Below, in pieces: positions 1 through 64,000 of a stretch of 64,000 bases of DNA. Under the pieces are notes generated by a model. The model saw only the letters and a program-made list of their open reading frames with translations. It was not told where the DNA came from and did not search any database. The stretch spans positions 672,001 through 736,000 of the forward strand of contig CAVRCF010000005.1 of the NCBI GenBank assembly GCA_963719505.1. Reading direction: 5' to 3'. The stretch is from Halobacteriovoraceae bacterium (lineage in GTDB: Bacteria; Bdellovibrionota; Bacteriovoracia; Bacteriovoracales; Bacteriovoracaceae). Each line of letters starts with the position of its first letter. Positions within the stretch are counted from its first letter, which is position 1. Both the position numbers and the translations under genes were made by a program.

Positions 1-450
1 TACCAATTTGAAAGTCTAGTTTTCCACCTTCCATCGAGAAGTTTTGTTCCGTTAAACTCAGTAACTTGAGAGATTCTTTCAATCTCTTGTTTTAAGTTTT
101 GATATTCCATATTTGTAAACGCTCTTTCCGTATCACCGACAGTATCTGAAGCTGATTGGATTGAAAGTTCTCTAAGTCTTGTAAGCATTGAAGATACTTC
201 ATTCAAACCACCTTCGGCTGTTTGAATAAGAGAGATACCATCATTAGCGTTTCTGTTTGCTTGTTTAGTTGATCTGATTTGTGCTTTTAATTTTTCACTG
301 ATTGCTAGACCAGCAGCATCGTCAGACGACTTTTGTAATTCGTGTTCCACTGGACATTTTTGCTAGTGTACTTTCTGTTTGTGCATTACTTTTTGAAAGT
401 GATCTTTGTGCTGCAATAGACGAAACGTTTGTGTTAATACGGAAACCCAT
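1..450 (-). pseudogene. fliC: Flagellin copy A (5' part, runs off the window edge), with two apparent frameshifts
   Basis: ATG at 450 after a GGAGG RBS reads MGFRINTNVSSIAAQRSLSKSNAQTESTLAKMSSGTRIT, nearly identical to 1481..2314. Versus copy B there is +1 nt near 331 (ACA AAA GTC GTC TGA) and -2 nt near 25. Not in the ORF track. May be sequencing error. Confidence 0.85.
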
Positions 451-576
451 ATTACCTCCATGTTTAAATCGTTCTTTCACTCCTTGAACTCTTCCTCAAA
501 CCATAAGGGAGATGAGCATTCTGCTCGGAATAGGTTGTTAATGTCTTAGCCTGTGCGTTAATGCCAGGTTATATTC

Positions 577-603
577 TTTTCGGATTAAAGGAGATTTACT
601 TAA
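577..603 (-). promoter_or_regulatory. Putative sigma28 (FliA) promoter of flagellin A
   Basis: TTAA-N15-TCCGAAAA on the minus strand; consensus is TAAA-N15-GCCGATAA. Confidence 0.6.
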
Positions 604-733
604 TACTAAAGAGGCAATTAATTCCTTTTTTTTCTTAAATTATTTTAATTCTCGTTATTCTCGTCACTTAGCTTCAACTATTAATAAAAATTTACTAGGA
701 AATCCACTTATAAGGGTTTAGGATGGTTAAACT

Positions 734-1417
734 ATGAAGATATTCTTAATTCTCTTCATTCTCTCCTCGACCGTGACTGCAGAAACCCTCTCAATATGTC
801 TAGAAACCAAGAGTGCTCCAATATCGGAGATCGATGGGATTCTATTTCCAAAAATCTATCAAGGACTTGTTAGATATGACTCTACCAAAAAGAAGTATTT
901 TCCTGTTCTTATTGAAGAGATAAGTATGACAAGTTCTAAGATTGTTCACATTAAAATCAAAAAAGATATTTCATTTCATTCCAATAAATACTTTACTCCG
1001 ACGAGGTCTTTAACAACAGATGATATAATTTTCAGTTTAAACAATGCTCCAAAGGAAAAAAATTATTTTATTAAAAACATTGAATCCATTAACAAGGTCA
1101 ATGACAGGATACTGACAATCATAGGAAAGGATTCATTTCAAAATGTATACGCTGGTTTAAGTGAAGCCTCAGCAAGTATAAGATCACAGGAATATTATCA
1201 ATTTTCAAAAAAAATGCCCGATAAAAACCTTTATACACTCTACCCTATAGGAACAGGCCCGTACAAATTTTCAGGTGCAACAAAAGACTCAGTCAATTTT
1301 GTCCCTTTTAAAAACTATAGATCGAAAACAGCACTTGTTAAAAAAATCTCTTATCAATTTTTAGAATCGAAAGAGAGAAAAAGCTGTAATATCAACAAAG
1401 TTATAGCGGCTGAATAA
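734..1417 (+). CDS. DppA/OppA-like family-5 solute-binding protein, N-terminal part only
   Basis: Signal peptide; IYQGLVRY, KKDISFH, LTTDDIIFSL, PIGTGPYKF motifs; only 227 aa. Confidence 0.7.
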   Translation: MKIFLILFILSSTVTAETLSICLETKSAPISEIDGILFPKIYQGLVRYDSTKKKYFPVLIEEISMTSSKIVHIKIKKDISFHSNKYFTPTRSLTTDDIIFSLNNAPKEKNYFIKNIESINKVNDRILTIIGKDSFQNVYAGLSEASASIRSQEYYQFSKKMPDKNLYTLYPIGTGPYKFSGATKDSVNFVPFKNYRSKTALVKKISYQFLESKERKSCNINKVIAAE

Positions 1418-1428
1418 CTTCTTCTCAT

Positions 1429-1453
1429 AAAAAAGCCCCGACATTGTCGAGGC
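1429..1453 (-). terminator. Intrinsic terminator after flagellin B
   Basis: Minus strand GCCTCGACAATGTCGGGGC followed by TTTTTT. Confidence 0.8.
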
Positions 1454-1480
1454 CTTCAAGCTTTTTAAATGTTCTTTTTA

Positions 1481-2314
1481 TTAGCCAATTAGTCTTAATG
1501 CGTTTTGACCTTGAGCATTTGCCTGAGCAAGCACTGAAGTCCCAGCTTGATTAAGAATATTGTTTTTAGCGTTTTCAGCTGAAGCTTTAGCGTAGTCTAC
1601 GTCTCTGATTCGAGAGTTTGCTGCACTTAAGTTTTCATTTGAAGTCTGAAGGTTGTTAGATGTACTAATCAATCTATTTTGTAGTGCACCTAAGTTTGCT
1701 CTTTGACCTGAAACGTTTTCAATTGCTGAATCTAGTACCGCAAGAGACTCTTGAGCACCTTCTTTAGAGCTAACGCCTATTCCGTCAATCCCTAATCCTG
1801 CCATTGAAGAATTTGTTTTTTGAGCATCGAATGAGATTCTATCTTGAAAATCATCATTGTTGATACCAATTTGAAAGTCTAGTTTATCCCCACTTCCATC
1901 GAGAAGCTTTGTTCCGTTGTACTCAGTAACTTGTGAGATCCTCTCAATTTCTTGTTTTAAGTTTTGATATTCCATATCAGTAAACCCTCTTTCCGTATCA
2001 CCGACAGTATCTGAAGCTGATTGGATTGAAAGTTCACGAAGACGAGTAAGCATTGAAGATACTTCATCCAAACCACCTTCGGCTGTTTGAATAAGAGAGA
2101 TACCATCATTCGCGTTTCTGTCTGCTTGTTGAGTTGATCTCATATTTGCTTTTAATTTTTCACTGATTGCTAGTCCTGCAGCATCGTCTGCCGCTTTTGT
2201 AATTCGCGTTCCACTGGACAGTTTCGCTAACGTATTTTCCGTTTGAGCATTACTTTTTGAAAGTGAACGTTGAGCTGCAATAGATGAGATGTTTGTGTTG
2301 ATACGGAAACCCAT
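1481..2314 (-). CDS. fliC: Flagellin copy B (short, 277 aa)
   Basis: MGFRINTN, AADDAAGLAISEKL, QTAEGGL, RANLGALQNRL, SRIRDVDYA. Confidence 0.97.
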   Translation of the reverse strand: MGFRINTNISSIAAQRSLSKSNAQTENTLAKLSSGTRITKAADDAAGLAISEKLKANMRSTQQADRNANDGISLIQTAEGGLDEVSSMLTRLRELSIQSASDTVGDTERGFTDMEYQNLKQEIERISQVTEYNGTKLLDGSGDKLDFQIGINNDDFQDRISFDAQKTNSSMAGLGIDGIGVSSKEGAQESLAVLDSAIENVSGQRANLGALQNRLISTSNNLQTSNENLSAANSRIRDVDYAKASAENAKNNILNQAGTSVLAQANAQGQNALRLIG

Positions 2315-2440
2315 ATTAAATTCCTCCTTGGAACGGTAAAAGTATCATCCGGGATACTCAACTTGCTCGGCGTGAGAAATTGATAAGCTTCCTGCTCTAG
2401 TATAAATTTTGTTGTGCCATAAGTGGCGCAGACAAGTACC

Positions 2441-2467
2441 ATTTCGACAGGCTTCCAATTAACTTTA
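2441..2467 (-). promoter_or_regulatory. Putative sigma28 promoter of flagellin B
   Basis: TAAA-N15-GTCGAAAT on the minus strand. Confidence 0.65.
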
Positions 2468-2581
2468 CAATTAATTTTAACTTTCTTTTTTAATTGATAG
2501 GAATATTTTGCCGGTGCCGTATAATTGCAGCCACTTTGACCCTAGGGCAATCCTAACCTCATAAAATTTAGTAAAAATGAA

Positions 2582-2597
2582 TGGTATACCTATTGCA
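2582..2597 (+). promoter_or_regulatory. Putative sigma54 -24/-12 promoter of the subtilase
   Basis: TGGTAT-ACCTA-TTGCA (GG-N10-GC), 45 nt before the ATG. Confidence 0.7.
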
Positions 2598-2642
2598 ACA
2601 TATCTCGTGAAGACTTAGGAATAGTCTTCGAAGGATGGATAG

Positions 2643-3986
2643 ATGAAAAGGATTTCATTACTATGCATGCTCATTGTTTTGAGTTCATGTGGTAAAAGTG
2701 TTTCTGAGATTTTCTCAGCCCCTAAGACTCAAGACTCAGCTGGGCTTATTGCCAGTTGTAGCACCAAAGCTCAAGCAAAGTCCCTGTCAGAGACTCATGG
2801 ACTATCCTACAGAGTGATAAATGAAAAAAGAGGACTCATCGAATACTATGGCATTTCAAAAGATGATCTAAAAGCCCTCATACCAAAAAGTAAGATTACA
2901 GATAATATCGTTTATGAAAGACAGCTTATCAGTAGTGAAACAACAACGGCTCTCAATATTGGCGACGATCAATACTATGGCTCACACACTCCTCAGTATA
3001 GAAACTCATCATCAGGGCGATACTTCCCTCATCTTCAACAAGTTAATGGATTAACGCTTTCAGGAAACCAAGGCGCAGGAGTAACAATTGCCATTATCGA
3101 TACAGGTGTTTACTACAACCACCCTCACCTCTCACCGAATATCGCCACTAATGAAGCTGACAGACATGGAAATCAGGGAAACTCTCAAGATGACGATGCC
3201 AATGGATATGCTGATGACTATGTCGGCTGGGACTTTTACAATGGGGATGCTTTTCCTATTGATGACAATGGTCATGGAACCCACGTCGCCGGTTTAGCGG
3301 CTGGAACTTTTGGTGGAATAGCTCCAAAGGCCAAAATTTTACCCGTTAAAGTCCTCTCAGGTGGTGGTCGAGGTGATCTGGCCACTATTGCAGCAGGAAT
3401 CCTCTACGCCCTCGATATGGGCGCTGATATCATCAACCTATCTCTGGGTGGCCCTGGAGCAGGAAGTGCAGGAAGTGACCTACAAAGCCTCCTAAGCTCC
3501 GTTAGTATGGCCCGTGACAATGGTGCCTTAATCATTGCCGCTGCTGGAAACGGAGGAGATGATGGTCTGGGAGACTGTAATGATCAGACCCCAATCTATC
3601 CAGCTAATCTTGATTCGGACAATATTCTTTCGGTTGCTAGTGTTGATGAAAATAATGTCATTGCAAATTATTCGAATTTTGGAAGAGAGACTGTTGATGT
3701 CGCTGCCCCAGGTGGATCTTCAACAAATGGCGGGCTCCTCTCAACGGGAATCCCGTTTTGTAATGGACCTTGTGATCAAAATGCACAAACGTATGCAAAC
3801 TCAACAGGGACAAGTATGGCCACCCCAATAGTATCCGGACTTGCTGCTTTAATTAAAAGCGATAATCCAAATTTTGATCATATAGATATAAAGAATATCA
3901 TTACCACAAGAGGGACCACCTTTAATGACCTTGGTCAGTATGTTAAAAGTGGTCAAGTAATCAATGTGGCAAACTCTTTAAACTAG
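2643..3986 (+). CDS. S8 subtilisin-like serine protease, lipoprotein
   Basis: Lipobox LSSC; IIDTG, HGTHVAG, AAGN, GTSMATP. Confidence 0.95.
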   Translation: MKRISLLCMLIVLSSCGKSVSEIFSAPKTQDSAGLIASCSTKAQAKSLSETHGLSYRVINEKRGLIEYYGISKDDLKALIPKSKITDNIVYERQLISSETTTALNIGDDQYYGSHTPQYRNSSSGRYFPHLQQVNGLTLSGNQGAGVTIAIIDTGVYYNHPHLSPNIATNEADRHGNQGNSQDDDANGYADDYVGWDFYNGDAFPIDDNGHGTHVAGLAAGTFGGIAPKAKILPVKVLSGGGRGDLATIAAGILYALDMGADIINLSLGGPGAGSAGSDLQSLLSSVSMARDNGALIIAAAGNGGDDGLGDCNDQTPIYPANLDSDNILSVASVDENNVIANYSNFGRETVDVAAPGGSSTNGGLLSTGIPFCNGPCDQNAQTYANSTGTSMATPIVSGLAALIKSDNPNFDHIDIKNIITTRGTTFNDLGQYVKSGQVINVANSLN

Positions 3987-4912
3987 AGAAAGGTCTTGAG
4001 TTCTGAAATTCTTGAAACTTCTTCACCTTCAAGAGAACCATCGTCCTCTAAACATCTTTTACCATCACTGGAGCAAATATTCACTCTTTGGCAAGATCGA
4101 CTAGAGTAAATATAGTCCTGTTTTCCACGAACCAAAATCCCCTCTACTTCCATGGATTCTGTATTGAAAACAGGTGAACCTGAGTTTCCACCAAATGTAT
4201 CAAGAGAGGTAACAAAGTATTCTTTTCTTTGTGTTTTTAAAACTTCAGCGCCAGCTGCAACCTTTTTTGGTAATCCACTTGGATGCCCAATAACAGCTAA
4301 TTTATCACCGACTTTAACCTTCCCCTCTTTTCTAAGCTTTAAAGGACTAATGTCTTTGACCTTGCGATCAAGTTGAATAATGGCAAAATCTGACTTACCC
4401 GTGACCTTAGCAAAGATAACTTTCTTACAACTATAAACATGACTCGCGCTTATATCTTTGAGCTTAACTTTAGACTCGCCTTTATTAATTTGATAGTTGA
4501 AAACCCAATCATTATTCTTGCAATTATCATTCGTCTTGTTTTCAATCACACCATCACCATCTAAAAGGCAGTGACCAGCGGTAACCAGCTTATCTTCACC
4601 GATAAAGAACCCCGTGCAATTTGCAACTGTAGGTTGATCAGCAAATCTTTCATCCCGGCAAACATCTGCACCCCAAGAATCTGAAAGTAAGGTCACATCC
4701 GTGAAAGAAATAGTTTGTACGCCAGACACTCGCTTTGATGAATACGAATACTTTGCAACCATTCCTGCAACTGCTACAGAAGCTTTAAGTAACTTTTCAT
4801 TTTCAACGTCTTTAACGTCTTGTCTATTATCAATACCGTAAATAACTTTTGGCGAAGTCGCTTGCGCCGAACCTAAGAAAGCGATGGAAATCGCTAGTGA
4901 AACTTTGAACAT
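3983..4912 (-). CDS. Secreted trypsin-like (S1) serine protease
   Basis: Start MFKVSL with signal peptide; VIYG, TAGHC, DFAII, GNSGSPV. Confidence 0.93.
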   Translation of the reverse strand: MFKVSLAISIAFLGSAQATSPKVIYGIDNRQDVKDVENEKLLKASVAVAGMVAKYSYSSKRVSGVQTISFTDVTLLSDSWGADVCRDERFADQPTVANCTGFFIGEDKLVTAGHCLLDGDGVIENKTNDNCKNNDWVFNYQINKGESKVKLKDISASHVYSCKKVIFAKVTGKSDFAIIQLDRKVKDISPLKLRKEGKVKVGDKLAVIGHPSGLPKKVAAGAEVLKTQRKEYFVTSLDTFGGNSGSPVFNTESMEVEGILVRGKQDYIYSSRSCQRVNICSSDGKRCLEDDGSLEGEEVSRISELKTFL

Positions 4913-5089
4913 CTTTATCCCCCGATGGCTCAAAAATCCGATTTATTGAACGCTATGACAATTAACTATGAAAAATATTCAGACACTTTTTGCTGTCTAT
5001 TACCTTTTTACACCCATCAAGCTTCTTTCTTTCTTGAAAAGGTGTCACGTGTTATAAGAACCACACTATTATTACCCTTTGGAGAAAAC

Positions 5090-6550
5090 ATGAAACAGTC
5101 TATTTTGGCGTTTACGCTTTTGAGTTCTACACTGGCCTTTGCTCAGGTGTCGCCACTGCAAGGTCATCAGTCCACAGATATTACAAAGCAAGAAGGTAAG
5201 GTGCTATGGGACTCAATGAATACTTCTTTTGAAAGTAATAGTGAATGCTACAACAGAGCTCAAGCATGGACATACGACATCAATAAACAGTTTGGCTTTG
5301 AAGGAAAAAAAATTCTTATCCATTATAGCCTTAAGTATAACCAAGAGTTAAGTTCAAAGTGGGGATTTCATATCGCTCCAGTTTACCAAACAGAAGGTGA
5401 AGATATCGTTTATGACAAAGGCTTTCAACCTTGGTTGCACGCCCCTCTTAATAAGAAAATGTGGGAAGAGAACTTTCTTGCCGCTGGAACAGACGAGCTC
5501 ATTGAAAAGAAAATAAAGCTCACTGAGAGAATTGAAAATCTTGAGGGAAGAAATTCAAGACTAAACCTTGATTCGCCAATAGAGAGAGAAGAATACTACT
5601 CAAATAGAGAAAGGATCACAGAGTATAAAGCTGAGTTAGTTGACTTTGGAATTACTGATGCTGACCTTTTAGAACAAAAGCCTAAAAAAATAGCTCAAAT
5701 AAAAAAATGGATTTCTTACTACCAAGACGAATTGGTAAGACTAAGAGGCTATCACTCACTCATCGAAAAAGTGAAAATAAAACTAAGTTATCAAAGACAG
5801 TTACTTAAAAAAGTTGAGACACAACTGGCCTATGCTGCTCATATTGAGTGTAAAAAAATAACTCATATCGAAGAGCTTGACTTCAACCTCAAAGGTGGAT
5901 GGTGTTTCATCCAGGAAGTTTCACAGTACTACTGGGGAGTTCCACAGCTTAGACAACTTAACTACGGTGTTAGTCAGATTAGAGACATCCCAGAGAGAAG
6001 CCAACTCACTTCGGCCCATAGAGCTGGAGAAGATTTTATTCAGACTGACTACGATATGAATCAAGTTTGGATTGCAAGAAAACAAGCTTTTGGCAAAGAG
6101 TACAAAGAGATCTGGAAAAAAGAATACGACTTAAAAGAAGCATCCGCTGATGCTGTATCGGATATATATGATGTCGAAAAAGATGTTTTAAAAGAGCTTT
6201 CATCAGCTGAAAAATACCTAGAGAAAGCAGTCGAAGCGGCGGAAGGTCACTCTCAGGTAAAAAATATTCTTTTAAGAATGTCTAGCCTCTTAGAGCAAAA
6301 CAAGGCCAATGCAAAATTGGTGACAAAATCAAAAGAGACAATTTACGAGATTGCCCAGAGCTTAAAAGTTGAAGACACTGAAACGAAGGTCAATGCCTTT
6401 AAAACAGCGAAGCTTAAACTTTCTGAAAGCGAAAAGAATACTGAAATAATAAAAGACTCTATCTCAACAATTAAAGATCAAGTTCGAGATATAGAAAGAG
6501 CTCAAAGACGAGCAGAAAGAGAAGAAAGAAGAAGAAATAGACGTTCATAA
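5090..6550 (+). CDS. Secreted protein-glutaminase-like (papain-fold Cys-His-Asp) protein with long coiled coils
   Basis: GGAG RBS then MKQSIL signal peptide; ECYNRAQAW, WGFHIAP, IVYD. Confidence 0.7.
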   Translation: MKQSILAFTLLSSTLAFAQVSPLQGHQSTDITKQEGKVLWDSMNTSFESNSECYNRAQAWTYDINKQFGFEGKKILIHYSLKYNQELSSKWGFHIAPVYQTEGEDIVYDKGFQPWLHAPLNKKMWEENFLAAGTDELIEKKIKLTERIENLEGRNSRLNLDSPIEREEYYSNRERITEYKAELVDFGITDADLLEQKPKKIAQIKKWISYYQDELVRLRGYHSLIEKVKIKLSYQRQLLKKVETQLAYAAHIECKKITHIEELDFNLKGGWCFIQEVSQYYWGVPQLRQLNYGVSQIRDIPERSQLTSAHRAGEDFIQTDYDMNQVWIARKQAFGKEYKEIWKKEYDLKEASADAVSDIYDVEKDVLKELSSAEKYLEKAVEAAEGHSQVKNILLRMSSLLEQNKANAKLVTKSKETIYEIAQSLKVEDTETKVNAFKTAKLKLSESEKNTEIIKDSISTIKDQVRDIERAQRRAEREERRRNRRS

Positions 6551-6574
6551 TCTTAACGTAAATTGGGGAAAGAA

Positions 6575-7510
6575 ATGAAGACAATACTACTTATCGCAAC
6601 CATGAGTGTTGGCGCAATCGCAGGTCCAGTTAGTCCGATGGATGGCTTTACAACATCGGAGCATTCAAAATCAGATCTCAATCGATTTTGGAATAAAATT
6701 AAAGCCGTAAATAAAAAAATGAAAGGTAAAGACTGTTTCAAAAGAGCAAACATCTGGTCTTACAAGCTCAATCGTGAAGATGGTGTTGTTTCTAAAAAAG
6801 TCTTTATGCACTACACGGATAAATTTAATATCGAATTGGATAATCTTGGAAGAAATGGTCTCACACGAATGGTGGGTGGTATGTTTTCCAGCAATACGGC
6901 TTGGGACTTTCATGTTGCACCAGCAGTTAATATTGAAGGGACAGACTATATCATCGATCCGAAACTAAGAAGCAAACCTGAAACCATCGAAAATTGGGTT
7001 GAGTTTCTTACTGAACGAGGTGAGAGCAGGCTCAAAATTAGAAAGAATAATCTTTTAAAAGACCTTAGAAAATATAGAAAAAGACTTAGCAGAGCTCTAA
7101 GTGAAAAAGACGATGACTTTAATAGAGTGGATAGATTAAGAGAAAAAGTCAAAGAGATAAAAGATAAGATGGACTACCTTGGTCTCAATGAAAATCCGAA
7201 TCAAAAGATCGATATCAAATGTACAAAGATTGAACATATCATGCAGTTTGATACGAACCAAAATAGTGAGTGGTGCTTTTATCAAGAAGCCTCTATGTAC
7301 TATTATGCAACTTTAGAACTGCGTTACTTAAACTACGGGAATCTTGATGTTGATATGAGACATCCCCTAACAAATCCACAATGGCAAGATGAGAGAAACT
7401 ATCAAAATGGTCGCTCTTATATTATGAGAAACTGGGATAGAGAACTTCTTGAAGAGTCTTTGGATGAATACAGACTCAACGAGAGACCTGAGAGTCTATA
7501 CGAAATTTAA
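6575..7510 (+). CDS. Secreted protein-glutaminase-like protein, paralog of the upstream gene
   Basis: Signal peptide; DCFKRANIW, WDFHVAP, YIIDP; shares a C-terminal C.KI.HI...WCF.QE.S.YY block with the upstream gene. Confidence 0.75.
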   Translation: MKTILLIATMSVGAIAGPVSPMDGFTTSEHSKSDLNRFWNKIKAVNKKMKGKDCFKRANIWSYKLNREDGVVSKKVFMHYTDKFNIELDNLGRNGLTRMVGGMFSSNTAWDFHVAPAVNIEGTDYIIDPKLRSKPETIENWVEFLTERGESRLKIRKNNLLKDLRKYRKRLSRALSEKDDDFNRVDRLREKVKEIKDKMDYLGLNENPNQKIDIKCTKIEHIMQFDTNQNSEWCFYQEASMYYYATLELRYLNYGNLDVDMRHPLTNPQWQDERNYQNGRSYIMRNWDRELLEESLDEYRLNERPESLYEI

Positions 7511-7516
7511 TAAGCG

Positions 7517-7545
7517 AAAGCCTCGATAGTATCGGGGCTTTTTTT
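7517..7545 (+). terminator. Intrinsic terminator
   Basis: AAAGCCTCGAT-AGT-ATCGGGGCTTT followed by a T-tract. Confidence 0.85.
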
Positions 7546-7698
7546 GTGTCGTATGACAACGTTATGTAATGATAGGACTTCTTACTGTCGAAATGGTTGA
7601 TCAGGTTTTAGCAGTTATATCCACTTCGCCAATGCAAAGTGTTTACCAATACCTATTGAGATTTAGTAAGGGACATATTAAATAAATTGAGAGATTGT

Positions 7699-8862
7699 AT
7701 GGTTATGCACATAGTAATTTTATTTATCACTTTATTAAGCACACTTTCCTGTACTACTCCATCAAAACTTGATCTCACTTATCATCCTAAAAAGAAAATA
7801 ACTAAGCCTGAAAATTTAAATTCAGAATCTATAGATAAAGATCTCTCTTATTTAATGTACGCATTGAGAAATGCATACTCTGGATATTTTTATAAAAATA
7901 AATTAAGTATAGATAAAGGTATCAATAGACTTCAAAACTCACTTTTAAGCATTAAGTCGATTGACCCTTCATCGCTTTGTAAGTTAATGGCAAATTCATT
8001 CAAAAATGTACGAGATATGCACTTAACATTTAAGTTGGGGGGACACCGCTGTTTAAAAGTTGATACCCCTGGAAGTGTTGGCGAAAGGAAGTATCATTCT
8101 GATAATAAGGCTTATGTTGTAAAGGTAGAAAGATACAAGAAATACAAAGTCTTAATTATTGCCGTTTCTCGATTTTATTCACCAAGTTCTACAGTTTGGG
8201 AGGGAATGTTAGAGTTAATAGATCAAAAGATAAATAATGTAGATATAGTAGTGTTAGATGTTCGTGGAAATGGTGGAGGAGATGATGCAATGGGATACCA
8301 ATTAGCAAAAGCTTTAACTGGCGTGTCTAACATCGTTACACCTTATGGAAACTTGTATAAAGTCGTTACAACGGCAGGCCTACAAAGTCGTTGGAACTTG
8401 TTCTCTCACTTATATCATAACGCTCAGTCCTCAAAGGAAAAGCAATTCTTTAAAAGCTATATTGAAAAAGATAAAGAACTATTTGCTAATAGTAAAAGTC
8501 AAACAGAGATGCTGAATAAGATTATTGATCCGATTAGATTTTCTAAATCAATAAAGCCAACCTATATACTTCAAGATAGAGAATGTGCTTCTTCCTGTGA
8601 AAGCTCTGTCGATTTTTTTGAATATATAAAAGGAGTTATAAAAGTTGGAGAAAATACAGCTGGATATGTACACTTTGGCAATCTTGGCTTTGTTCTTTTA
8701 CCTGAAAGTACAATTCAAGTAAATATACCTTCGACTTTTAATAGTTATAGAGATGGAAGGTTCATTGAAGGAGTAGGAATAAAACCTGATATCAAGGTTG
8801 AGAAAGGAAGTGATGCTTATAACAAAGCTCTAAATCATTTTGAAAATAGAATCTCTATATAA
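7699..8862 (+). CDS. S41 family peptidase, lipoprotein
   Basis: Lipobox TLSC; DMHL, LDVRGNGGG, CASSCE, GENTAG, EGVGIKPD; exact start uncertain. Confidence 0.85.
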   Translation: MVMHIVILFITLLSTLSCTTPSKLDLTYHPKKKITKPENLNSESIDKDLSYLMYALRNAYSGYFYKNKLSIDKGINRLQNSLLSIKSIDPSSLCKLMANSFKNVRDMHLTFKLGGHRCLKVDTPGSVGERKYHSDNKAYVVKVERYKKYKVLIIAVSRFYSPSSTVWEGMLELIDQKINNVDIVVLDVRGNGGGDDAMGYQLAKALTGVSNIVTPYGNLYKVVTTAGLQSRWNLFSHLYHNAQSSKEKQFFKSYIEKDKELFANSKSQTEMLNKIIDPIRFSKSIKPTYILQDRECASSCESSVDFFEYIKGVIKVGENTAGYVHFGNLGFVLLPESTIQVNIPSTFNSYRDGRFIEGVGIKPDIKVEKGSDAYNKALNHFENRISI

Positions 8863-8929
8863 AGTAAGAACTACAGCACTACAAGAATTAAACTCAGTTA
8901 AAATATTTGGCATTCTTTAAAATGTTTTT

Positions 8930-11227
8930 CTAAAAAAATGCCAACTGGTCCCCAAGAGCGATTGAGTCAAAAGACTTATTCATCGTGAACAAAACTTGAT
9001 CGGCCAGTGGCTTTATCTGTTTATCAATATAGTATTCGTAATCAATACTGGATGGGTTATTTTGAATAGGCTCAGGTCCGTTGACTGTCATCTTATAAGA
9101 GACCTCTTTTAGTCTATAGGGTCCCTTGTGATCAATTAACAGAGCAGCTTTTACATGGGGGGGAATATTTTTGTCATATTCTTTTGGATCCTTTGAAAGC
9201 CTTTTGGTTATGACTAACAAATCATCAAATTTTCCGCTTTTGAGGTCTTCAACGTATTCTTTGATAAATGTCTCCAAAGACTGTCCCATAAAATAAAATT
9301 CAAAAAGTTTATATTGAAAGTTTTTAGCAAGATCTGTCCAGTCACTTCTAACAAATTCCATTCCTGTAAACTCGAGTTCTCCTTTATGAAGTCCTACATA
9401 CCTTTTTTTAGCTCCTAGATTCGATCCACGAGCTTGAGAAAAGAAAACTTTTGAATAGATTTTTTCAAGCTCAAGTTCCAATTTTGATTCAACGGAAAAT
9501 TCTTCTTTAATAAGTCTTTTGAGAAAATCGTTGGCCTTAAAAGCGATATCTTTGGCAAATTTTTCATCTTTATCACCAAGCTTTATGAAAAGAGAATCTG
9601 TATCTCCATAGATCACTTCGAGATCTCTATTTTCAAAAAATTCAATTGTTTGCTTCAAAAGCCAATGCCCACTCTCTGTAATGGCCTTGGGTAAATCAGC
9701 GTGATAAAAGCGACAACGAATAGAGCCCATCAATCCATAGAAGCTATTCATAAGAATTTTTATCGCTAAGTTAAGAGGCTTATTCTGTAGCGCCTTTGCC
9801 TTTTCCCTTTTTTCCATCAAACCTGTGATGATAGCGGGGAGAATATTCTCTGTCTGGGAAAACTTTATCCCTACTGGAGTTCTCACACTATTGGTCTGGG
9901 CCATATATCTGGCCAGTGGATCGATGGAGAAAGTTTGAATGATGGAAGGATAAAGACTCTTGAAATCAAAAACAGCGATGTTGTCATGAACTCCAATTTT
10001 GGGCTCTATTACCATTCCACCCGAACCTTGCTCATCTCTATCGAGATCCGAGGAATTTGAAGCGACAAAGCCTCTGCGGTGAAGCTTTGGCAAATAAACA
10101 AAATCAAGCGCAGCTGTCGATATTCCAAGCCTTCCAAGGAGAAGTCCTGAAACCTCTACTCTATTGACCAAAAATTGGATCATACCAACTTTATGATAAA
10201 CTCTAGTAACAAGCTTGCAGTCGAGAATATTATAATGGGCCAAACTCACTTTATCTTCTTTAAATCTCCTCTCAATCTCCAGAACCTTTCCTGCATCACT
10301 GGCGATATCCTTACTTTCTCCAAGGAGTTCAGAAGCTACTGTCTCTAGCTTAAAGTTTTTAAATTGGTAAAAAGCAGATCTAAATGTTGGAGGACCATCA
10401 ATAACCACACGACCATAGATATGGGCAAAAAAACCAGCCCCTTTCTTCTCTTCTATCTTTATATCGGAGCGATCTCGTCCTAAACTCAATTTTATCCCAA
10501 GACGCAAACATTTATCTTCCAAAAACTTAAGGTCAAATCCAATAACATGCCATCCAATAATGATATCGGGGTTAATTTCATTGAATTCTTTGATAAAATT
10601 TAGAAGAAGCGTTTTTTCATCCGCGTAGAACGAGAGGTTTTCACTTACTGACTCGTTCACATCCGATAGCATATAAACAAATTCTTTCTCTATTGGTCCA
10701 GAGAAGTGAACTCCTATTGAGTAAAGAGAACCATCGACACCTGTTTCTATATCTAACGAACATATGAGAAAATTCGGAGTGGTTTGAGCAGGCTTGATCT
10801 GGGGATTGAGATAAACTGTCGTATCTCCTTCTTTTACCCCAGTCCCTTGGATGCTGAGTCCTCCAAAAATAAATCTCTCCATGAGAAATCTATCCGTGGG
10901 CCAGACGTCATTTTCAAAGGTTCGTATTCCTTTTTCCGCTAACTCTTTTCTCAGACTATAAAAGTCGTTTGAACTTTTGCAATAGAGAGCGCTGACGCTC
11001 AATCCTTCAAGGGATGTCAAATTGACTTGTTTCATTTCAAATTTTGTTTGAAAGTTTTGTGCAAGTTTTTCAGCCTCAGCGAATAGAACAAATTTCTCTG
11101 TATCGAATTTTAAAATGACGGGGCCACTCGAAGAATGACACACGTATTGTAGAGGATAGCGATCACCATCTTTCCAATGAGAAGTAAGAATAAAAGCTGT
11201 ATTTTGATCCATACTTGTTTCTATCAC
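8930..11227 (-). CDS. polB: DNA polymerase II (family B)
   Basis: SLDIET exonuclease motif; FDFKSLYPS, KILMNSFYG, YGDTDS, KKRY. Confidence 0.95.
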   Translation of the reverse strand: MIETSMDQNTAFILTSHWKDGDRYPLQYVCHSSSGPVILKFDTEKFVLFAEAEKLAQNFQTKFEMKQVNLTSLEGLSVSALYCKSSNDFYSLRKELAEKGIRTFENDVWPTDRFLMERFIFGGLSIQGTGVKEGDTTVYLNPQIKPAQTTPNFLICSLDIETGVDGSLYSIGVHFSGPIEKEFVYMLSDVNESVSENLSFYADEKTLLLNFIKEFNEINPDIIIGWHVIGFDLKFLEDKCLRLGIKLSLGRDRSDIKIEEKKGAGFFAHIYGRVVIDGPPTFRSAFYQFKNFKLETVASELLGESKDIASDAGKVLEIERRFKEDKVSLAHYNILDCKLVTRVYHKVGMIQFLVNRVEVSGLLLGRLGISTAALDFVYLPKLHRRGFVASNSSDLDRDEQGSGGMVIEPKIGVHDNIAVFDFKSLYPSIIQTFSIDPLARYMAQTNSVRTPVGIKFSQTENILPAIITGLMEKREKAKALQNKPLNLAIKILMNSFYGLMGSIRCRFYHADLPKAITESGHWLLKQTIEFFENRDLEVIYGDTDSLFIKLGDKDEKFAKDIAFKANDFLKRLIKEEFSVESKLELELEKIYSKVFFSQARGSNLGAKKRYVGLHKGELEFTGMEFVRSDWTDLAKNFQYKLFEFYFMGQSLETFIKEYVEDLKSGKFDDLLVITKRLSKDPKEYDKNIPPHVKAALLIDHKGPYRLKEVSYKMTVNGPEPIQNNPSSIDYEYYIDKQIKPLADQVLFTMNKSFDSIALGDQLAFF

Positions 11228-11238
11228 AGTGAAATGAG

Positions 11239-11907
11239 TCAGTGAACTACCAACTCAAAAACTTTTTGGCCGGAATCAATAAATTTTCTCTCAAAAGGAG
11301 TAAATGCATCCTCTTCAATCTCAACCTGAGTCAACGTAGAACTTCTTGAATAGTACTGCGCAGTAAACTGTATTTCTTCAAGATAAAGGAGCCAGTTTGA
11401 TCTAAGCACTATTGAAGACTTTATATTAAACAAAAATATCGCCACAGGATTCGCTTGAAATCTTCTTTTAACATGATGTTTTTTTGGATAAGGATTAGGG
11501 TATAAAAGGTAGATCCTCTCTATTTTAAACTTATCTTGATCTTTAAAAATAAGAGGAATGAGATCGAGAAGCTCTCCACGAATGAGAAGAACATTTTTTG
11601 GTAGTTGCTCTTTAAAGTCATTTTTCCTATCCAGTCGAGAAAGAGATCGGTCAATTCCAACAATCTTGGAATCGGGATAAATCTTAGATAACTTAAACGA
11701 GCTTTCACCAACCCCGCAGCCGAGATCAAACACAACATTATGACCAGAGATAAAGTCTAGAATTTCACTCCAACATTCTCGAGAGAACTGCGCACATGGG
11801 CGTCCGTAGTTTTCAAGCGAATATTTATCTAAATACTCTGCAAGCTTTTCATGAATTCCATTTTGATTTGATAGAACTTCGTTTGAATTTCCTTGATTAA
11901 CACTCAT
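11239..11907 (-). CDS. TrmB-like SAM-dependent methyltransferase
   Basis: FDLGCGVGES, GIDRS, LLYPNPYPKKHHVKRR, TPFERKF. Confidence 0.8.
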   Translation of the reverse strand: MSVNQGNSNEVLSNQNGIHEKLAEYLDKYSLENYGRPCAQFSRECWSEILDFISGHNVVFDLGCGVGESSFKLSKIYPDSKIVGIDRSLSRLDRKNDFKEQLPKNVLLIRGELLDLIPLIFKDQDKFKIERIYLLYPNPYPKKHHVKRRFQANPVAIFLFNIKSSIVLRSNWLLYLEEIQFTAQYYSRSSTLTQVEIEEDAFTPFERKFIDSGQKVFELVVH

Positions 11908-11930
11908 AATAAATTGTACATTAATGACTT

Positions 11931-13136
11931 ATGCAGACAAGTCTTAACGATAAAATCACATTTATTATGCTCATAGGCAGTTCACTTCACCGCTACGGGG
12001 CCAGTGCAGATAGAGTTGAGAAAGCGTTAACTCTTATTGCATTAAAGCTCAATATTGAATCTCAGTACTTCGCTTTTCCAACGGGTATCTTTGCAAGCTT
12101 TAAAGAAGAAGGTCACGAGCAAACACGTATGGATAGATTGGATCCAGGAAAGATCAACCTGTCGAAACTTCTCTATGTCGATGAGATCGTGGATCAGGTT
12201 CTATGGAATGAGATTAAAATAACTGAGGGCACACAAAAAATAAGAAAGATCACAAGCAAGCTTCCTCTTTACAATAATTATTTAGTGACCCTCTCCTATG
12301 GACTTTTAGGTTTCGCTATCGCTATGTTTTTAAAAGGTACTCTTTTAGATGCGGGTCTCTCTCTCATTTTGGCCTCGGTTTTGGGCTTTTTCACAGAAAC
12401 AGTTAAAGAAGAGAGAATTGACTCAATCGTTGAGGGAATCGTCTCTTTTTTTGTAGCGCTTACCACTTTATACCTGGGCTCTATTTATCATATTAATATA
12501 AATATAGTGATTCTCTCTTCCATCATCATGTTAGTGCCTGGCCTTATGTTGACATTGGCCATTGGAGAACTTGCCTCTCAAAACCTAACGGCAGGGACAG
12601 CCAGAATAATGGGCTCTTTGGTGATCCTTCTCAAAATCTCTTTTGGGGTCTATCTCGCTTATCAAGTCTCTCGCTACTTTAATCTGAAGATTCTAGTGGG
12701 AACGATAGCAACTCCAAGCCTATCAGTAATGATAGTCTCTTTAACCCTTGCTGGAATTGGATTATCTTTGTCATTTCAAGCGAGAGTTCAAGAGTTTTTC
12801 TGGATTATCCTTGCGGCATTTTTAAGCTATTTTAGCTCTCAGTTCTTTCTGGATCTTTTTGGACACACTGCGGGTTATCTTTGTTCAGGAGCTTTTATTG
12901 GCTCGTTGAGTAATCTCTATTCTAGAGTCATGAACAGACCTGCTCTTATCTTTTTACTTCCGGCCATTATTTTGTTGGTTCCTGGAAGTATTGGGTTTAA
13001 AGGACTGAACTTACTTTTTGACAGAAACGTCCTCGAGGGCTTTAACTCTATTTTTAATATGGTAACGATTGGAATCTCTTTAGTCAGTGGAACTTACTTT
13101 GGAGCCCTCTTAATAAAACCAAGACGCTCAATCTAA
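11931..13136 (+). CDS. ThrE-family threonine/serine exporter
   Basis: LHRYGASADRVE, MLVPGL, LLVPG; about 10 TM segments. Confidence 0.88.
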   Translation: MQTSLNDKITFIMLIGSSLHRYGASADRVEKALTLIALKLNIESQYFAFPTGIFASFKEEGHEQTRMDRLDPGKINLSKLLYVDEIVDQVLWNEIKITEGTQKIRKITSKLPLYNNYLVTLSYGLLGFAIAMFLKGTLLDAGLSLILASVLGFFTETVKEERIDSIVEGIVSFFVALTTLYLGSIYHININIVILSSIIMLVPGLMLTLAIGELASQNLTAGTARIMGSLVILLKISFGVYLAYQVSRYFNLKILVGTIATPSLSVMIVSLTLAGIGLSLSFQARVQEFFWIILAAFLSYFSSQFFLDLFGHTAGYLCSGAFIGSLSNLYSRVMNRPALIFLLPAIILLVPGSIGFKGLNLLFDRNVLEGFNSIFNMVTIGISLVSGTYFGALLIKPRRSI

Positions 13137-13150
13137 CAAAAGCCTAGGCT

Positions 13151-16064
<2,914 letters not shown>

Positions 16065-16088
16065 AGGCCCTTGAACTTTCAAGGACCT
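16065..16088. terminator. Hairpin between convergent genes
   Basis: AGGCCCTTGAA-CT-TTCAAGGACCT. Confidence 0.6.
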
Positions 16089-16103
16089 TAACTTAAATGC
16101 TAA

Positions 16104-16325
16104 TTATTCAGCAGCTTGTTCTGTAGCTTCTGGAGAAGCTTCTTCAGTTGGAGCTTCAGCAGCAGGCTTTGCAGCAGCTTTAGAAACTTTGATAAATCCA
16201 CCTTCAGCTAGGATTGTAGACTTCTCATCTCCGTTGATCCACTTGTTGTTTTTGTTTTTAACACCAAAACGACCACTTCTTTTTTTGTAAACTGTGTTTT
16301 TTCCGATTTTCTTTACTAATTCCAT
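16104..16325 (-). CDS. Small hypothetical protein (basic N-terminus, Ala/Glu/Pro tail)
   Basis: AAGGAG RBS; YKKRSGRFGVK, WINGDEK. Confidence 0.8.
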   Translation of the reverse strand: MELVKKIGKNTVYKKRSGRFGVKNKNNKWINGDEKSTILAEGGFIKVSKAAAKPAAEAPTEEASPEATEQAAE

Positions 16326-16392
16326 TGAATTCTCCTTACTCTAAAATTAATTTCTTGAGTTCGATAAATATGACTTAAATTAAAATTATTGT

Positions 16393-17295
16393 CTAGTTTT
16401 TAATGGGAAGGATTAAATAAAAAGTAGTTCCAATCCCCTTCGTGCTTACCACCTCTACGGATCCACCGAGCTTTTCCATATTCTGCTTCACAATCTCAAG
16501 TCCCATACCTCTTCCGGACACGATTGACGGCTGTTTTTTAGTACTCACAAAAGGAAGATAGAGAACTTGTGATTGATCCTGGACACTTACTGAATGATGC
16601 TTTTGCGCTGCTTGCAGAAGGCTTCCAAAATCAACTCCCTCTCCGTCATCATCAACAGAGATTTTTAGGGACTTAAAATCTTTAGTGATAGTCAGACAAA
16701 GTTTATTGATCTTATTTTTACCAATATTTTTTCTTTGGCTTTGCTCTAGAGCACCATGATCACAGGCATTAATCAGAATGTGAACGATTGATGAATCAAT
16801 CAATTGAAGTTGTTGTGGCTCAAGCATTATTTCTACCGTGTTGAAACTCAGAGAAATCTCTTTCTTCAGCTGTTGGCCACAGATCGTGACAAGATTTTTC
16901 CACTTGGGTAAAAGTGAGGATATACACTTTTTCTCTGGAATAAAGTTTCTTCCATTAGGTCCTTCTCTATTCTCTAACCATATTTTGAGTCTTTCATTGA
17001 AGTTTACAACAGTTTGATAAATTTTAGGGCTTAGGAGTGACTTCTCATTATTTAAAAGAAGAAGGCTCTCTGCTTCATGGGCAAAGAGTGAAAGATCACT
17101 TTGCTCCAAAGCCATGGAAGAACCTTTAATAGTGTGAATAATTCTAAAAACCTGATGAAACTTCCGCTGATCTAAATCAAATTTATCAATGTTTTCAAGA
17201 ATAGAATCTAGCTTTACTAAAGACTGAGAAACCTCTTCTAAAAAACATTCATAGAGAGAATCATTTTGGTAAATGACTAATTTTTTTTCACCCAT
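16393..17295 (-). CDS. Minimal CheA-like histidine kinase (Hpt plus HATPase only)
   Basis: FRIIHTIKG (P1 His); HILINACDHG, DDGEG, SGRGMGL; no CheW-like P5. Confidence 0.85.
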   Translation of the reverse strand: MGEKKLVIYQNDSLYECFLEEVSQSLVKLDSILENIDKFDLDQRKFHQVFRIIHTIKGSSMALEQSDLSLFAHEAESLLLLNNEKSLLSPKIYQTVVNFNERLKIWLENREGPNGRNFIPEKKCISSLLPKWKNLVTICGQQLKKEISLSFNTVEIMLEPQQLQLIDSSIVHILINACDHGALEQSQRKNIGKNKINKLCLTITKDFKSLKISVDDDGEGVDFGSLLQAAQKHHSVSVQDQSQVLYLPFVSTKKQPSIVSGRGMGLEIVKQNMEKLGGSVEVVSTKGIGTTFYLILPIKN

Positions 17296-17328
17296 TTTTC
17301 TTAAATCCTCTTTTAAGCCTTTGATTTC

Positions 17329-17355
17329 TTATCGGTTTAGAACCTCTTAAATTTA
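17329..17355 (-). promoter_or_regulatory. Sigma28 promoter of the CheA-like gene
   Basis: TAAA-N15-ACCGATAA. Confidence 0.8.
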
Positions 17356-17364
17356 AGTCCGATC

Positions 17365-17391
17365 TAAACTTATGCCTGAATTTTCCGATAA
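17365..17391 (+). promoter_or_regulatory. Sigma28 promoter of the CheY-like gene
   Basis: TAAA-N15-TCCGATAA. Confidence 0.8.
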
Positions 17392-17460
17392 GTCCTATAT
17401 CCGAGTAAAACATATTTTTAGGGCGTGTTTTATCTCATCACCGCAAAAGGAGTTCTTACA

Positions 17461-17859
17461 ATGGCTTTTGATCTAAAAAAGAAAATTCTTATTGTAGATG
17501 ACACCCCAACGATCAGAAGAGTTGTTAGTCAAATGCTCCATAGTAAAGGCTGTACGAATGTGGTTGAAGCTGAAGACGGGCAACAGGCTTGGATGATTTT
17601 AGAAAATTGTTTTCAAGAAGGTGAACCTATAGAATTTGTCATGTCTGATTGGAAGATGCCAAATCTATGTGGCCTCAGCCTGATAAAAAAAATGAAGAAT
17701 GATTCTAGGTTTTCTATGATTCCCTTTCTCATGGTCTCTGCAGAAGGTAATAAAGAAAGTGTATTAGAAGCCCATCAGGCCGGCATTACTGACTTTGTTG
17801 TAAAGCCCTTTAGTACCGACGTTCTCGATGAAAAAATAAATGAAATCTTTGCAGCATAA
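17461..17859 (+). CDS. cheY: CheY-like single-domain response regulator
   Basis: AAGGAG RBS; ILIVDD, SDWKMP, MVSAE, FVVKPF. Confidence 0.88.
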   Translation: MAFDLKKKILIVDDTPTIRRVVSQMLHSKGCTNVVEAEDGQQAWMILENCFQEGEPIEFVMSDWKMPNLCGLSLIKKMKNDSRFSMIPFLMVSAEGNKESVLEAHQAGITDFVVKPFSTDVLDEKINEIFAA

Positions 17860-17862
17860 CTG

Positions 17863-18561
17863 TTAAAAATTATCAATAAGATCGGCGTACTGTGAATCAT
17901 CAACAAATATATTTCTATTTCCCTGAATAGTCTCAATGAGATCATTTCGTCTCATCTCCTCAGCATCAACTGGATCAATTTCATTCCAAATTCTTAAGAC
18001 TATCTCTTCCTCTTTTTCAATATGACCATTGTAGCGAAGAGCAAAATAAAACAAAGCTCTTGCTACATTTCCCTTATGCTCAGCTGGCGGCTCGAAAGAT
18101 TGCTCGCCCAAAAGTGGATTGTACCCAACTTTTGATGGTGCACAGTCAGTCATTGGGCTGCTTCTATCTAAATTTGTAAAAGTATGATTGGCCCGCCTAT
18201 TATTTGCCTGAGCATCAGTTGGAAACAAATGATGCAAATCAGACTTTTGAACGACCGATCCTCTTTTAGGAAACTTGCTTTGAGGCCAGGTATGCTCAAT
18301 GTTTATGACAGCCCCGTTTGGCATTGCTTGTGGCCCCACTCTTTTTCTAATAATATTGTGACAGTAAACGTCCCTTACATAAAAGCCGTTAGAGTCTTTT
18401 TCAAGATAGATGTTTTGCAAAAGGTGGCGTTTGGCCTCTCTCCAATCTCTTACAGGTATATGCTTGTCTAATACTAATTCTCGCATTTGATCTCGAAGTT
18501 CGTTGCAAAATCCAATACTTGAATAGATAATAGCTATAATTATTAGGGCTGTGGCTCTCAA
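17863..18561 (-). CDS. Secreted endonuclease I family nuclease
   Basis: TTG start and signal peptide; NIEHTWPQS, DLHHLFP, KGNVARALFY, QGNRN. Confidence 0.9.
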   Translation of the reverse strand: MRATALIIIAIIYSSIGFCNELRDQMRELVLDKHIPVRDWREAKRHLLQNIYLEKDSNGFYVRDVYCHNIIRKRVGPQAMPNGAVINIEHTWPQSKFPKRGSVVQKSDLHHLFPTDAQANNRRANHTFTNLDRSSPMTDCAPSKVGYNPLLGEQSFEPPAEHKGNVARALFYFALRYNGHIEKEEEIVLRIWNEIDPVDAEEMRRNDLIETIQGNRNIFVDDSQYADLIDNF

Positions 18562-18781
18562 CTGACCTTCCTCTTTTAAAGTTTCACCATAGATACAACT
18601 CGTTGTGTCGAAAGAAAAGAAGAATATTTCCAGTGAGTATGATTTACAAACATAAAAACAAGCACTTAGCTTCATAGTCAGAATCTATGGAAACATAGAA
18701 AGAGAATATTTCATAAATCTCAGAAGTTCTGCGAAAATCTTTACAGAGAGTTAACAATTTCTAAAAGCAATAGGAGGCTTA

Positions 18782-19093
18782 ATGAATACACTATCAGAAG
18801 ATAACTTAGCACAAGTAGTGGCCGATAATAAAAATGTCATTGTTCAATACGGAGCTAGCTGGTGCGGCATGTGCAGACTTATTAAGCCCAAGTTTGAGCG
18901 CTTATCCCAAGAAAATGAAGGGATCACGTTTATTTATGTTGATGCTGAAGAGTTTCCGGCTTCAAGAGAATTGGCAAACATTGAGAACCTTCCAACTTTT
19001 GCGGGTTTCAAGGATGGAAAATTAGTGAAGCAAGTTACGAGCAGTAAAGAAGAAAAAATTATGGAGGTCATTAATGAGATTGCCGATCATTAA
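18782..19093 (+). CDS. Thioredoxin family protein
   Basis: GGAGG RBS; ASWCGMC; LPTF. Confidence 0.92.
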   Translation: MNTLSEDNLAQVVADNKNVIVQYGASWCGMCRLIKPKFERLSQENEGITFIYVDAEEFPASRELANIENLPTFAGFKDGKLVKQVTSSKEEKIMEVINEIADH

Positions 19094-19334
19094 AACTCTT
19101 GTCGAGTTCATTGAAAAAAATGATGAAGACTACCTGATTGAAACTGAAGAAGTTCTTGAAGCTTTAGCAGGATCAAAAGGGATAAAAGACGAAGAAATTG
19201 AAGTCATAGCTGAGATTTTATCTAATATCTCTGGGGCAAGAGAAGTTAATAAAAAATTAAAATCTGGCAGTGATAAAAAAGATGCTTTAAATGAGTTTAT
19301 GCAACGAGTACTAGGATCGATAGACAAAAAATGA
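19074..19334 (+). CDS. Small acidic helical hypothetical protein, coupled to thioredoxin
   Basis: Overlaps the thioredoxin stop; MRLPIIK..FIEKNDEDYLIET..ALNEFMQRVLGSID. Confidence 0.75.
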   Translation: MRLPIIKTLVEFIEKNDEDYLIETEEVLEALAGSKGIKDEEIEVIAEILSNISGAREVNKKLKSGSDKKDALNEFMQRVLGSIDKK

Positions 19335-19852
19335 AAACTTTATTTTCTCTACTCTTTTTAATAATAACGATGGGATGTTCAAGCGTGAGTTATAAAAAAA
19401 CAGCAAAAGATGTTGACCTACAAAAATTTATGGGAACTTGGAATGTTCAAGCTGGGCGATTTACTTTTCTCGAGCGCGATGTTCATAACGGCAAAGAAAT
19501 TTACACGTGGAATGAAAAAGAGCAGAGAATTGATATTGAGTTTACTTACAATAAAGGCTCACTTGATGGAGACGTGAAATCTGTTCCTCAAAAAGGCTGG
19601 GTTCACAATAAAAAAACGAATGCCCACTGGAAGGTATCCCCTTTTTGGCCTTTAAAATTCGACTACCTCATCATCTACCTTAGTGAAGACAAAAATTGGA
19701 CGGCAATAGGTGTTCCAAGTCAGAGCTACCTATGGGTGATGAGTAGAGAGAAAAATCCAACGAGAGAAAAAGTTGATGAGGTCTTAGAGACTGTTAAGAA
19801 ATTAGGTTACGACACAAGCTCAATTGAATATGTAGAGCACAGTAAAAACTAA
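19331..19852 (+). CDS. blc: Lipocalin (Blc-like) lipoprotein
   Basis: Lipobox MGC; VDLQKFMGTW; YLWVMSR. Confidence 0.88.
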   Translation: MKTLFSLLFLIITMGCSSVSYKKTAKDVDLQKFMGTWNVQAGRFTFLERDVHNGKEIYTWNEKEQRIDIEFTYNKGSLDGDVKSVPQKGWVHNKKTNAHWKVSPFWPLKFDYLIIYLSEDKNWTAIGVPSQSYLWVMSREKNPTREKVDEVLETVKKLGYDTSSIEYVEHSKN

Positions 19853-20230
19853 TTTTAAACACCAACCTACTGTTCTAGGCCAATTCGATCTGACTAAAGA
19901 CTTAATAAGATCATCAGATGAATCATGAATGAGTTTAGAATGGATAGGAACATTGACAAAAAAGGTCCAAGCCCAAATAAAGAGAAGTGTTAAGAAGCTC
20001 AGAACAAACCAAATATTCTTGTAAAGCGTAAGAGTTAAAACTAATCCGCTGAATAATTCGATAACCATAACAGGCATCACAACAAAAGTGACAGCACTCA
20101 TGTGAAACTGTTGAAAATCATCATATTTCTTTTTGTCAACGAAGCGAAAGCTTGGATAATGAACCACTTGTATTGTCCAAATAAGCCCAACAAGAAAAAT
20201 ATTTGAATAAAGATATAAAGTCTCAGTCAT
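19820..20230 (-). CDS. 4-TM membrane protein at the end of the photolyase operon
   Basis: GLIWTIQVVHYPSF, VPIH, NWPRT. Confidence 0.8.
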   Translation of the reverse strand: MTETLYLYSNIFLVGLIWTIQVVHYPSFRFVDKKKYDDFQQFHMSAVTFVVMPVMVIELFSGLVLTLTLYKNIWFVLSFLTLLFIWAWTFFVNVPIHSKLIHDSSDDLIKSLVRSNWPRTVGWCLKLVFTVLYIFN

Positions 20231-21329
20231 TTCTGATGGCCTCCCATGGGTCTTTGATACCAGGATTATACTTATTTAAGTAACTTAATTGGGGGTCGTA
20301 GTTTTTCATCTGTTTGACGATATTAAAAAACCTTGGTCCTCTTGAGTCAGTCCCCCAGCCAGACAAATAAAGCCAATTCCCCCAATTAGAGTATAAGTCA
20401 TAATCAATTAAAAAGAGTTGAAAAAACCAAGCCCCATACCTCCAATCAAGATCGGTACAATTTATAAGGTAGCTGGCATATATTTGACGAGATCTATTTG
20501 ACAAAGTTCCTTCATTCATAAGTTCCTTATTCATCGCCTCGATTAAAGGGTTTGCGTTCATGGCCTCTAAATATTTACTTAGATCTATTTTATCAAGATG
20601 AAAATCTCCTCCATCGAGACCTCTCGATCGAAAGAAATCACAACCGTGTTCAACGTAAAGCCAATAGAAATACTCTCTCCAAAGAAGTTCGACTTTTATC
20701 CAATACGTGGACTTATTACTCCCATTTACTTTTTCATATTGATTGACGGCTTTAACTATTTCAAAAGGATGTAATTGTCCAAGGTTGAGATACTTTGAGA
20801 AACCTGTCGAGAAATGATGTCCATGGAGTTTGTTTCGTGTCTCAAAGTATTGTGAAGCATATTTATGACTGAAATAATTTTCAAGATAACTTGTGGCTTC
20901 AGTTTTTTTTGAGCTAAATGTATCATTAAATGAAAAAGCTATAGGCTCAGCTTTTTTACGAAAAAATGAAAATGACATTTTAGGCTTAGTCTCTTTTTCA
21001 AATTCTGCATTTAATAAATAATTAAGATGTCTATGACCAGTTTTTATATTTCTAGAGGCCTCATAAAAACCCTCAAGGGATTCTCCAGCTTCGTACTCTT
21101 TATCCCAACTACCTACGACCTCAATACCGCTTGCATCGCTAAAATGTCTAAACTGATCACGCTTGTATTTATCAAAGAGAAAATGATTATCCTCAAGGCC
21201 TATAAAAGGCTGTCCCTGAAGATGAACCTCATCTCTAAAGAGTTTTACGTCGCCATTTTCTAAAATTGGGTTGATGCTAAAACGCAAAGCGTTTCTAACG
21301 ATGGTTACCATGATTCCTCTTTCGTGCAT
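20223..21329 (-). CDS. CRY-DASH-like cryptochrome with a shortened N-terminal domain
   Basis: ELLWREYF, SNRSRQ, DWRYGA, LIDYD, SNWGNW, RFFN..KQ...YDP. Confidence 0.85.
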   Translation of the reverse strand: MHERGIMVTIVRNALRFSINPILENGDVKLFRDEVHLQGQPFIGLEDNHFLFDKYKRDQFRHFSDASGIEVVGSWDKEYEAGESLEGFYEASRNIKTGHRHLNYLLNAEFEKETKPKMSFSFFRKKAEPIAFSFNDTFSSKKTEATSYLENYFSHKYASQYFETRNKLHGHHFSTGFSKYLNLGQLHPFEIVKAVNQYEKVNGSNKSTYWIKVELLWREYFYWLYVEHGCDFFRSRGLDGGDFHLDKIDLSKYLEAMNANPLIEAMNKELMNEGTLSNRSRQIYASYLINCTDLDWRYGAWFFQLFLIDYDLYSNWGNWLYLSGWGTDSRGPRFFNIVKQMKNYDPQLSYLNKYNPGIKDPWEAIRND

Positions 21330-22740
21330 GTTTGTCTAAAATGGAACGTGAGTTTCTCTTCGAGGCTTTAGAGTCCTTAGTACCCCAAAGGATATCCCTG
21401 GCTTCTTTATTAGAAAGCTCTGCATCGACAATTCGCTTTGGATAATTTTTTCCAACTTTAAAATCATACATTATCTGATCCATCTCACTCATTAACCACG
21501 GCTCGTGAATAAACTTTACTGGAAGATGAGCAAGTTGTGGCACCCATTTTTTTATAAACTCTCCCTCTTTGTCTTTCTCTTTAGACTGCTTAACTGGATT
21601 GTAGACCCGAAGTGTATTAATTCCCGTGGTGCCAGCTTGCATTTGAAATTGAGAAAAATGAATTCCTGGCTCATAGTCTAAAAATTGACGGGCCAAAAAG
21701 CCGGCTCCTGCCTGCCATGGTTGCCACAAAGAATGAGTGAGAAAAGATACCACTAATGCTCTTAGCCTAAAATTGAGATAGCCTGTCTCGACGACACATC
21801 TCATTGCCGCATCAACCAGTGGATATCCAGTCTGCCCCTCTTTCCACGCCTTAATTTTTTTCTTATCTTTTTTCTGTCGAACACCATTAAAAGCCGAATT
21901 TAGATTTTCAAATTCAATGCGAGGCTCAGATTCAAGTTTTTGAATAAAGTGGCAATGCCATTTCAAGCGCGCCATAAACTGGTCAAGAGAACGCTTGTTC
22001 TTTACATTCTTCCCGGCCTGCTCACAGGCTTGATAGATCTGTCTAATAGAGATATTTCCCCAAGAAAGATAGGCCGACATCTTTGAGCTAAAATATTGAC
22101 TCTTTTCAGGGTAGGATAAAGAGCCCCAATAGCTTTCAACCTTTTTTTCAAGAAATTCACTTAGCATCACTTTAGCGAGGTGCTCTCCACCGGTTATCAT
22201 CTTCGCTTTTGGAGTTTGAACTTGATCTAAAATATCTTTTGGCAAATGAAACCTCTCAGCGACTTCAAAGACTTGCATCTGAGATAGATCTTGTTCCTGT
22301 ATCTGAGGAGCTTTGACGTATTGAATCCAGTTTTGGTCCCAGCCTGCTCTTTGACTAAGACCTCTTATAACTCCATAAGGAGAGAATTCATGCCAAGGAA
22401 TTTTTTCCTTTTTAAAAAGTTGGGCCACTTCCCTATCTCTTTTATAAGTTAAATCATTTCCGGTCTCCGCATGGGAGAAGACAGTGATGTCACCAAATCG
22501 GGCTGCAAGCTGTGTAAAGACCTCGAGTGCTTCTGCATAAAAAAGATGAACCTTGACTCCTCTTTTTTCTAAATCGAGAATTGATTCATAAACAAAACGC
22601 CAATGCCTAATATCAAAGTCGTAGTTAAAAGAGACTGATGGTTCAAAAATATAAATAAAGACAAAAGGTTTCGAGGACGCTTTAGCAAGAGGAAGATGAT
22701 CACTTAGTCGCAAATCTCTTTTTAGCCAGACTATATTCAA
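21295..22740 (-). CDS. Photolyase/cryptochrome family protein
   Basis: WLKRDLRLSDH, WHCHFIQK, TGYPLVDAAMR, FLDYEPGIH, RVYNP. Confidence 0.92.
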   Translation of the reverse strand: MNIVWLKRDLRLSDHLPLAKASSKPFVFIYIFEPSVSFNYDFDIRHWRFVYESILDLEKRGVKVHLFYAEALEVFTQLAARFGDITVFSHAETGNDLTYKRDREVAQLFKKEKIPWHEFSPYGVIRGLSQRAGWDQNWIQYVKAPQIQEQDLSQMQVFEVAERFHLPKDILDQVQTPKAKMITGGEHLAKVMLSEFLEKKVESYWGSLSYPEKSQYFSSKMSAYLSWGNISIRQIYQACEQAGKNVKNKRSLDQFMARLKWHCHFIQKLESEPRIEFENLNSAFNGVRQKKDKKKIKAWKEGQTGYPLVDAAMRCVVETGYLNFRLRALVVSFLTHSLWQPWQAGAGFLARQFLDYEPGIHFSQFQMQAGTTGINTLRVYNPVKQSKEKDKEGEFIKKWVPQLAHLPVKFIHEPWLMSEMDQIMYDFKVGKNYPKRIVDAELSNKEARDILWGTKDSKASKRNSRSILDKHARKRNHGNHR

Positions 22741-24201
22741 GACGTTTTATCCTTAATAAAAGACTTTGCGGCTTTAAAGATTCGGTCTTTTTTTTCACTA
22801 TCCATTTTATCCAGTGGCACTTATCATCATATTCATTCGCGGCTGTTTTTTGAAAAAGTTTTTTCTGCGATCAATAAAGAGCCAATAAAGACCGTCTACT
22901 GTATCGCACCAATCGCCTTTGGGATAATGACTCATTTTTCTTATATAATTTGAGCCCGAAATATAAGGTTTCGTTGCAAATATTCCACCGTCACTAAACT
23001 GCCCCATACCAAAGACATTTGGGCCCATGACCCAATCACTTGAATCGACGTACATCTCCATAAACCATTTATAGACCTCTTGAGGATCTATCTCACTCAT
23101 GAGCATAATATTTGATATGACCATCAATCTTTCAATATGATGACCGTATCCATACTCCTGGGCTTTTTTAATAGCATCATCCAGCGGAGGAATTCCTGTC
23201 GTCCCCTCGTACCAATCTTTTGTGAGCTTACCTTTGTGCTCAAAAAAGTTTCTTTTCTGTTGCTCCTCATCAAAATTGTCATATATTCCTCTGACAAATT
23301 CCCTCCACCCCAAAACTTGACGGATAAATCCCTCTTTTGCGTTCAAGGGAACATCTGCTTCTTTTACTTTTTCGATAACTTCTTCAGGTGTAATAAAACC
23401 GATATTCATAAAAGGGCTTAGAAGTGAATGGTATAGAAATGGATCACGAGTATCAATGGCGTCTTGGTAATCACCAAAAAGTTCAAAGCGCTCATCAAGA
23501 AAACGATTAAACCAATAAAGAGCTGACCTTCTGGAGACAGGAATCCAGAAGTTTTCACAGCTTCCAGGGTGATCACTGAAAAACTTATCGACCAGAGATT
23601 TCACTTCATCAACATGATCATCTTTAATATTTTTAATCGGATTTGTAATGACCTTTGTATTTTTTGGTATTTTTTTTCTATTCTCAGAGTCGTAAGAGTA
23701 CTTGCCGCCAACAGGATTGCCATCCTCCTCCATTAGAACATCAAACCTTTTTCTATTTTGTTCATAAAAAGTTTTCATAAAAGGCTTTTTGGAACCTTTT
23801 AAATATTCTCGGAAGTTTTCTTTTGAAACCATAAACATTGGACTGGCTTCGATAAATAATTCAATGTCATTATCTTGGCAAAACGTCTCTACTTTTTGGT
23901 GAAAAAAGTGATCTGCAATCTCAAAGGTTTTAATCTTTTTGGTTTTTAATTTTTTTGTTGTTTTCAAAAGACAGTCAAAAAACTGTTCATTTTCTTGCAA
24001 TTTGAAGTAATGAACTTTCTTGTCTCTGTCTGTAAGCTCATCTTTAAAGTGGCGCATACTAGCGAGAAAGAAAATTATTTTATGCTTGTGATATTTGTAA
24101 TGAGTACACAAAGAGACATCTTCACACATAAAGACATGACTATCATCATCATAGTATTTTGTAGGGAATAATTGGTTGCCAAGGATCAGTCTTAAAGTCA
24201 T
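22737..24201 (-). CDS. Bacterial (6-4) photolyase/BCP family protein, lacking the Fe-S cysteines, with an apparent frameshift near the C-terminus
   Basis: LILGNQL, GGKYSYDSENRK, EGFIRQVLGWREF, HHIERLM, TKPYISGSNYI. The ORF stops at 22807, but removing 1 nt near 22816 gives ALDKMDSEKKDRIFKAAKSFIKDKTS* ending at 22737 and overlapping the next TTG start. Confidence 0.88.
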
Positions 24202-24266
24202 GACTAATCCTAGCAATTTAGGAGTTCTTTTCCTATTTTAGATTATTACACAAAGCCTAGACTTTC

Positions 24267-26120
24267 TTATTGAAAGGTTTCTACGCTATCAACCGGTTTG
24301 TCAGTATTACCATCATAAGAGTGGCCACCGAGGATACCAAGCTTAGAGTTCCAATTAACCACTTGAGAGAATCCCTTTGACTCTCCAAGATAACGCCCAG
24401 TGTGGTACCATCTATTTTTGGTAAAGCTATATTCGTAGATGTGGCGAACATATTCATATTCCCACTGTCCAAGCTTAAGCATACCGCCAAAAACAAAAGC
24501 GGAGTCCGACAGATTACCAGCCGCTGGTGCGAAGGTTGCAAAGGGAAGAGGAGCTAATTGAGTAAAGACTTTTAACAGGGGATCAAATTCAACAAATTCA
24601 TCTAAAAGAGCGAAATGACTTCCCCCCTCACTTATTCCTCCCACAAAATAGACTTTTCCATCTTTTGCAAAACCTGAGAACGCTCTTCTTTTACTAGGCA
24701 TTTTCTCTTTTAATGTTTTAAAGGAATTAGTCAGGATATCATAGACGTCAACTTCATCGTGGAAAACGCCATCAATATCGTCTTCAAACTTTGGAGTACT
24801 ATCCCAGCCACCCAAAAGGTAGACTTTTGTTCCAATTTGAACAGATAGATTGGAAGATCTTTTTCTTGGCATTGTTCCTATCTCTTCCCATTTATTATTT
24901 TTTATATCGTATCTTTCAACGATATCTAATGACTTCCAAGCCGGACTGGTTGACCCCTCGTAGGCAAAGCCACCAAAAGCGTAAATAAAGTTTCCGTAAG
25001 CGGCAACTTGAAACCCATGACATGGATTAATTCTTGGGGCTAAGTTTTCCCAGGTCTGAGTTTTTGTATTAAAAGCGGTCATTCTTCCTGTAAAAGACTC
25101 TGGTGGGTATGTATGCTCTGCTCCTTGGTGTCCTCCTACCACATAGATTTTTCCATTGTGATAAATAGAACCAAATGAAGATCGAGGAGTTCCCGGCATT
25201 TTTGGAAGATCATTTTGCTTATACTTTAAGACACCTGTCATTCTTGGCGCGTAAAAACTAACACCAGGTTTTGAGATTAACTTAACCTCTTGCTCTTTTT
25301 GTTTTTTCCAAGATGCTTCTGATTGTTTATAAATAGAAAAGATCCCATTTTCTAACCTGTCAGTTGTATAGATCAGATTATTATAGTGATCAAAAGCTGG
25401 CGAAAAGTCTCTATCAAGGTGTGACGTTACTTTTATTGTCGTCTTTTCAATCACATCATAAATATGGATATCCCAGTTTGTATCAATCTTTTTTGTAAAG
25501 GCTATATATCTTTCATCTTTACTAAGGCTAGGAGACATTCCTTCAGAGACAACAATCTCTTTGTCAGTATTGAGATCAAAAAGAACAATCTCTTTTAGTT
25601 TATTTGTATTTCTTTGATAGACAATTTTTTCACCCGATTCAAAAGGAGTTGGAAAGTATCCATTTCCAAGCTTTTCAAGAACTGTTTCAGGTGCTTTATA
25701 GATAAGATACCCATTTTGAATACTTGGTCGAATAGATCGTCGAGAAAGTTCTAAATCAATTTTTACTATCTTATTCACTCCCCCAATATTCTTTGAGTAA
25801 AAAAGAAGATTTGCATTGTCAGAAAATTTAGGTTGTAAAACAAATCCCGGGACAGACCACTTCTCTTTGATTGAGTTTTGTCTATTTTCAACAATCACTT
25901 CCAGAGACTTTTGATCACTCCCTTTTACATAAGTTAAAAAGGTTCCATCATTTGATATATCTGGGTACAAGTTCCAGTCGCTACCGCTTGTGAGGAGGCC
26001 ATAGCTAGAATTATCTTTTGAAAGCCCCACATGTTTTGCTCCAGCTCCTTCTACTAAGAAGACCATTTCACTGGCGATCAAATTAAATGAAATTAAAGAA
26101 AGAAATAGTAATATACGCAT
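24267..26120 (-). CDS. Secreted TolB/PD40-repeat plus Kelch-repeat double beta-propeller protein
   Basis: Signal peptide; PDISNDG, PSLSKDERYIAF, SPAF; six GG-type Kelch repeats (IYVVGG, IYAFGG, VYLLGG). Confidence 0.85.
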   Translation of the reverse strand: MRILLFLSLISFNLIASEMVFLVEGAGAKHVGLSKDNSSYGLLTSGSDWNLYPDISNDGTFLTYVKGSDQKSLEVIVENRQNSIKEKWSVPGFVLQPKFSDNANLLFYSKNIGGVNKIVKIDLELSRRSIRPSIQNGYLIYKAPETVLEKLGNGYFPTPFESGEKIVYQRNTNKLKEIVLFDLNTDKEIVVSEGMSPSLSKDERYIAFTKKIDTNWDIHIYDVIEKTTIKVTSHLDRDFSPAFDHYNNLIYTTDRLENGIFSIYKQSEASWKKQKEQEVKLISKPGVSFYAPRMTGVLKYKQNDLPKMPGTPRSSFGSIYHNGKIYVVGGHQGAEHTYPPESFTGRMTAFNTKTQTWENLAPRINPCHGFQVAAYGNFIYAFGGFAYEGSTSPAWKSLDIVERYDIKNNKWEEIGTMPRKRSSNLSVQIGTKVYLLGGWDSTPKFEDDIDGVFHDEVDVYDILTNSFKTLKEKMPSKRRAFSGFAKDGKVYFVGGISEGGSHFALLDEFVEFDPLLKVFTQLAPLPFATFAPAAGNLSDSAFVFGGMLKLGQWEYEYVRHIYEYSFTKNRWYHTGRYLGESKGFSQVVNWNSKLGILGGHSYDGNTDKPVDSVETFQ

Positions 26121-26179
26121 ATAAATCCTTGTAGAGTGTTTATACGCTATTACACATTAAGTTTGTTTGATATGTCAAA

Positions 26180-26989
26180 CTAGTAAATGGACCACTTATT
26201 ATTAAGGTATGTTTTTAACTCTGTATGTTCTTCAGTTGTAAGCACCCGGTCGAAAATTAAGATTTCTAGCAGATCATAGTTTGCCCTATAGGACTTGGGA
26301 CCTGAGGAGTGATTAAAGCAGCCGATATTCTCCCAGTTTGACTGGGGTGTTTGATACTGTGCAGATAGAAGAGTTAATGAAGATCCAAAATTTGTCGATC
26401 CATTGTTTCCTGCGAAAGCATTATAGGGAGAATTATTTAAAGCGACTCGTCCTTGGTCTGAGCCAGTTCCATCAAAACTTACCAAGTAGCCTTTATTCGT
26501 CGAGACGAATAGATATTGACCGTTCAAACTTGAGCCCAAAAGTCCATGGATCCCATCACTGGCCGTTAGAGTATTATCGACGACCATAATAATTGTCTGA
26601 CCGCTAAAAGGCGAAAGGTCTAAACAATTCCCATTGCTCGTTGACTGGGCTTGACCATTAAATTGGAGAACTCCTCCACTCAAAGTTGGCCTGTCCTGTC
26701 CCGATGCAGTCGCGTGGTTATCATTTCCACTTTTATCTTGAACACAAGAGACTCTTTCTGTGTTTTCAGCTTGAGAATTACAATTTATATTGGTGTGGAT
26801 GGTACTGGCATCGCTGGTGTCAAGCCAAACACTGAGCCCAGTTAAATCAGTTGGTGAAAAACCTTCTGGCCCAGGTTGTGTCTGTGGATCTTCAGATGGA
26901 CTTTGAACTACGAGATCATTTGATTCAGTCCCTATTTGACCGCATCCAATAAAGATAAAAATGAAAATCATTGATATCATTTTCATCAT
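26180..26989 (-). CDS. Lipoprotein with a ConA/LamG-like domain
   Basis: Lipobox FIGC; LSVWLD, QDKSGNDNHA, EILIFDRVL, YLNNKW. Confidence 0.75.
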   Translation of the reverse strand: MMKMISMIFIFIFIGCGQIGTESNDLVVQSPSEDPQTQPGPEGFSPTDLTGLSVWLDTSDASTIHTNINCNSQAENTERVSCVQDKSGNDNHATASGQDRPTLSGGVLQFNGQAQSTSNGNCLDLSPFSGQTIIMVVDNTLTASDGIHGLLGSSLNGQYLFVSTNKGYLVSFDGTGSDQGRVALNNSPYNAFAGNNGSTNFGSSLTLLSAQYQTPQSNWENIGCFNHSSGPKSYRANYDLLEILIFDRVLTTEEHTELKTYLNNKWSIY

Positions 26990-27765
26990 AGTGAAAGATC
27001 CATAAAGTCATCCATAACGACAATCAATTCACTTGAAGGATTATGGGAAGTTGCTATTAATCCTACGTCGAAAACACCTGCCACGGACGCGTTGTCATAA
27101 ACGCCTCCAGAATGTGCTGTCCAGTCGTCGGAAATATTCTCTTTATAAAAACAGGTAATATTATTTCCTTCTTTTTTCATTCGCAAATACTTTGGCATTG
27201 AGTTCGTTCCATCTTGCCTATTGCCATTTATATTCGCATCCGCATTGACGGAATATTGAAGTGCTACACGATTTGCGATTGTTTGCGCGCACATGACATA
27301 ACCGCCAGCCCCTAAGTCATTAGTGTCATTGGCCATGTAAAAACCAAATTTTGCCCAGCCGTTAGGTGATGTATTAAATGAGACAATCTGAACACTAAAA
27401 TCAAAGTCCCCAGTTAAGTCTCTTTTGTAAAAACCGTTGAACTGGTGAGTTGTCGACCAAACGTCAGCCCCTCTTGAGGTTATCGTAAGCTGTCCTCCAC
27501 CAATAGCAAAGCTTGTCTCGCAATCATCAGTGGTTGAGCCCGAATTATCGGCATCCCAGTTATCTCTGTCCACGCATTCCCAATTTGCCACCGAGTCTTC
27601 ATCGAAACTATCAGTATGACCAACTGGAACATCAGGAGCTTCAGGCGTATCGACAAGCTCTGTGTAAGGGTCGCCTCCGACAAGAGAGTCCGAAGTCCCC
27701 ATGGTGTTCTGACCACAAGAGATCAATATCAGACTTAGAAATATGGATAAGATCATTTTATTCAT
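26986..27765 (-). CDS. Lipoprotein with a lectin/glucanase-like jelly-roll domain
   Basis: Lipobox LISC; GADVW, GDFDFSV, WAKFG, YLRMKKEGN, VGLIATSH; start uncertain. Confidence 0.72.
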   Translation of the reverse strand: MNKMILSIFLSLILISCGQNTMGTSDSLVGGDPYTELVDTPEAPDVPVGHTDSFDEDSVANWECVDRDNWDADNSGSTTDDCETSFAIGGGQLTITSRGADVWSTTHQFNGFYKRDLTGDFDFSVQIVSFNTSPNGWAKFGFYMANDTNDLGAGGYVMCAQTIANRVALQYSVNADANINGNRQDGTNSMPKYLRMKKEGNNITCFYKENISDDWTAHSGGVYDNASVAGVFDVGLIATSHNPSSELIVVMDDFMDLSL

Positions 27766-27804
27766 AAGCTTATTATAATCCAAATAATCAGGTTCTCATT
27801 CGAC

Positions 27805-27831
27805 TTATCGGTAACTTACTGTAATCTCTTA
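27805..27831 (-). promoter_or_regulatory. Sigma28 promoter of the lipoprotein pair
   Basis: TAAG-N15-ACCGATAA. Confidence 0.7.
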
Positions 27832-27951
27832 AGGTTTACTTAAGGTTATTTCTTTAGTTTACTTAAGTTTGCCAAAAATATCTGTCAAAGTGCTTTTGTT
27901 CCCCATTTAATTAGTTAATTCAAAGGGTTAAACTAGAACGAGGAGAGAAAT

Positions 27952-28629
27952 ATGAAAGTTATTAGTTATATTTTATTTATAGTATCGTTAAGTGCAAATG
28001 CCTATGTTGGTGTCGAACTCTCCTCTCCCCAGGCGCGCTTTGAGGAAAATGAAGCGGGAACTCCCAGGCCATTTATCAATGCCCCAACAATTGACTGGAA
28101 ACTTTTCTATCAATCAAACACCCAGTCTCGTTTCACCTGGGGAGCAAGTTACTACTCTCAATCGATTGATCTCTCCGAGGGAAATAATGGAATCAGGTTT
28201 AATGAAACAGACTTTAGGCGCTCACAGATTGAAGGCTACATAGCCGTGGGAAGTAAAGAAGGGTGGTTTGCGCGCTTTGGTGCCCACTACACGACCACAC
28301 CCTATTTCTTTGAAGAACCAACGGCAGATCCCAATAGAAATATCGTCACCGGCGAGTCAGTCTCAAGAATTGATCCCTTCATTCTTGGAGGAGTCTATTA
28401 CAAAACGGGTTTTGGTGGCGGTGAAATTATGGTTAAGTTTATGTCATTATCCGAAGTTGAAGTCGACGACCAAAGTCTAAAAGGAACTGGCTCTGAGGTC
28501 TATATTTCTTTGTTTCTCAATAAAACGCAAAACTTTGGGTTGTTCTTTCGCTATACGAATGAATTTGCCAAAGGCGACTACGACTTCATCTATGATGTTA
28601 GAAGCTTTGGTATTGTGGCGAGAATTTAA
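27952..28629 (+). CDS. Putative outer-membrane beta-barrel protein
   Basis: GAGGAG RBS; signal peptide; alternating amphipathic strands. Confidence 0.65.
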   Translation: MKVISYILFIVSLSANAYVGVELSSPQARFEENEAGTPRPFINAPTIDWKLFYQSNTQSRFTWGASYYSQSIDLSEGNNGIRFNETDFRRSQIEGYIAVGSKEGWFARFGAHYTTTPYFFEEPTADPNRNIVTGESVSRIDPFILGGVYYKTGFGGGEIMVKFMSLSEVEVDDQSLKGTGSEVYISLFLNKTQNFGLFFRYTNEFAKGDYDFIYDVRSFGIVARI

Positions 28630-29183
28630 ATTTCATAAACGATATCTAAGCGAAGCTGTAACTTGTTCTCACGAATATTAACTGGTAGTGGCTCAAAAGA
28701 GCTTATCGTTTGAAAAAGAGTTCTCGTGTGCTCTATAAAGAGTTTATCTCCAACCTTTTTAGTGACGACTAAACCGGCAATCTGTCCGCTACTTTTTATT
28801 TCAAACTCAACCTCAACCACACCTTCAAGCTTTAGCTTTTTGGCCACAAAAGGATAAGACTTACTTTGTTCGATTTTTCTTTTTACTGAGGATATATAAA
28901 GATCTTTTTCATCCATCGATCCGTTTTCTAATTGATTAACTTGTGCTGCTGCTTGGGATACATCAACATCACTTTTTGTCTTCTTGGGTGACTCTCCATT
29001 GTCAGAAACCTTTTTTTGAGCTTTTATATACACCCTTGTCAGTCGAATGACTGAGCGCTTCGAATCGACATGAGAAAAAGTCTTATTTAGGAAGCTTTCT
29101 TTTGAAAGAGTAAACAGGACTATGATATGAATAACTGACACTAAGCTCAAAAGAATGAATTTTTTTACAGGTTTATTCATCAC
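28626..29183 (-). CDS. TonB-family protein
   Basis: N-terminal TM with SVIH; YPFVAKKLKLEGVVEVEFEI. Confidence 0.85.
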   Translation of the reverse strand: MMNKPVKKFILLSLVSVIHIIVLFTLSKESFLNKTFSHVDSKRSVIRLTRVYIKAQKKVSDNGESPKKTKSDVDVSQAAAQVNQLENGSMDEKDLYISSVKRKIEQSKSYPFVAKKLKLEGVVEVEFEIKSSGQIAGLVVTKKVGDKLFIEHTRTLFQTISSFEPLPVNIRENKLQLRLDIVYEI

Positions 29184-29194
29184 AGAAGTATAAT

Positions 29195-30007
29195 ATGGAA
29201 AAGTTAAAAGATAAAATTTATGAAGTCATCTTTGAAGCCGACACATACTGGGGGCGATTTTTTGATGTCGCACTTATTGTTTCAGTCATGGTATCTGTGG
29301 TTTTTGTTATGTTGGAATCTGTCAAAGAGCTCAACAACCAATACTCTGAAGTTTTCAAAATCATTGAAGTCATCTTTACTCTCCTTTTTACCGCTGAGCT
29401 TATTTTTCGACTATACTGCGTAAAATCCAAAAAAGACTATATATTTAGCTTTTATGGTGTTGTCGATTTATTGGCCATTCTTCCTCTTTATCTAACTTCC
29501 ATTTTCCCCTTTCTCGGTAGCTTTGGGATTATAAGGGCGCTTAGAATTCTGAGAATCTTTCGCATCCTAAAACTACAGCGATATATAAATGCTGGAAATG
29601 GTCTCACTATTGCTCTTCGTGAAAGTCGTTACAAAATCATAGTGTTCTTGGGGTTTACTGTTACGACGGTTTTTATCATTGGAGCCCTGATGTATATTGT
29701 CGAAATGGGCCAGGGTGGATTTACAAGTATACCAAAGTCAATCTACTGGGCCGTGGTAACCATTACGACAGTGGGCTATGGAGACATGGTTCCTCAAACA
29801 GTGCTTGGAAAGTTTTTATCAGCTTTTTTGATGGTACTAGGATACGGCGTTTTGGCCATTCCCACCGGTCTAGTTTCAGCCGAAATTGTCAATCAACGGA
29901 TGAAGGATTACGAAGAAGAAGAGATTTCTTGTCACGGCTGCAATAAACGGATGCATCAAAAAAACTCTTCGTTTTGTTCCCGGTGCGGAGGACAACTTAG
30001 TGGATAA
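29195..30007 (+). CDS. Voltage-gated K+ channel (6TM) with a C-terminal zinc ribbon
   Basis: S4 RALRILRIFRILK; TTVGYGD; CHGC...CSRC. Confidence 0.93.
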   Translation: MEKLKDKIYEVIFEADTYWGRFFDVALIVSVMVSVVFVMLESVKELNNQYSEVFKIIEVIFTLLFTAELIFRLYCVKSKKDYIFSFYGVVDLLAILPLYLTSIFPFLGSFGIIRALRILRIFRILKLQRYINAGNGLTIALRESRYKIIVFLGFTVTTVFIIGALMYIVEMGQGGFTSIPKSIYWAVVTITTVGYGDMVPQTVLGKFLSAFLMVLGYGVLAIPTGLVSAEIVNQRMKDYEEEEISCHGCNKRMHQKNSSFCSRCGGQLSG

Positions 30008-31403
30008 TATTTTTGAAAATACTTATCATCAACTCTCATCCAATTTCTATTCAAACTCTACCCCTGCTTCTTTTAGTGCGCCAAAACTCATCGCGTTTAA
30101 CAAAGAACTTGCTTTGGAGTTGGGAATGGAAAATATTGTCCTTTTAGAAGAAAAGAGGCTTGCAAAAATATTTACAGGACAAGAAATTCTTCCTGGTGGA
30201 GCTTATATTTCTCAAGCCTACAGTGGGCATCAATTTGGACACTTTAATCCTCAACTTGGTGATGGCAGGGCGATTATGATGGGAGAAACCAAAGCCCGTC
30301 CCAAAAAGGATATTCAACTAAAAGGAAGTGGACCAACCGCTTTTTCTAGAAGAGGTGACGGATTCTCAGAGCTTGGACCAGTTCTTCGCGAGTACCTCGT
30401 TAGTGAGTACATGCATAGGGCAAACATTCCAACAACGAGAGCACTGGCCGCTTGCACGACTGGAGACCCTGTTTATAGGCAGATGGTTGCACCGGGCGGA
30501 GTCTTCACAAGAGTGGCAAGCTCTCACATAAGGATTGGAACCTTTGAGTATTTTGCTTCAAGAAACTTGATCGAGGAACTTCGCACTCTCCTCGCCTACA
30601 CAATAAAAAGACATTACCCGGAACTTTTAGACGGAAATCCCAAAACTCAAATCCTAGATTTTTTAAAAGCTGTGTCCGTAAACCAATCTCATATGATTTC
30701 AAAATGGATGCAGGTTGGATTTATTCATGGAGTAATGAATACTGATAACATGTCCATCTGTGGTGAGACCCTAGACTTTGGTCCCTGTGCATTCATGGAT
30801 CATTTTCAAAATGACAAAGTCTTCAGCTTTATTGATCGTCATGGTCGCTATCGATACAATAATCAAATTCAAATCGGAATTTGGAATCTCTACCAGCTTG
30901 CCAACTCCCTAATACCTTTGATGGACTCTCCTTCAGCTGTCGAACAGATGGAACTGAACCTTATAGAAATTCAAAAATTCTATCATCAAGAATTTCAAAA
31001 AAAGATGCTAGAAAAATACGGACTAAAAAACGTTGAAAACTTTGATCAACTTCACCATTCATTTCTCAATATATTAGAGTCAAATAACTTAGACTTCACG
31101 AACTCCTATAGATTATTGTTAGAGGATCCAAAGTCCCTTCACAAACTTACAGGAAGTGAGCAATTCTTTGATTTGTGGCCAATTAACTCTATAGATCAGG
31201 AGATGATGGACAGGGCCAATCCCACTATAATCCCCAGAAACCATCTTATAGAGAAAGCAATAAAAGAGGCTTATGAGGGTGATTTTACGTATTTTCATAA
31301 GTGTTTAGATATTTTTAGTCACACTAATAGCTCCACTCCATCAGAGTTTCTGTCGCCTCCAAAGCCAACTGAAGTCATAACGAATACCTTTTGTGGCACC
31401 TAA
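30000..31403 (+). CDS. selO: Protein adenylyltransferase SelO/YdiU
   Basis: YSGHQFG..QLGDGRA, QLKGSG, HGVMNTDN, DFGP. Confidence 0.95.
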   Translation: MDNIFENTYHQLSSNFYSNSTPASFSAPKLIAFNKELALELGMENIVLLEEKRLAKIFTGQEILPGGAYISQAYSGHQFGHFNPQLGDGRAIMMGETKARPKKDIQLKGSGPTAFSRRGDGFSELGPVLREYLVSEYMHRANIPTTRALAACTTGDPVYRQMVAPGGVFTRVASSHIRIGTFEYFASRNLIEELRTLLAYTIKRHYPELLDGNPKTQILDFLKAVSVNQSHMISKWMQVGFIHGVMNTDNMSICGETLDFGPCAFMDHFQNDKVFSFIDRHGRYRYNNQIQIGIWNLYQLANSLIPLMDSPSAVEQMELNLIEIQKFYHQEFQKKMLEKYGLKNVENFDQLHHSFLNILESNNLDFTNSYRLLLEDPKSLHKLTGSEQFFDLWPINSIDQEMMDRANPTIIPRNHLIEKAIKEAYEGDFTYFHKCLDIFSHTNSSTPSEFLSPPKPTEVITNTFCGT

Positions 31404-31512
31404 ATTTAGCTTGTTACGCTCATTAAATGAATAAGTTTCACTCTTTAACGCGTCGAGTCTACTGAATACTTTTATCTTTGATATACCTTTTTCTTATCCT
31501 AAGGAGAACAAT

Positions 31513-32016
31513 ATGAAAGTACTTACGACTATAATATTTTGCTCACTTCTACTCGCTTGCGGGAAAAATAATAATTCTGGTAACTCAAAAAGCGTATACT
31601 CTCAAGCTATAGAATCATCTGAAATTTCACGATCTGGCTACCAGGCCAATAATGGTTTCATGCAATATGCCTACCTTCTTATGTCACTCGATTCCCGATC
31701 TCCCATAAGAGATTTTTATCTTACGTCATCACGAAATCCAAACTTAGATCAACAGGTTAAAGCTTCAGGGACAATTATGTTTGGTCGATTTAAAAGAGCG
31801 ACTCTCTCGCAAATGGATCACTTGAAAAGAGATCTTGAAGGCTTAAGTCCTAATCAAAGACTCGATGAAATTGAGAGAATATCCAACAAGGCCATAGATC
31901 AAAACTTTTTCTATATTGAAAATAGCTTTGAGATCTTTAATGCTGAAAACGGGACTATTGAAATTGTCTTTCTTTTAGAAAATAATTCTAAAGTTGTAGG
32001 AAAAATAAGGTTGTAA
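31513..32016 (+). CDS. Hypothetical lipoprotein
   Basis: AAGGAG RBS; lipobox LLAC. Confidence 0.75.
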   Translation: MKVLTTIIFCSLLLACGKNNNSGNSKSVYSQAIESSEISRSGYQANNGFMQYAYLLMSLDSRSPIRDFYLTSSRNPNLDQQVKASGTIMFGRFKRATLSQMDHLKRDLEGLSPNQRLDEIERISNKAIDQNFFYIENSFEIFNAENGTIEIVFLLENNSKVVGKIRL

Positions 32017-32030
32017 AACTGAAGGCCATA

Positions 32031-32801
32031 TCAACTTTTAAAAGCAAATAAAAGAGTTTCTCTTTTATGAGAAGAAAGCTGCATAAAGCCTACTCTTTTA
32101 TAGGCCATCGCTTCAAAAGCTCCTATAAAGTTTGTCATCTCTTTGAGTTGACTCTCTTTTATAAATTTTACTGAATATAGAACGCCCTCAATTGTGTGGT
32201 ATTTCTTAGAAAGCCGAATAAGCTCTTTTATTCCTTGTTTAGGATTAATATTAAGGTCACTCGAGAGATAGTGAATAGAGTGATCAGGTAGCTCTTCCTG
32301 AGACAGATCTTGAATCGGTTTAGCTATATGGTGAAAATTTGAGTTCCTTAAACAAACCTCATCCATCTGAGCTGGATCGACACCAGTAACATGACCAAAG
32401 TTTTCTAAAAGATAACTGCTTGCTCCACCGGGAGCACTTCCAAACTCAATCCAGTTCTTATTTTTGTTTGGCTTGATGTCAAACCTCTCACACGCTTGAG
32501 CAATTTTTAAGTAGTTTCTCGAAGGAGAACTTGCTGGAAGCTCTTGATCAATCTGTTGAACTTTTAATCTACGCTCAACTACATCCTTACTTACAGCTCC
32601 AATGTTTTCACCCCAAGTGAGGGCAAAAGCTGGTCTCATTGCCTTAATTTCTTTACTCGATATATCGGGGCCCGTATTTTTATAGGTAAGAAAGTCTTTT
32701 TGAGAAAAACTTGGTGTCAGAAAAGGAAACCTAAATTCAATTTCTTTTTTTAAGATATCTTTATTCCCATTTACACAAACAAAATATATAAACTGACTCA
32801 T
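32031..32801 (-). CDS. FtsJ/RlmM-like SAM-dependent methyltransferase
   Basis: PSRNYLKI, EFGSAPGG, VTGVDPA, SDLN. Confidence 0.8.
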   Translation of the reverse strand: MSQFIYFVCVNGNKDILKKEIEFRFPFLTPSFSQKDFLTYKNTGPDISSKEIKAMRPAFALTWGENIGAVSKDVVERRLKVQQIDQELPASSPSRNYLKIAQACERFDIKPNKNKNWIEFGSAPGGASSYLLENFGHVTGVDPAQMDEVCLRNSNFHHIAKPIQDLSQEELPDHSIHYLSSDLNINPKQGIKELIRLSKKYHTIEGVLYSVKFIKESQLKEMTNFIGAFEAMAYKRVGFMQLSSHKRETLLFAFKS

Positions 32802-34699
32802 TAATCCACCACTGTTATGTATCTTGTATTATTAAGAAGGTAATCCTCCTCAATCCACAATCTTCCAGTTCCTTCTTCACACTTTATGCTCGCTATATCT
32901 TTAACGCCATGACAGCTTGTACCCCATGAATTTTGAATAAGATACTTTTTCTTTGCGCTGCTGCAGTCCACACCAATGAGTGTGACGGCATGAAGACCAT
33001 GTTCAAAATCCTCAGTCTCGAGCGTTCCGTTGCTCTCCTGCTCAAAGGCGTTGTAATTACCCTTTAACATTTTTCCTGCAATTGAAAGACCTATGGCGTG
33101 TCCCTTATCCAAGGATTTGTCGATATGTCGATCAAGCACTTTCTTTTTCTGTGATGTCTTTGTTTTGAAGCTCTCGTAGCTTCCACTAACACCAAGGTAG
33201 ACAGGTTTGGCTTTCTTTTTAGGTGCTGATTTATAATCAATTAGATCAACACACTGTTTTTTTAGATAGTCAGAAGCGCTTTTGAATAGATCGTCCTCTT
33301 GTGAGACATCAGAGAGGTGATCAATTAAATTTTCAATATTGGGAAAAAGGTCTATCATATTGCTTCCAGACTCAAGAATAGAAGACAGGGCATCAAAAGA
33401 AGTCTCATCAATATCGTCTTTTTCCAAAAGTGTACACATATTGTAATATGGTTTCTGTTCTCCCTCTAACCTCTTCAAGTTTTCTTTAAAATAGTTTTGA
33501 GCACACAGAAATGGATTATTCATTTTAAAGTCAAGAAGAGTTCCTTTGGGACTATGATAAAAATCATCTAGACCATTAAACTTAAGACGAACGGTTTTAT
33601 TGTAAAACTCACCGGCTTGTTCATCGTTAATTGATTTTACTTTGTTAAAATCAGAGGCAAATTCTTTTAAAGAATCTCTAAACTCTCCCTTTAAATAGGA
33701 ATCGACTTTTGAGGAGAGAACAACCGATGACCCCTCTACCGTTCCAATTTCATCGAGATCTTTTTTCGCCGAGGCAATCTCAGGCTTTAGACCATCGATG
33801 AGGCTTTTATTATCTTCGATAATTTCTAAAATTTGCTGTGACATTTTCTCGTCGCTTGGTTTAAAAAGATCTTCGCCTAAATTTCTTTTTATATCTAAAA
33901 GCTTATCGTTAAATGGTTTTAGTTTTTCATCTACTTTGTCTAATTGCGACTTTTTACGCTCTAAAACTCCTGAGCTTTCTTCATTACTCATCTGTGCAAT
34001 TTGGTTTAAAAGGTCGTCTCTTTTATCATTTAATTTCTTTGCATCCTCTTCAATCTCTTTGACTAGTGGAAGACTTCGATTTAAGTCATCTACTATTTTT
34101 TCCATGCTTTGGACTTCATCTCTCGTTTGCAAATAAAATGATCTTAAAGATATGAAAGCATTCTTTATTGAGATACGGACAAGTTTGTCGTGGGGTTTAT
34201 CGCATTGTTTTTCTACTTGGCTCGATAAAGAAGAGAGCTTATCAAAGTAAATATCTTTGTTGGGGTTGAGTTCGTCAAAACGACTTTTAAAAGCTTCGAT
34301 TTTATCAAAATAGGTACGCATTGAACTCGACCCAAAGTCATTTGAGGCGACTTCAAAATTGATATCCTTGGCTTTGCAAACAGAATCTTTGGTCGCAAGA
34401 TTAAAAGCGGTGTGGCTTTTCCCAGCATCAATTTGTTTCTTCAAGGAGGCTTCATCGTCTGGATTATCACGAGTATATTTCATGGCCAAGTCCAACTGTG
34501 ATGGTGTCTCCTCATTTGGATAAGCAGACTTGAGCATGACTGAGGCAACTGAGGCATAGCAAATTCCCATGCCATCTTGGTCTATGGTCTTAAATTTTTC
34601 TAAAGAACCTCCTGGTTGGTCGAGGCGAACAACAGGACTCTGTTCATTACACACACCAAACGCGACTGAGCTTATAAGAAAAAGAAAGAGGCTTTTCAT
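32801..34699 (-). CDS. Secreted papain-like (C1) peptidase with a long helical insertion
   Basis: DQDGMGICYA (Gln/Cys); HAVTLIG; LIQNSWG. Confidence 0.82.
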   Translation of the reverse strand: MKSLFLFLISSVAFGVCNEQSPVVRLDQPGGSLEKFKTIDQDGMGICYASVASVMLKSAYPNEETPSQLDLAMKYTRDNPDDEASLKKQIDAGKSHTAFNLATKDSVCKAKDINFEVASNDFGSSSMRTYFDKIEAFKSRFDELNPNKDIYFDKLSSLSSQVEKQCDKPHDKLVRISIKNAFISLRSFYLQTRDEVQSMEKIVDDLNRSLPLVKEIEEDAKKLNDKRDDLLNQIAQMSNEESSGVLERKKSQLDKVDEKLKPFNDKLLDIKRNLGEDLFKPSDEKMSQQILEIIEDNKSLIDGLKPEIASAKKDLDEIGTVEGSSVVLSSKVDSYLKGEFRDSLKEFASDFNKVKSINDEQAGEFYNKTVRLKFNGLDDFYHSPKGTLLDFKMNNPFLCAQNYFKENLKRLEGEQKPYYNMCTLLEKDDIDETSFDALSSILESGSNMIDLFPNIENLIDHLSDVSQEDDLFKSASDYLKKQCVDLIDYKSAPKKKAKPVYLGVSGSYESFKTKTSQKKKVLDRHIDKSLDKGHAIGLSIAGKMLKGNYNAFEQESNGTLETEDFEHGLHAVTLIGVDCSSAKKKYLIQNSWGTSCHGVKDIASIKCEEGTGRLWIEEDYLLNNTRYITVVD

Positions 34700-35070
34700 C
34701 GACGACTCACTTTTGCGTAAAGGGAGGCAGTATCAATCATTGATCCATCTTTAAACATACAGAATGAACTACTATGTCCTTGCTGATTCTTAAGAAAAAT
34801 GACTCTTCCCTTAGTCGATTCGGTGCAAAGTTGAGAATAAGGGCTTTGTCCTTCTTTTAATTTTGACTGTGCCATTTTGGCATACCTCGTAGCGCGAAGA
34901 GCGTCACACTTATTATAGTTTTTAAAGCAAGCTTCATTTATTCGCAGTGATAATTCTTTGTTGACCTTGAAAACAATTTTACTGGACTCACCTTTCCAGA
35001 CCTCATTTTTCCAATCAGAGCTCCAAGCTATTGTCGTAAAAAGAATTGATATCAAGATGATGTATTTCAC
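34696..35070 (-). CDS. Secreted Cys-containing hypothetical protein (DUF333-like C-terminus)
   Basis: Signal peptide; SPYSQLC...G...FCMFKDG. Confidence 0.6.
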   Translation of the reverse strand: MKYIILISILFTTIAWSSDWKNEVWKGESSKIVFKVNKELSLRINEACFKNYNKCDALRATRYAKMAQSKLKEGQSPYSQLCTESTKGRVIFLKNQQGHSSSFCMFKDGSMIDTASLYAKVSRR

Positions 35071-35195
35071 CGTCTAATTATAGCTCTATTTTTCAATCGA
35101 ATCAAAACAGTAAGATTGCACCACCCTCTTTGAGAATTTTACTGTCAAATGCTACCAAAAAGCTTAATATAGCTTAAATACCCAAGGAGAATTTT

Positions 35196-35903
35196 ATGCA
35201 AAACACTTTAAACAGGACCGATCAAAGCATAGCTGAAGAGAATGTGCGCTTTATGACAGGCGTTTATAAGTGGATGGTCTTTGGACTGACACTTACAGGC
35301 CTAGTAGCCTACTACATTGCTCAAGATAAAGAACTGGTCTACTCGATAGTGACCAATACATTTTTGTTTTGGGGCCTCATTATTGCTCAGTTGGGATTAG
35401 TGGTTTACCTCTCTGCTCGCATTAATAAAATGAGTCCCATGACTGCGACGCTTACCTATTTGGGTTATGCCGCTTTAACTGGTGTCACTTTTTCTACAAT
35501 ATTTTTGGCCTACACGGCTGAGAGCATTCAATCTGTCTTTTTTATTACTGCTTTCTCTTTTGCTGGTTTAAGTCTTTTTGGATTTGTTACTAAAAGAGAT
35601 CTAGGTCCTATTGGGACGTTTTGTCACATGGGTCTTTGGGGTCTAATCGGATTCTCGTTACTGTCTTTCTTTTTTCCTTCCATGCTCTCTGGCCAAACTG
35701 GAACTATCTTTAGCTTAGTTGGGGTCCTCATTTTTGCCGGCCTTACCGCTTACGATACGCAGAAGATTAAAAGCTCTAATATCATTGGGAACGAAGGAAC
35801 TGCAGAAGATCACAAAGAGACCATTCTTGGTGCACTTACTTTGTATCTAGACTTTATTAATTTATTCCTTATGCTTCTTCGTCTAATGGGTAATAGGAAG
35901 TAG
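35196..35903 (+). CDS. Bax inhibitor-1/YccA family membrane protein
   Basis: VYKWM, TKRDL, TAYDTQKIK, GALTLYLDFINLF. Confidence 0.94.
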   Translation: MQNTLNRTDQSIAEENVRFMTGVYKWMVFGLTLTGLVAYYIAQDKELVYSIVTNTFLFWGLIIAQLGLVVYLSARINKMSPMTATLTYLGYAALTGVTFSTIFLAYTAESIQSVFFITAFSFAGLSLFGFVTKRDLGPIGTFCHMGLWGLIGFSLLSFFFPSMLSGQTGTIFSLVGVLIFAGLTAYDTQKIKSSNIIGNEGTAEDHKETILGALTLYLDFINLFLMLLRLMGNRK

Positions 35904-35905
35904 TT

Positions 35906-36829
35906 TTGGGAAAAAAGAATAAGTTTAAAAAGCCAGAAGCCGTAGATATGCTAACTCCCGACAGGGACTCTACTAGGATAAATTGGTTTCCTGGACATAT
36001 GAATAAAGCGCTCAAGAAAATAAAAGATCGTATGAAGATGGTCGATATTGTTCTGGAGCTAAGAGATGCACGCTCCCCGCTTGCGACGGGAAATAGCGAA
36101 TTGAGAAGTGTTCTTGGTGAAAAGACAAAGCTCATTTTGATCAACAAGACAAACCTTGCAGACCCTAAAGTCATAAAGTTGTGGGACGAGTGGTTTGCCA
36201 CTAAAGATGATCCCTATTTATTTATAAATGCTTTGGATAAAAAGTCGATCAACGAAATCATTTCTCTATCACTCAAAGTTGTTAATCAAAAAATAAAGGT
36301 ATCAAACCCTGAAAATACTGGAAAATCAAAATTAAAAATGATGATTATTGGTCTACCAAACACGGGTAAGTCAACAATCATCAACAGATTGGCCAATCGA
36401 AATGCCACAAAAGTTGCGGATAAACCTGGTCAAACTCAGCATCAACTTTGGGTCAAGATTGATGAAAACTTTGAAATTTTAGACACTCCAGGAGTCATGT
36501 ATCCAGATGTCAAAAACCATGAACAAGGACTATGGCTATCTGCTCTGCACACTATTCCAGACAAAATTGCAGGGTCTGAAGCTATTGCCTGCTTTATTCT
36601 TGAGCACTTGCTTAAAAACAATCCTAAAATTCTAGAAAAAAAATATGACATAAAAGTCGATGGACTAAGCATGAATCAAACCTTAGATGAAATTGCTTCT
36701 AAAAGAGGTTGTATTCTTAAAAAAGGTGAATTTGATTACGATAGGACATTTACCATCATTATTGGTGACTTTAGAAAGTCAGAATTAGGCCCCATCAGTT
36801 TTGGTGTGCCGCCCAAACTCAAAACTTAA
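35906..36829 (+). CDS. rbgA: Ribosome biogenesis GTPase RbgA/YlqF
   Basis: WFPGHM, DAR, NKT, GLPNTGKSTIIN, DTPG. Confidence 0.93.
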   Translation: MGKKNKFKKPEAVDMLTPDRDSTRINWFPGHMNKALKKIKDRMKMVDIVLELRDARSPLATGNSELRSVLGEKTKLILINKTNLADPKVIKLWDEWFATKDDPYLFINALDKKSINEIISLSLKVVNQKIKVSNPENTGKSKLKMMIIGLPNTGKSTIINRLANRNATKVADKPGQTQHQLWVKIDENFEILDTPGVMYPDVKNHEQGLWLSALHTIPDKIAGSEAIACFILEHLLKNNPKILEKKYDIKVDGLSMNQTLDEIASKRGCILKKGEFDYDRTFTIIIGDFRKSELGPISFGVPPKLKT

Positions 36830-36940
36830 CGCATCACTCTGAAGAAAAGTACAATATTGTCCACTTCTTTTTTGTCTAATTGATAATCTTCAGAGACACT
36901 ACTAAGGCAAAACTAAAAACCATACACAAAGGATATGAAA

Positions 36941-37270
36941 ATGGCAGAAGCTAAAGGTTTAAAGAAACCAGTAAAATTAAAGTCTGATCTAGCAACAATG
37001 CTAGGAGAAAAAGAACTTCCAAGAACAGAAATTACGAAAAAGCTTTGGGACTATATTAAGTCTAAAGAGCTTCAGACTAAAACAGAAAATGGTAAACCAG
37101 AAAATGCTGGTAAGTATATTGTAGCTGACGCTACTCTTTTACCAATTTTCAAAAATACGAAATCAACGTCAAAGTCAGGAAAATTAACTGATCTTACCAA
37201 AATGAAAGAAGGTGAGACAATTAACATGATGCAAATGGCTGCTGTTGTTGGTGCAAATATTGAATCTTAA
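36941..37270 (+). CDS. SWIB/MDM2-domain protein
   Basis: LPRTEITKKLWDYIK..LQ. Confidence 0.85.
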   Translation: MAEAKGLKKPVKLKSDLATMLGEKELPRTEITKKLWDYIKSKELQTKTENGKPENAGKYIVADATLLPIFKNTKSTSKSGKLTDLTKMKEGETINMMQMAAVVGANIES

Positions 37271-37281
37271 TTAACAAATCA

Positions 37282-37312
37282 AGGGTAAAGGAGATCTTCT
37301 TTACCCTCTTTT
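37282..37312 (+). terminator. Intrinsic terminator
   Basis: AGGGTAAAG-loop-CTTTACCCT followed by a T-tract. Confidence 0.75.
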
Positions 37313-37335
37313 ATCTATCACCATAAAAAGTCAAA

Positions 37336-37353
37336 CGTTTAAATTTCTACACA
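37336..37353 (+). promoter_or_regulatory. Island box 1, before a non-coding segment
   Basis: CGTTTA-aatttc-TACACA; TAATAT at 37396-37401 (gap 42). Confidence 0.65.
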
Positions 37354-37407
37354 TAAAATAGACCAAGCCTAAAACACAGTCGACCTAAGATATTCTAATA
37401 TTTTTAC

Positions 37408-37548
37408 AAGAGAACATAGGAGGGAGCGCATACCTAATACCTGCTATTGTCCAGACGTGAAAATAGTGTTTTCACACATCTTAAAAATTCGCTTATTCAA
37501 GCATTCTATATTTCGAATCCTAAGCCTCAGAACTGAGGCTTAGAGATC
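37408..37548 (+). ncRNA. Candidate small RNA driven by box 1
   Basis: Box plus -10 element, no ORF with RBS and start, internal hairpin GTGAAAA-TAGTG-TTTTCAC, ends at the 37520-37543 hairpin. Confidence 0.4.
37520..37543. terminator. Perfect hairpin after the hybrid kinase gene and the candidate sRNA
   Basis: CTAAGCCTCAG-AA-CTGAGGCTTAG. Confidence 0.75.
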
Positions 37549-37552
37549 TTCT

Positions 37553-39379
37553 TCAGGTTAAGTTATTGTAGACACCTTTTATAAGGTCTGTTGACGTCAC
37601 AGGCTTTGTTATATGATCACTAAAGCCAGCTTTCTTTGTTCTAACTCTTTCCTCATCCATTGCATGTGCTGTAAGGGCAATAATGGGAATTTCAAGGTTA
37701 TGTTCTTTCATCATTCTGATTGCTTGATAACCATCGATTTCTGGCATTTGGAGATCTAGTAAGACGAGATCAAAATCTTTTTCCTTAAACTTCTCAACCG
37801 CCTCTCGCCCACCGTAAGCAAAATCAGCATCAGCCCCAACCTCTTTTAGGTAGGCATAAAAGAGTCGAACATTTTCTTTGGCATCATCAACGATTAAAAT
37901 ATTCTTTCCACTTAAATCAATTTGAGCAATCTCCAATTCTGGTATTCCCTTTGAAGATTTTTCATCAAGTGAAGTGATAAAACTTCCTCCATCGACAATA
38001 CCAACATCAACTTTAATTTCGAAAGTTGTCCCTACATTCTCTCTGGTCTCTACGATCTTTAAATTACCGCCCAAGCCCCTTGCTATCGATCTTGATATCA
38101 TAAGTCCCAATCCAGTCCCTCCGTAGATTCTAGAGACAGACTCATCAGCTTGCTCAAAAGGTTTGAAAAGTCTCTTTTGATTTTTCTTCGAGATCCCAAT
38201 ACCAGTATCATTAATGGTGAAGACTAATTTATTAGACTTTTTATTAAAAGTGGCAATCAGCTCAACATGCCCCTGTGCAGTAAACTTAATAGCATTACCG
38301 ATAATATTAAAAAGAATTTGTTTTAATCTTTTTTGATCAGAGTTAATATAACGAGGAAGTTTCCCTCTGCTAGAAAAAATGAGTTCTATATTTTTCTCTG
38401 CTGCTTTCACGTTTAAAAGCCCATAGACATCTGTCAAAAACTGCGTCGTCTCAACTTGCTCAATTCTATAATCTATTTTTCCTGATTCAATTTTTGAGAT
38501 GTCTAAAATCTCATCTAACAAACTTAAAAGATGATTACCATTTCTAAAAACTAACTCAATAGCCTCATCTCTCTCTTTTTTATCCAGCGAATGAGAACGG
38601 AGCATCTCTATGTAGCCTAAGATAATCGTCATGGGAGTTCTAATTTCGTGAGATATATTTGAAAGAAAGTTTGTTTTAGATTTTGATGCACTCTCTACTT
38701 GCACCATGGTTTCTGTAATTTTTTCGTGCTGAGAAGAAACAGCATTAAAAAGTGGACGGTAAACAAGGGCCCAAATAATTCCAAACTGCCCTACACAACA
38801 AAGAACGAGAAGAATTCCAAGAAGGTCCAGCTCATCCAGAGAGTTCTCTTGGTTCTCAGCAACTCTCGCACTGAGTAGTTCTAAGACTTTCCCTAACCCA
38901 GATGAAGAACTTTTAATGAGGAAACTAATATTTGTATTTACTCTTTCTTTTGTATCAATTTCTTCATCCACAAAGGAGCTTGCGACATCGATGAACTCAT
39001 AAGTCTTCTTTTCTATATTTTCTGAAATTAAAAAGTCTTTAAAGCCTTGAAGTTTAGGAAGTCTGTTCGCTTTAATCCAGCTATAAAACTCTTTCGTTTC
39101 GTTTCTCAATCTTTTGATAAGTTCAATGAATCTAATTTCATTGGCCAAAGTGATTTCTTCTCCCTCAAAACTTTGAGAAAAATCTGTTATGTCGACCATG
39201 AGAAAAATCTGTCTTTTAAGATAGGAATTGAAAGTTTGGTAGGATTGTTGATCTGAAATTAAAGAACGGTTAAGCACTAAGAAGACTGCTGAGAGGCTGA
39301 CAATAATGAGAAAGCCCACAATATTTGCAATTAAAAATTTCTTACGCGTGAGCTCTAAAAGCTCATCATAACTTCTCAT
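37553..39379 (-). CDS. Hybrid sensor histidine kinase (2 TM, HisKA, HATPase, REC)
   Basis: FLSNISHEIRTP, NAIKFT, DTGIG, GGTGLGL, LLDLQMP. Confidence 0.96.
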   Translation of the reverse strand: MRSYDELLELTRKKFLIANIVGFLIIVSLSAVFLVLNRSLISDQQSYQTFNSYLKRQIFLMVDITDFSQSFEGEEITLANEIRFIELIKRLRNETKEFYSWIKANRLPKLQGFKDFLISENIEKKTYEFIDVASSFVDEEIDTKERVNTNISFLIKSSSSGLGKVLELLSARVAENQENSLDELDLLGILLVLCCVGQFGIIWALVYRPLFNAVSSQHEKITETMVQVESASKSKTNFLSNISHEIRTPMTIILGYIEMLRSHSLDKKERDEAIELVFRNGNHLLSLLDEILDISKIESGKIDYRIEQVETTQFLTDVYGLLNVKAAEKNIELIFSSRGKLPRYINSDQKRLKQILFNIIGNAIKFTAQGHVELIATFNKKSNKLVFTINDTGIGISKKNQKRLFKPFEQADESVSRIYGGTGLGLMISRSIARGLGGNLKIVETRENVGTTFEIKVDVGIVDGGSFITSLDEKSSKGIPELEIAQIDLSGKNILIVDDAKENVRLFYAYLKEVGADADFAYGGREAVEKFKEKDFDLVLLDLQMPEIDGYQAIRMMKEHNLEIPIIALTAHAMDEERVRTKKAGFSDHITKPVTSTDLIKGVYNNLT

Positions 39380-39389
39380 TAATATTATC

Positions 39390-39704
39390 TCACAATTTTA
39401 GGCTGTCTTTTTTCAAGTTCATGTACTTTTTTATATCATTAACATAACTTTTACATCTAGATTGGTCACTTGATTTCGCTGCGCTTTCTAATTCAACTGC
39501 CAAAGTTCCTAGGTGATTGAAGCCATAAGGGGCTGAATAGCCTTTCCACTTGTGCGCTACATCCTTTATTAAAGTGAAGTCACCGCTTTGCGCTGCGCTA
39601 TCGACTTGTTCAATTTCCTCAATTCTATCAGCGTAGAACTCACTAATAAATGGCTCTAGCGCTTTATCAGCTTTTTCATTAGAAATTAATTCTTTCATAT
39701 ACAA
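39390..39704 (-). CDS. Stand-alone Hpt phosphotransfer protein
   Basis: AHKWKG..YG. Confidence 0.88.
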   Translation of the reverse strand: MYMKELISNEKADKALEPFISEFYADRIEEIEQVDSAAQSGDFTLIKDVAHKWKGYSAPYGFNHLGTLAVELESAAKSSDQSRCKSYVNDIKKYMNLKKDSLKL

Positions 39705-39768
39705 CCTCTTTATAATTGGTTAACATTTTAGAATAATTTATCATGATATTTAGCTAAGGTAAAAAAGA

Positions 39769-40461
39769 ATGAGCAAAGTTTTATTAGTAGAAGACAGTAA
39801 AGAAATCAAAAAAATGGTGGAAATTTCTCTCTCCGGTTTAGTAGAGCAACTTGATTGGGCTGAAAATATAAATGCTGCAGAGGAAATCCTAAAAGAAGAG
39901 AAATATGATCTTGTCTTGTTAGATATTCAACTGCCAGATGGAAATGGAATTGAATTTTGCCAGAAGCTTTTCATGACATATCCAGATACTTCTATATTCA
40001 TGCTAACATCTCAAGACGCTTTATCTGAAAAGGTTATGGGTTTCTCCGCTGGGGCAGAAGACTACATCACAAAACCGTTTAGTACTCTTGAATTAAAAGC
40101 GAGAGTTGAAGCAAAATTAAAAAGAAAAGAGCTTCAAAAATCTAATAGCAATCTCCTTAATTGGGAGAAAATAAAGATTAATATATCTAACCAGGAAGTT
40201 GAAATTCTTGAAGGTGAAGCATTCAAAAGTATCGATCTCACAGCACTTGAATTCAAACTTTTAATCTATTTTGCCAACAGAGTTGGACAAGTTATTGAAA
40301 GAGACACTATCCTCAATGACATCTGGGGCGAAGATGTTCATGTATACTCAAGATCTGTCGACACTCATGTAAGTAAATTGAGAAAGAAACTCGAAGGCGT
40401 ATCTGGTATCATTGAATCTGTTCATGGCGCTGGTTACAAGTTTAATCCTACTCATAATTAG
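39769..40461 (+). CDS. OmpR/PhoB-family response regulator
   Basis: LLVED, LLDIQLPDG, DYITKPF, LTALEFKLL, RSVDTHVSKLRKK, GAGY. Confidence 0.96.
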   Translation: MSKVLLVEDSKEIKKMVEISLSGLVEQLDWAENINAAEEILKEEKYDLVLLDIQLPDGNGIEFCQKLFMTYPDTSIFMLTSQDALSEKVMGFSAGAEDYITKPFSTLELKARVEAKLKRKELQKSNSNLLNWEKIKINISNQEVEILEGEAFKSIDLTALEFKLLIYFANRVGQVIERDTILNDIWGEDVHVYSRSVDTHVSKLRKKLEGVSGIIESVHGAGYKFNPTHN

Positions 40462-40479
40462 AACAAAGATTTTTCAAAT

Positions 40480-40509
40480 AAAAAAAGGGAGCTTTAAGCT
40501 CCCTTTTTT
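40480..40509. terminator. Bidirectional terminator
   Basis: AAAAAAGGGAGCT-TTA-AGCTCCCTTTTTT. Confidence 0.9.
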
Positions 40510-40510
40510 G

Positions 40511-40879
40511 TTAGTTAATTGTTTTATCTAACTTTGATTCTATCTGTTCACCGTACTCTTCCATTTTTTCTTTAAAATCATCCCATTTCTGTGCTGTTGT
40601 TTCACTGGCTTGTTCTCCAGCTTTAGCCACCTCTTCTCTGTATTTGGCTGTGCTGGCTTTTAATTCTTTGTACTCTAGAACAAGCTTATCTTTAGCATCA
40701 CCTGAGAGCTTTACGGTTTTATCTTTTAACTTTTCAAGCTTAATTTCGAGCTTATCTAACTGTTGAGAAGCCTTCATTTTAAATTCTTCATAATCACCCT
40801 TATCTGAGGTTGTTGCATAAGCACCAAGAGAAAGGGATAAAATAACTGTAGTTAATAATAATTTTAATTTGTGTGACAT
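40511..40879 (-). CDS. Secreted amphipathic helical stress-type protein
   Basis: AAGGAGG RBS; signal peptide; all-helical and charged, KWDDFK. Confidence 0.75.
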   Translation of the reverse strand: MSHKLKLLLTTVILSLSLGAYATTSDKGDYEEFKMKASQQLDKLEIKLEKLKDKTVKLSGDAKDKLVLEYKELKASTAKYREEVAKAGEQASETTAQKWDDFKEKMEEYGEQIESKLDKTIN

Positions 40880-40952
40880 AATTCCTCCTTATATCTTCAC
40901 AAACAATATGCCATCTTACTCAAAGTAAAAATGTTTTCTAAGGTGAAAGAAC

Positions 40953-40970
40953 TGTGTACTTTAATACATA
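40953..40970 (-). promoter_or_regulatory. Island box 2
   Basis: TGTGTA-ctttaa-TACATA; minus-strand CATATT at 40910-40905 (gap 42). Confidence 0.75.
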
Positions 40971-40979
40971 ATTTAAAAT

Positions 40980-41333
40980 TTATTGTTCTCTAAAGAAGCC
41001 CTTCAAAGTAAGTATCTTATCTTCGAGTTGGGCCAGCCTCTCATCAATATCTTCGAGTACATCATGGCTCTCTTTGGTGTCGACATAATCTAGTTTGGTA
41101 AAAAGCATATCTATTGATTCAAACTTATTTGATATGTGCTGAGATAGGTTCTCATAGATGGAGATGACACTATCATCGCGCTCTCCCATCTTTTCTTCAA
41201 TCAACTTCATTTCTAACTCAAGAGCATAAAGTTTTTCGTAGTGACTTTTCTCCGCTATCTCGTTTAGAATCGTATCATGTTTTAAAAAGTGGGGTTGGTA
41301 TTCTGAAATGTTTCTTACATTGAAGTTTTTCAT
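40980..41333 (-). CDS. Hypothetical acidic coiled-coil protein
   Basis: AAGGAG RBS; helical heptad pattern. Confidence 0.7.
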   Translation of the reverse strand: MKNFNVRNISEYQPHFLKHDTILNEIAEKSHYEKLYALELEMKLIEEKMGERDDSVISIYENLSQHISNKFESIDMLFTKLDYVDTKESHDVLEDIDERLAQLEDKILTLKGFFREQ

Positions 41334-41408
41334 TTATCTCTCCTTGATAAAGCCTAATAAAATCATATTCCTTATAAAAAAAAATGTTTCTTTATAACGT
41401 AATTAGAA

Positions 41409-41426
41409 TGTGTAGATATCTACACT
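41409..41426. promoter_or_regulatory. Island box 3, serving divergent promoters
   Basis: TGTGTA-gatatc-TACACT; plus TAATAT 41469-41474 (gap 42); minus TATGAT 41367-41362 (gap 41). Confidence 0.82.
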
Positions 41427-41506
41427 AAATAACCATTCCTTGGCCGAGAGAATATGTTTATTCTCAGGTAATATTAAGTAACAAACTTAAACCAAAGGAG
41501 ATCATA

Positions 41507-41716
41507 ATGAACAACGATCAATTAGAAGGAAACTGGAAAGAATTTAAAGGGAAGATCCAATCGAAGTGGGGCGAACTTACTGAAGATGAGATGGATAAAA
41601 CCCAAGGTAATTTAGACCAACTAAGCGGTAAAATACAAAAGAAGTTTGGAGATTCGAAAGATGAAGTACATAAGTATTTTAATTCAGTACTAGAATCATT
41701 TAATAAGAAAAACTAA
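41507..41716 (+). CDS. csbD: CsbD/YjbJ-family stress protein
   Basis: DQLEGNWKEFKGKIQSKWGELTEDE...GKIQKKFG. Confidence 0.95.
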   Translation: MNNDQLEGNWKEFKGKIQSKWGELTEDEMDKTQGNLDQLSGKIQKKFGDSKDEVHKYFNSVLESFNKKN

Positions 41717-41725
41717 GAGTATATA

Positions 41726-42235
41726 GTGGAAAAAATACTGATCACCGCTGGATTCAAAGATGTAGAGCAACTAGAACTTGCTTCGCAAAAGCTCATCAGT
41801 TCTGGTATAAAAAAAGAGATGATAAAGTATATCACCTCTCCTATATCTCGTTACAGCGGTGTTCATTTCCATTCGGAATCTAGGGGGACAACTTTTGGTT
41901 TTCGAGCGATACCATGGGGATTAACATCGGGGGTAGTATTTTACTTATTATTTCTTTTTTTAGGGTCAAGCAAAGGTTTTTTTGCAATAATAGGTTCTAT
42001 TAATTTAAATAATTTTCTACTCAGTGTCCTTGCTTCTGCCTTTATTGCAATGTTTATTGGTTACGAGATCGGCAAAAGAACGAAAATTAACTTTGTTGAA
42101 ACTCAAAAAAAGTATCCAGAAGAAGAAAATATAACTTTAAGCATTGAAACTGACAGCCAAAATAACCTTGATGTACTCAATACACTTAACCAATTTGAAG
42201 TCGTTAACCTTCATTCGGCAGCGACTCTAAAATAG
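41726..42235 (+). CDS. 2-TM membrane protein inserted in a ferredoxin-like fold
   Basis: ITAGFKD..LELA..KL N-terminus, two hydrophobic helices, beta-alpha-beta C-terminus. Confidence 0.65.
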   Translation: MEKILITAGFKDVEQLELASQKLISSGIKKEMIKYITSPISRYSGVHFHSESRGTTFGFRAIPWGLTSGVVFYLLFLFLGSSKGFFAIIGSINLNNFLLSVLASAFIAMFIGYEIGKRTKINFVETQKKYPEEENITLSIETDSQNNLDVLNTLNQFEVVNLHSAATLK

Positions 42236-42242
42236 GAGACAT

Positions 42243-42515
42243 ATGAACAATGAACCAAGAAGAAAAAAGCCTGAGATTGATACAACAAGGCCAAATAAGC
42301 CAGAGATAAAACCAGGTGAGAAAGCGAATAACCCTGAAATTAAACCTCATACACCTGATCCAGAAATAAAACCTAACAACCCTAGGCACCCAGAGCCAGA
42401 GATCCAACCTAATCCAAGACCCTCTCAGCCAAAGCCTGAAATTAAGCCAAATCCGACACCTTCTCAGCCTAAGCCGGATGTAAAGCCTAATCCAGGGCCT
42501 AAACGAAAAATTTAA
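42243..42515 (+). CDS. Pro-rich disordered small protein with PEIKP repeats
   Basis: AGGAG RBS; repeated KPEIKP/PEI units and a 13-aa tandem repeat. Confidence 0.7.
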   Translation: MNNEPRRKKPEIDTTRPNKPEIKPGEKANNPEIKPHTPDPEIKPNNPRHPEPEIQPNPRPSQPKPEIKPNPTPSQPKPDVKPNPGPKRKI

Positions 42516-43354
42516 TATATTAGGAAGCTTACTTTTTTATTTGATTTGGAAAACTCCAAGGTTGAAGACTCATACCATTCCCCATCGAGTTTAACTGATA
42601 TATTTTTATCTGATTTGACCTTAAGTTCAGTTAGATAGTGCACTTCTATCTCATCCCTTGCATCAATTTCGTCATTAAATGTAAGCTCTGAAATTGCTTG
42701 GATTGAGCTAAACATATTGCCGTCATTGCAAGATAGAAAACTGAAATCCTCTCCGAAGGAAGAAGTATAGGAGGGGTTAACTCTTATTCCACCGCCGGCG
42801 TATAAACCTTGAGAGACAACAAAACCACAAGTATTAATGTCCTTTGTTTCTCCATCAAGTTCTACTGAGACTTTAATAACATTATCGGAAAACAATTTCT
42901 TTAACCCTGATAAATAATAGGATAATTGCCCTATGGTCTTTTTCATACCAGAGTCCGAATCTTCAGTGATTTCAGCAGGTGCACCACAAGTTGCAACATT
43001 TATAAAATATCTGTCATTCAACTTCATGATGGGTACTTCAATCGAGGTATTTCTTTTTAAAATTCTATCCACTCTAAGGGCGTCTAGCTGAGGCATCGAA
43101 CCAAAAATTGACTTTGCAAAGTCATTAGCAGTTCCCATTGGAATATATATGACCTTTGGGGTAAAGTTAAAATTAAACTTATTAATGAAGTAATTTAAAC
43201 TGCCGTCACCGCCAATAATAACAAAAGGATCTTCAGTAGAAGTATACGTACTTGATTCATCGTACACCTCTACTGAGTAACTACTTTTCACTTTATCTAA
43301 AAGTTCACTGCATTCGGATAGCTTTGACTTTGATCCTACTATTATTAGTTTAAT
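42512..43354 (-). CDS. Diacylglycerol/lipid kinase (YegS/DAGK family), probable ATT start at 43354
   Basis: IGGDGS, IPMGTANDFA, YFIN, LDGE; frame stays open to ATT-AAA-CTA-ATA-ATA-GTA (IKLIIV), overlapping the upstream TAA. Confidence 0.85.
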   Translation of the reverse strand: MKLIIVGSKSKLSECSELLDKVKSSYSVEVYDESSTYTSTEDPFVIIGGDGSLNYFINKFNFNFTPKVIYIPMGTANDFAKSIFGSMPQLDALRVDRILKRNTSIEVPIMKLNDRYFINVATCGAPAEITEDSDSGMKKTIGQLSYYLSGLKKLFSDNVIKVSVELDGETKDINTCGFVVSQGLYAGGGIRVNPSYTSSFGEDFSFLSCNDGNMFSSIQAISELTFNDEIDARDEIEVHYLTELKVKSDKNISVKLDGEWYESSTLEFSKSNKKVSFLIY

Positions 43355-43836
43355 TATCTCATTCCAATCATAGACTCTAGTATTTCTATGTGCTTCTTTT
43401 GCCGAGGTATAAAAACATTTTCGATTTGCCGTTTTTGAAGTTTTGTAAGACTTGAGAAGCCAAGCATCTTTTCATAGTTATCAAGACCATGCTCTTCACC
43501 TTTCTTCAAAGCAGACAATGCTGTATTATCGCCTATAATCTTTGAAGCTCCAACAAAAATTTCGACCATGGTTCCCCACAGACTTGATTCAAGCTCTGGA
43601 ACCTTGCCCTCATCAATAGCTTCCGTAGTCCAATACTGGATAGCCTTGTCGTGCTCTTCTTTCATTGCAATCAACTTATGAGCATCATCTTTCTTTTGAA
43701 AGTTTTCAAACACTTGATCATAAGCTTCAGTCGCTGAGATCTCTCCTCTGAGGATCTCATTAATGTCTTGATTAAAGAATTCATTCGGGTTTTGTGGATT
43801 GTAAGGCTCCACTGGTGTTTGTAAGTTCATAGTCAT
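43354..43836 (-). CDS. PA2169/DUF2383-like ferritin-fold four-helix stress protein
   Basis: LRGEISATEAY, EEH, ALKKGEEHGLDNY. Confidence 0.85.
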   Translation of the reverse strand: MTMNLQTPVEPYNPQNPNEFFNQDINEILRGEISATEAYDQVFENFQKKDDAHKLIAMKEEHDKAIQYWTTEAIDEGKVPELESSLWGTMVEIFVGASKIIGDNTALSALKKGEEHGLDNYEKMLGFSSLTKLQKRQIENVFIPRQKKHIEILESMIGMR

Positions 43837-45179
43837 TCTCCTTTTTTAGATTTCCCTCGAAGTTGAACAAGTGCATCTCTAACCTTTTGAAATGCAAATT
43901 TGTTGGCTCCTCGTTTATAGGGATAAATTCCATCTTTTTTATTAACTGCTGATGTACAATTCTCATGAATTGTTTTCATGATTTCTTTAAGTTCTGAATC
44001 GACTTCCGAAGCAGTCATAGGGTCGTGAGTAGAGTTCTGTGACCTCTCCAGACCACTGACAGCGACACCGCCAGCATTCGCTGCCTTTCCTGGAAGATAG
44101 ATGATGTTTTTATCAATAACAAGATGAATAGCTTTACTGGTAAGAGGCATATTTGCTCCCTCTGCAATGACCATATCTTCATTTTCTAAAAGAGTCTTAG
44201 CATCCTTTTCATCAATTTCATTTTGAGTAGCACACGGCATAGCTATATCAGCCTTAAACTGCCACGGTTTATCAGAGGCGCGGAACTCAGCACCGCTGCA
44301 CTTAAAATCTTTAAGTCGTTTTCGTTTTACAAATTTAAATTCTTTCAACTCTTCTAGTGTTTCTCTTGAGATTCCATCAGAAAAATAGAGAGTTCCACCC
44401 GAGTCGGAAACTGTTAGTGGAATCGCTTCCTTATCTAAAAGCTTCTCAACGGCAAAAAGAGCAACGTTTCCAGATCCAGAGACCAGGACTCTTTTCCCTT
44501 TCAGCTTTCTTTCATGGGCTTCAAGAGCTTCATTTAAAAAATAGACACATCCATACCCGGTGGCTTCTTTCCTTATTTTACTTCCGCCGAAACTGACGCC
44601 TTTACCTGTGATAACGCCCTCGTGTTTTCCTTTAATTTGGAGAAATTGCCCAAAGAGATAACCTATCTCCCTCGCTCCAACGCCAATATCACCGGCAGGA
44701 ATATCTTTATCAGGTCCAATAAAGGGATGGATCTCTGTCATAAAAGCCTGACAGAACCTTCTAACCTCACCTTCAGACTTACCTTTGGGATCAAAGTCAG
44801 AGCCTCCCTTAGCTCCTCCCATCGGTAACCCAGTGAGAGCATTTTTAAATATTTGCTCAAAACCCAAAAACTTCAAAACACTGTCGTTGACCTTTGGATG
44901 AAATCTAAGACCACCTTTGTAAGGTCCCAAGCAGTTATTAAACTGAACTCTCCACGCATGATTGACACGAATTTGATCTTTGTCATCAAACCACTCAACC
45001 TTAAACTTTATGACTCGATCAGGTTCGATAAGTCTAAAAAGAGATTCTTGCAACTCTGAGTAAGAGTGATCATCATCTGGAGAGAGTACATCCTCAGCAA
45101 CTTCTGTTACGGCAGCGTGAAACTCATGATCTCCATGGTGAAATTTCTCTAGGTATTCTTTTATTTGATCTAATGACAT
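43833..45179 (-). CDS. gdhA: NADP-specific glutamate dehydrogenase
   Basis: GPYKGGLRFHP, GGAKGGSDFDPK, PAGDIGVG, SGSGNVA, KAANAGGV. Confidence 0.96.
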   Translation of the reverse strand: MSLDQIKEYLEKFHHGDHEFHAAVTEVAEDVLSPDDDHSYSELQESLFRLIEPDRVIKFKVEWFDDKDQIRVNHAWRVQFNNCLGPYKGGLRFHPKVNDSVLKFLGFEQIFKNALTGLPMGGAKGGSDFDPKGKSEGEVRRFCQAFMTEIHPFIGPDKDIPAGDIGVGAREIGYLFGQFLQIKGKHEGVITGKGVSFGGSKIRKEATGYGCVYFLNEALEAHERKLKGKRVLVSGSGNVALFAVEKLLDKEAIPLTVSDSGGTLYFSDGISRETLEELKEFKFVKRKRLKDFKCSGAEFRASDKPWQFKADIAMPCATQNEIDEKDAKTLLENEDMVIAEGANMPLTSKAIHLVIDKNIIYLPGKAANAGGVAVSGLERSQNSTHDPMTASEVDSELKEIMKTIHENCTSAVNKKDGIYPYKRGANKFAFQKVRDALVQLRGKSKKGE

Positions 45180-45187
45180 TTTTATCC

Positions 45188-45688
45188 TTATGTTAAGTGA
45201 GACTTATACATCCAAGATGTCTTTTCGTGATTTGCTAAAAGTGTTATTAAAAAATCCTCTGTAACAGGATCTTCTCCCATTGCCTCTTTGTTTTCTTTAA
45301 GAAAAAATTTAATCTCTTCTTGAATGGTTAAACTAGAATTAAAAAGGTCTGAGAGCATCTGGTTGGTTGAAAGCTTCTCCCCATTCATTTCTTTTAATGT
45401 ATTTTTATCGTTCATTTTTGAAACAGTACTTATTGGGGTCTCGTCTAAAACTCTTACCCTCTCAGCAATATCGTCCATAACGACCAGTAAATCCTTGTAC
45501 TGAGTTTCTAGAAAGCTATGAATTGTTAGGAACCTAGGTCCGGTGATATTCCAGTGGTAGTTTAAGGTTTTAGTGAAAAGGCCATATTCATTTGCCAAAA
45601 GACTGTTAAGGAAGCTTGTCATTGATGAAATGTGTTTTTGATCTACATTTCCGATTGGTCTTTTTGTTGAAATTTCTGCTGAATTCAT
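45188..45688 (-). CDS. dps: Dps DNA-protection ferritin
   Basis: YHWNITGP.F..IH..LE, DDIAER, HEKTSWM. Confidence 0.95.
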   Translation of the reverse strand: MNSAEISTKRPIGNVDQKHISSMTSFLNSLLANEYGLFTKTLNYHWNITGPRFLTIHSFLETQYKDLLVVMDDIAERVRVLDETPISTVSKMNDKNTLKEMNGEKLSTNQMLSDLFNSSLTIQEEIKFFLKENKEAMGEDPVTEDFLITLLANHEKTSWMYKSHLT

Positions 45689-45763
45689 TTCTTCCTCCTT
45701 TATTTAGTTACCCTTATAGTAACAAAACAAAGGAGATGCTTTCCTCAATCTTTTGTGATTGAT

Positions 45764-45781
45764 TGTGTATTTATCTAAACA
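45764..45781 (-). promoter_or_regulatory. Island box 4, upstream of the dps operon
   Basis: TGTGTA-tttatc-TAAACA; minus TACTAT at 45721-45716 (gap 42). Confidence 0.8.
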
Positions 45782-46254
45782 ACCCTCACGCTTACAGGGT
45801 CGACTTCGTTGATGGCTTTAATAACGAGATCAAGTTTATCTTTCTCTATGCTAATGACTGCTAGAGCTTCACTATCATCAATATCATAGACGCTCATTGA
45901 TGGCATTTTCTCTTTGTTTATAACATAAAAGATCGCGCTCAGTGCTGTCGCAAAAACTGCAATTGAAGTCATTAATGCGAAAGAGAACGTAAAAGAGCTG
46001 TCTCCTAGATGGCCAGTTCTCAAAAGAATTTGTTGTATAATCGCTCCAGAAATTAATCCAAATAGAAAACCAATATTAATGGCCCTTAGTAACCCTATTT
46101 TAAACTTTTCTCTGTGATGGTTTTTAATATATTTTTTTATTGAATCTCTAGTGATGATCCTACTTTTTTTGGGATCAAATCGCTTCTTCACGCTCTCAAT
46201 GAGCGACTGAGCTCTTCTTTTGTTTTGTAATTTTACTCTTACTTGTACTAACAT
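45775..46254 (-). CDS. 2-TM membrane protein, same architecture as 41726..42235
   Basis: GGAG RBS; two TM helices flanked by beta-alpha segments. Confidence 0.65.
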   Translation of the reverse strand: MLVQVRVKLQNKRRAQSLIESVKKRFDPKKSRIITRDSIKKYIKNHHREKFKIGLLRAINIGFLFGLISGAIIQQILLRTGHLGDSSFTFSFALMTSIAVFATALSAIFYVINKEKMPSMSVYDIDDSEALAVISIEKDKLDLVIKAINEVDPVSVRVV

Positions 46255-46321
46255 TTTGTCTCCATAGCTTGGTGTGAATCTGATGCACTATCTGCTACCT
46301 TCCTGGCTTGGATTTTGACAT

Positions 46322-46352
46322 ATAAATTGGGGAAGATTTCTGCCTTCCCCAT
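46322..46352 (-). terminator. Hairpin after rplY
   Basis: TGGGGAAG-8 nt-CTTCCCCA. Confidence 0.6.
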
Positions 46353-46358
46353 TTAATT

Positions 46359-46979
46359 TTACTGCTCAGACTTCTCACTTGTTGCCTCAACCTCTGCAGG
46401 TGAGTTTTCCGTAAGGTCTGCTTCTTCAGTAGCTTCTTCAGCTACAACTGTTGGAGCTGAACAAATAACGACTGGCTTATCTGATTCTTCCTGAAGTTCT
46501 ATTCCCTTCGGAAGCTTTATATCGCCAATAGTTAAGTTATCTCCAATATCAAGATGGCTAATATCCACCTCAAAAGATTCTGGCATATCGCTTGGCGTAG
46601 CTAAAACCATAATAGCATCTCTAATTGTTAAAATTTTTCCTCCGGCTTTTGCCCCTTTAGCTTCTCCTGTCAGTGTAACAGGAATTTCTAATGAAGTTTT
46701 TTCGCCTTTTTTAAGAGCGACCAAAGAGAAATGAATTCGATCATGACTTACTGGGTCTAACTGAATTCCACCAAACTTAACGAAGCTTGATCCCTTTTTC
46801 GTTTTTACTTTATAAATTTCCCCTTGCATTGAGAGAAAATTTGAAAGATCTAAGCTTTTCATTTTAATAGTTTCAGTTTCCATTCCATTTCCGTAAATCA
46901 CGCCCGGTACATACCCATTTGCGCGGATTGTTTTTGTTTTTACGTCTAATGCTCTGTCTTCAAATTTTAATGTATTCAC
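46359..46979 (-). CDS. rplY: 50S ribosomal protein L25 / general stress protein Ctc
   Basis: IRANGYVPGVIYG, QLDPV, IPVTLTGEAKGAKAGG, VDISHLDIGD, acidic tail. Confidence 0.92.
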   Translation of the reverse strand: MNTLKFEDRALDVKTKTIRANGYVPGVIYGNGMETETIKMKSLDLSNFLSMQGEIYKVKTKKGSSFVKFGGIQLDPVSHDRIHFSLVALKKGEKTSLEIPVTLTGEAKGAKAGGKILTIRDAIMVLATPSDMPESFEVDISHLDIGDNLTIGDIKLPKGIELQEESDKPVVICSAPTVVAEEATEEADLTENSPAEVEATSEKSEQ

Positions 46980-46987
46980 TCTTTCTC

Positions 46988-47599
46988 CTAGTTTAAAACC
47001 ATTCCATATTTTATGGCTTCATATTGTGTAAACGGTAATCGTGTATCAGCGTTTATTTTAGCACCTAAAAGGTCTGCGTGCACAAGGTTTGTGTCCCTCA
47101 TATCTGCACCTCTAAGGTCAGCGTATCTTAAATCAGTATTCTGAAAATTACATTTTCTTACATCTGCTTTGATCAGACAAGCCTCTCTCATAAAGGCTCC
47201 TTTAAATGAGCAATTCTTAGCGATAACATTTGAGAAGTTTGCTAAGACTAAATCAGACTTTAAGAAACTTACATTTTTTAAAAATGATCCTCGAAAAGAT
47301 GAACCCAGCGCCTTTAATCTCTTAAAACTTGTATTAATAACTTCAGCTAAATTTAAATTCACCCTCGTTAAATTGGTTAACTTAAAAACTGTCTTATTCA
47401 AATAAGCCCCACTTAGGTTTGCCTGTTCCAAATCACTGTTGTCAAATTTAACAAAAGACAGATCAGATCCTGAAAGTTGAGCTCCTCTTGCCACACTATG
47501 CTTAAACTGAGCTTTCGAAAGTGAAGCATTTTCGAAGTCGTAATTATTCATTTTTCGATTTCTAAAATCTTTACCTCTTAAATCTCTTATCGTTTTCAT
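46988..47599 (-). CDS. Pentapeptide-repeat protein
   Basis: Repeated A(D/N)LxG-type units (ANLSG, ADLRG, ADMRD). Confidence 0.93.
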   Translation of the reverse strand: MKTIRDLRGKDFRNRKMNNYDFENASLSKAQFKHSVARGAQLSGSDLSFVKFDNSDLEQANLSGAYLNKTVFKLTNLTRVNLNLAEVINTSFKRLKALGSSFRGSFLKNVSFLKSDLVLANFSNVIAKNCSFKGAFMREACLIKADVRKCNFQNTDLRYADLRGADMRDTNLVHADLLGAKINADTRLPFTQYEAIKYGMVLN

Positions 47600-47898
47600 T
47601 AATGCCTCGTCTTATTTGCATGATCAAGGGACATAAAAAGTGCCTTGGCGGAAGACTTCATGGCATCACTTAAAGAATCTCCATCTTTATGGACGTAAAG
47701 ATTCTTCTCGTTTGGCCTGATGAGATGAACGCCACACTTTATGGCTTCTCCAGACCTAGAGCTTGGCTCAATCCAAACGTGAACAGCACAATTGTGCGTT
47801 TCCGAAAGCTTATTAAACTTTTCTTCAAAGAAGTAATGAGCACTTCTTTCAACATCATGAAAGTTTAAATTCGTTTGATTATGTACAATTGTTTCCAT
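47599..47898 (-). CDS. HPF/RaiA-like ribosome hibernation factor (divergent)
   Basis: 99 aa; YFFEEKFNKL, VHVWIE, CGVHL, LYVHKDGDSLSDAM. Confidence 0.65.
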   Translation of the reverse strand: METIVHNQTNLNFHDVERSAHYFFEEKFNKLSETHNCAVHVWIEPSSRSGEAIKCGVHLIRPNEKNLYVHKDGDSLSDAMKSSAKALFMSLDHANKTRH

Positions 47899-47963
47899 AC
47901 AATCTCCGTTAGTTAATGTTATACGTCATAGACATTTTGACCATTTAGCAGAGTATTAACCAA

Positions 47964-47981
47964 TGTGTAGTTTTCTACACA
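47964..47981 (-). promoter_or_regulatory. Island box 5 (consensus match), upstream of the HPF-pentapeptide-rplY operon
   Basis: AA-TGTGTA-gttttc-TACACA-TT; minus TAACAT at 47921-47916 (gap 42). Confidence 0.85.
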
Positions 47982-47987
47982 TTTCTA

Positions 47988-48197
47988 TTATTTCGACAAT
48001 TTAGACTCTTTTGCATACTCATCAAGTTCAACTTCAGGGTCTATCTTGTCTTTTCTATAGAGAGATCGAATCTTCTTGGCCAAGAGGTCTAGTTTTCCCT
48101 TTGATCTTTCAATTTCAAAATCTCTAATCTTTGAGTATCTACTACGTACTCTTGATTTAAATTGTTTCCATTTTGAATCTTCAATTTGTAGTGGCAT
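47988..48197 (-). CDS. Second, basic CsbD/YjbJ-like protein
   Basis: KWKQFKSRVRSRYSKI.D.EI...KGKLDLL..KI..LY. Confidence 0.7.
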   Translation of the reverse strand: MPLQIEDSKWKQFKSRVRSRYSKIRDFEIERSKGKLDLLAKKIRSLYRKDKIDPEVELDEYAKESKLSK

Positions 48198-48261
48198 AAA
48201 TCCCCCTTACAAACATTGAAACAGAATACATAAAGGAATAAATCTACATGTTGTTAATTGA

Positions 48262-48279
48262 TGTGTTTATTTTCACACA
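48262..48279 (+). promoter_or_regulatory. Island box 6
   Basis: TGTGTT-tatttt-CACACA; TAAGAT at 48322-48327 (gap 42). Confidence 0.72.
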
Positions 48280-48345
48280 AAAGAAAAATAGAACCTTGCA
48301 GTAACTAGTCACCAATAGCAATAAGATAGAGTCAGGAGGATTATT

Positions 48346-48504
48346 ATGAAATATATTATTATCTCGACATTGCTATTGATTTTTACTTCATGCGCATCTA
48401 CTGTAAATAAGAAAGAAGACCAATCAAAAGTGAGTGAAAAGAATATTTTTCCAACAACTTTGATATCAACCCAAAATATTGAGGTTTCTCAAGTAGGATT
48501 CTAG
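48346..48504 (+). CDS. Small lipoprotein (52 aa), missing from the ORF track
   Basis: AGGAGG RBS; MKYIIISTLLLIFTSCASTVNKKED with lipobox FTSC; TAG overlaps the next GTG. Confidence 0.75.
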   Translation: MKYIIISTLLLIFTSCASTVNKKEDQSKVSEKNIFPTTLISTQNIEVSQVGF

Positions 48505-48896
48505 TGAAGCATATCGATATAGAAGACTTAGTTCAAGTAAGCTTGGGCACGATCATTATTGCAACCCCCATAAGCTTAACAGACGAAGCCTTAACCCTCG
48601 CCAAAACTTTACCATTGACCAATGTTATTATTACCATCTTCTTATCCCTATTTTTAAACTCAATCTTTATTTTTCACGGAGTCTATGAAGGAAAAATTCG
48701 AGCCAAATTTCCTCGATTCATCTACAGAACTATCATTAACTACACTTTGACGATTCTAACAGTCTTAGGAATTATCTATCTTCTGAATATCGACTCGAGA
48801 ATTGATTCAGCACAAAACCTTGCGAGAGTCCTAGTAATGATCTCTTTTCCTGCTTCTTTAGCCGGTGCAATAATAGATTCATTTGATAAAGAGTAG
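48504..48896 (+). CDS. DUF2391-like membrane protein
   Basis: EDLVQVSLG...PISLTDE; ISFPASLAGAIIDSFDKE. Confidence 0.75.
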   Translation: MKHIDIEDLVQVSLGTIIIATPISLTDEALTLAKTLPLTNVIITIFLSLFLNSIFIFHGVYEGKIRAKFPRFIYRTIINYTLTILTVLGIIYLLNIDSRIDSAQNLARVLVMISFPASLAGAIIDSFDKE

Positions 48897-48897
48897 C

Positions 48898-49983
48898 TTA
48901 TTTCTTTACAAGTAGTTTATTGACAACTTTATCAAAAGGATAAACTTCTAAAACCATATTTTCTGTAAATTCTTTTGTCGAGTAACTTCCTACAACCCCT
49001 TCGAGTTCAATGACCTTGTTGAAAATTGTAACTTTTAACGTTTTGATGTCAGCAAAGATGAGTTTGAGCCTAGATTCAATCTCTTTTTCTCTCTTTTTAA
49101 TTGGGAATTTCACCTCTCCCGTTAGGACTATATCTCTTTTGATCTTTTGAATTCCACTAAACTTTTTAATTAAGTTTTCAATACTCATAAGATCTTTATA
49201 ACTATCTATTGATCCATTTATCGTAACAGTTCTATCTTTAAAAATATATTTCAAGTCCACCATCCCCTTTGCCGTATTTTTAACATATAGACCTATCATT
49301 GACTGAAGTCTTTTCACATCAACTCTATCAACATGTTGAACTGAAAGGTTTTTAGCAATGGCTTTTTTCACTCCTAAGACTGACTGAACTTCTTTGACCA
49401 CAATCTCATATTCAAAAAGATTTTTGGTGTGTCCGTCTATAAAGACGAAGCCATCAACCGATTTAATTTTAACATCAGTTGAAGGAGAAAATATTGAGAT
49501 ATGAGATTTAACTATTTTTGCAAGCCTCTCATCGCCTTCACTCACGCCCCTAGATTGATTCCTCATTTTTAAACTCTCTATAATAATTTCAGGAAAGAGT
49601 TCCGCTTCACGTGGCCAAGAGATAATCCCACTTATACCTTTTGCATAAAGGTTACTATAAAAGTTTGAACTCCTTTTCGTTCTAGAAAGAAAGTATTTTG
49701 GAATGTCACTATACAAGGCAAGAATATCATTCATTCTTCTTGGAGAAGTGATTTTGAGTTCATTTTCGTCAAACACTATGGCGATAGTTGATCTATTGAT
49801 AGAGAATGTCGCCTGTGCCATCGAAGTCACTCTCAGTGAGAAACTAAATTGATTTTGTAAAATTTTTAATTTTTCACTCACCTCTCCATTTCCAATCACG
49901 ACGATATTGTAGTTTTTATCGGGGATAAATTTAGGTGGGCTATGGGTTTTATCAAAATAAGGCTTTGTTGTTTGCATATTCAT
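48898..49983 (-). CDS. Degenerate receiver-like domain fused to three BON domains
   Basis: IVFD/YFLS/GIISWP REC-like core; BON ends GVKKAIAKNL, GIQKIKRDI, DKVVNKL; no signal peptide. Confidence 0.65.
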   Translation of the reverse strand: MNMQTTKPYFDKTHSPPKFIPDKNYNIVVIGNGEVSEKLKILQNQFSFSLRVTSMAQATFSINRSTIAIVFDENELKITSPRRMNDILALYSDIPKYFLSRTKRSSNFYSNLYAKGISGIISWPREAELFPEIIIESLKMRNQSRGVSEGDERLAKIVKSHISIFSPSTDVKIKSVDGFVFIDGHTKNLFEYEIVVKEVQSVLGVKKAIAKNLSVQHVDRVDVKRLQSMIGLYVKNTAKGMVDLKYIFKDRTVTINGSIDSYKDLMSIENLIKKFSGIQKIKRDIVLTGEVKFPIKKREKEIESRLKLIFADIKTLKVTIFNKVIELEGVVGSYSTKEFTENMVLEVYPFDKVVNKLLVKK

Positions 49984-50048
49984 AAAGTCTCCTTAAAGCC
50001 ATTATATGTTACGACACAACGCGACTCTTTCACTGAAGGTGACTTTAG

Positions 50049-50066
50049 TGTTTAATATGATACACA
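50049..50066 (-). promoter_or_regulatory. Island box 7
   Basis: TGTTTA-atatga-TACACA; minus TATAAT at 50006-50001 (gap 42). Confidence 0.82.
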
Positions 50067-50121
50067 ATTTAATAAAAAAAGGGTTTAATAAGACCATTAT
50101 ATTGCTGTCACGGGAAACGTT

Positions 50122-50991
50122 TTGCTCAAGTATGTTTTTTTCATTTTTTTATCTTTTGAATGTCTTGCCTCGGAGAGCTTCTATACACTTTCATTTCTCC
50201 ATCTTGAAAATAATATTTTTTCAAAACTAGACAAAGATATTAGCACTCACTCGGATGTTTTAAATTTAAGCTATACTCAGATTTTTACTCAAAAGCATTT
50301 GTTCTCTATTTCATCCTTTTATGCAGAATCAAAAGGAAACGAGTTGAGAAATGGAAATATGAGTAAAAGTAGTTTTTATTCTCGTGGATTTCAAGAGCCT
50401 CAGATCAGTTACGCTTACCTAGCGAAATCTGAGAAAAGCGATGATGGAGAGGTGTTGAACTTTAAGTTCTCTTTTATCCCCTCTTTGTTTGAAAAACGCT
50501 CAGGTGGAGAAAATCCAAATCAAGCTATTGGAGGCCACTTTATTTCTTATGAAGCGATCTGGGGTCAAACATATTCTACTTGGGCCGGCTATATTAGAGT
50601 CATGGGAGCAAGAAACTTTGTGGCTTTTGAAAAAAACATAAGTTCAAATACTGAATATTCAAAATCAGCCTATTCAACTTACTCTTTAACCTTCACAGGC
50701 AAATATAAATTCAATAACAAATGGAATCTTTTCTTCTCCTCCGGAATTCAGTTCACAAGAGATATTGATATTGAAAGTAACAAAACAACATCTTCAGCAC
50801 TCGTGCAGCAAGGTACTGGATCGACAAAAGATATTGGGATAAGCTACACAACCGTAAACCGCTCCTACAGTGCAAGTATTAAATCGACCAAAAATCAATT
50901 TTTTATCGATAGCGGAAGTGGAAGCACTATGGGTAATTATGATGGTGAATTTGAAAGGTACACTTTTAATCTTAGCGTTTCGTATTACTAA
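50122..50991 (+). CDS. Putative outer-membrane beta-barrel protein
   Basis: Signal peptide; amphipathic strands; aromatic C-terminus FNLSVSYY. Confidence 0.65.
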   Translation: MLKYVFFIFLSFECLASESFYTLSFLHLENNIFSKLDKDISTHSDVLNLSYTQIFTQKHLFSISSFYAESKGNELRNGNMSKSSFYSRGFQEPQISYAYLAKSEKSDDGEVLNFKFSFIPSLFEKRSGGENPNQAIGGHFISYEAIWGQTYSTWAGYIRVMGARNFVAFEKNISSNTEYSKSAYSTYSLTFTGKYKFNNKWNLFFSSGIQFTRDIDIESNKTTSSALVQQGTGSTKDIGISYTTVNRSYSASIKSTKNQFFIDSGSGSTMGNYDGEFERYTFNLSVSYY

Positions 50992-51545
50992 AAAATATAC
51001 TTATATCCAAAGCCATGACTCACATATTTTTTCACGTCAACATCATCAGGATTATTAAAATAATTTGTTAAGATAATATCATTAAGACCAGACTCAAAAT
51101 AAACGCCATGATCAGCAGTAATATTTAAATCTAATCCAAAAGAGAAAAGACCTCTAATTGATCCCAATCTATAATACTGTTCTGGGTATGAAGAATGCCT
51201 TGAGGACTGATAGTCTAAACCTGTCACGTGGTAAATATTAACTCCAAAGTAGAAGATCAAATTTTTTTCTAAAAGAGAAAAGTCGATCAAATCAAAAAGA
51301 TTCTTAATGGCAATTGCCTCTATCTCACTGCCTCCAATACTTTTTGGTACATAGCCATTAAAGACTTCTAAAGAATAAATCTCGCCGAATCTCTTTCCCA
51401 TACCTATAGATAAAAAGCCTATTTCCCCTGCATATTGGACTTTTAAATAGTCGACAAAATAAGCTTGGGCCCGAGAGCTTTGCAAAAGCAAAAACAGAAG
51501 AACACTACATTTTAACAAATTCAAACTGAACTCCAAAAGCATCAC
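50988..51545 (-). CDS. Small outer-membrane beta-barrel protein
   Basis: KVQYAGEIGFLSIG, GYVP, C-terminal GYKYIF; start uncertain. Confidence 0.7.
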   Translation of the reverse strand: MMLLEFSLNLLKCSVLLFLLLQSSRAQAYFVDYLKVQYAGEIGFLSIGMGKRFGEIYSLEVFNGYVPKSIGGSEIEAIAIKNLFDLIDFSLLEKNLIFYFGVNIYHVTGLDYQSSRHSSYPEQYYRLGSIRGLFSFGLDLNITADHGVYFESGLNDIILTNYFNNPDDVDVKKYVSHGFGYKYIF

Positions 51546-52296
51546 TTATATCGAGCACGAGGAGCTTGCCCTTAAACGAACTACCGGCTGTAAGTCTTTT
51601 CGCATTACCAAACATTCCTTCATTTGGGTTATGATTGTGTCCATTAATAAAAAGGTCCACGCCATAGGCATTAATAATGGATTTAGTGTCGCTTATCATT
51701 TTAGTGGAATAACGATCGGTATCATCAGGTTGAACATGGCCTAGGACAACTTTATTATCCTCAGTTGAGGCGATAAGTTCTTTTTCAAGCCAAGAAAGAT
51801 CCGGAACCATCCCCGGACTCTCCCAGTTATTATTATTAATTAGAATAAATTTCGTTTGCTTAAAAGTGAAACTAAGGTTTAGTTTTTTGCCATACCTTTT
51901 TTCAAAAATCTCTCTACCGTTACTAAGAAGATCGTGATTTCCAATGGCCATGACTAAAGGAATATCTAATTCTTTAATTTTATCTCTAAATAAGTCCCAC
52001 TCTGGTTTTAGACCAAGATTCGTGGCATCCCCTGTGTGAATAACAAAGGCGATAGTCGATTTGTTTTTATTGATATAGTCAACTTGCTTTGCGAGATCTT
52101 TATAATAGTCATGTGAATCTGAAATTACTGCGACTTTAAATGAGTTTGAAAAGATTGAAGATCTTGAATTTATATCTCCAAGGCCATCACCATTGAGGTT
52201 TTCTCTTTTTACATTAGAAACATATGGTGAGTAATTGAATTCTCCGCAGGCGGTTATCGTCAATGCGATAATACTACTCACCAATGTCCTAATCAT
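51505..52296 (-). CDS. Calcineurin-like metallophosphoesterase lipoprotein
   Basis: Lipobox ITAC; DSH, GD, GNHD, H, GHNH. Confidence 0.9.
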   Translation of the reverse strand: MIRTLVSSIIALTITACGEFNYSPYVSNVKRENLNGDGLGDINSRSSIFSNSFKVAVISDSHDYYKDLAKQVDYINKNKSTIAFVIHTGDATNLGLKPEWDLFRDKIKELDIPLVMAIGNHDLLSNGREIFEKRYGKKLNLSFTFKQTKFILINNNNWESPGMVPDLSWLEKELIASTEDNKVVLGHVQPDDTDRYSTKMISDTKSIINAYGVDLFINGHNHNPNEGMFGNAKRLTAGSSFKGKLLVLDISDAFGVQFEFVKM

Positions 52297-52304
52297 TATT
52301 CTTC

Positions 52305-52997
52305 CTAGTTTTTAATAATTTTATTAACCGACTTTCCACTTTTTGACCTTACATGGAGAAGTACTTTTCTACTGTTCAGATTTTCTGGAACATCAAAACT
52401 GACAGAAACTGGTTGCATTTTTTTGGGACAAAAGTCACTTTGTTTTTGCATCACTGGCATTACAGAGTAAGTATTTTCCCCGTCGTTTATTATATCGACT
52501 CTATCAAGAGCATAGCAATCACTCTCTCTCAAAGCTGTTAAATGAACCCTCTTTTGTGATTGGTCTACGTTAATTTTTGTGACAAAAGGGTATTTGTTTG
52601 AGTCTACACTCGGTTGTTCGGCTTTAACAACTTTTAATCTATCAAAGCGAGCAGTGTCTTGGTTTTTATTAACCTCTAGCTCATATGATCCTGGAACCAA
52701 AACTCCAAGCTTAACTTTTTGTTTGAATGGAACTCGCTCAGGTGGACAGTAAGGATTCGAATCATCGTAATGCAAAGCGTTCACCGAGATATCGATTGAA
52801 TTTTGTCGCTTGCTGATTTGATAAGTTGGCTTTTTCTGACAGGCATTTGGCAGCCATCCTGAAATAACGACTTCAGCTTTATCATTTGAATCAAAGCCTT
52901 TGGGTGAATAGACTTTATTAATCTCCACAGGTTTTAGCACGGGAGTCCCTGCCAATGCTACAGTCGAGATGAAACATGTAATCAATAGTTTTTTCAC
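52305..52997 (-). CDS. Secreted two-repeat beta-sandwich hypothetical protein
   Basis: Signal peptide; PKGFDSND..EVVISGWLPNAC; two Cys-paired halves. Confidence 0.75.
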   Translation of the reverse strand: MKKLLITCFISTVALAGTPVLKPVEINKVYSPKGFDSNDKAEVVISGWLPNACQKKPTYQISKRQNSIDISVNALHYDDSNPYCPPERVPFKQKVKLGVLVPGSYELEVNKNQDTARFDRLKVVKAEQPSVDSNKYPFVTKINVDQSQKRVHLTALRESDCYALDRVDIINDGENTYSVMPVMQKQSDFCPKKMQPVSVSFDVPENLNSRKVLLHVRSKSGKSVNKIIKN

Positions 52998-53078
52998 TTC
53001 TTATTCTCCTTGAGTTATGTGTTCCTGCCTAAACTACCTATAAGTAATTGATATTTCTTTAAGGACTTAACCGGAGAA

Positions 53079-53096
53079 TGTGTAATAATAAACACA
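53079..53096 (-). promoter_or_regulatory. Island box 8
   Basis: TGTGTA-ataata-AACACA; minus TAGTTT at 53036-53031 (gap 42). Confidence 0.75.
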
Positions 53097-53152
53097 AATT
53101 ATTCATAGCAAACTTTCCTATAGATGAATAAAATTAGGAAAAGGAAATTGTT

Positions 53153-53527
53153 ATGAATAAAAAAATTGTTGTATTCGTTATTTTAGTTTTTTGTGCTTTA
53201 GGAGTATATGTCTGGCTAAAACAAATGAATGCGCCTGACAGTGAACTCAAGGTTCCCTCACCCGAAAATGTAACAAGGTATGAAGAAGAACTTAGCCTTT
53301 TAAAGTCTGACTTGGCCTCAATCGGTGCAAGTAAGAATATTGAGTTAACCAACGCTCAGGTTCTCGAACTCAAAGAGCTCATCACCGCAGCCCAAGAGAA
53401 AATGTTCGAGTTGCAAAAGACACAGGGGAAATTCAGAGATGTCGTCAAAGCAGACTTAGAGTTTCTTCTCGAAGATATAAAAGATAAAACTCGAACTTTA
53501 AAACAAGAAAAATCCGTAGTTCAATAA
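53153..53527 (+). CDS. Membrane-anchored helical hypothetical protein
   Basis: AAGGA RBS; N-terminal TM; coiled coil. Confidence 0.7.
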   Translation: MNKKIVVFVILVFCALGVYVWLKQMNAPDSELKVPSPENVTRYEEELSLLKSDLASIGASKNIELTNAQVLELKELITAAQEKMFELQKTQGKFRDVVKADLEFLLEDIKDKTRTLKQEKSVVQ

Positions 53528-54166
53528 AAGACCTATGGATCTTTTTTGAGTGACATCCTCTATATTCTCAATAGCTTTAGCATCATTAGTAGAATCATCT
53601 ATTAACGTGTATTTATCTGATAATGAAACAAGAGTCGCAATTTCAAAATAGTTAAACGTTATTCTATTACGCCATTTAACCCCTGCTCTAACCCCGTAAT
53701 TAGTCACTCTTACTCGATTGGTTTTTGAAATATCCGTCTCGTTCTCTGTTATGGATGTATAGTTCAGCGTAAAAATACCTATGGTTGGTCCAATAGAGCC
53801 AATGATGTCGTACCCATCTGTTTGAGATAGTCGCCTCATATAGTTAAAACTATAAAATGAAGTCAATAAACTCGTAGCTCCTTCAACTTTTTTAGACTCT
53901 TTTTCAAAATCAAATTTTGCTCTTTTTGGTGTAAAGGAGGTATCAATGATAATACCAAACGAATTTAAATCATCGTATTTAAACTCCATAAGTGCGCCTA
54001 ATCCAAGAGCGACAAAGTCATCAAAGTAACGAGGCTCATTTTCTTGAATGCTCATATAAGGATAACCAAATGTTAAAGTTATGCTTGGATTTTGTATTTC
54101 AGCAACCTTCTTCACGTCGGATGCAAAAAGGCTTATAGAGAAGATAAAAACAAATAATTTAATCAT
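53498..54166 (-). CDS. Putative small outer-membrane beta-barrel protein
   Basis: Signal peptide; C-terminal NYGFFLF. Confidence 0.65.
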   Translation of the reverse strand: MIKLFVFIFSISLFASDVKKVAEIQNPSITLTFGYPYMSIQENEPRYFDDFVALGLGALMEFKYDDLNSFGIIIDTSFTPKRAKFDFEKESKKVEGATSLLTSFYSFNYMRRLSQTDGYDIIGSIGPTIGIFTLNYTSITENETDISKTNRVRVTNYGVRAGVKWRNRITFNYFEIATLVSLSDKYTLIDDSTNDAKAIENIEDVTQKRSIGLLLNYGFFLF

Positions 54167-54767
54167 AATTGAAGCTCACCATGAAAGAATAGTTCTCAGG
54201 GTCTTTATAAACGGGAACGAAAGCAACATTTTTTCTTTCTACTAAAAAGCTAAAAGGATTAATAATTCTTCCTAGCGCTCTAACATACACACTTTCTGAG
54301 TTTAAGAAGTAAACAGAGACCTTCTCTGCTATAAAACCAGCTGCTGTGCCGAAGACCGGAGTATTAAAGGTATCTTGAACACTTGGCTGCTCGGTATAAG
54401 TTTCAATAAACGCTTCAAACCATAAGCTAGAGAGGAAGGAGAAGGCAAAAGCCCTACTTCTTGAGTACCCACGAGCTCGATAGTAAAGATAAACCTGAGA
54501 GCCCGTGTATGTGTGGCCAAAATAATTCCAATTCGTATTGTCATTGTCGAATTTAAAATCTAAGAAATGCTCATTATACTTTTTCCAAGAGCCCTCTTGT
54601 TCAATCGTCTTATTTTGAGTCAAAAGATAGCCTGTTAAGTGTCCAGAGAAAACAATTCCTTGATCAACAATGACCTGCCGCACGGAGTGATCTTTGTCGG
54701 TGTAGTCAAAATAGCTGGATTGGGCTTCACCACATAAAAATAGAAAAGTTAAAAATAGTAGTCTCAT
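54159..54767 (-). CDS. DUF3943-like exported/membrane protein
   Basis: NYFGHTYTGS..Y..YRARG, WFEAFIE, PSVQD..NTP. Confidence 0.75.
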   Translation of the reverse strand: MRLLFLTFLFLCGEAQSSYFDYTDKDHSVRQVIVDQGIVFSGHLTGYLLTQNKTIEQEGSWKKYNEHFLDFKFDNDNTNWNYFGHTYTGSQVYLYYRARGYSRSRAFAFSFLSSLWFEAFIETYTEQPSVQDTFNTPVFGTAAGFIAEKVSVYFLNSESVYVRALGRIINPFSFLVERKNVAFVPVYKDPENYSFMVSFNYD

Positions 54768-54852
54768 TGTATTTATAGTAAAACATTGCTTGCTATATGC
54801 CACATATTTTTATGTGTTTTAATTGTGAACGACATCTTCAAAGGTTTTAAAA

Positions 54853-55374
54853 TTGAAATTAAAGTTTGTCCCTATCATCTTATTTTTCATCGCATGCGCG
54901 ACTAATCCCAAAATGAGAAGAAATATTAAGCAATACACCAGTCTTCCCATGAAGCAACAATTCACTCCTTTTGTGTCTGACGGCTGCTCTTTCTTTCCGG
55001 AAGGGACTAAAGAGGACAAAAGTGAATGGATAAAGTGTTGTGTCATTCACGATATGGAATACTGGATCGGTGGAACGAAACAGATGAGACTAGCCGCTGA
55101 CAAGAGACTAAAAAAGTGTGTTGCAAATAAAAACGCAAACATCATCTCCAAGATGATGTTTGAAGGTGTTCGCGTCGGAGGCAAGCCTCAGTACAAAACG
55201 GATTTTAAGTGGGGCTACGGGTGGACTTACAATCGAGGTTATCTCCCGGTTACCCCCACTGAGATGAAATACATCAAAACTCTTATGCCAAAAAAAGGCG
55301 AAGATCTAAGAAAGTTTATTTCAAAAGAGAAAATTGATCCAGAAATAGAAAAAGTTGGCCCGCTCTCTTTATAG
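54853..55374 (+). CDS. Lipoprotein with a PLA2-like helical Cys/His-Asp motif
   Basis: Lipobox FIAC; SDGCS, CCVIHDMEYW, AD..L..CV. Confidence 0.65.
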   Translation: MKLKFVPIILFFIACATNPKMRRNIKQYTSLPMKQQFTPFVSDGCSFFPEGTKEDKSEWIKCCVIHDMEYWIGGTKQMRLAADKRLKKCVANKNANIISKMMFEGVRVGGKPQYKTDFKWGYGWTYNRGYLPVTPTEMKYIKTLMPKKGEDLRKFISKEKIDPEIEKVGPLSL

Positions 55375-55392
55375 AGTGAATAAATCTACACA
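55375..55392 (+). promoter_or_regulatory. Island box 9, upstream of the BON-LEA-PAP2 operon
   Basis: AGTGAA-taaatc-TACACA; TATCTT at 55436-55441 (gap 43). Confidence 0.65.
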
Positions 55393-55475
55393 ATCTTTAA
55401 ACCTGAACAGGCTTTAACTTCATTGTAAACTAGACTATCTTAAGACCAATGCTCGTTTATATCAGGGAGGTATAC

Positions 55476-55781
55476 ATGAAAATATTTTTCATAGCATCTG
55501 CATTAGTTGTCTTAGTATCGTGTGCAAGTACGGAAAAAAGAGAATCTCTTGGAGAATACGTTGACAATTCAGCTATTTCGTCCAAAATAAAAACGAAACT
55601 TATTTCAGAAGATAATATCTCCTCAACCTCAATTGATGTTGAAACATACAAGGGACATGTTATTTTGTCGGGGTTTGTTGACAATGAAGTTCAAAAACAA
55701 AAAGCTCTTAAACTTGCAAAAGAAACTAAGGGCGTAGTAGAAGTTAAAGACGCGTTAATCGTGAAAACGACAATAAAATAA
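55476..55781 (+). CDS. OsmY-like BON-domain lipoprotein
   Basis: GGGAGG RBS; lipobox LVSC; GEYVDNSAISSKIK, IDVETYKGHVILSGFV. Confidence 0.92.
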   Translation: MKIFFIASALVVLVSCASTEKRESLGEYVDNSAISSKIKTKLISEDNISSTSIDVETYKGHVILSGFVDNEVQKQKALKLAKETKGVVEVKDALIVKTTIK

Positions 55782-55791
55782 GGAGAAACAC

Positions 55792-56010
55792 ATGAAGAAT
55801 TTAGTAACAAAGTTTTTAATGCTTACATTTGTAGCATTTTTAGCAACAGCTTGTTTTGAAAGCAAGACTGAAAACGCTGCAGAAGACGTTGGAGAGAAGA
55901 TCGAGGAAACTGGAGATGACGTAATGGACAGTGCAGAAGACGCAGTAGACAATGTTGAAGATGCGGCTGATGACGCAGTTGACAATGTAGAAGATGAAAT
56001 GGATCAATAA
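55792..56010 (+). CDS. Small acidic LEA-like lipoprotein
   Basis: Lipobox ATAC; 11-aa repeat AEDAVDNVEDA/ADDAVDNVEDE. Confidence 0.8.
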   Translation: MKNLVTKFLMLTFVAFLATACFESKTENAAEDVGEKIEETGDDVMDSAEDAVDNVEDAADDAVDNVEDEMDQ

Positions 56011-56781
56011 ATGATTTTAAGGGGGCTCCTTCTTTTTGTCCTTAGTTTTTCGTTTGCTTATGGAGAACTAAAAAGCAGATATTTTGAAGCCCCCTCTTTC
56101 GAAAGAGTAAAACAAGCAGCCTCGTCTGCAACGAACACCTACCACTTTCGAATTCCCCTGGCCTTGGGCCTTATCGCTTTTGCCTTCGATGGAAGAATAA
56201 GTGACAGCGCAGCGCGACACACACCTCTATTTGGATCACAAGAAAACGCAGAAAACTGGACTGACGCTTTAGTCGTGGGCCTTGTTCCTATGATGCTATA
56301 TTCTGCCATGCAATCAGATCTTCCCGTTAAAGATGAACCGGCTTATATAACCAGAGCAAAATTTATAGGATTTCAATCACTCATTATTTTGGCCGACTTC
56401 ACTCTCATTACATCTTTAAAGAATTCATCTAAAAGGGTAAGACCTGACGAATCAGATGACCTAAGCTTCCCTTCAGGTCATTCAAGTGTTTCAAGTGGGC
56501 TTTCAAGGACTGTTTTTAACAATATTAATAATTCTCAACATAGAGACACTACTTTTGGCAGAGTTCTCCAAGGAACTGCTTTTACATCCTCTATTCTTGT
56601 CGCTTGGGGACGAGTGGAAGCAAGAAAACATCATCTATCAGACGTCTTACTAGGTAACGCTCTTGGGGCATTCATTAGTGACTTCCTCTATGCAACTTTC
56701 CTTGAGGAACCAACAAAAATAGAGTCTGCCTTTTTTATCAATGGACAACAACAGTCAATGCGTTTAAGCTACTCGTTTTAA
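56011..56781 (+). CDS. PAP2-family phosphatase
   Basis: K..SKRVRP, SFPSGH, RVEARKHHLSD. Confidence 0.9.
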   Translation: MILRGLLLFVLSFSFAYGELKSRYFEAPSFERVKQAASSATNTYHFRIPLALGLIAFAFDGRISDSAARHTPLFGSQENAENWTDALVVGLVPMMLYSAMQSDLPVKDEPAYITRAKFIGFQSLIILADFTLITSLKNSSKRVRPDESDDLSFPSGHSSVSSGLSRTVFNNINNSQHRDTTFGRVLQGTAFTSSILVAWGRVEARKHHLSDVLLGNALGAFISDFLYATFLEEPTKIESAFFINGQQQSMRLSYSF

Positions 56782-56793
56782 ACCAAGGACCTA

Positions 56794-57552
56794 ATGAAAG
56801 CTTTATTCTCTCTTCTGTTTATACTCACTTGTATAACAAACTCTTTTGCCCAAACCAATACCGCTAAATCAATAGATCCAACGGTGACTGACAGCAGATC
56901 AGCTTGGGAAATCGAACAAAAAAACCTCCTCTCTCCGTTCACTACACCTGCCATTTGGATTCTTGGTGCAGGCTCACTTTTAACTTATGTTGTTTATAGG
57001 GCCAAAGAAGACAATGGGGATATTGGTTATAGAGAAGACCATAGAGAGGGGAATACATCGACAAATCTTGCCAATCTAGCAGGTTGGGGCTTATTTCAAA
57101 TTGGTTATACACTAACTCAACTTCCTGGCTTGATGGATAATGATAAAAAAGCACTAGAAAATACTGAGATGATGTGGAAATCAACTCTCTACACAAGCCT
57201 TACAACTTTTGTTTTAAAACTTTCTGTCCGAGAGGAAAGAAGAAATCTTGAAGAGAGATATGAATCATTCCCATCGGGACATGCATCAGCAGCATTTGCT
57301 TTTGCGACCAACGTAGCACTCAGACACGAATGGTATTGGAACTTTATCAGTGTACCACTCGCTCTTTGGGCATCAGTCTCAAGAGTTCATGATGACTCTC
57401 ATTATATCCATGATACGATCTTTGGAGCCGCACTAGGAATGAGTTTTGCCTATGGGATGAACTATATTAGTGATGGTGAAGAAGTACCATTTTTACTTGG
57501 CTACGAGCCAGTAGAAGACGGTGGCGGAATCGTCTTTAAATACAAGTTCTAG
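56794..57552 (+). CDS. PAP2-family phosphatase
   Basis: KLSVREER, SFPSGH, SRVHDDSHYIHD. Confidence 0.9.
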   Translation: MKALFSLLFILTCITNSFAQTNTAKSIDPTVTDSRSAWEIEQKNLLSPFTTPAIWILGAGSLLTYVVYRAKEDNGDIGYREDHREGNTSTNLANLAGWGLFQIGYTLTQLPGLMDNDKKALENTEMMWKSTLYTSLTTFVLKLSVREERRNLEERYESFPSGHASAAFAFATNVALRHEWYWNFISVPLALWASVSRVHDDSHYIHDTIFGAALGMSFAYGMNYISDGEEVPFLLGYEPVEDGGGIVFKYKF

Positions 57553-58373
57553 CTCTCCAAAGCAGCTGACCGATCCACAACGGGTCTTTGAATATTATTG
57601 TCTCGAAGGACCCTATTTCCTCTGGTGGTGATGTCGGTTAAAAAAGATTTCTCATATTTTACATCTAAAACGTACGCCTTCACACTCACCTTCACGACAA
57701 AGGTGTTAGATATGGCACTTTCTTCAAATACGAGAGACACTTTCTTTTTCAAATAAACGAAACGGGAAGTAATCACAACTTCATGTAAAAGTTTATGAAC
57801 ATGATCTAAGTTTTCGAAGATGGAAACATAGAAAGTTGTCACAACCATCATTTGCAGGGCGCCAGAGTTTCCCGATGATACAACATCAGTTAAAAACTTA
57901 GAGTTTGGAATCGTGATAAGATTATCATCAAGTGTGTTGAGTCTTACTGATCTCAAACCGATGTTGACAATCTCGCCGTAGTTATCTTCAAATTGAACTC
58001 TGTCTCCTACTTGAAATGGCCTATCAAAAAGTAAAATAAATCCCGCGATAACAGAGCCGACCAAATCTTTGAGTGCAAAACCAAATGCAACAGCAGCCGA
58101 GCCCCCAATACCTACGAGCAGCTCTCGACTCGGTTGGAAAACAAAATAAAACACGCCTAAAACACCAATAAGATAAGAGACAAAAGATAAAACGGTGGTT
58201 AATTGTAAGATAAGAAGTCTTTTACCTGAAAATTTTTCTTGAAGTTTAGCTGACCAAAGATTGAGAAGCCTTACACCTGCCACAATACAGAAAACAAGAA
58301 ATACAAATAAAAAGATCTTATCTATGTTGAGAAAGTTAAAAATTAAAACTGAAATATCGTTACTAGTTTCCAT
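57549..58373 (-). CDS. MscS-family mechanosensitive channel
   Basis: AFGFALKD, DRPFQVGDRV, IGLRS, TIPNS. Confidence 0.93.
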   Translation of the reverse strand: METSNDISVLIFNFLNIDKIFLFVFLVFCIVAGVRLLNLWSAKLQEKFSGKRLLILQLTTVLSFVSYLIGVLGVFYFVFQPSRELLVGIGGSAAVAFGFALKDLVGSVIAGFILLFDRPFQVGDRVQFEDNYGEIVNIGLRSVRLNTLDDNLITIPNSKFLTDVVSSGNSGALQMMVVTTFYVSIFENLDHVHKLLHEVVITSRFVYLKKKVSLVFEESAISNTFVVKVSVKAYVLDVKYEKSFLTDITTRGNRVLRDNNIQRPVVDRSAALES

Positions 58374-61371
58374 AGATAAAATTCTTTGCTCGAAGCTGTT
58401 TAATTAAAATATGTTGGGTTGTAATATCGATCATAAATCGACTCCTATCATCTCTATATAAATATTTTCTTTCCAAGGAAAGTTTAAGAGCATTTCTCAC
58501 AACTCCTTTGGGAAGGTTTGAAGTTGAAACGACTTCGTTTGTTGATAAATTTTCGTGCTTTAGAATATGGGCAATGACAAAGAGTTGATCATCTGAGGCA
58601 AAAGCCAAATCGACAAGCTCTACCTCTTTTGGCACATTCACATTAAAAGTTGATTTATTTTTTCGAGAAAGAGCTGTAAGCCAAAGAGCTAATGCAGCTC
58701 TGGGATTCCCTCTGGAGAGCTCCCAAAGAAGCTTAAAAAACTTTGATTCAATTGAAGCATATCTATCAATTTCATCTTGTGACTTAGTTGCACTTATGAG
58801 GAGGTCGTAAGAGAGTTTGTAAGATGACTTTTCATGTCGCTTCATAATTAACTCTTTGATTTTTTCGTCTGACCACCCTTTCAGTTCAAAAACGTTTCTG
58901 AAAAACTGTGTTTTACCAAATGCACAGTCTAAGTAATTCCAACTCGACTTATTAAAAGAAAGAACCCAAAAGATATTTTCAGTCGGAAGGTTTAAGATAT
59001 CTGTTAAGTAATAGTAAGCTTCAAAGCCGCTGGTCTGGGATAAAAAGACATTTTGGCACTCATCGATAACAACAACCTGTTTCTTTTCGTACTTTCTATC
59101 ATGCGAAGGAAGATCAAAATTTACATCATCAACAATATCTAAAGTTTTTGCGATAAATTCCTTCAACGATTTCTTTGTTAGAGTCTTAGCTGGCATCTTT
59201 GTATAAATAAAATCAATATCCTCCCCTACTTGCTCTTCCAATTCTCGGCATAGATGTTTCAAAAGACTTGTCTTACCTATCCCCTTATCACCATAAAGAA
59301 CGAGAGAGTGCTCATCTGACTTTCCACTTTGCCAAAACAAAATATCCTCTTTCAGTTCTTTCTCTGTCTTTTCATCTTGAACAACATAAAGATCATCTTT
59401 TGACAAAGAGTACATTGCAAACTCTTCTTTATAGTCATCTGGGATCGACTTTTCAGAGCCTTCACTCGCCTCAATACTTTCAATTTGTTTTTTAAAAAGA
59501 TTAGCTGAGAGTTTTTTAGAAAAGGTAAAGTTTTCAGTTAAATCAATAATGAAATTAAATAAAGAAAGTATAATAATAGCAATAAATAAGAGAATTGGCT
59601 CAAGCTTACCAGGAACAAAGCTTAGGAATCGGCTAAAACCGTCAACAACAAAGCCTGCAAAGCGAGTCTCTAAATACCTTTTAAATTCTGCTTCCCACAT
59701 TTTCGCAAGTGAGAGAACTTGTACGAAGGAATAGATAAAAACGATAATTTTTATAATCGTAAATATATAAACTTTACCGATGGCCGCTCCGGTAAAAAGA
59801 TTCATCAAAAGATAGAACAACACAATATTTTTAAACTTATTTGAAGTAAGATCAGCTTTTTTTCTAAAGGACAAATAACTAGTTGAGTTAACCGAAGAAA
59901 CTGAGCTTAAAAATAAAGTAAGTGCTGCTTTGACAAGTCGAGAAATGATAATGATTTCAAAAAATCTCAAGAAGAAACTATATTCTAAGAAAAGCTGATT
60001 CTTCTGTATAATAAGGATGGAAATTATCCATAGTATTTCTTTTGAGTTATCTTTAATTTTGTTCCATCCACTTGAGAGTGTATTGAACAGCTTCGAGTTC
60101 CTTCTTTTTATCGCCTGCGTTCTTAGAGTTTTCGTTATGATTCCCTCAAGTTTTACAAACCCTTTGTTTAAACCAAATAAAACAAGGATCAAAAGAACAA
60201 GCCTAAAAAGCATAAAAGCAATCTCGGCATATCCACTGCGACCTCTATAGAGCATCTCTCTAATTTTAAAATAACTTGAGTAGGCATAGCTTAAAAGCCT
60301 ATAAGGAGAAAGCTTTACTTCTTCAACAATCAAAGTCATCCCCTGAATCGAAAAGATACGTTGAACTTTATAAGCAAAACTTGACTGCGCAAACAATGTT
60401 GAACGCAAGGAGTTCACTTGAACGAGAAGATCGTTTAAGAGCTTGAGTTCACTCTCTTTTTTATCGGTTAGAGAAATTATGGACTCTTGTTTAAGATTGA
60501 CAATACTTTGCCACAAAGAAATAACTTCCTCTCTTTGTTTTTTTGGAAGCTCTTGCAATCGAGCAGGAAGAATGGGGATAGAGGGAAACTCAAAAGAGAT
60601 TTCCGTATCTAAAAGATGAGAAACATTCTCTTTTGAAACTTCTAGCCAGAGAGCTTCAAGAACTTCAAAGTCCTTGTATGTCGCTGGCATTTTATCTTCT
60701 ATGTATTTTATTTTTGTCTCAAGGCTGGAGTTATACTCAATTTGTTTTTCTAAAAGTTCAATTTTTATTTTCTTAAGAGTTTTGGTATAGAGAATGAGCT
60801 CTTTTTGTAAAACATCCTTGGTAGACTCTATCTTAACTTCATCGTCGGCAAGAGATTTTTCAAGTAGGACTTTCTCATTCTCTGAGATATCATTAGATTT
60901 GGAAAGTTGGTCTTTTAAGCTTGGAATAGCACTGGAATTATCAAGATTAGATTTTAAGGCATTATTAAGTTTTTTATTTTTTTTATAGAGTTCGACTTTT
61001 AAGAGATTTACTTTCTCAGAAAGAGAGATTAAGTCTTCTCTTTGCTCACTTTTATTTAGTTCCATTAAACAATTTACTAAGTATAAATGTTCTGGAGCTA
61101 CGCCCAAATTTCTCTTTTGATCTTGCTTTAGTTTTTCAATAGTTTTGTCATCCAAGACATTGTAGTCATGTTCAAAAACTTCACTTAAGATTGACCCTTC
61201 GACCTTCTCACCCTTAAGAACACTGTTAAGCTGAGTTATTGTTAGATTTAATCGCTGCTGAGCATCTTTATATAAAGAGTTTATATTTTTTTTCTGACAA
61301 TCAATTTGGGTAAAACCTGGGATCGAGAATATGAATATATTGAAGAGTAAAACGCATAATAAATTTTTCAT
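58363..61371 (-). CDS. Large membrane ATPase: periplasmic coiled coil, TM bundle, AAA/STAND-like NTPase, C-terminal wHTH-like region
   Basis: Signal peptide; Walker A GDKGIGKTS; Walker B VVVIDE; SRGNPR; several hydrophobic helices in the middle. Confidence 0.8.
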   Translation of the reverse strand: MKNLLCVLLFNIFIFSIPGFTQIDCQKKNINSLYKDAQQRLNLTITQLNSVLKGEKVEGSILSEVFEHDYNVLDDKTIEKLKQDQKRNLGVAPEHLYLVNCLMELNKSEQREDLISLSEKVNLLKVELYKKNKKLNNALKSNLDNSSAIPSLKDQLSKSNDISENEKVLLEKSLADDEVKIESTKDVLQKELILYTKTLKKIKIELLEKQIEYNSSLETKIKYIEDKMPATYKDFEVLEALWLEVSKENVSHLLDTEISFEFPSIPILPARLQELPKKQREEVISLWQSIVNLKQESIISLTDKKESELKLLNDLLVQVNSLRSTLFAQSSFAYKVQRIFSIQGMTLIVEEVKLSPYRLLSYAYSSYFKIREMLYRGRSGYAEIAFMLFRLVLLILVLFGLNKGFVKLEGIITKTLRTQAIKRRNSKLFNTLSSGWNKIKDNSKEILWIISILIIQKNQLFLEYSFFLRFFEIIIISRLVKAALTLFLSSVSSVNSTSYLSFRKKADLTSNKFKNIVLFYLLMNLFTGAAIGKVYIFTIIKIIVFIYSFVQVLSLAKMWEAEFKRYLETRFAGFVVDGFSRFLSFVPGKLEPILLFIAIIILSLFNFIIDLTENFTFSKKLSANLFKKQIESIEASEGSEKSIPDDYKEEFAMYSLSKDDLYVVQDEKTEKELKEDILFWQSGKSDEHSLVLYGDKGIGKTSLLKHLCRELEEQVGEDIDFIYTKMPAKTLTKKSLKEFIAKTLDIVDDVNFDLPSHDRKYEKKQVVVIDECQNVFLSQTSGFEAYYYLTDILNLPTENIFWVLSFNKSSWNYLDCAFGKTQFFRNVFELKGWSDEKIKELIMKRHEKSSYKLSYDLLISATKSQDEIDRYASIESKFFKLLWELSRGNPRAALALWLTALSRKNKSTFNVNVPKEVELVDLAFASDDQLFVIAHILKHENLSTNEVVSTSNLPKGVVRNALKLSLERKYLYRDDRSRFMIDITTQHILIKQLRAKNFIYGN

Positions 61372-61438
61372 ATTTAATCTTATAAACTATGATTTCCTTA
61401 AGCAATTTTTAATTTTAACTCAACGCAGTGGGTAAGAC

Positions 61439-61804
61439 ATGATAAAAAGTTTGGCTTTAATTGCCCATGATCATCAAAAAGATAAATTAGTCGATTTCGC
61501 AAAAAGAAATTTCAAAGAGCTATCCGGCTTAGAGCTTTATGCGACCGGAACGACAGCTAAAAGGCTTGCGCAGATAGGACTGACAAATATTACAGCTGTG
61601 GCCAGCGGTCCTCATGGAGGAGATCTTCAAATTGGATCTCTTATTGTCGAAGACAAAATTGATGGAATGATCTTTTTATGGGATCCGCTCTCCCCACAAC
61701 CCCACGATGTTGATGTTAAGGCGCTTTTGAGAATTGCAGTTTTAAAAAATATTTTCTTGGCCAGTAATTTGAGATCAGCTGAGAGCCTTATCCACCACCT
61801 TTAG
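61439..61804 (+). CDS. mgsA: Methylglyoxal synthase
   Basis: ALIAHD..K, ATGTT, SGPHGGDLQIG, QPHDVDVKALLR. Confidence 0.95.
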   Translation: MIKSLALIAHDHQKDKLVDFAKRNFKELSGLELYATGTTAKRLAQIGLTNITAVASGPHGGDLQIGSLIVEDKIDGMIFLWDPLSPQPHDVDVKALLRIAVLKNIFLASNLRSAESLIHHL

Positions 61805-62701
61805 ATCCAGCGCGGGCCTGGTCGATAATTCTAAAGTTGATACGGCTAGTTCGACCTCTCCTGCAGAATCATTAATCTTTTTAAGTATCGTCCTCGTGAG
61901 TAGATCTTTTGTTTTTCGTCGAAGTTTATAGTTTGTAATATACCTTAAGGTAAATTTAATTCCAGATGGGTCTATCAAACAAGTAACCATATGATCAATT
62001 TGGGCATCTTCGATCATAAATTTTCGAACCAGGTTCTTCCACTCTTCTTTTGATTCAATTTCAAACTGTTCAACAACTTCTTTAGCACTACTCTTTAGGA
62101 TTTCATCTGTTATTGCAATATCAGACTCAGATCTCACGACAATAGAGAGTTCATCCCACAAAAAAGGATACTCTCCAGAGTAGTTAAATACTGGCTCTTT
62201 AAAAACGAAGCTATTTAAAAGTCTTACAGTTCTTCCGTTGTAAAGATCGCCGTCGACCCAGTCTCCAATCTCCATCATGGTCGTTCTAAGGAGACCAATA
62301 TCAATAACATCTCCCCTTATACCACCGAGCTTTACTCGATCTCCTACACGATAAAAGTTATTAAAGGTGATAGCAAACCACCCAGCGAAAGAGGCTATTA
62401 CCTCTTGTAAGGCAAAGGCAATCCCTGCACCAGCAACTCCAAAAGCGACAGAAACCTCTCCTAGTTTGTCTGTGAAAATAACAATACTTGCGATAACGAT
62501 GAGTAAATAACTTAGAAAGCTTACAACTTTTTGAGATTGATATCGAGATGAGACAGAACTTACTTTTTTTCTAAAGTAAGTTTTTATAAATCTTGATATA
62601 CCCACGATAACTACGATCGTAATGATATAAATGACGATCTTTGACACCGCTGGATCAAAAAGCCATTTTTCTAGTTCTACATAATTCATTTTATTCTCCA
62701 C
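61775..62701 (-). CDS. MscS-family mechanosensitive channel
   Basis: GIAFALQE, YRVGDRV..GGIRGDVIDIG, PFLWDE. Confidence 0.93.
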   Translation of the reverse strand: MENKMNYVELEKWLFDPAVSKIVIYIITIVVIVGISRFIKTYFRKKVSSVSSRYQSQKVVSFLSYLLIVIASIVIFTDKLGEVSVAFGVAGAGIAFALQEVIASFAGWFAITFNNFYRVGDRVKLGGIRGDVIDIGLLRTTMMEIGDWVDGDLYNGRTVRLLNSFVFKEPVFNYSGEYPFLWDELSIVVRSESDIAITDEILKSSAKEVVEQFEIESKEEWKNLVRKFMIEDAQIDHMVTCLIDPSGIKFTLRYITNYKLRRKTKDLLTRTILKKINDSAGEVELAVSTLELSTRPALDLKVVDKALS

Positions 62702-62816
62702 CCTTACACCTTACTAAATAATACTTAGTACAAAAATGCAAACTCAGCACAATATAATGGCCAGTCAATCTCTCAACATATCTAGTAAAAGAGTGAAGTC
62801 GTGCCTTTGAACTCTT

Positions 62817-62847
62817 AAAAAAAAGAGGGAAAGCAAAGCTTCCCCCC
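62817..62847 (-). terminator. Intrinsic terminator
   Basis: Minus strand GGGAAGC-TTT-GCTTTCC hairpin followed by a long T-tract. Confidence 0.75.
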
Positions 62848-62870
62848 AATATAACTATAAAAAAATAGTT

Positions 62871-63398
62871 TTAGTATGTATAACCTAAAGTCAAAAAGCC
62901 ATAAGCGTTTTCACCTGCTAAGTCATCATTTGACCAATTTAGAGCTGTCATGTACTCAAGCCCTACTGACCAATCTCTATTTAGGTAGTAAGAAGATCCG
63001 ATTCTAAAGAGCGGACCGAAGGTCGTTTCGTCATCGTCAGTGTCTCCAGCATCTTCGTGTCTCATTATAGCAAGACCAGTACCAAGATAGACATCTGCAT
63101 TTGAGTTATCCTCCAGATGATGAATAAGGGAGGATCCGACAAGTAATTGTCTATCTTTTTGACCTAAACCGTCAGCTCCATTATCCCCAGAACTCATAAC
63201 AAGGGCATCGACACCTAAAGAGCCTTTTCTTCTTTCATGAGAAACACCACCGTTAAAAGTTGTATTTGAAAACCCACCGTATAACTTAGATATACCTGTT
63301 GAATTTTCCCAGTTTCTCTCGATCTTCTCTTCCAAATCTGCCATGGCAGCACCAGAGATTAGTGCTGTTGACAGCAATGTTGCATTTAAAACTTTCAT
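62871..63398 (-). CDS. Small outer-membrane beta-barrel (OmpW/OmpA-like)
   Basis: Signal peptide; VYLGTGL, SYYLNRDWSVGLEY, C-terminal LGYTY. Confidence 0.8.
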   Translation of the reverse strand: MKVLNATLLSTALISGAAMADLEEKIERNWENSTGISKLYGGFSNTTFNGGVSHERRKGSLGVDALVMSSGDNGADGLGQKDRQLLVGSSLIHHLEDNSNADVYLGTGLAIMRHEDAGDTDDDETTFGPLFRIGSSYYLNRDWSVGLEYMTALNWSNDDLAGENAYGFLTLGYTY

Positions 63399-63428
63399 TC
63401 TTTATAATCCTTTATTCAAATTTAATAC

Positions 63429-63602
63429 TTATACGTTTTTAGATTTTGAAGCCATCCCTCTGATCAGAGAAATAACAAAGAATGCTAAAAACAAGAAAAA
63501 ACAAATTTTTGCAAATCCTGCGGCAGCACCTGCAACTCCGCCAAAACCTAGAACTGCAGCAATAATTGAAATGAATAAAAATGTGATTGTCCAACTTAAC
63601 AT
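63429..63602 (-). CDS. DUF1328/YtjA (UPF0391) small membrane stress protein, missing from the ORF track
   Basis: [57 protein letters not shown]. Confidence 0.92.
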
Positions 63603-63678
63603 AAAAACCTCCTAAAGTTTTGTTGTTATAAGATTAGTCCAAATAAACTCTTCATTCCTGCCCAGTTAGTTTAGTAAA

Positions 63679-63696
63679 TGTGTAAAATTATAAACA
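63679..63696 (-). promoter_or_regulatory. Island box 10
   Basis: TGTGTA-aaatta-TAAACA; minus TAATCT at 63636-63631 (gap 42). Confidence 0.8.
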
Positions 63697-63711
63697 TGAT
63701 GGATACTTCAC

Positions 63712-63740
63712 CTTGACAGCGAACTTTTCGACCTTATCTT
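63712..63740 (+). promoter_or_regulatory. Promoter of the Clp gene (sigma70- or sigma32-like)
   Basis: CTTGACA then CCTTAT/TATCTT. Confidence 0.5.
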
Positions 63741-63764
63741 ATAAATGTATATAGCGAAGGAGTT

Positions 63765-64000
63765 ATGATGAACAATTTTAATAAGATAGTTGAAGGTTCT
63801 TTAAGTATAGCGCAGTCAAAGGCTATTGAGCTCAAAAACACGGAGCTAGTGCCAATGCATCTTCTTTATGGTCTCATAAAGAACCCCGCAAGCTATGTCT
63901 CAAAAAATTTAAAAGAGCAAATTGATCAGATTGAAGCAAACCTAGGTAATTTACCAACTTCTTCCTCTATTAAAGAAGATAGTATAAGACCAAGTTCAAA
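63765..64000 (+). CDS. clpB: ClpB/ClpC-type chaperone, N-terminal Clp repeat (partial)
   Basis: AAGGAG RBS; SLSIAQSKAIELKNTELVPMHLLYGL; runs off the window. Confidence 0.65.
   Translation, partial: MMNNFNKIVEGSLSIAQSKAIELKNTELVPMHLLYGLIKNPASYVSKNLKEQIDQIEANLGNLPTSSSIKEDSIRPSS

Follow-up and report, generated by a model that had tools for sequence, protein, structure and literature searches.

OmpR/PhoB-family response regulators usually bind direct repeats 10–11 bp apart. OmpR at ompF and ompC and PhoB at the pho boxes occupy TGT-type hexamers arranged head to tail at promoters without a usable −35 element, and a strong distal site is followed by weaker ones in 11-bp steps toward the −35 region. 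The class I site of CRP is centred at −61.5, with the core TGTG-N8-CACA. GacA/UvrY, where GacA is of the NarL/FixJ type, uses the box TGTAAG-N6-CTTACA and has a handful of small-RNA targets.

The 64,000-nucleotide stretch of DNA analysed here (the window) comes from a predatory bacterium and carries a series of 18-bp palindromes with the consensus TGTGTAGATATCTACACA. Most likely, this box is bound by a two-component response regulator whose gene lies beside it. A signalling relay may then do the job of the special sigma factors used elsewhere, and the stress-protection genes of a predator may be under such a relay instead.

The locus shares with OmpR and PhoB the protein family, the TGT-type half-sites and the lack of a usable −35; a degenerate third half-site suggests stepwise weaker sites here, too. 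Their sites are direct repeats, however, whereas here the two half-sites of the presumed high-affinity site form a perfect palindrome, their centres 12 bp apart. With class I CRP promoters it has in common a symmetric dimer site on one helical face, about six turns upstream of the start, and the possibility of divergent promoters. Yet the core reads TGTG-N10-CACA, the boxes have no linked CRP-family gene, and the conserved bases between box and −10 are unexpected for plain class I. The 6-6-6 geometry and the TGT...ACA ends recall GacA/UvrY, as do some boxes before ORF-free stretches that may be small RNAs; but the linked regulator is of the OmpR/PhoB type, most targets are protein genes, and the box clusters showed no GerE/LuxR-type domain. 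The initial annotation had called the box similar to, yet different from, those of GacA, TyrR and CRP and overlooked the likely regulator, which lies with an Hpt protein and a hybrid kinase within the same block.

Another comparable system is HP1043 (HsrA) of Helicobacter pylori, a winged-helix OmpR/PhoB-family activator of transcription in vitro, which on the hp1227 promoter recognises the inverted repeat TTTAAG-5 bp-CTTAAA, modelled with a head-to-head dimer (PMC8345958). Family and inverted-repeat site are alike, and its degenerate receiver resembles that of a paralogue described below. In other respects the systems differ: the HP1043 site overlaps the −35 (−26 to −42), whereas the palindrome here would cover about −72 to −55; its half-sites are separated by a 5-bp spacer, those of the present box by 6 bp; HP1043 is a phosphorylation-independent orphan, whereas in the regulator of this locus the Asp is intact, and Hpt and kinase are conserved alongside it; and HP1043 targets housekeeping genes, the present box stress genes (PMC8345958).

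The palindrome and its spacing

With up to two mismatches, TGTGTA-N6-TACACA occurs 11 times in the window, against 1.60 expected from 100 dinucleotide shuffles (sd 1.28, largest count 5); there is one perfect copy (47964), where none is expected. All ten boxes of the initial annotation (Table 1) are among the 11, and all ten are intergenic by a simple home-made ORF caller. An oriented read-out returned the same −10 hexamers and the same distances as had been claimed, 42 nt at nine of 11 promoters and 41 or 43 nt at the other two. The eleventh match, 26139, is situated 19 nt 5' of a start codon, and no −10 was found beside it at 41–43 nt. That intergenic DNA of the first 37 kb contains no box holds in substance: there are this match and an intergenic PWM match at 24235, but each is placed roughly 19 nt ahead of a start codon and is not promoter-like.

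Enrichment in intergenic DNA is present throughout the host genome (G000, 3.69 Mb, 10.5% intergenic). Of 36 matches with at most one mismatch, which are not independent since a single repeated element accounts for four and there are two duplicates, 28 are intergenic, versus 0–8 for each of 59 permuted control half-sites or palindromes. The spacing, too, gives a single sharp peak at 42 genome-wide. Along 126 flanks of the intergenic matches in G000, TANNNT is found 25 times at offset 42 and 0–8 times at each other offset. In 13 longer stretches from ten other genomes, a PWM trained on G000 alone selected 43 boxes irrespective of spacing; TANNNT stands exactly 42 nt away in 42 of their 86 flanks, against a background of about 2.

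Table 1. Boxes, predicted promoters and genes (window coordinates, except the paralogue, at C4)
Feature	Position	Strand	−10 hexamer (side, position, distance)	Predicted target or description
Box 1, CGTTTAAATTTCTACACA	37336..37353		+ side TAATAT 37396-37401, 42 nt	no ORF downstream; possible small RNA
Box 2	40953..40970		− side CATATT 40905-40910, 42 nt	40511-40879
Box 3 (bidirectional)	41409..41426		+ side TAATAT 41469-41474, 42 nt	csbD
Box 3, other side			− side TATGAT 41362-41367, 41 nt	117-aa gene
Box 4	45764..45781		− side TACTAT 45716-45721, 42 nt	dps operon
Box 5 (sole perfect copy)	47964..47981		− side TAACAT 47916-47921, 42 nt	99-aa gene, pentapeptide protein, L25/Ctc
Box 6	48262..48279		+ side TAAGAT 48322-48327, 42 nt	52-aa lipoprotein-like ORF, DUF2391-like gene
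Box 7	50049..50066		− side TATAAT 50001-50006, 42 nt	361-aa BON-domain gene
Box 8	53079..53096		− side TAGTTT 53031-53036, 42 nt	230-aa gene without known family
Box 9	55375..55392		+ side TATCTT 55436-55441, 43 nt	110-aa BON (OsmY-like) gene
Box 10	63679..63696		− side TAATCT 63631-63636, 42 nt	DUF1328
Box 10, other side			+ side, only poor (TTATAA/TATAAA)	toward 783-aa ClpB-type gene
Hybrid histidine kinase	37553..39379	−		608 aa
Hpt phosphotransfer protein	39390..39704	−		104 aa; divergent from regulator gene
Candidate regulator	39769..40461	+		230 aa; OmpR/PhoB-family response regulator
Secreted protein	40511..40879	−		122 aa; weak sll1863-family stress-protein match, below cut-off
CsbD-like	41507..41716	+		69 aa; Pfam
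Dps (Ferritin-like)	45188..45688	−		glutamate dehydrogenase and DUF2383 genes come next, same strand
Operon	46359..47898	−		99-aa product without family, pentapeptide-repeat protein, ribosomal L25/Ctc
BON domain at its end	48898..49983	−		361 aa
BON domain (OsmY-like)	55449..55781	+		110 aa
DUF1328 membrane protein	63429..63602	−		57 aa
Pseudo-receiver OmpR-family paralogue	C4:55194-55910			no phospho-acceptor Asp

The −10 element, TANNNT, is sigma-70-like, and no −35 consensus was found in the box promoters. Their strongest signal is the box rather than a −35; it lies entirely upstream of the core promoter, and one box can serve two divergent promoters, with 42 nt on either side. The promoter-side flanks further contain a degenerate third half-site 11 bp beyond the proximal half and a conserved A and G at about −35/−33. 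This suggests contacts that reach the −35 region and makes a simple class I mechanism uncertain. Of the class I activation proposed initially, the position wholly upstream, at about 63 bp, stands; the plain form of the mechanism is only one possibility.

Certain members of the OmpR family can activate as well as repress, and no sequence feature proves the sign of regulation here. The regulator might repress from the box, or act both ways, e.g., by looping or by occluding an upstream element. We consider this very unlikely. The box is located 42 nt upstream of the −10, beyond the core promoter, and promoters without a −35 should be weak unaided. Moreover, the distance is exact to the base pair in 42 of the 86 flanks from other genomes, as expected if the bound protein touches RNA polymerase stereospecifically, which repression would not require.

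Predicted targets

The predicted regulon consists of classic general-stress genes: Dps, CsbD, BON/OsmY-like proteins, DUF1328, L25/Ctc, MscS, SodC and MsrAB. DJ-1/PfpI, a lipocalin (Blc), an OmpA-like protein and DUF883 are further predicted targets. Most names given initially are borne out by Pfam (CsbD, Dps, two BON proteins, DUF1328 and L25/Ctc); the exception is "hpf", the 99-aa product of 47599–47898, for which no family match was found. DUF1328 is the most conserved target across genera. In relatives, 37 products downstream of boxes comprise eight DUF1328, seven Dps, five OmpA-family and four MscS proteins, one each of L25/Ctc, DUF2383, DUF6627, PG_binding, LpxR and Pyr_redox, and seven without a family.

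Dps, CsbD, OsmY/BON, DUF1328 (YtjA-like), Ctc, SodC, Blc, DJ-1/PfpI and DUF883 recall the RpoS, SigB and EcfG regulons. What defines those is an alternative sigma factor with its promoter, whereas the common element here is an upstream operator, predicted for a two-component regulator, on sigma-70-type promoters. Of course, the match with sigma-S and sigma-B regulons could also mean that an RpoS-like or other general-stress sigma factor reads these promoters, the box being an accessory upstream element and A−35 and G−33 part of an unusual −35. This is highly improbable: the −10 is like that of the housekeeping sigma factor, the box and not a −35 is the dominant signal, and the box clusters hold no sigma gene. 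The genome yields eight sigma-70-family matches: RpoD, a single protein of the RpoH type, and six frames measuring 107–238 aa. The sole protein of group-1/2 size besides RpoD scores as RpoH, and none of the eight scores as RpoS, which, given the simple ORF caller and an 83.5%-complete assembly, is to be read as "not found".

The candidate regulator and its partners

The candidate regulator combines a receiver with Asp52 and a winged-helix Trans_reg_C domain. It reaches no NCBIfam equivalog cut-off; the best is PhoB, with 172 bits versus 296. Its recognition helix, RSVDTHVSKLRKKL, is the same or nearly the same in all 29 orthologues compared and unlike that of other OmpR-family proteins in G000. 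The Hpt gene adjoins that of the regulator in 12 of 12 loci examined, the kinase orthologue in full length in seven and partially in two. In the kinase, two membrane helices around some 150 aa precede HisKA, HATPase and receiver domains. No further DNA-binding domain was detected among the cluster genes scanned. The half-site TGTGTA/TGTTTA we take to be akin to the TGT-type hexamers of the family; its palindromic arrangement at 12 bp counts against this regulator, as does the lack of a box for the regulator gene itself.

On balance, the palindrome is probably the operator of this regulator, which would be fed by a phosphorelay and activate sigma-70 stress promoters. The kinase may sense an envelope or osmotic cue and pass phosphate via Hpt to the regulator. 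Once phosphorylated, the latter would sit as a symmetric dimer on the palindrome and from this fixed position turn on promoters that have a good −10 and no −35, probably aided by weak contacts elsewhere, at the third half-site (about −49 to −44) as well as close to −35/−33. Some 30–45 promoters in G000, a general-stress and envelope set, would thereby replace a sigma-S or sigma-B type regulon; no such sigma factor was found in this lineage. One dimeric activator for a stress regulon, without an alternative sigma factor, had been proposed before; it fits every computational test run, activation itself being predicted from sequence.

Box and regulator across the order

Among 238 genomes of the order, 37 have an orthologue of the regulator (56–69% identity); they represent 16 of 70 genera, and the box co-occurs and co-localises with the regulator across these 16. 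Summed over the 13 orthologue-bearing genomes counted, boxes with at most one mismatch outnumber the reversed-pattern control (119 versus 29), while 37 genomes without an orthologue show no enrichment (65 versus 97), counts that are descriptive because kin are not independent. Some orthologue-bearing genomes have few boxes relative to the control (G102 and G163, 3 versus 2; G164, 3 versus 1).

Within 1.5 kb of 27 orthologues (94 kb) there are 22 boxes with a PWM score of at least 13, 16 of which have TANNNT at exactly 42. By comparison, 159 control loci of other OmpR-family genes (1.9 Mb) contain six boxes and no composite of box and −10; an AT-rich subset of these (28 loci, 346 kb) has five boxes and again no composite. 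At least one box is present at 18 of the 27 loci; its absence within 1.5 kb of the other nine counts against the regulator.

It counts against it, too, that G004, where neither the regulator nor the sensor part of the kinase has a detectable orthologue, nonetheless has TGTGTAGTTATCTCAACA, 42 nt and TAAAAT before a dps gene. The same operator might be bound by another protein, either an unlinked factor of the same phyletic pattern or an OmpR-family paralogue, acting by itself or paired with the regulator in a heterodimer. The paralogue on C4 is 45% identical to the regulator over 175 aa, its recognition helix RSVDIHISKLRKKL is nearly identical, and it is encoded in the box-driven DJ-1 operon within a second box cluster. 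Still, another binder is rather unlikely: across genera the boxes cluster at the canonical regulator–Hpt pair, and second matches (47–49% identity, E ≤ 1e-65) are confined to G002, G201 and G233 among 37 genomes, a rarity that is a soft argument, since this cut-off misses weaker paralogues. The second cluster in G000 surrounds the DJ-1 operon, which is itself box-driven by prediction.

In G013, the homologues of kinase and regulator are more distant (38% and 46%) and stand beside a DUF1328 gene; no box was seen at this locus, which again speaks against the adjacent regulator as the binder. Otherwise, the link between box and regulator spans about 30% to 61% G+C. In G009, for example, GGTGTAAATAGTTCCACA is followed after 42 nt by TATCAT and then by DUF1328, beside the genes for regulator, Hpt and kinase.

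Boxes and spacing in the genome under study

The exact palindrome TGTGTA-N6-TACACA is present once in the window (47964; 0 copies expected), and with up to two mismatches there are 11 matches against 1.60 expected, the largest shuffle yielding 5. Among the 11 are all ten boxes listed in the initial annotation; the eleventh, at 26139, lies 19 nt upstream of a start codon and lacks a -10 at the required distance. The hexamers and gaps had been read correctly, too: 42 nt separate box edge and hexamer in nine promoters, 41 nt on the minus side of 41409 and 43 nt at 55375. CATATT is the hexamer of one of the nine; the others are of the TANNNT type. By our own ORF caller all ten boxes are intergenic. 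The accompanying statement that intergenic boxes are missing from 1-37 kb is essentially right: only two box-like matches are found in intergenic DNA there, both of them abutting start codons.

The assembly (3.69 Mb, 37% G+C, five contigs, C1 to C5, 83.5% complete) includes the window as C5:672001-736000. It was annotated with a simple codon-usage ORF picker, which called about 3,700 genes and left 10.5% of the DNA intergenic. The genome-wide enrichment proposed as a check is real. With at most one mismatch, 28 of 36 matches are intergenic; 59 permuted half-site palindromes give 0-8, mostly 0-2. Four of the 36 lie within one repeated element and two are duplicates. Among box-like 18-mers with long identical flanks there are three inverted pairs, two with a distance of about 1.6-1.7 kb and one with a distance of 33 kb. 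These 18-mers resemble termini or internal parts of a repeated element that may be mobile, and they inflate the raw count.

The 42-nt spacing stands out across the genome as well. When all 63 intergenic matches with up to two mismatches were profiled on both sides at every offset, TANNNT stood at offset 42 in 25 of 126 flanks, at any other offset in 0-8. A weight matrix (threshold 12) gave 33 of 216 flanks at 42 and 1-14 elsewhere, a peak that is partly circular because the matrix was built from 25 promoters chosen by their spacing. Judging by the excess over background in these profiles, we estimate that 30-36 promoters have a canonical hexamer and that some more have a near-hexamer. The boxes are clustered in three regions (see table).

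Anatomy of the promoters

Information content was determined for 25 promoters of this genome and, separately, for 42 promoters from other genomes. Both gave concordant results. The box is palindromic over its full length, TGTGTA-gatatc-TACACA, and of it the promoter-proximal half is better kept in the genome under study, and neither set contains a TTGACA-like -35. Numbered from the first base of the box, T23, A24, A26 and C27 are found in 32, 24, 33 and 19 of the 42 promoters from other genomes, A37 in 37 and G39 in 26. The stretch T23-C27 reads as a degenerate TAcAc, 11 bp past the proximal half-site and in the same orientation. Counts of T23, A26, A37 and G39 fall to 21, 15, 22 and 14 of 44 on box flanks without a hexamer at 42; their conservation is promoter-associated. 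If the -10 is taken as -12 to -7, these inner signals lie at about -49 to -45, -35 and -33, and the box centre, 51 bp before the first base of the -10, at about -63.5. From centre to centre, box and -10 are 54 bp apart, which is some five helical turns. Often one palindrome serves two divergent promoters, each at about 42 nt, as at 41409 and many times in relatives.

At class I sigma-70 promoters, the activator site is centred near -61.5 or one or more turns further, the stretch downstream of it is otherwise bare, and the activator touches the alpha C-terminal domain of RNA polymerase. The conserved T/A/A at +23/24/26 and A/G at +37/39 argue for extra contacts. Sigma-54 promoters were dropped, since no GG-N10-GC pattern appeared on reading the promoters of the window.

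The boxes of CRP, GacA and LysR differ from the present one in spacing or in the linked protein family. The CRP/FNR box, TGTGA-N6-TCACA, amounts to TGTG-N8-CACA; the consensus here is TGTG-N10-CACA, its half-sites are 2 bp too far apart, and CRP/FNR was rejected. A LysR-type site, T-N11-A at about -65, is a dyad of odd length, and an 18-bp palindrome allows even spacings only (T-N12-A). It was likewise rejected; no LysR gene is linked to the box clusters of this genome.

The candidate regulator

The candidate is an OmpR/PhoB-family response regulator; its gene and those of a hybrid kinase and an Hpt protein open the box-rich block. It starts with a receiver (Pfam Response_reg, E 2.1e-23), whose phospho-acceptor Asp52, within LLD, is invariant in three orthologues, and ends with a winged helix (Trans_reg_C, E 1.6e-21). 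Its best solved relatives are OmpR-family proteins such as MtrA and KdpE. Of the NCBIfam equivalogs PhoB (TIGR02154) scores best, with 171.9 bits vs a cut-off of 296.2, and all 25 shown remain below their cut-offs. The regulator gene itself has no box.

Operators of this family are usually, though not by strict definition, direct repeats 10-11 bp apart. The strong site here departs from this: its half-sites are inverted and their centres are separated by 12 bp, and only a weak third half-site comes after them, at 11 bp.

Contig C4 encodes an OmpR-family paralogue, 45% identical to the regulator, with a near-identical recognition helix and a receiver that lacks the phospho-acceptor Asp. Its gene closes an apparently box-driven operon that also encodes DJ-1/PfpI and a 122-aa unknown, and the paralogue may bind the same boxes. 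The congener G002 has a second copy similar to this paralogue (47%).

Coordinates of genes and sites (window positions unless a contig is named)
Feature	Position	Strand	Remarks
Boxes 1-10 (starts)	37336, 40953, 41409, 45764, 47964, 48262, 50049, 53079, 55375, 63679		
SWIB/MDM2 protein	36935-37270	+	111 aa, E 1.7e-15, left of first box
Box 1, + side	37396-37560	+	AGGAGG-like stretch, then no ORF of at least 30 aa with a proper start
Hybrid histidine kinase	37553-39379		two membrane helices around about 150 aa, HisKA, HATPase, receiver
Hpt (phosphotransfer) protein	39390-39704		next to kinase gene
Response regulator	39769-40461		divergent from kinase and Hpt genes
MscS-type channel	57549-58373	-	start overlapped by 1002-aa gene
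1002-aa protein	58363-61371	-	sole recognisable part: STAND/AAA-type NTPase, residues 670-850
OmpR-family paralogue	C4:55194-55910 (L001:5194-5910)	-	
Two weaker boxes	C1:79282, C1:79779 (L006)		hexamers at 42 nt
Tandem composites	C2:385943, C2:386230 (L005:1943, 2230)		near-identical box, 42 nt, TATTAT/TACTAT
Repeat-flanked 18-mers	C2:429583, C2:431206, C4:21198, C4:22889, C4:5659, C4:38819		
Box clusters	C5:709-750 kb, C4:52-66 kb, C2:256-283 kb		

Box and regulator in relatives

In a screen of 40 relatives, the box was enriched only in the genome under study (36 vs 9 for the reversed pattern) and in G002 (11 vs 3), and among these relatives only G002 and G009 had a close regulator orthologue (69% and 60%) and, likewise, an orthologue of the whole kinase including its sensor part. 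In G002 the regulator orthologue sits among five boxes on one contig. In G009, a genome of 61% G+C, the order is response regulator, Hpt, kinase, GGTGTAAATAGTTCCACA, 42 nt, TATCAT, DUF1328.

Searching the whole order revealed regulator orthologues of 56-69% identity in 37 of 238 genomes and 16 of 70 genera. Within 1.5 kb of 27 orthologues there are 22 boxes in 94 kb, 16 of them with TANNNT at exactly 42; 18 of these loci have at least one box and nine have none at that distance. The controls, 159 loci at unrelated OmpR-family genes (1.9 Mb), contain 6 boxes and 0 composites of box and hexamer, and their AT-rich subset (346 kb) 5 and 0. The cleanest test is provided by stretches from ten orthologue-bearing genomes, because neither these genomes nor the spacing went into the matrix: they contain 43 boxes, and TANNNT stands at exactly 42 in 42 of 86 flanks, and in about 2 at other offsets. 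Box vs control counts over whole genomes are 70 vs 17 for ten orthologue-bearing genomes, 119 vs 29 with the genome under study, G002 and G009 added, and 65 vs 97 for 37 genomes without a regulator orthologue; related genomes not being independent, these counts are descriptive only. Counts with up to two mismatches in relatives are swamped by background.

At an overall identity of 56-69%, all 29 orthologues compared preserve the recognition helix RSVDTHVSKLRKKL and the wing, a constancy that fits that of the box. The regulator gene has an Hpt gene next to it at 12 of 12 loci, a full-length kinase orthologue at seven and a partial one at two. Scanning metagenome contigs with the regulator yielded no orthologue among 80 loci, all at most 40% identical and dominated by a generic EDYITKPF pattern. 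Searching genome contigs with the alignment of three orthologues yielded one among the matches listed (L060, 59%), where box, 42 nt and TAGTCT precede DUF1328. This locus is the same DNA as L241 of G059 and adds no genome.

Two genomes deviate. G004 is devoid of regulator and kinase-sensor orthologues, yet has TGTGTAGTTATCTCAACA, 42 nt and TAAAAT before dps (G004:C7, L055:16445, minus strand; two mismatches), with DUF2383, DUF1328 and LysR-type genes close by. This box may be a relic or point to another binder, or it may be a chance match, for which we estimate odds of about 1 in 1,000 per locus. In G013, kinase and regulator homologues of lower identity (38% and 46%) adjoin a DUF1328 gene, before which neither the box nor an alternative palindrome is seen.

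Genes behind the boxes

In the window, the predicted targets of the boxes are genes for CsbD, for Dps followed by glutamate dehydrogenase and DUF2383, for two BON-domain proteins, for DUF1328, for a 99-aa protein with a pentapeptide-repeat protein and L25/Ctc, and for several proteins without family, besides a weak sll1863-like stress protein. Family matches support csbD, dps, ctc, an osmY-like gene and DUF1328, as initially annotated. Hpf was also on that list and is not supported, as the 99-aa product matches no family. The other side of box 10 faces a 783-aa ClpB-type gene with a poor -10. Elsewhere in the genome the predicted targets are DJ-1/PfpI, an aldehyde dehydrogenase-Pmp3-DUF2959 operon, DUF883, DUF6627, a Blc-type lipocalin, Cu/Zn superoxide dismutase, MsrAB, a PNPOx-like protein, a short-chain dehydrogenase, a third BON protein, three OmpA-family proteins and a lone receiver domain. 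Taken together, these are the genes of a general stress regulon.

In relatives, 37 of 48 predicted downstream ORFs were scanned; nine omitted ones are the same genes in overlapping loci, and two more (L254:4661-5584, L255:5406-5582) were left aside. The 37 products comprise eight DUF1328, seven Dps, five OmpA-family and four MscS proteins, seven without family, and single cases of L25/Ctc, DUF2383, DUF6627, PG_binding, LpxR and Pyr_redox.

Behind the two weaker boxes on C1 lie genes for a 119-aa protein of no stated family and a 134-aa stand-alone receiver domain. The latter might act as a sink for phosphate and in this way feed back on the relay.

Some boxes face no gene. The predicted transcript from the plus side of box 1 would be about 150 nt long, reaching a hairpin at the 3' end of the kinase gene, which is convergent to it, and may be a small or antisense RNA. 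Each of the tandem composites on C2 is followed by about 90 nt without ORF that end in a hairpin; the predicted 5' ends (ttacaagag) are similar to that of the box-1 transcript. These units are candidates for box-driven small RNAs. Rfam, applied to 36.8-64 kb of the window and to C2:384-388 kb, returned a sub-threshold sraA as sole match (34 vs 56 bits), which is regarded as chance. A search for sequencing runs that cover 40401-50400 of the window listed none.

Mechanism and known systems

To our knowledge, an alternative sigma factor underlies every well-studied general stress response (RpoS, SigB, EcfG). The genome under study has eight Sigma70_r2 matches; the only large one besides RpoD is a 341-aa protein that is RpoH-like (264 bits vs 163 bits for RpoS), and RpoS was not found among the eight in this 83.5% complete assembly. 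The promoters, TANNNT without -35 and with no dedicated sigma factor found, do not have the makeup of an RpoS-, SigB- or EcfG-type regulon.

The likeliest mechanism, and in our view a rather probable one, would be a relay from kinase via Hpt to the regulator, which binds the palindrome as a dimer and activates sigma-70 promoters that have no -35. The cue for the kinase would come from the envelope or be osmotic. A spacing that is exact to the base, together with the conserved bases between box and -10, points to one of two modes of activation: a rigid, class I-like contact with RNA polymerase from about -63.5, or a cooperative filling of weaker sites toward -35, as is known of OmpR at ompF. 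Cooperative filling appears somewhat more likely. The C4 pseudo-receiver paralogue and the box-driven lone receiver could add feed-forward and feedback loops.

A more comprehensive account can be offered tentatively, as a possibility that we do not consider probable in all its parts together. Bacteriovoracaceae carrying the module would have a general stress response independent of any stress sigma factor, with the phosphorelay as master switch. A head-to-head dimer, unusual for the family, would occupy a perfect palindrome at a strict distance of 42 bp from the -10. It would seed the binding of weaker protomers in the direction of -35 and could activate a pair of divergent promoters simultaneously. 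In the genome under study the regulon would have grown to several dozen promoters and gained box-driven small RNAs, and the box-driven, phosphorylation-independent paralogue would act as a feed-forward amplifier.

The closest known case is HP1043 of H. pylori, an OmpR/PhoB-family activator with a site readable as an inverted repeat and modelled head to head; its site overlaps the -35, in contrast to the distal palindrome described here (PMC8345958). A description of the box or the regulon was not found in the searchable literature, nor anything relevant on stress responses of Bacteriovorax or Halobacteriovorax. The system would combine an ordinary regulator family with an unusual operator geometry in a type of regulon that elsewhere is under sigma factors.

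A sigma-type set of stress genes appears to hang on a two-component regulator. As far as we know, regulation in this family of predatory bacteria is almost unstudied. Because the operator is strong, simple and rigidly placed, the regulon is readily predicted in any genome of the family and readily tested through a single protein, a single 18-bp site and mutants of the spacing. It would furnish a clear case from nature in which an OmpR/PhoB-family protein acts from a palindromic site at a fixed distal position, and bears on how the symmetric receiver dimer of this family is coupled to DNA and RNA polymerase.

Other genes in the window

The gene of the 1002-aa protein, which overlaps that of the MscS-type channel, has no box upstream. 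The SWIB/MDM2 domain encoded next to the first box is uncommon in bacteria.

Follow-up and report, generated by a model that had tools for sequence, protein, structure and literature searches.

The question raised by this locus is whether the stress-type genes that lie between a SWIB gene and a ClpB-type gene (38 open reading frames, positions 37553-63602) answer to a common regulator, and whether they arrived as a block or are neighbors of long standing. Little is understood of the means by which obligate bacterial predators persist from one prey cell to the next, or of what controls this persistence. The window analyzed here is a 64,000-nucleotide stretch of the Halobacteriovoraceae bacterium assembly GCA_963719505.1 (contig CAVRCF010000005.1, positions 672,001 to 736,000). 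Here we present the features of the cluster, together with the regulatory system that probably acts on it and the evidence for its origin.

Organization of the cluster

The features are given below by position in the window and strand; boxes are copies of a shared palindromic motif and carry no strand.

37336-37353, box 1; -10 element at +43, directed rightwards into the candidate small RNA
37408-37545, plus strand, candidate box-controlled small RNA; ends inferred, final hairpin beside the 3' end of the kinase gene
37553-39379, minus strand, hybrid sensor histidine kinase with HisKA (H244), HATPase and receiver (D542) domains
39390-39698, minus strand, stand-alone Hpt protein; H49 invariant in 16 of 16 aligned rows
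39769-40461, plus strand, OmpR/PhoB-family response regulator (D52), the proposed box-binding activator
40511-40879, minus strand, secreted sll1863-like helical stress protein (NCBIfam E-value 2e-6, below cut-off)
40953-40970, box 2; in the sister species it drives mscS, a gene missing here
40980-41333, minus strand, 117-aa protein, box-linked
41409-41426, box 3; divergent promoters with the -10 element at +43 rightwards and +42 leftwards
41507-42515, plus strand, CsbD, 169-aa membrane protein and 90-aa proline-rich protein
42512-45688, minus strand, Dps, NADP glutamate dehydrogenase, DUF2383 ferritin-like protein and YegS-like kinase; likely a single operon
45764-45781, box 4, upstream of dps
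45775-47898, minus strand, HPF-like protein, pentapeptide protein, Ctc/bL25 and 159-aa membrane protein
47964-47981, box 5, the strongest site
47988-48197, minus strand, CsbD-like protein (weak)
48262-48279, box 6
48346-48896, plus strand, 52-aa lipoprotein and DUF2391 protein
48898-49983, minus strand, multi-BON protein
50049-50066, box 7, upstream of the multi-BON gene
50988-52997, minus strand, 230-aa secreted protein, metallophosphoesterase and 185-aa protein; likely a single operon
53079-53096, box 8
55375-55392, box 9; -10 element at +44
55449-57552, plus strand, OsmY-like BON protein, acidic repeat lipoprotein and two PAP2 proteins
57549-61804, no strand assigned, AAA protein-MscS pair and MgsA; within the stretch, boxless
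61775-63602, minus strand, DUF1328 protein, outer-membrane barrel protein and second MscS
63679-63696, box 10, pointing leftwards to the DUF1328 gene

Pfam and NCBIfam matches in the stretch include CsbD (41507), the YegS-like kinase, DUF2383, Dps, Ctc/bL25, MgsA and DUF1328, as well as two BON and two MscS proteins, and bear out the initial annotation in its recognition of a stress cluster with several named families. Its statement that nearly all recognizable genes are of stress type was too strong: stress genes are present, but the glutamate dehydrogenase, the pentapeptide protein, the metallophosphoesterase, the two PAP2 proteins, the DUF3943 and DUF2391 proteins, the outer-membrane barrel and the AAA protein (1002 aa) are not stress-specific. 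Regarding the two CsbD proteins that it listed, the one at 41507 stands, whereas the second (47988) is weak (PRK10428, E-value 1.5e-6, 32% identity to the first). The HPF-like protein (47599) had no Pfam or NCBIfam match and is named from an Atlas lead (S30AE, score 0.88), and the LEA-like lipoprotein is a judgement from sequence with weak YtxH and Ag473 matches.

The Ctc/bL25 gene of the cluster is the sole copy in the assembly, and the order HPF-like/pentapeptide/Ctc/159-aa protein is kept in genome G002. The gene for the 230-aa secreted protein also has the box in G002, G069 and G134. The AAA-MscS pair is found near SWIB in locus L176, which has neither the regulator gene nor a box. Box 1 and its -10 spacing are conserved in the sister species. 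The 3' 60 nt of the candidate small RNA are kept in locus L173, and its fold z-scores were -2.4 and -1.5; Rfam yielded no match to it and nothing credible in 36800-64000.

The shared box and its targets

The box is an 18-bp palindrome, TGTGTA-N6-TACACA, with A/T-rich flanks, located upstream of the -35 region. Allowing at most one mismatch, TGTGT-N8-ACACA occurs at eight intergenic sites in the stretch (16 strand matches versus 0.18 in shuffled sequences), and a matrix built from the sites of other genomes gave 10 sites in the 26.5 kb of the stress cluster versus 0.46 expected. The box, already proposed in the initial annotation, and the stress-gene cluster are genuine. Genome-wide, the same matrix yielded 63 sites, 53 of them outside the stretch and including a second box cluster, which contradicts the description of the island as self-contained; the last box (63679) lies 77 nt past the right end given for it. 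The clpB gene, on the opposite side of box 10, has its own TTGACA hexamer.

Off-cluster targets are often stress genes (SodC, MsrAB, PfpI, HPF, CsbD, ElaB), and the targets as a whole also include fumarase, glutamate dehydrogenase and OmpA proteins; the functions represented are oxidative, osmotic, heat and ribosome-hibernation. Phosphate-uptake genes were not seen among the box targets. Eleven of the 38 genes, including those for the kinase, Hpt protein, regulator, AAA-MscS pair and MgsA, have no box-linked promoter; the relay genes carry no box in this genome, so that a signal of autoregulation is absent. The position of the box before uncharacterized genes makes these genes, about 15 in number, candidate stress factors, as had been suggested before. 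An IS1202-type target was rejected as an identity for the box, its 17-bp palindrome (TGTCTA-N5-TAGACA) being a different motif, and none of 13 IS1202-type element copies in this genome lay within 400 nt of a box.

Promoter geometry and sigma factors

A -10 element (TAnnnT) begins 43 nt past the box. In this genome it was found at offset 43 in 22 of 116 orientation rows (2-9 at other offsets), and in other genomes in 54 of 172 rows (16 at offset 48, 1-9 elsewhere). On the promoter (-10) side only, the box is followed by two weak half-sites, (C/T)TACA, with an 11-bp period. This echo at +11 and +22 had p-values of 1e-6 and 4e-9 in other genomes and of 3e-4 and 0.02 in this genome, all of which overstate the significance because genomes and orthologous promoters are kin; shifts of 10, 12, 21, 23 and 33 gave null results. 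Putative tandem half-sites at the 10-11 bp period of OmpR/PhoB-family operators are thus present in the statistical sense, as degenerate sites.

Searched with generally known patterns, the box targets showed no EcfG, SigB or sigma54 promoters and RpoS promoters at chance level, and C enrichment at -13 was absent from the box-linked promoters. Control by EcfG, SigB, RpoS or sigma54 was rejected, as these promoter patterns do not fit; the targets do not carry the cognate promoter that marks an RpoS, SigB or EcfG regulon. None of the eight Sigma70_r2 matches of the genome is located in the window, in agreement with the initial annotation, which had noted the absence of a sigma factor from the stretch. 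The 341-aa group 2/3 sigma factor is of the sigma32 type and not RpoS, in a classification covering the non-ECF sigma factors. The assembly is 83.5% complete and may lack a sigma factor or regulator.

The predicted phosphorelay

Pfam and NCBIfam matches also confirmed that the cluster has its own hybrid kinase, Hpt protein and OmpR-family regulator. The kinase has a helical sensor domain between two membrane segments, which resembles a PilJ/NarX-like bundle (Atlas 0.95, a lead only); Pfam found a sensor domain in none of 17 kinases, and Foldseek with the full kinase model matched kinase cores only. The regulator has a receiver with the Asp, Thr and Lys residues and a Trans_reg_C winged helix, as required of the OmpR/PhoB family. 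In the recognition helix, all 28 aligned orthologs carry the stretch RSVDTH-SKLR unchanged. Linkage of a hybrid kinase, an Hpt protein and a terminal regulator, with conserved phospho-residues, points to a His-Asp-His-Asp relay. Hpt is present in 33 of 37 regulator loci and Dps in 18 of 37. The orthologous kinase does not adjoin the regulator in every locus; several have another hybrid kinase. In two lineages of the Bdellovibrionota, the predicted kinase, Hpt protein and OmpR-family regulator form a module that has been conserved.

Co-occurrence of box and regulator

The regulator was found in 23 of 150 genomes of the family and in one of three other members of the genus. At least three box pattern matches were present in 15 of the 23 regulator-bearing family genomes versus one of the 127 without the regulator, and in the second lineage in 11 of 19 versus 2 of 132. 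Zero matches despite the regulator were recorded for 5 of 23 family genomes and 3 of 19 genomes of the second lineage, and G055 has two strong box sites, yet the regulator was not detected in it. A matrix made from the window sites only was scanned over regulator and control loci; it found a site in 32 of 37 regulator loci. Among the controls, a site occurred in 2 of 78 SWIB loci, in 2 of 78 loci around other OmpR genes and in none of 12 further loci. The regulator search of the genome collection returned mostly distant OmpR proteins, which served as controls. In a quick regulator tree (L022 dropped), the two lineages were mostly apart and some genera were split. As far as sequence comparison goes, the box tracks the regulator across genomes; the cargo of the cluster is reshuffled between genera.

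Proposed mechanism

The stretch is probably the hub of a genome-wide general-stress regulon that is activated by the phosphorelay at sigma70-type promoters. The membrane kinase would sense an envelope or osmotic cue, and phosphate would pass from H244 to D542, to H49 of the Hpt protein and to D52 of the regulator. The phosphorylated regulator may then bind the palindrome with high affinity (at about -72 to -55), spread head-to-tail over the two weak half-sites, located near -50 and -39, and recruit the housekeeping sigma70 polymerase to promoters with a poor -35 element. The predicted output is cross-protection by Dps, SodC, MsrAB, PfpI, MscS, BON/OsmY, CsbD, Hsp20, HPF and Ctc when prey is lacking or the cell faces salt, drying or starvation.

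Alternative explanations

Symmetric 18-bp palindromes are commoner for CRP, NtrC/TyrR and NarL-type dimers than for OmpR proteins. The regulon might be genuine and the box bound by another protein, e.g., a CRP/FNR-family dimer, an NtrC/TyrR-type dimer or the pseudo-receiver OmpR paralog G000:C4:55194-55910, with the relay acting upstream or merely traveling along. The symmetry of the palindrome, its A/T-rich flanks and its place upstream of the -35 region would suit such a binder; one regulator locus (L014) contains a CRP-like gene, recognized by eye, and the paralog, whose recognition helix is similar, is located inside the second box cluster. CRP is nevertheless disfavored, as 140 of 151 family genomes have CRP-family genes and most of these lack the box, while G145 combines regulator and box matches with no CRP match. 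The 11-bp echo, of the PhoB type, follows a pattern typical of winged-helix proteins and was counted in favor of the OmpR-family regulator, which is also the sole annotated DNA-binding protein seen to recur across loci (by best-hit labels, in loci selected by the regulator). Another binder is considered unlikely. Slightly less unlikely, although still improbable, is that the relay binds the box but answers a single cue, such as low oxygen, nitrate or a life-cycle stage; the likeness of the sensor to the PilJ/NarX type and the presence of fumarase, glutamate dehydrogenase and OmpA proteins among the targets speak for this, but the breadth of target functions speaks against it, as do the target families, which are usually placed in RpoS, SigB or EcfG regulons (memberships from general knowledge).

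That a self-contained stress island was acquired in one piece, by horizontal transfer into the interval from SWIB to clpB, is very improbable. Such an acquisition would accord with the patchy occurrence of the regulator, the genera split in its tree, the different flanks in G002 (where the clpB contig stops 38 nt upstream of the gene) and a GC content of 35.9% versus a mean of 36.8% (11th percentile). The composition is otherwise ordinary, and on this ground recent transfer was rejected: 72% of 275 windows have a larger tetranucleotide distance and 76% of 276 windows a larger codon distance, and GC3 falls at the 47th percentile. Mobility genes (integrase or transposase), a tRNA target and terminal direct repeats were looked for at the stretch and not found, and the sister species (70-76% nucleotide identity) is collinear over the portion compared, which covers the left flank and the leftmost 9 kb. 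An empty site, i.e., a SWIB-clpB junction, did not occur among 80 SWIB loci, 33 of them holding at least 5 kb downstream, and 458 kb separate the two genes in the complete genome G006, gene order being poorly conserved at the distances that this comparison covers. Most box sites lie elsewhere in the genome, and the tree mostly separates both lineages. The recently transferable island of the initial annotation is thus largely refuted; the converse case of core genes syntenic in all relatives fails as well, given the distribution of the regulator and the reshuffled cargo. The best reading of the cluster is an old, accessory and locally reshuffled neighborhood, not a recent insertion.

Comparison with known systems

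The RpoS, SigB and PhyR-NepR-EcfG regulons include CsbD, Dps, OsmY/BON, DUF1328, DUF883, Pmp3, PfpI, Ctc, MscS and YegS. The output genes here match these regulons (CsbD, Dps, DUF883, Pmp3, PfpI etc.), but neither an alternative sigma factor nor its promoter pattern was found in the incomplete assembly, the promoters consisting of TAnnnT and an activator box. The His-Asp-His-Asp architecture is shared with TorS-TorR, ArcB-ArcA and LuxQ-LuxU. The best NCBIfam matches of the kinase were TorS, BarA, LuxQ and ArcB, all far below cut-off (TorS 302 vs 676), and the Hpt protein weakly matched the TorS and LuxU models; as a difference from these unorthodox phosphorelays, the Hpt protein is encoded separately and has a distinct motif, HKWKG-PYGF.

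The closest analogue is BfmRS of Acinetobacter baumannii, which appears to lack RpoS and in which the OmpR/PhoB-family regulator BfmR provides general-stress, desiccation, osmotic and peroxide protection (PMC6181384, PMC11212878). The BfmR half-site TTACA resembles the (C/T)TACA found here, and inverted and direct repeats overlap at the promoter of BfmR itself (PMC6181384, PMC11212878). The genome-wide motif of BfmR, a direct repeat of 15 bp, has a spacer of 5 bp, whereas the present system has an 18-bp palindrome and 11-bp tandem half-sites at a fixed distance; BfmRS is a classical two-component pair, as opposed to a hybrid kinase with a stand-alone Hpt protein. In addition, the targets here are grouped next to the relay, and the two systems belong to different phyla. 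The system thus has neither the 15-bp TTACA direct repeat as main site nor the classical pair of BfmRS, and of the 83 PDB matches, the 60 that were listed include no chain named BfmR.

The binding sites of PhoB are tandem repeats of 11 bp (PMC4447250), and several head-to-tail protomers of PhoB and GlnR around the -35 region recruit the housekeeping sigma factor (PMC4447250, PMC10235972). The 11-bp tandem repeats are common to both systems, but the anchors in those accounts are direct repeats and the anchor here is an inverted repeat. With 172 bits against a cut-off of 296, the regulator does not qualify as the PhoB equivalog. The chromosomal cluster PA2134-PA2190 of Pseudomonas aeruginosa, with general-stress, storage and catalase genes, provides a precedent for the grouping of such genes; unlike for the present stretch, the accessible text of its report describes no dedicated relay or box (PMC9262955). 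A full-text literature search, which covered main texts and few subscription journals, yielded no description of the regulator or the box.

Biological significance

Direct tests are possible for the regulator, its proposed site, the geometry of the promoters and some 60 candidate target sites identified in a single genome, and a likely role is provided for about 15 uncharacterized small proteins. Like Acinetobacter BfmR, the system would exemplify a general stress response under a response regulator instead of a sigma factor, and its operator, an inverted anchor extended in tandem, would be unusual for the OmpR family. Whether the Bdellovibrionota have a general-stress master switch of their own is, in our judgement, evenly balanced: a kinase-Hpt-OmpR relay that predates the split between Bacteriovorax-like and Bdellovibrio-like lineages, acts through a hybrid operator (an inverted-repeat anchor, extended in tandem at 11 bp as far as the -35 region), takes the place of RpoS, SigB and EcfG and explains differences in survival between lineages. 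If this is true, some predatory lineages outlast prey famine, salt or drying, while relatives that lost the relay do not. Whether or not a predator considered for biocontrol has the module could help to predict how long it keeps in storage and persists in the environment.

Gene content and phosphorelay

The stretch between the SWIB gene and the ClpB-type gene (clpB), window 37553-63602, holds 38 ORFs. The initial annotation regarded it as a self-contained, possibly transferable stress island with its own phosphorelay and a shared box. The cluster and the shared box, the palindrome TGTGTA-N6-TACACA, are real. Most of the stress families named could be verified; the second CsbD, the HPF-like gene and the LEA-like lipoprotein are weakly supported, and about nine recognizable genes are not specific to stress. 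The window corresponds to C5:672001-736000, and the features discussed are as follows (C, contigs of the source assembly G000; L, individual loci).

Window 37408-37545: candidate small RNA
Window 37553-39379 (-): hybrid kinase
Window 39390-39698 (-): Hpt protein
Window 39769-40461 (+): OmpR/PhoB-family regulator
Window 40953-41010: box promoter facing right, no gene
Window 46359-46979: bL25/Ctc gene, sharing a box-linked operon with an HPF-like and a pentapeptide gene
Window 57549-61371: pair of 1002-aa membrane AAA protein and MscS, no box
C4:38800-65400 (L152, L153): second box cluster, 38.8-65.3 kb, 8 sites
C4:55194-55910 (L152:18194-18910): OmpR-family paralog, degenerate pseudo-receiver without a Response_reg match
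L001:10500-14430: third small cluster beyond clpB, roughly 8.5-12.4 kb from the right end of the window, two boxes

At the left end, the hybrid kinase, whose helical domain is flanked by two hydrophobic segments, and the Hpt gene lie on the minus strand, divergent from the regulator. Kinase residues H244 and D542 are invariant across 17 kinases and Hpt H49 across 16 Hpt proteins, and regulator D52 is nearly invariant across 28 regulators. The three proteins are likely to form the cognate phosphorelay of the box regulon; no box was found at the relay genes in the window. The assembly has a single copy each of Ctc, Dps, MgsA and YegS, and Ctc is also present in box-bearing regulator loci of four other genomes (G002, G049, G087, G117). 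The AAA-MscS pair may be an older resident of the neighborhood, since in locus L176 it lies about 1 kb from SWIB. Elsewhere in the window (20223-24216), three adjoining ORFs resemble, by eye, members of the photolyase or cryptochrome family.

The box and its promoters

In a spacing scan, TGTGT-N8-ACACA gave 13 exact genome matches, versus 0-4 for spacers of 4-7 and 9-12. The consensus of 86 sites from other genomes, initially selected by a window-derived matrix, is TGTGTAGA(A/T)(A/T)TCTACACA with A/T-rich flanks. At a threshold of at least 12 bits, the consensus matrix detected 63 sites in G000 (3.69 Mb, 36.8% GC, 83.5% complete), 10 of them in the 26.5 kb (0.46 expected), and some of the 63 fall within genes and are probably noise. 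At 15 bits or more, 37 sites were found, versus 2-15 for eight column-shuffled matrices. These counts exclude sites within C4:1-22000 and C2:430500-437322 (the end of C2), frameshift-rich mirror copies of adjacent DNA that are probably assembly artefacts duplicating sites and genes.

In G000, 22 of 116 orientation rows have a TAnnnT hexamer starting 43 nt past the box, as do 54 of 172 rows from other genomes; if this hexamer is a -10 element, the box lies at about -72 to -55. Box promoters show neither a TTGACA consensus at -35 nor a C bias at -13. The half-site CTACA is echoed at +11 and +22 nt, solely on the -10-facing side; the +22 echo ends near -35. This 11-bp pattern resembles the tandem repeats reported for PhoB (PMC4447250) and the four head-to-tail GlnR protomers described around -35 (PMC10235972), and thereby points to a winged-helix regulator as the putative binder.

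Operon inference places 23-27 of the 38 genes behind a box-linked promoter. The box at 40953-41010 keeps its -10 at +43 and looks like a relic promoter, because a sister species has an mscS gene at the downstream position. For the candidate small RNA, the sister species retains the box, its distance to the -10, the 3' 60 nt and the hairpin, although the spacer sequence has diverged. The 13 IS1202-type elements of G000 (e.g., C2:381980-383122) target a similar but different 17-bp palindrome, TGTCTA-N5-TAGACA, which may be another regulator's site.

Box sites outside the stretch

The stretch is not self-contained, as 53 of the 63 sites are located elsewhere in G000. Sites of the C4 cluster lie upstream of MscS, Pmp3, DUF6627, PfpI and DUF883 genes; the cluster further contains Hsp20, hemerythrin, YihY, a chloroperoxidase-like hydrolase, DUF2254, DUF2959, aldehyde dehydrogenase, a Ser/Thr kinase and a PP2C phosphatase. 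The paralog, downstream of a box-linked pfpI operon, has a recognition helix similar to that of the regulator of the stretch (45% identity) and could itself be the box binder or a feedback element. Beyond clpB, one of the two boxes precedes a pyridoxamine-oxidase-like gene, accompanied by DUF748, endonuclease/exonuclease/phosphatase and PLD-family (cardiolipin synthase-like) genes. Single sites occur upstream of SodC, MsrAB, HPF, Hsp20, zinc dehydrogenase and OmpA protein genes, and weaker ones upstream of a second HPF, a third CsbD and a BON gene.

Conservation and co-occurrence

Regulator orthologs were found in 23 of 150 other family genomes (56-69% identity; 19 candidates were scored per genome, so that misses are possible) and in 19 of 151 genomes of a second lineage (52-63%), the order around G167, whose locus is labelled Pseudobdellovibrionaceae. 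Extended loci were examined for 22 of the 23 family genomes and 15 of the 19 second-lineage genomes. An Hpt gene occurs in 20 and 13 of these loci, respectively, a hybrid kinase (not always the ortholog) in 19 and 9, Dps in 14 and 4, DUF2383 in 8 and 6, MscS in 8 and 8, and CsbD in 7 and 4. The window-only matrix found a site in 18 and 14 of them (12.9 and 9.0 per 100 kb), compared with 0.59, 0.16 and 0 per 100 kb in control loci, one set of which was more GC-rich.

Genome-wide, at least three strand matches to the one-mismatch pattern occurred in 15 of 23 regulator-bearing versus 1 of 127 other family genomes, and in 11 of 19 versus 2 of 132 in the second lineage (hand count). Because related genomes are not independent observations, such tables indicate association rather than probability. 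Both second-lineage exceptions carry a 47% identical relative, in G176 with an identical recognition helix. Counting against the reading, the pattern was absent from five family and three second-lineage regulator-bearing genomes, of which one has a GC-rich locus and several are fragmented assemblies; conversely, G055 carries two strong sites although no regulator was detected in it. DUF2383 also tracks the box (16/23 versus 19/127, hand count). CRP-family genes are nearly universal (140/151) and do not follow the box.

Origin of the neighborhood

A mobile island is not supported. The stretch has unremarkable tetranucleotide, codon and GC3 statistics and lacks tRNA, mobility genes and terminal repeats. 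SWIB and clpB were not found adjacent in any of 80 SWIB loci, 33 of which extended 5 kb or more downstream. For the sister species (70-76% nucleotide identity), two metagenome contigs show the same gene order, from up to window 27 kb via SWIB, relay, CsbD, YegS, DUF2383 and GDH to Ctc, with boxes in place, dps absent at that spot and an mscS added. The congeneric G002 carries the same left-hand module between different flanks. In a quick tree of 50 regulators, a single group with weak support contains 16 of the 18 second-lineage sequences; several congeners branch together, and some genera are divided. The observations fit an old module that was lost many times and reshuffled locally; transfer between members of the phylum may occasionally have contributed.

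Relation to known stress systems

The output gene families are those of the RpoS, SigB and EcfG regulons, but the promoter pattern of those regulons was not found at the box promoters; the single group 2/3 sigma factor tested in G000 is sigma32-type. The nearest working analogue is the OmpR-family BfmR of Acinetobacter, described as required for tolerance of desiccation, osmotic stress and peroxide in a species that seems to lack RpoS (PMC6181384). BfmR is described as binding TTACA direct repeats, and its own promoter is reported to contain an inverted repeat (PMC11212878). A precedent for clustered stress genes is the reported PA2134-PA2190 region of P. aeruginosa (PMC9262955). The regulator passed no named cut-off among the 25 NCBIfam models listed, and literature searches found no description of this regulator and box. 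Because its closest named relatives are Bacteriovoracaceae or Halobacteriovoraceae proteins, the source organism would be a Bacteriovorax-like predator, and the stretch probably belongs to a conserved, apparently undescribed stress regulon of the Bdellovibrionota.
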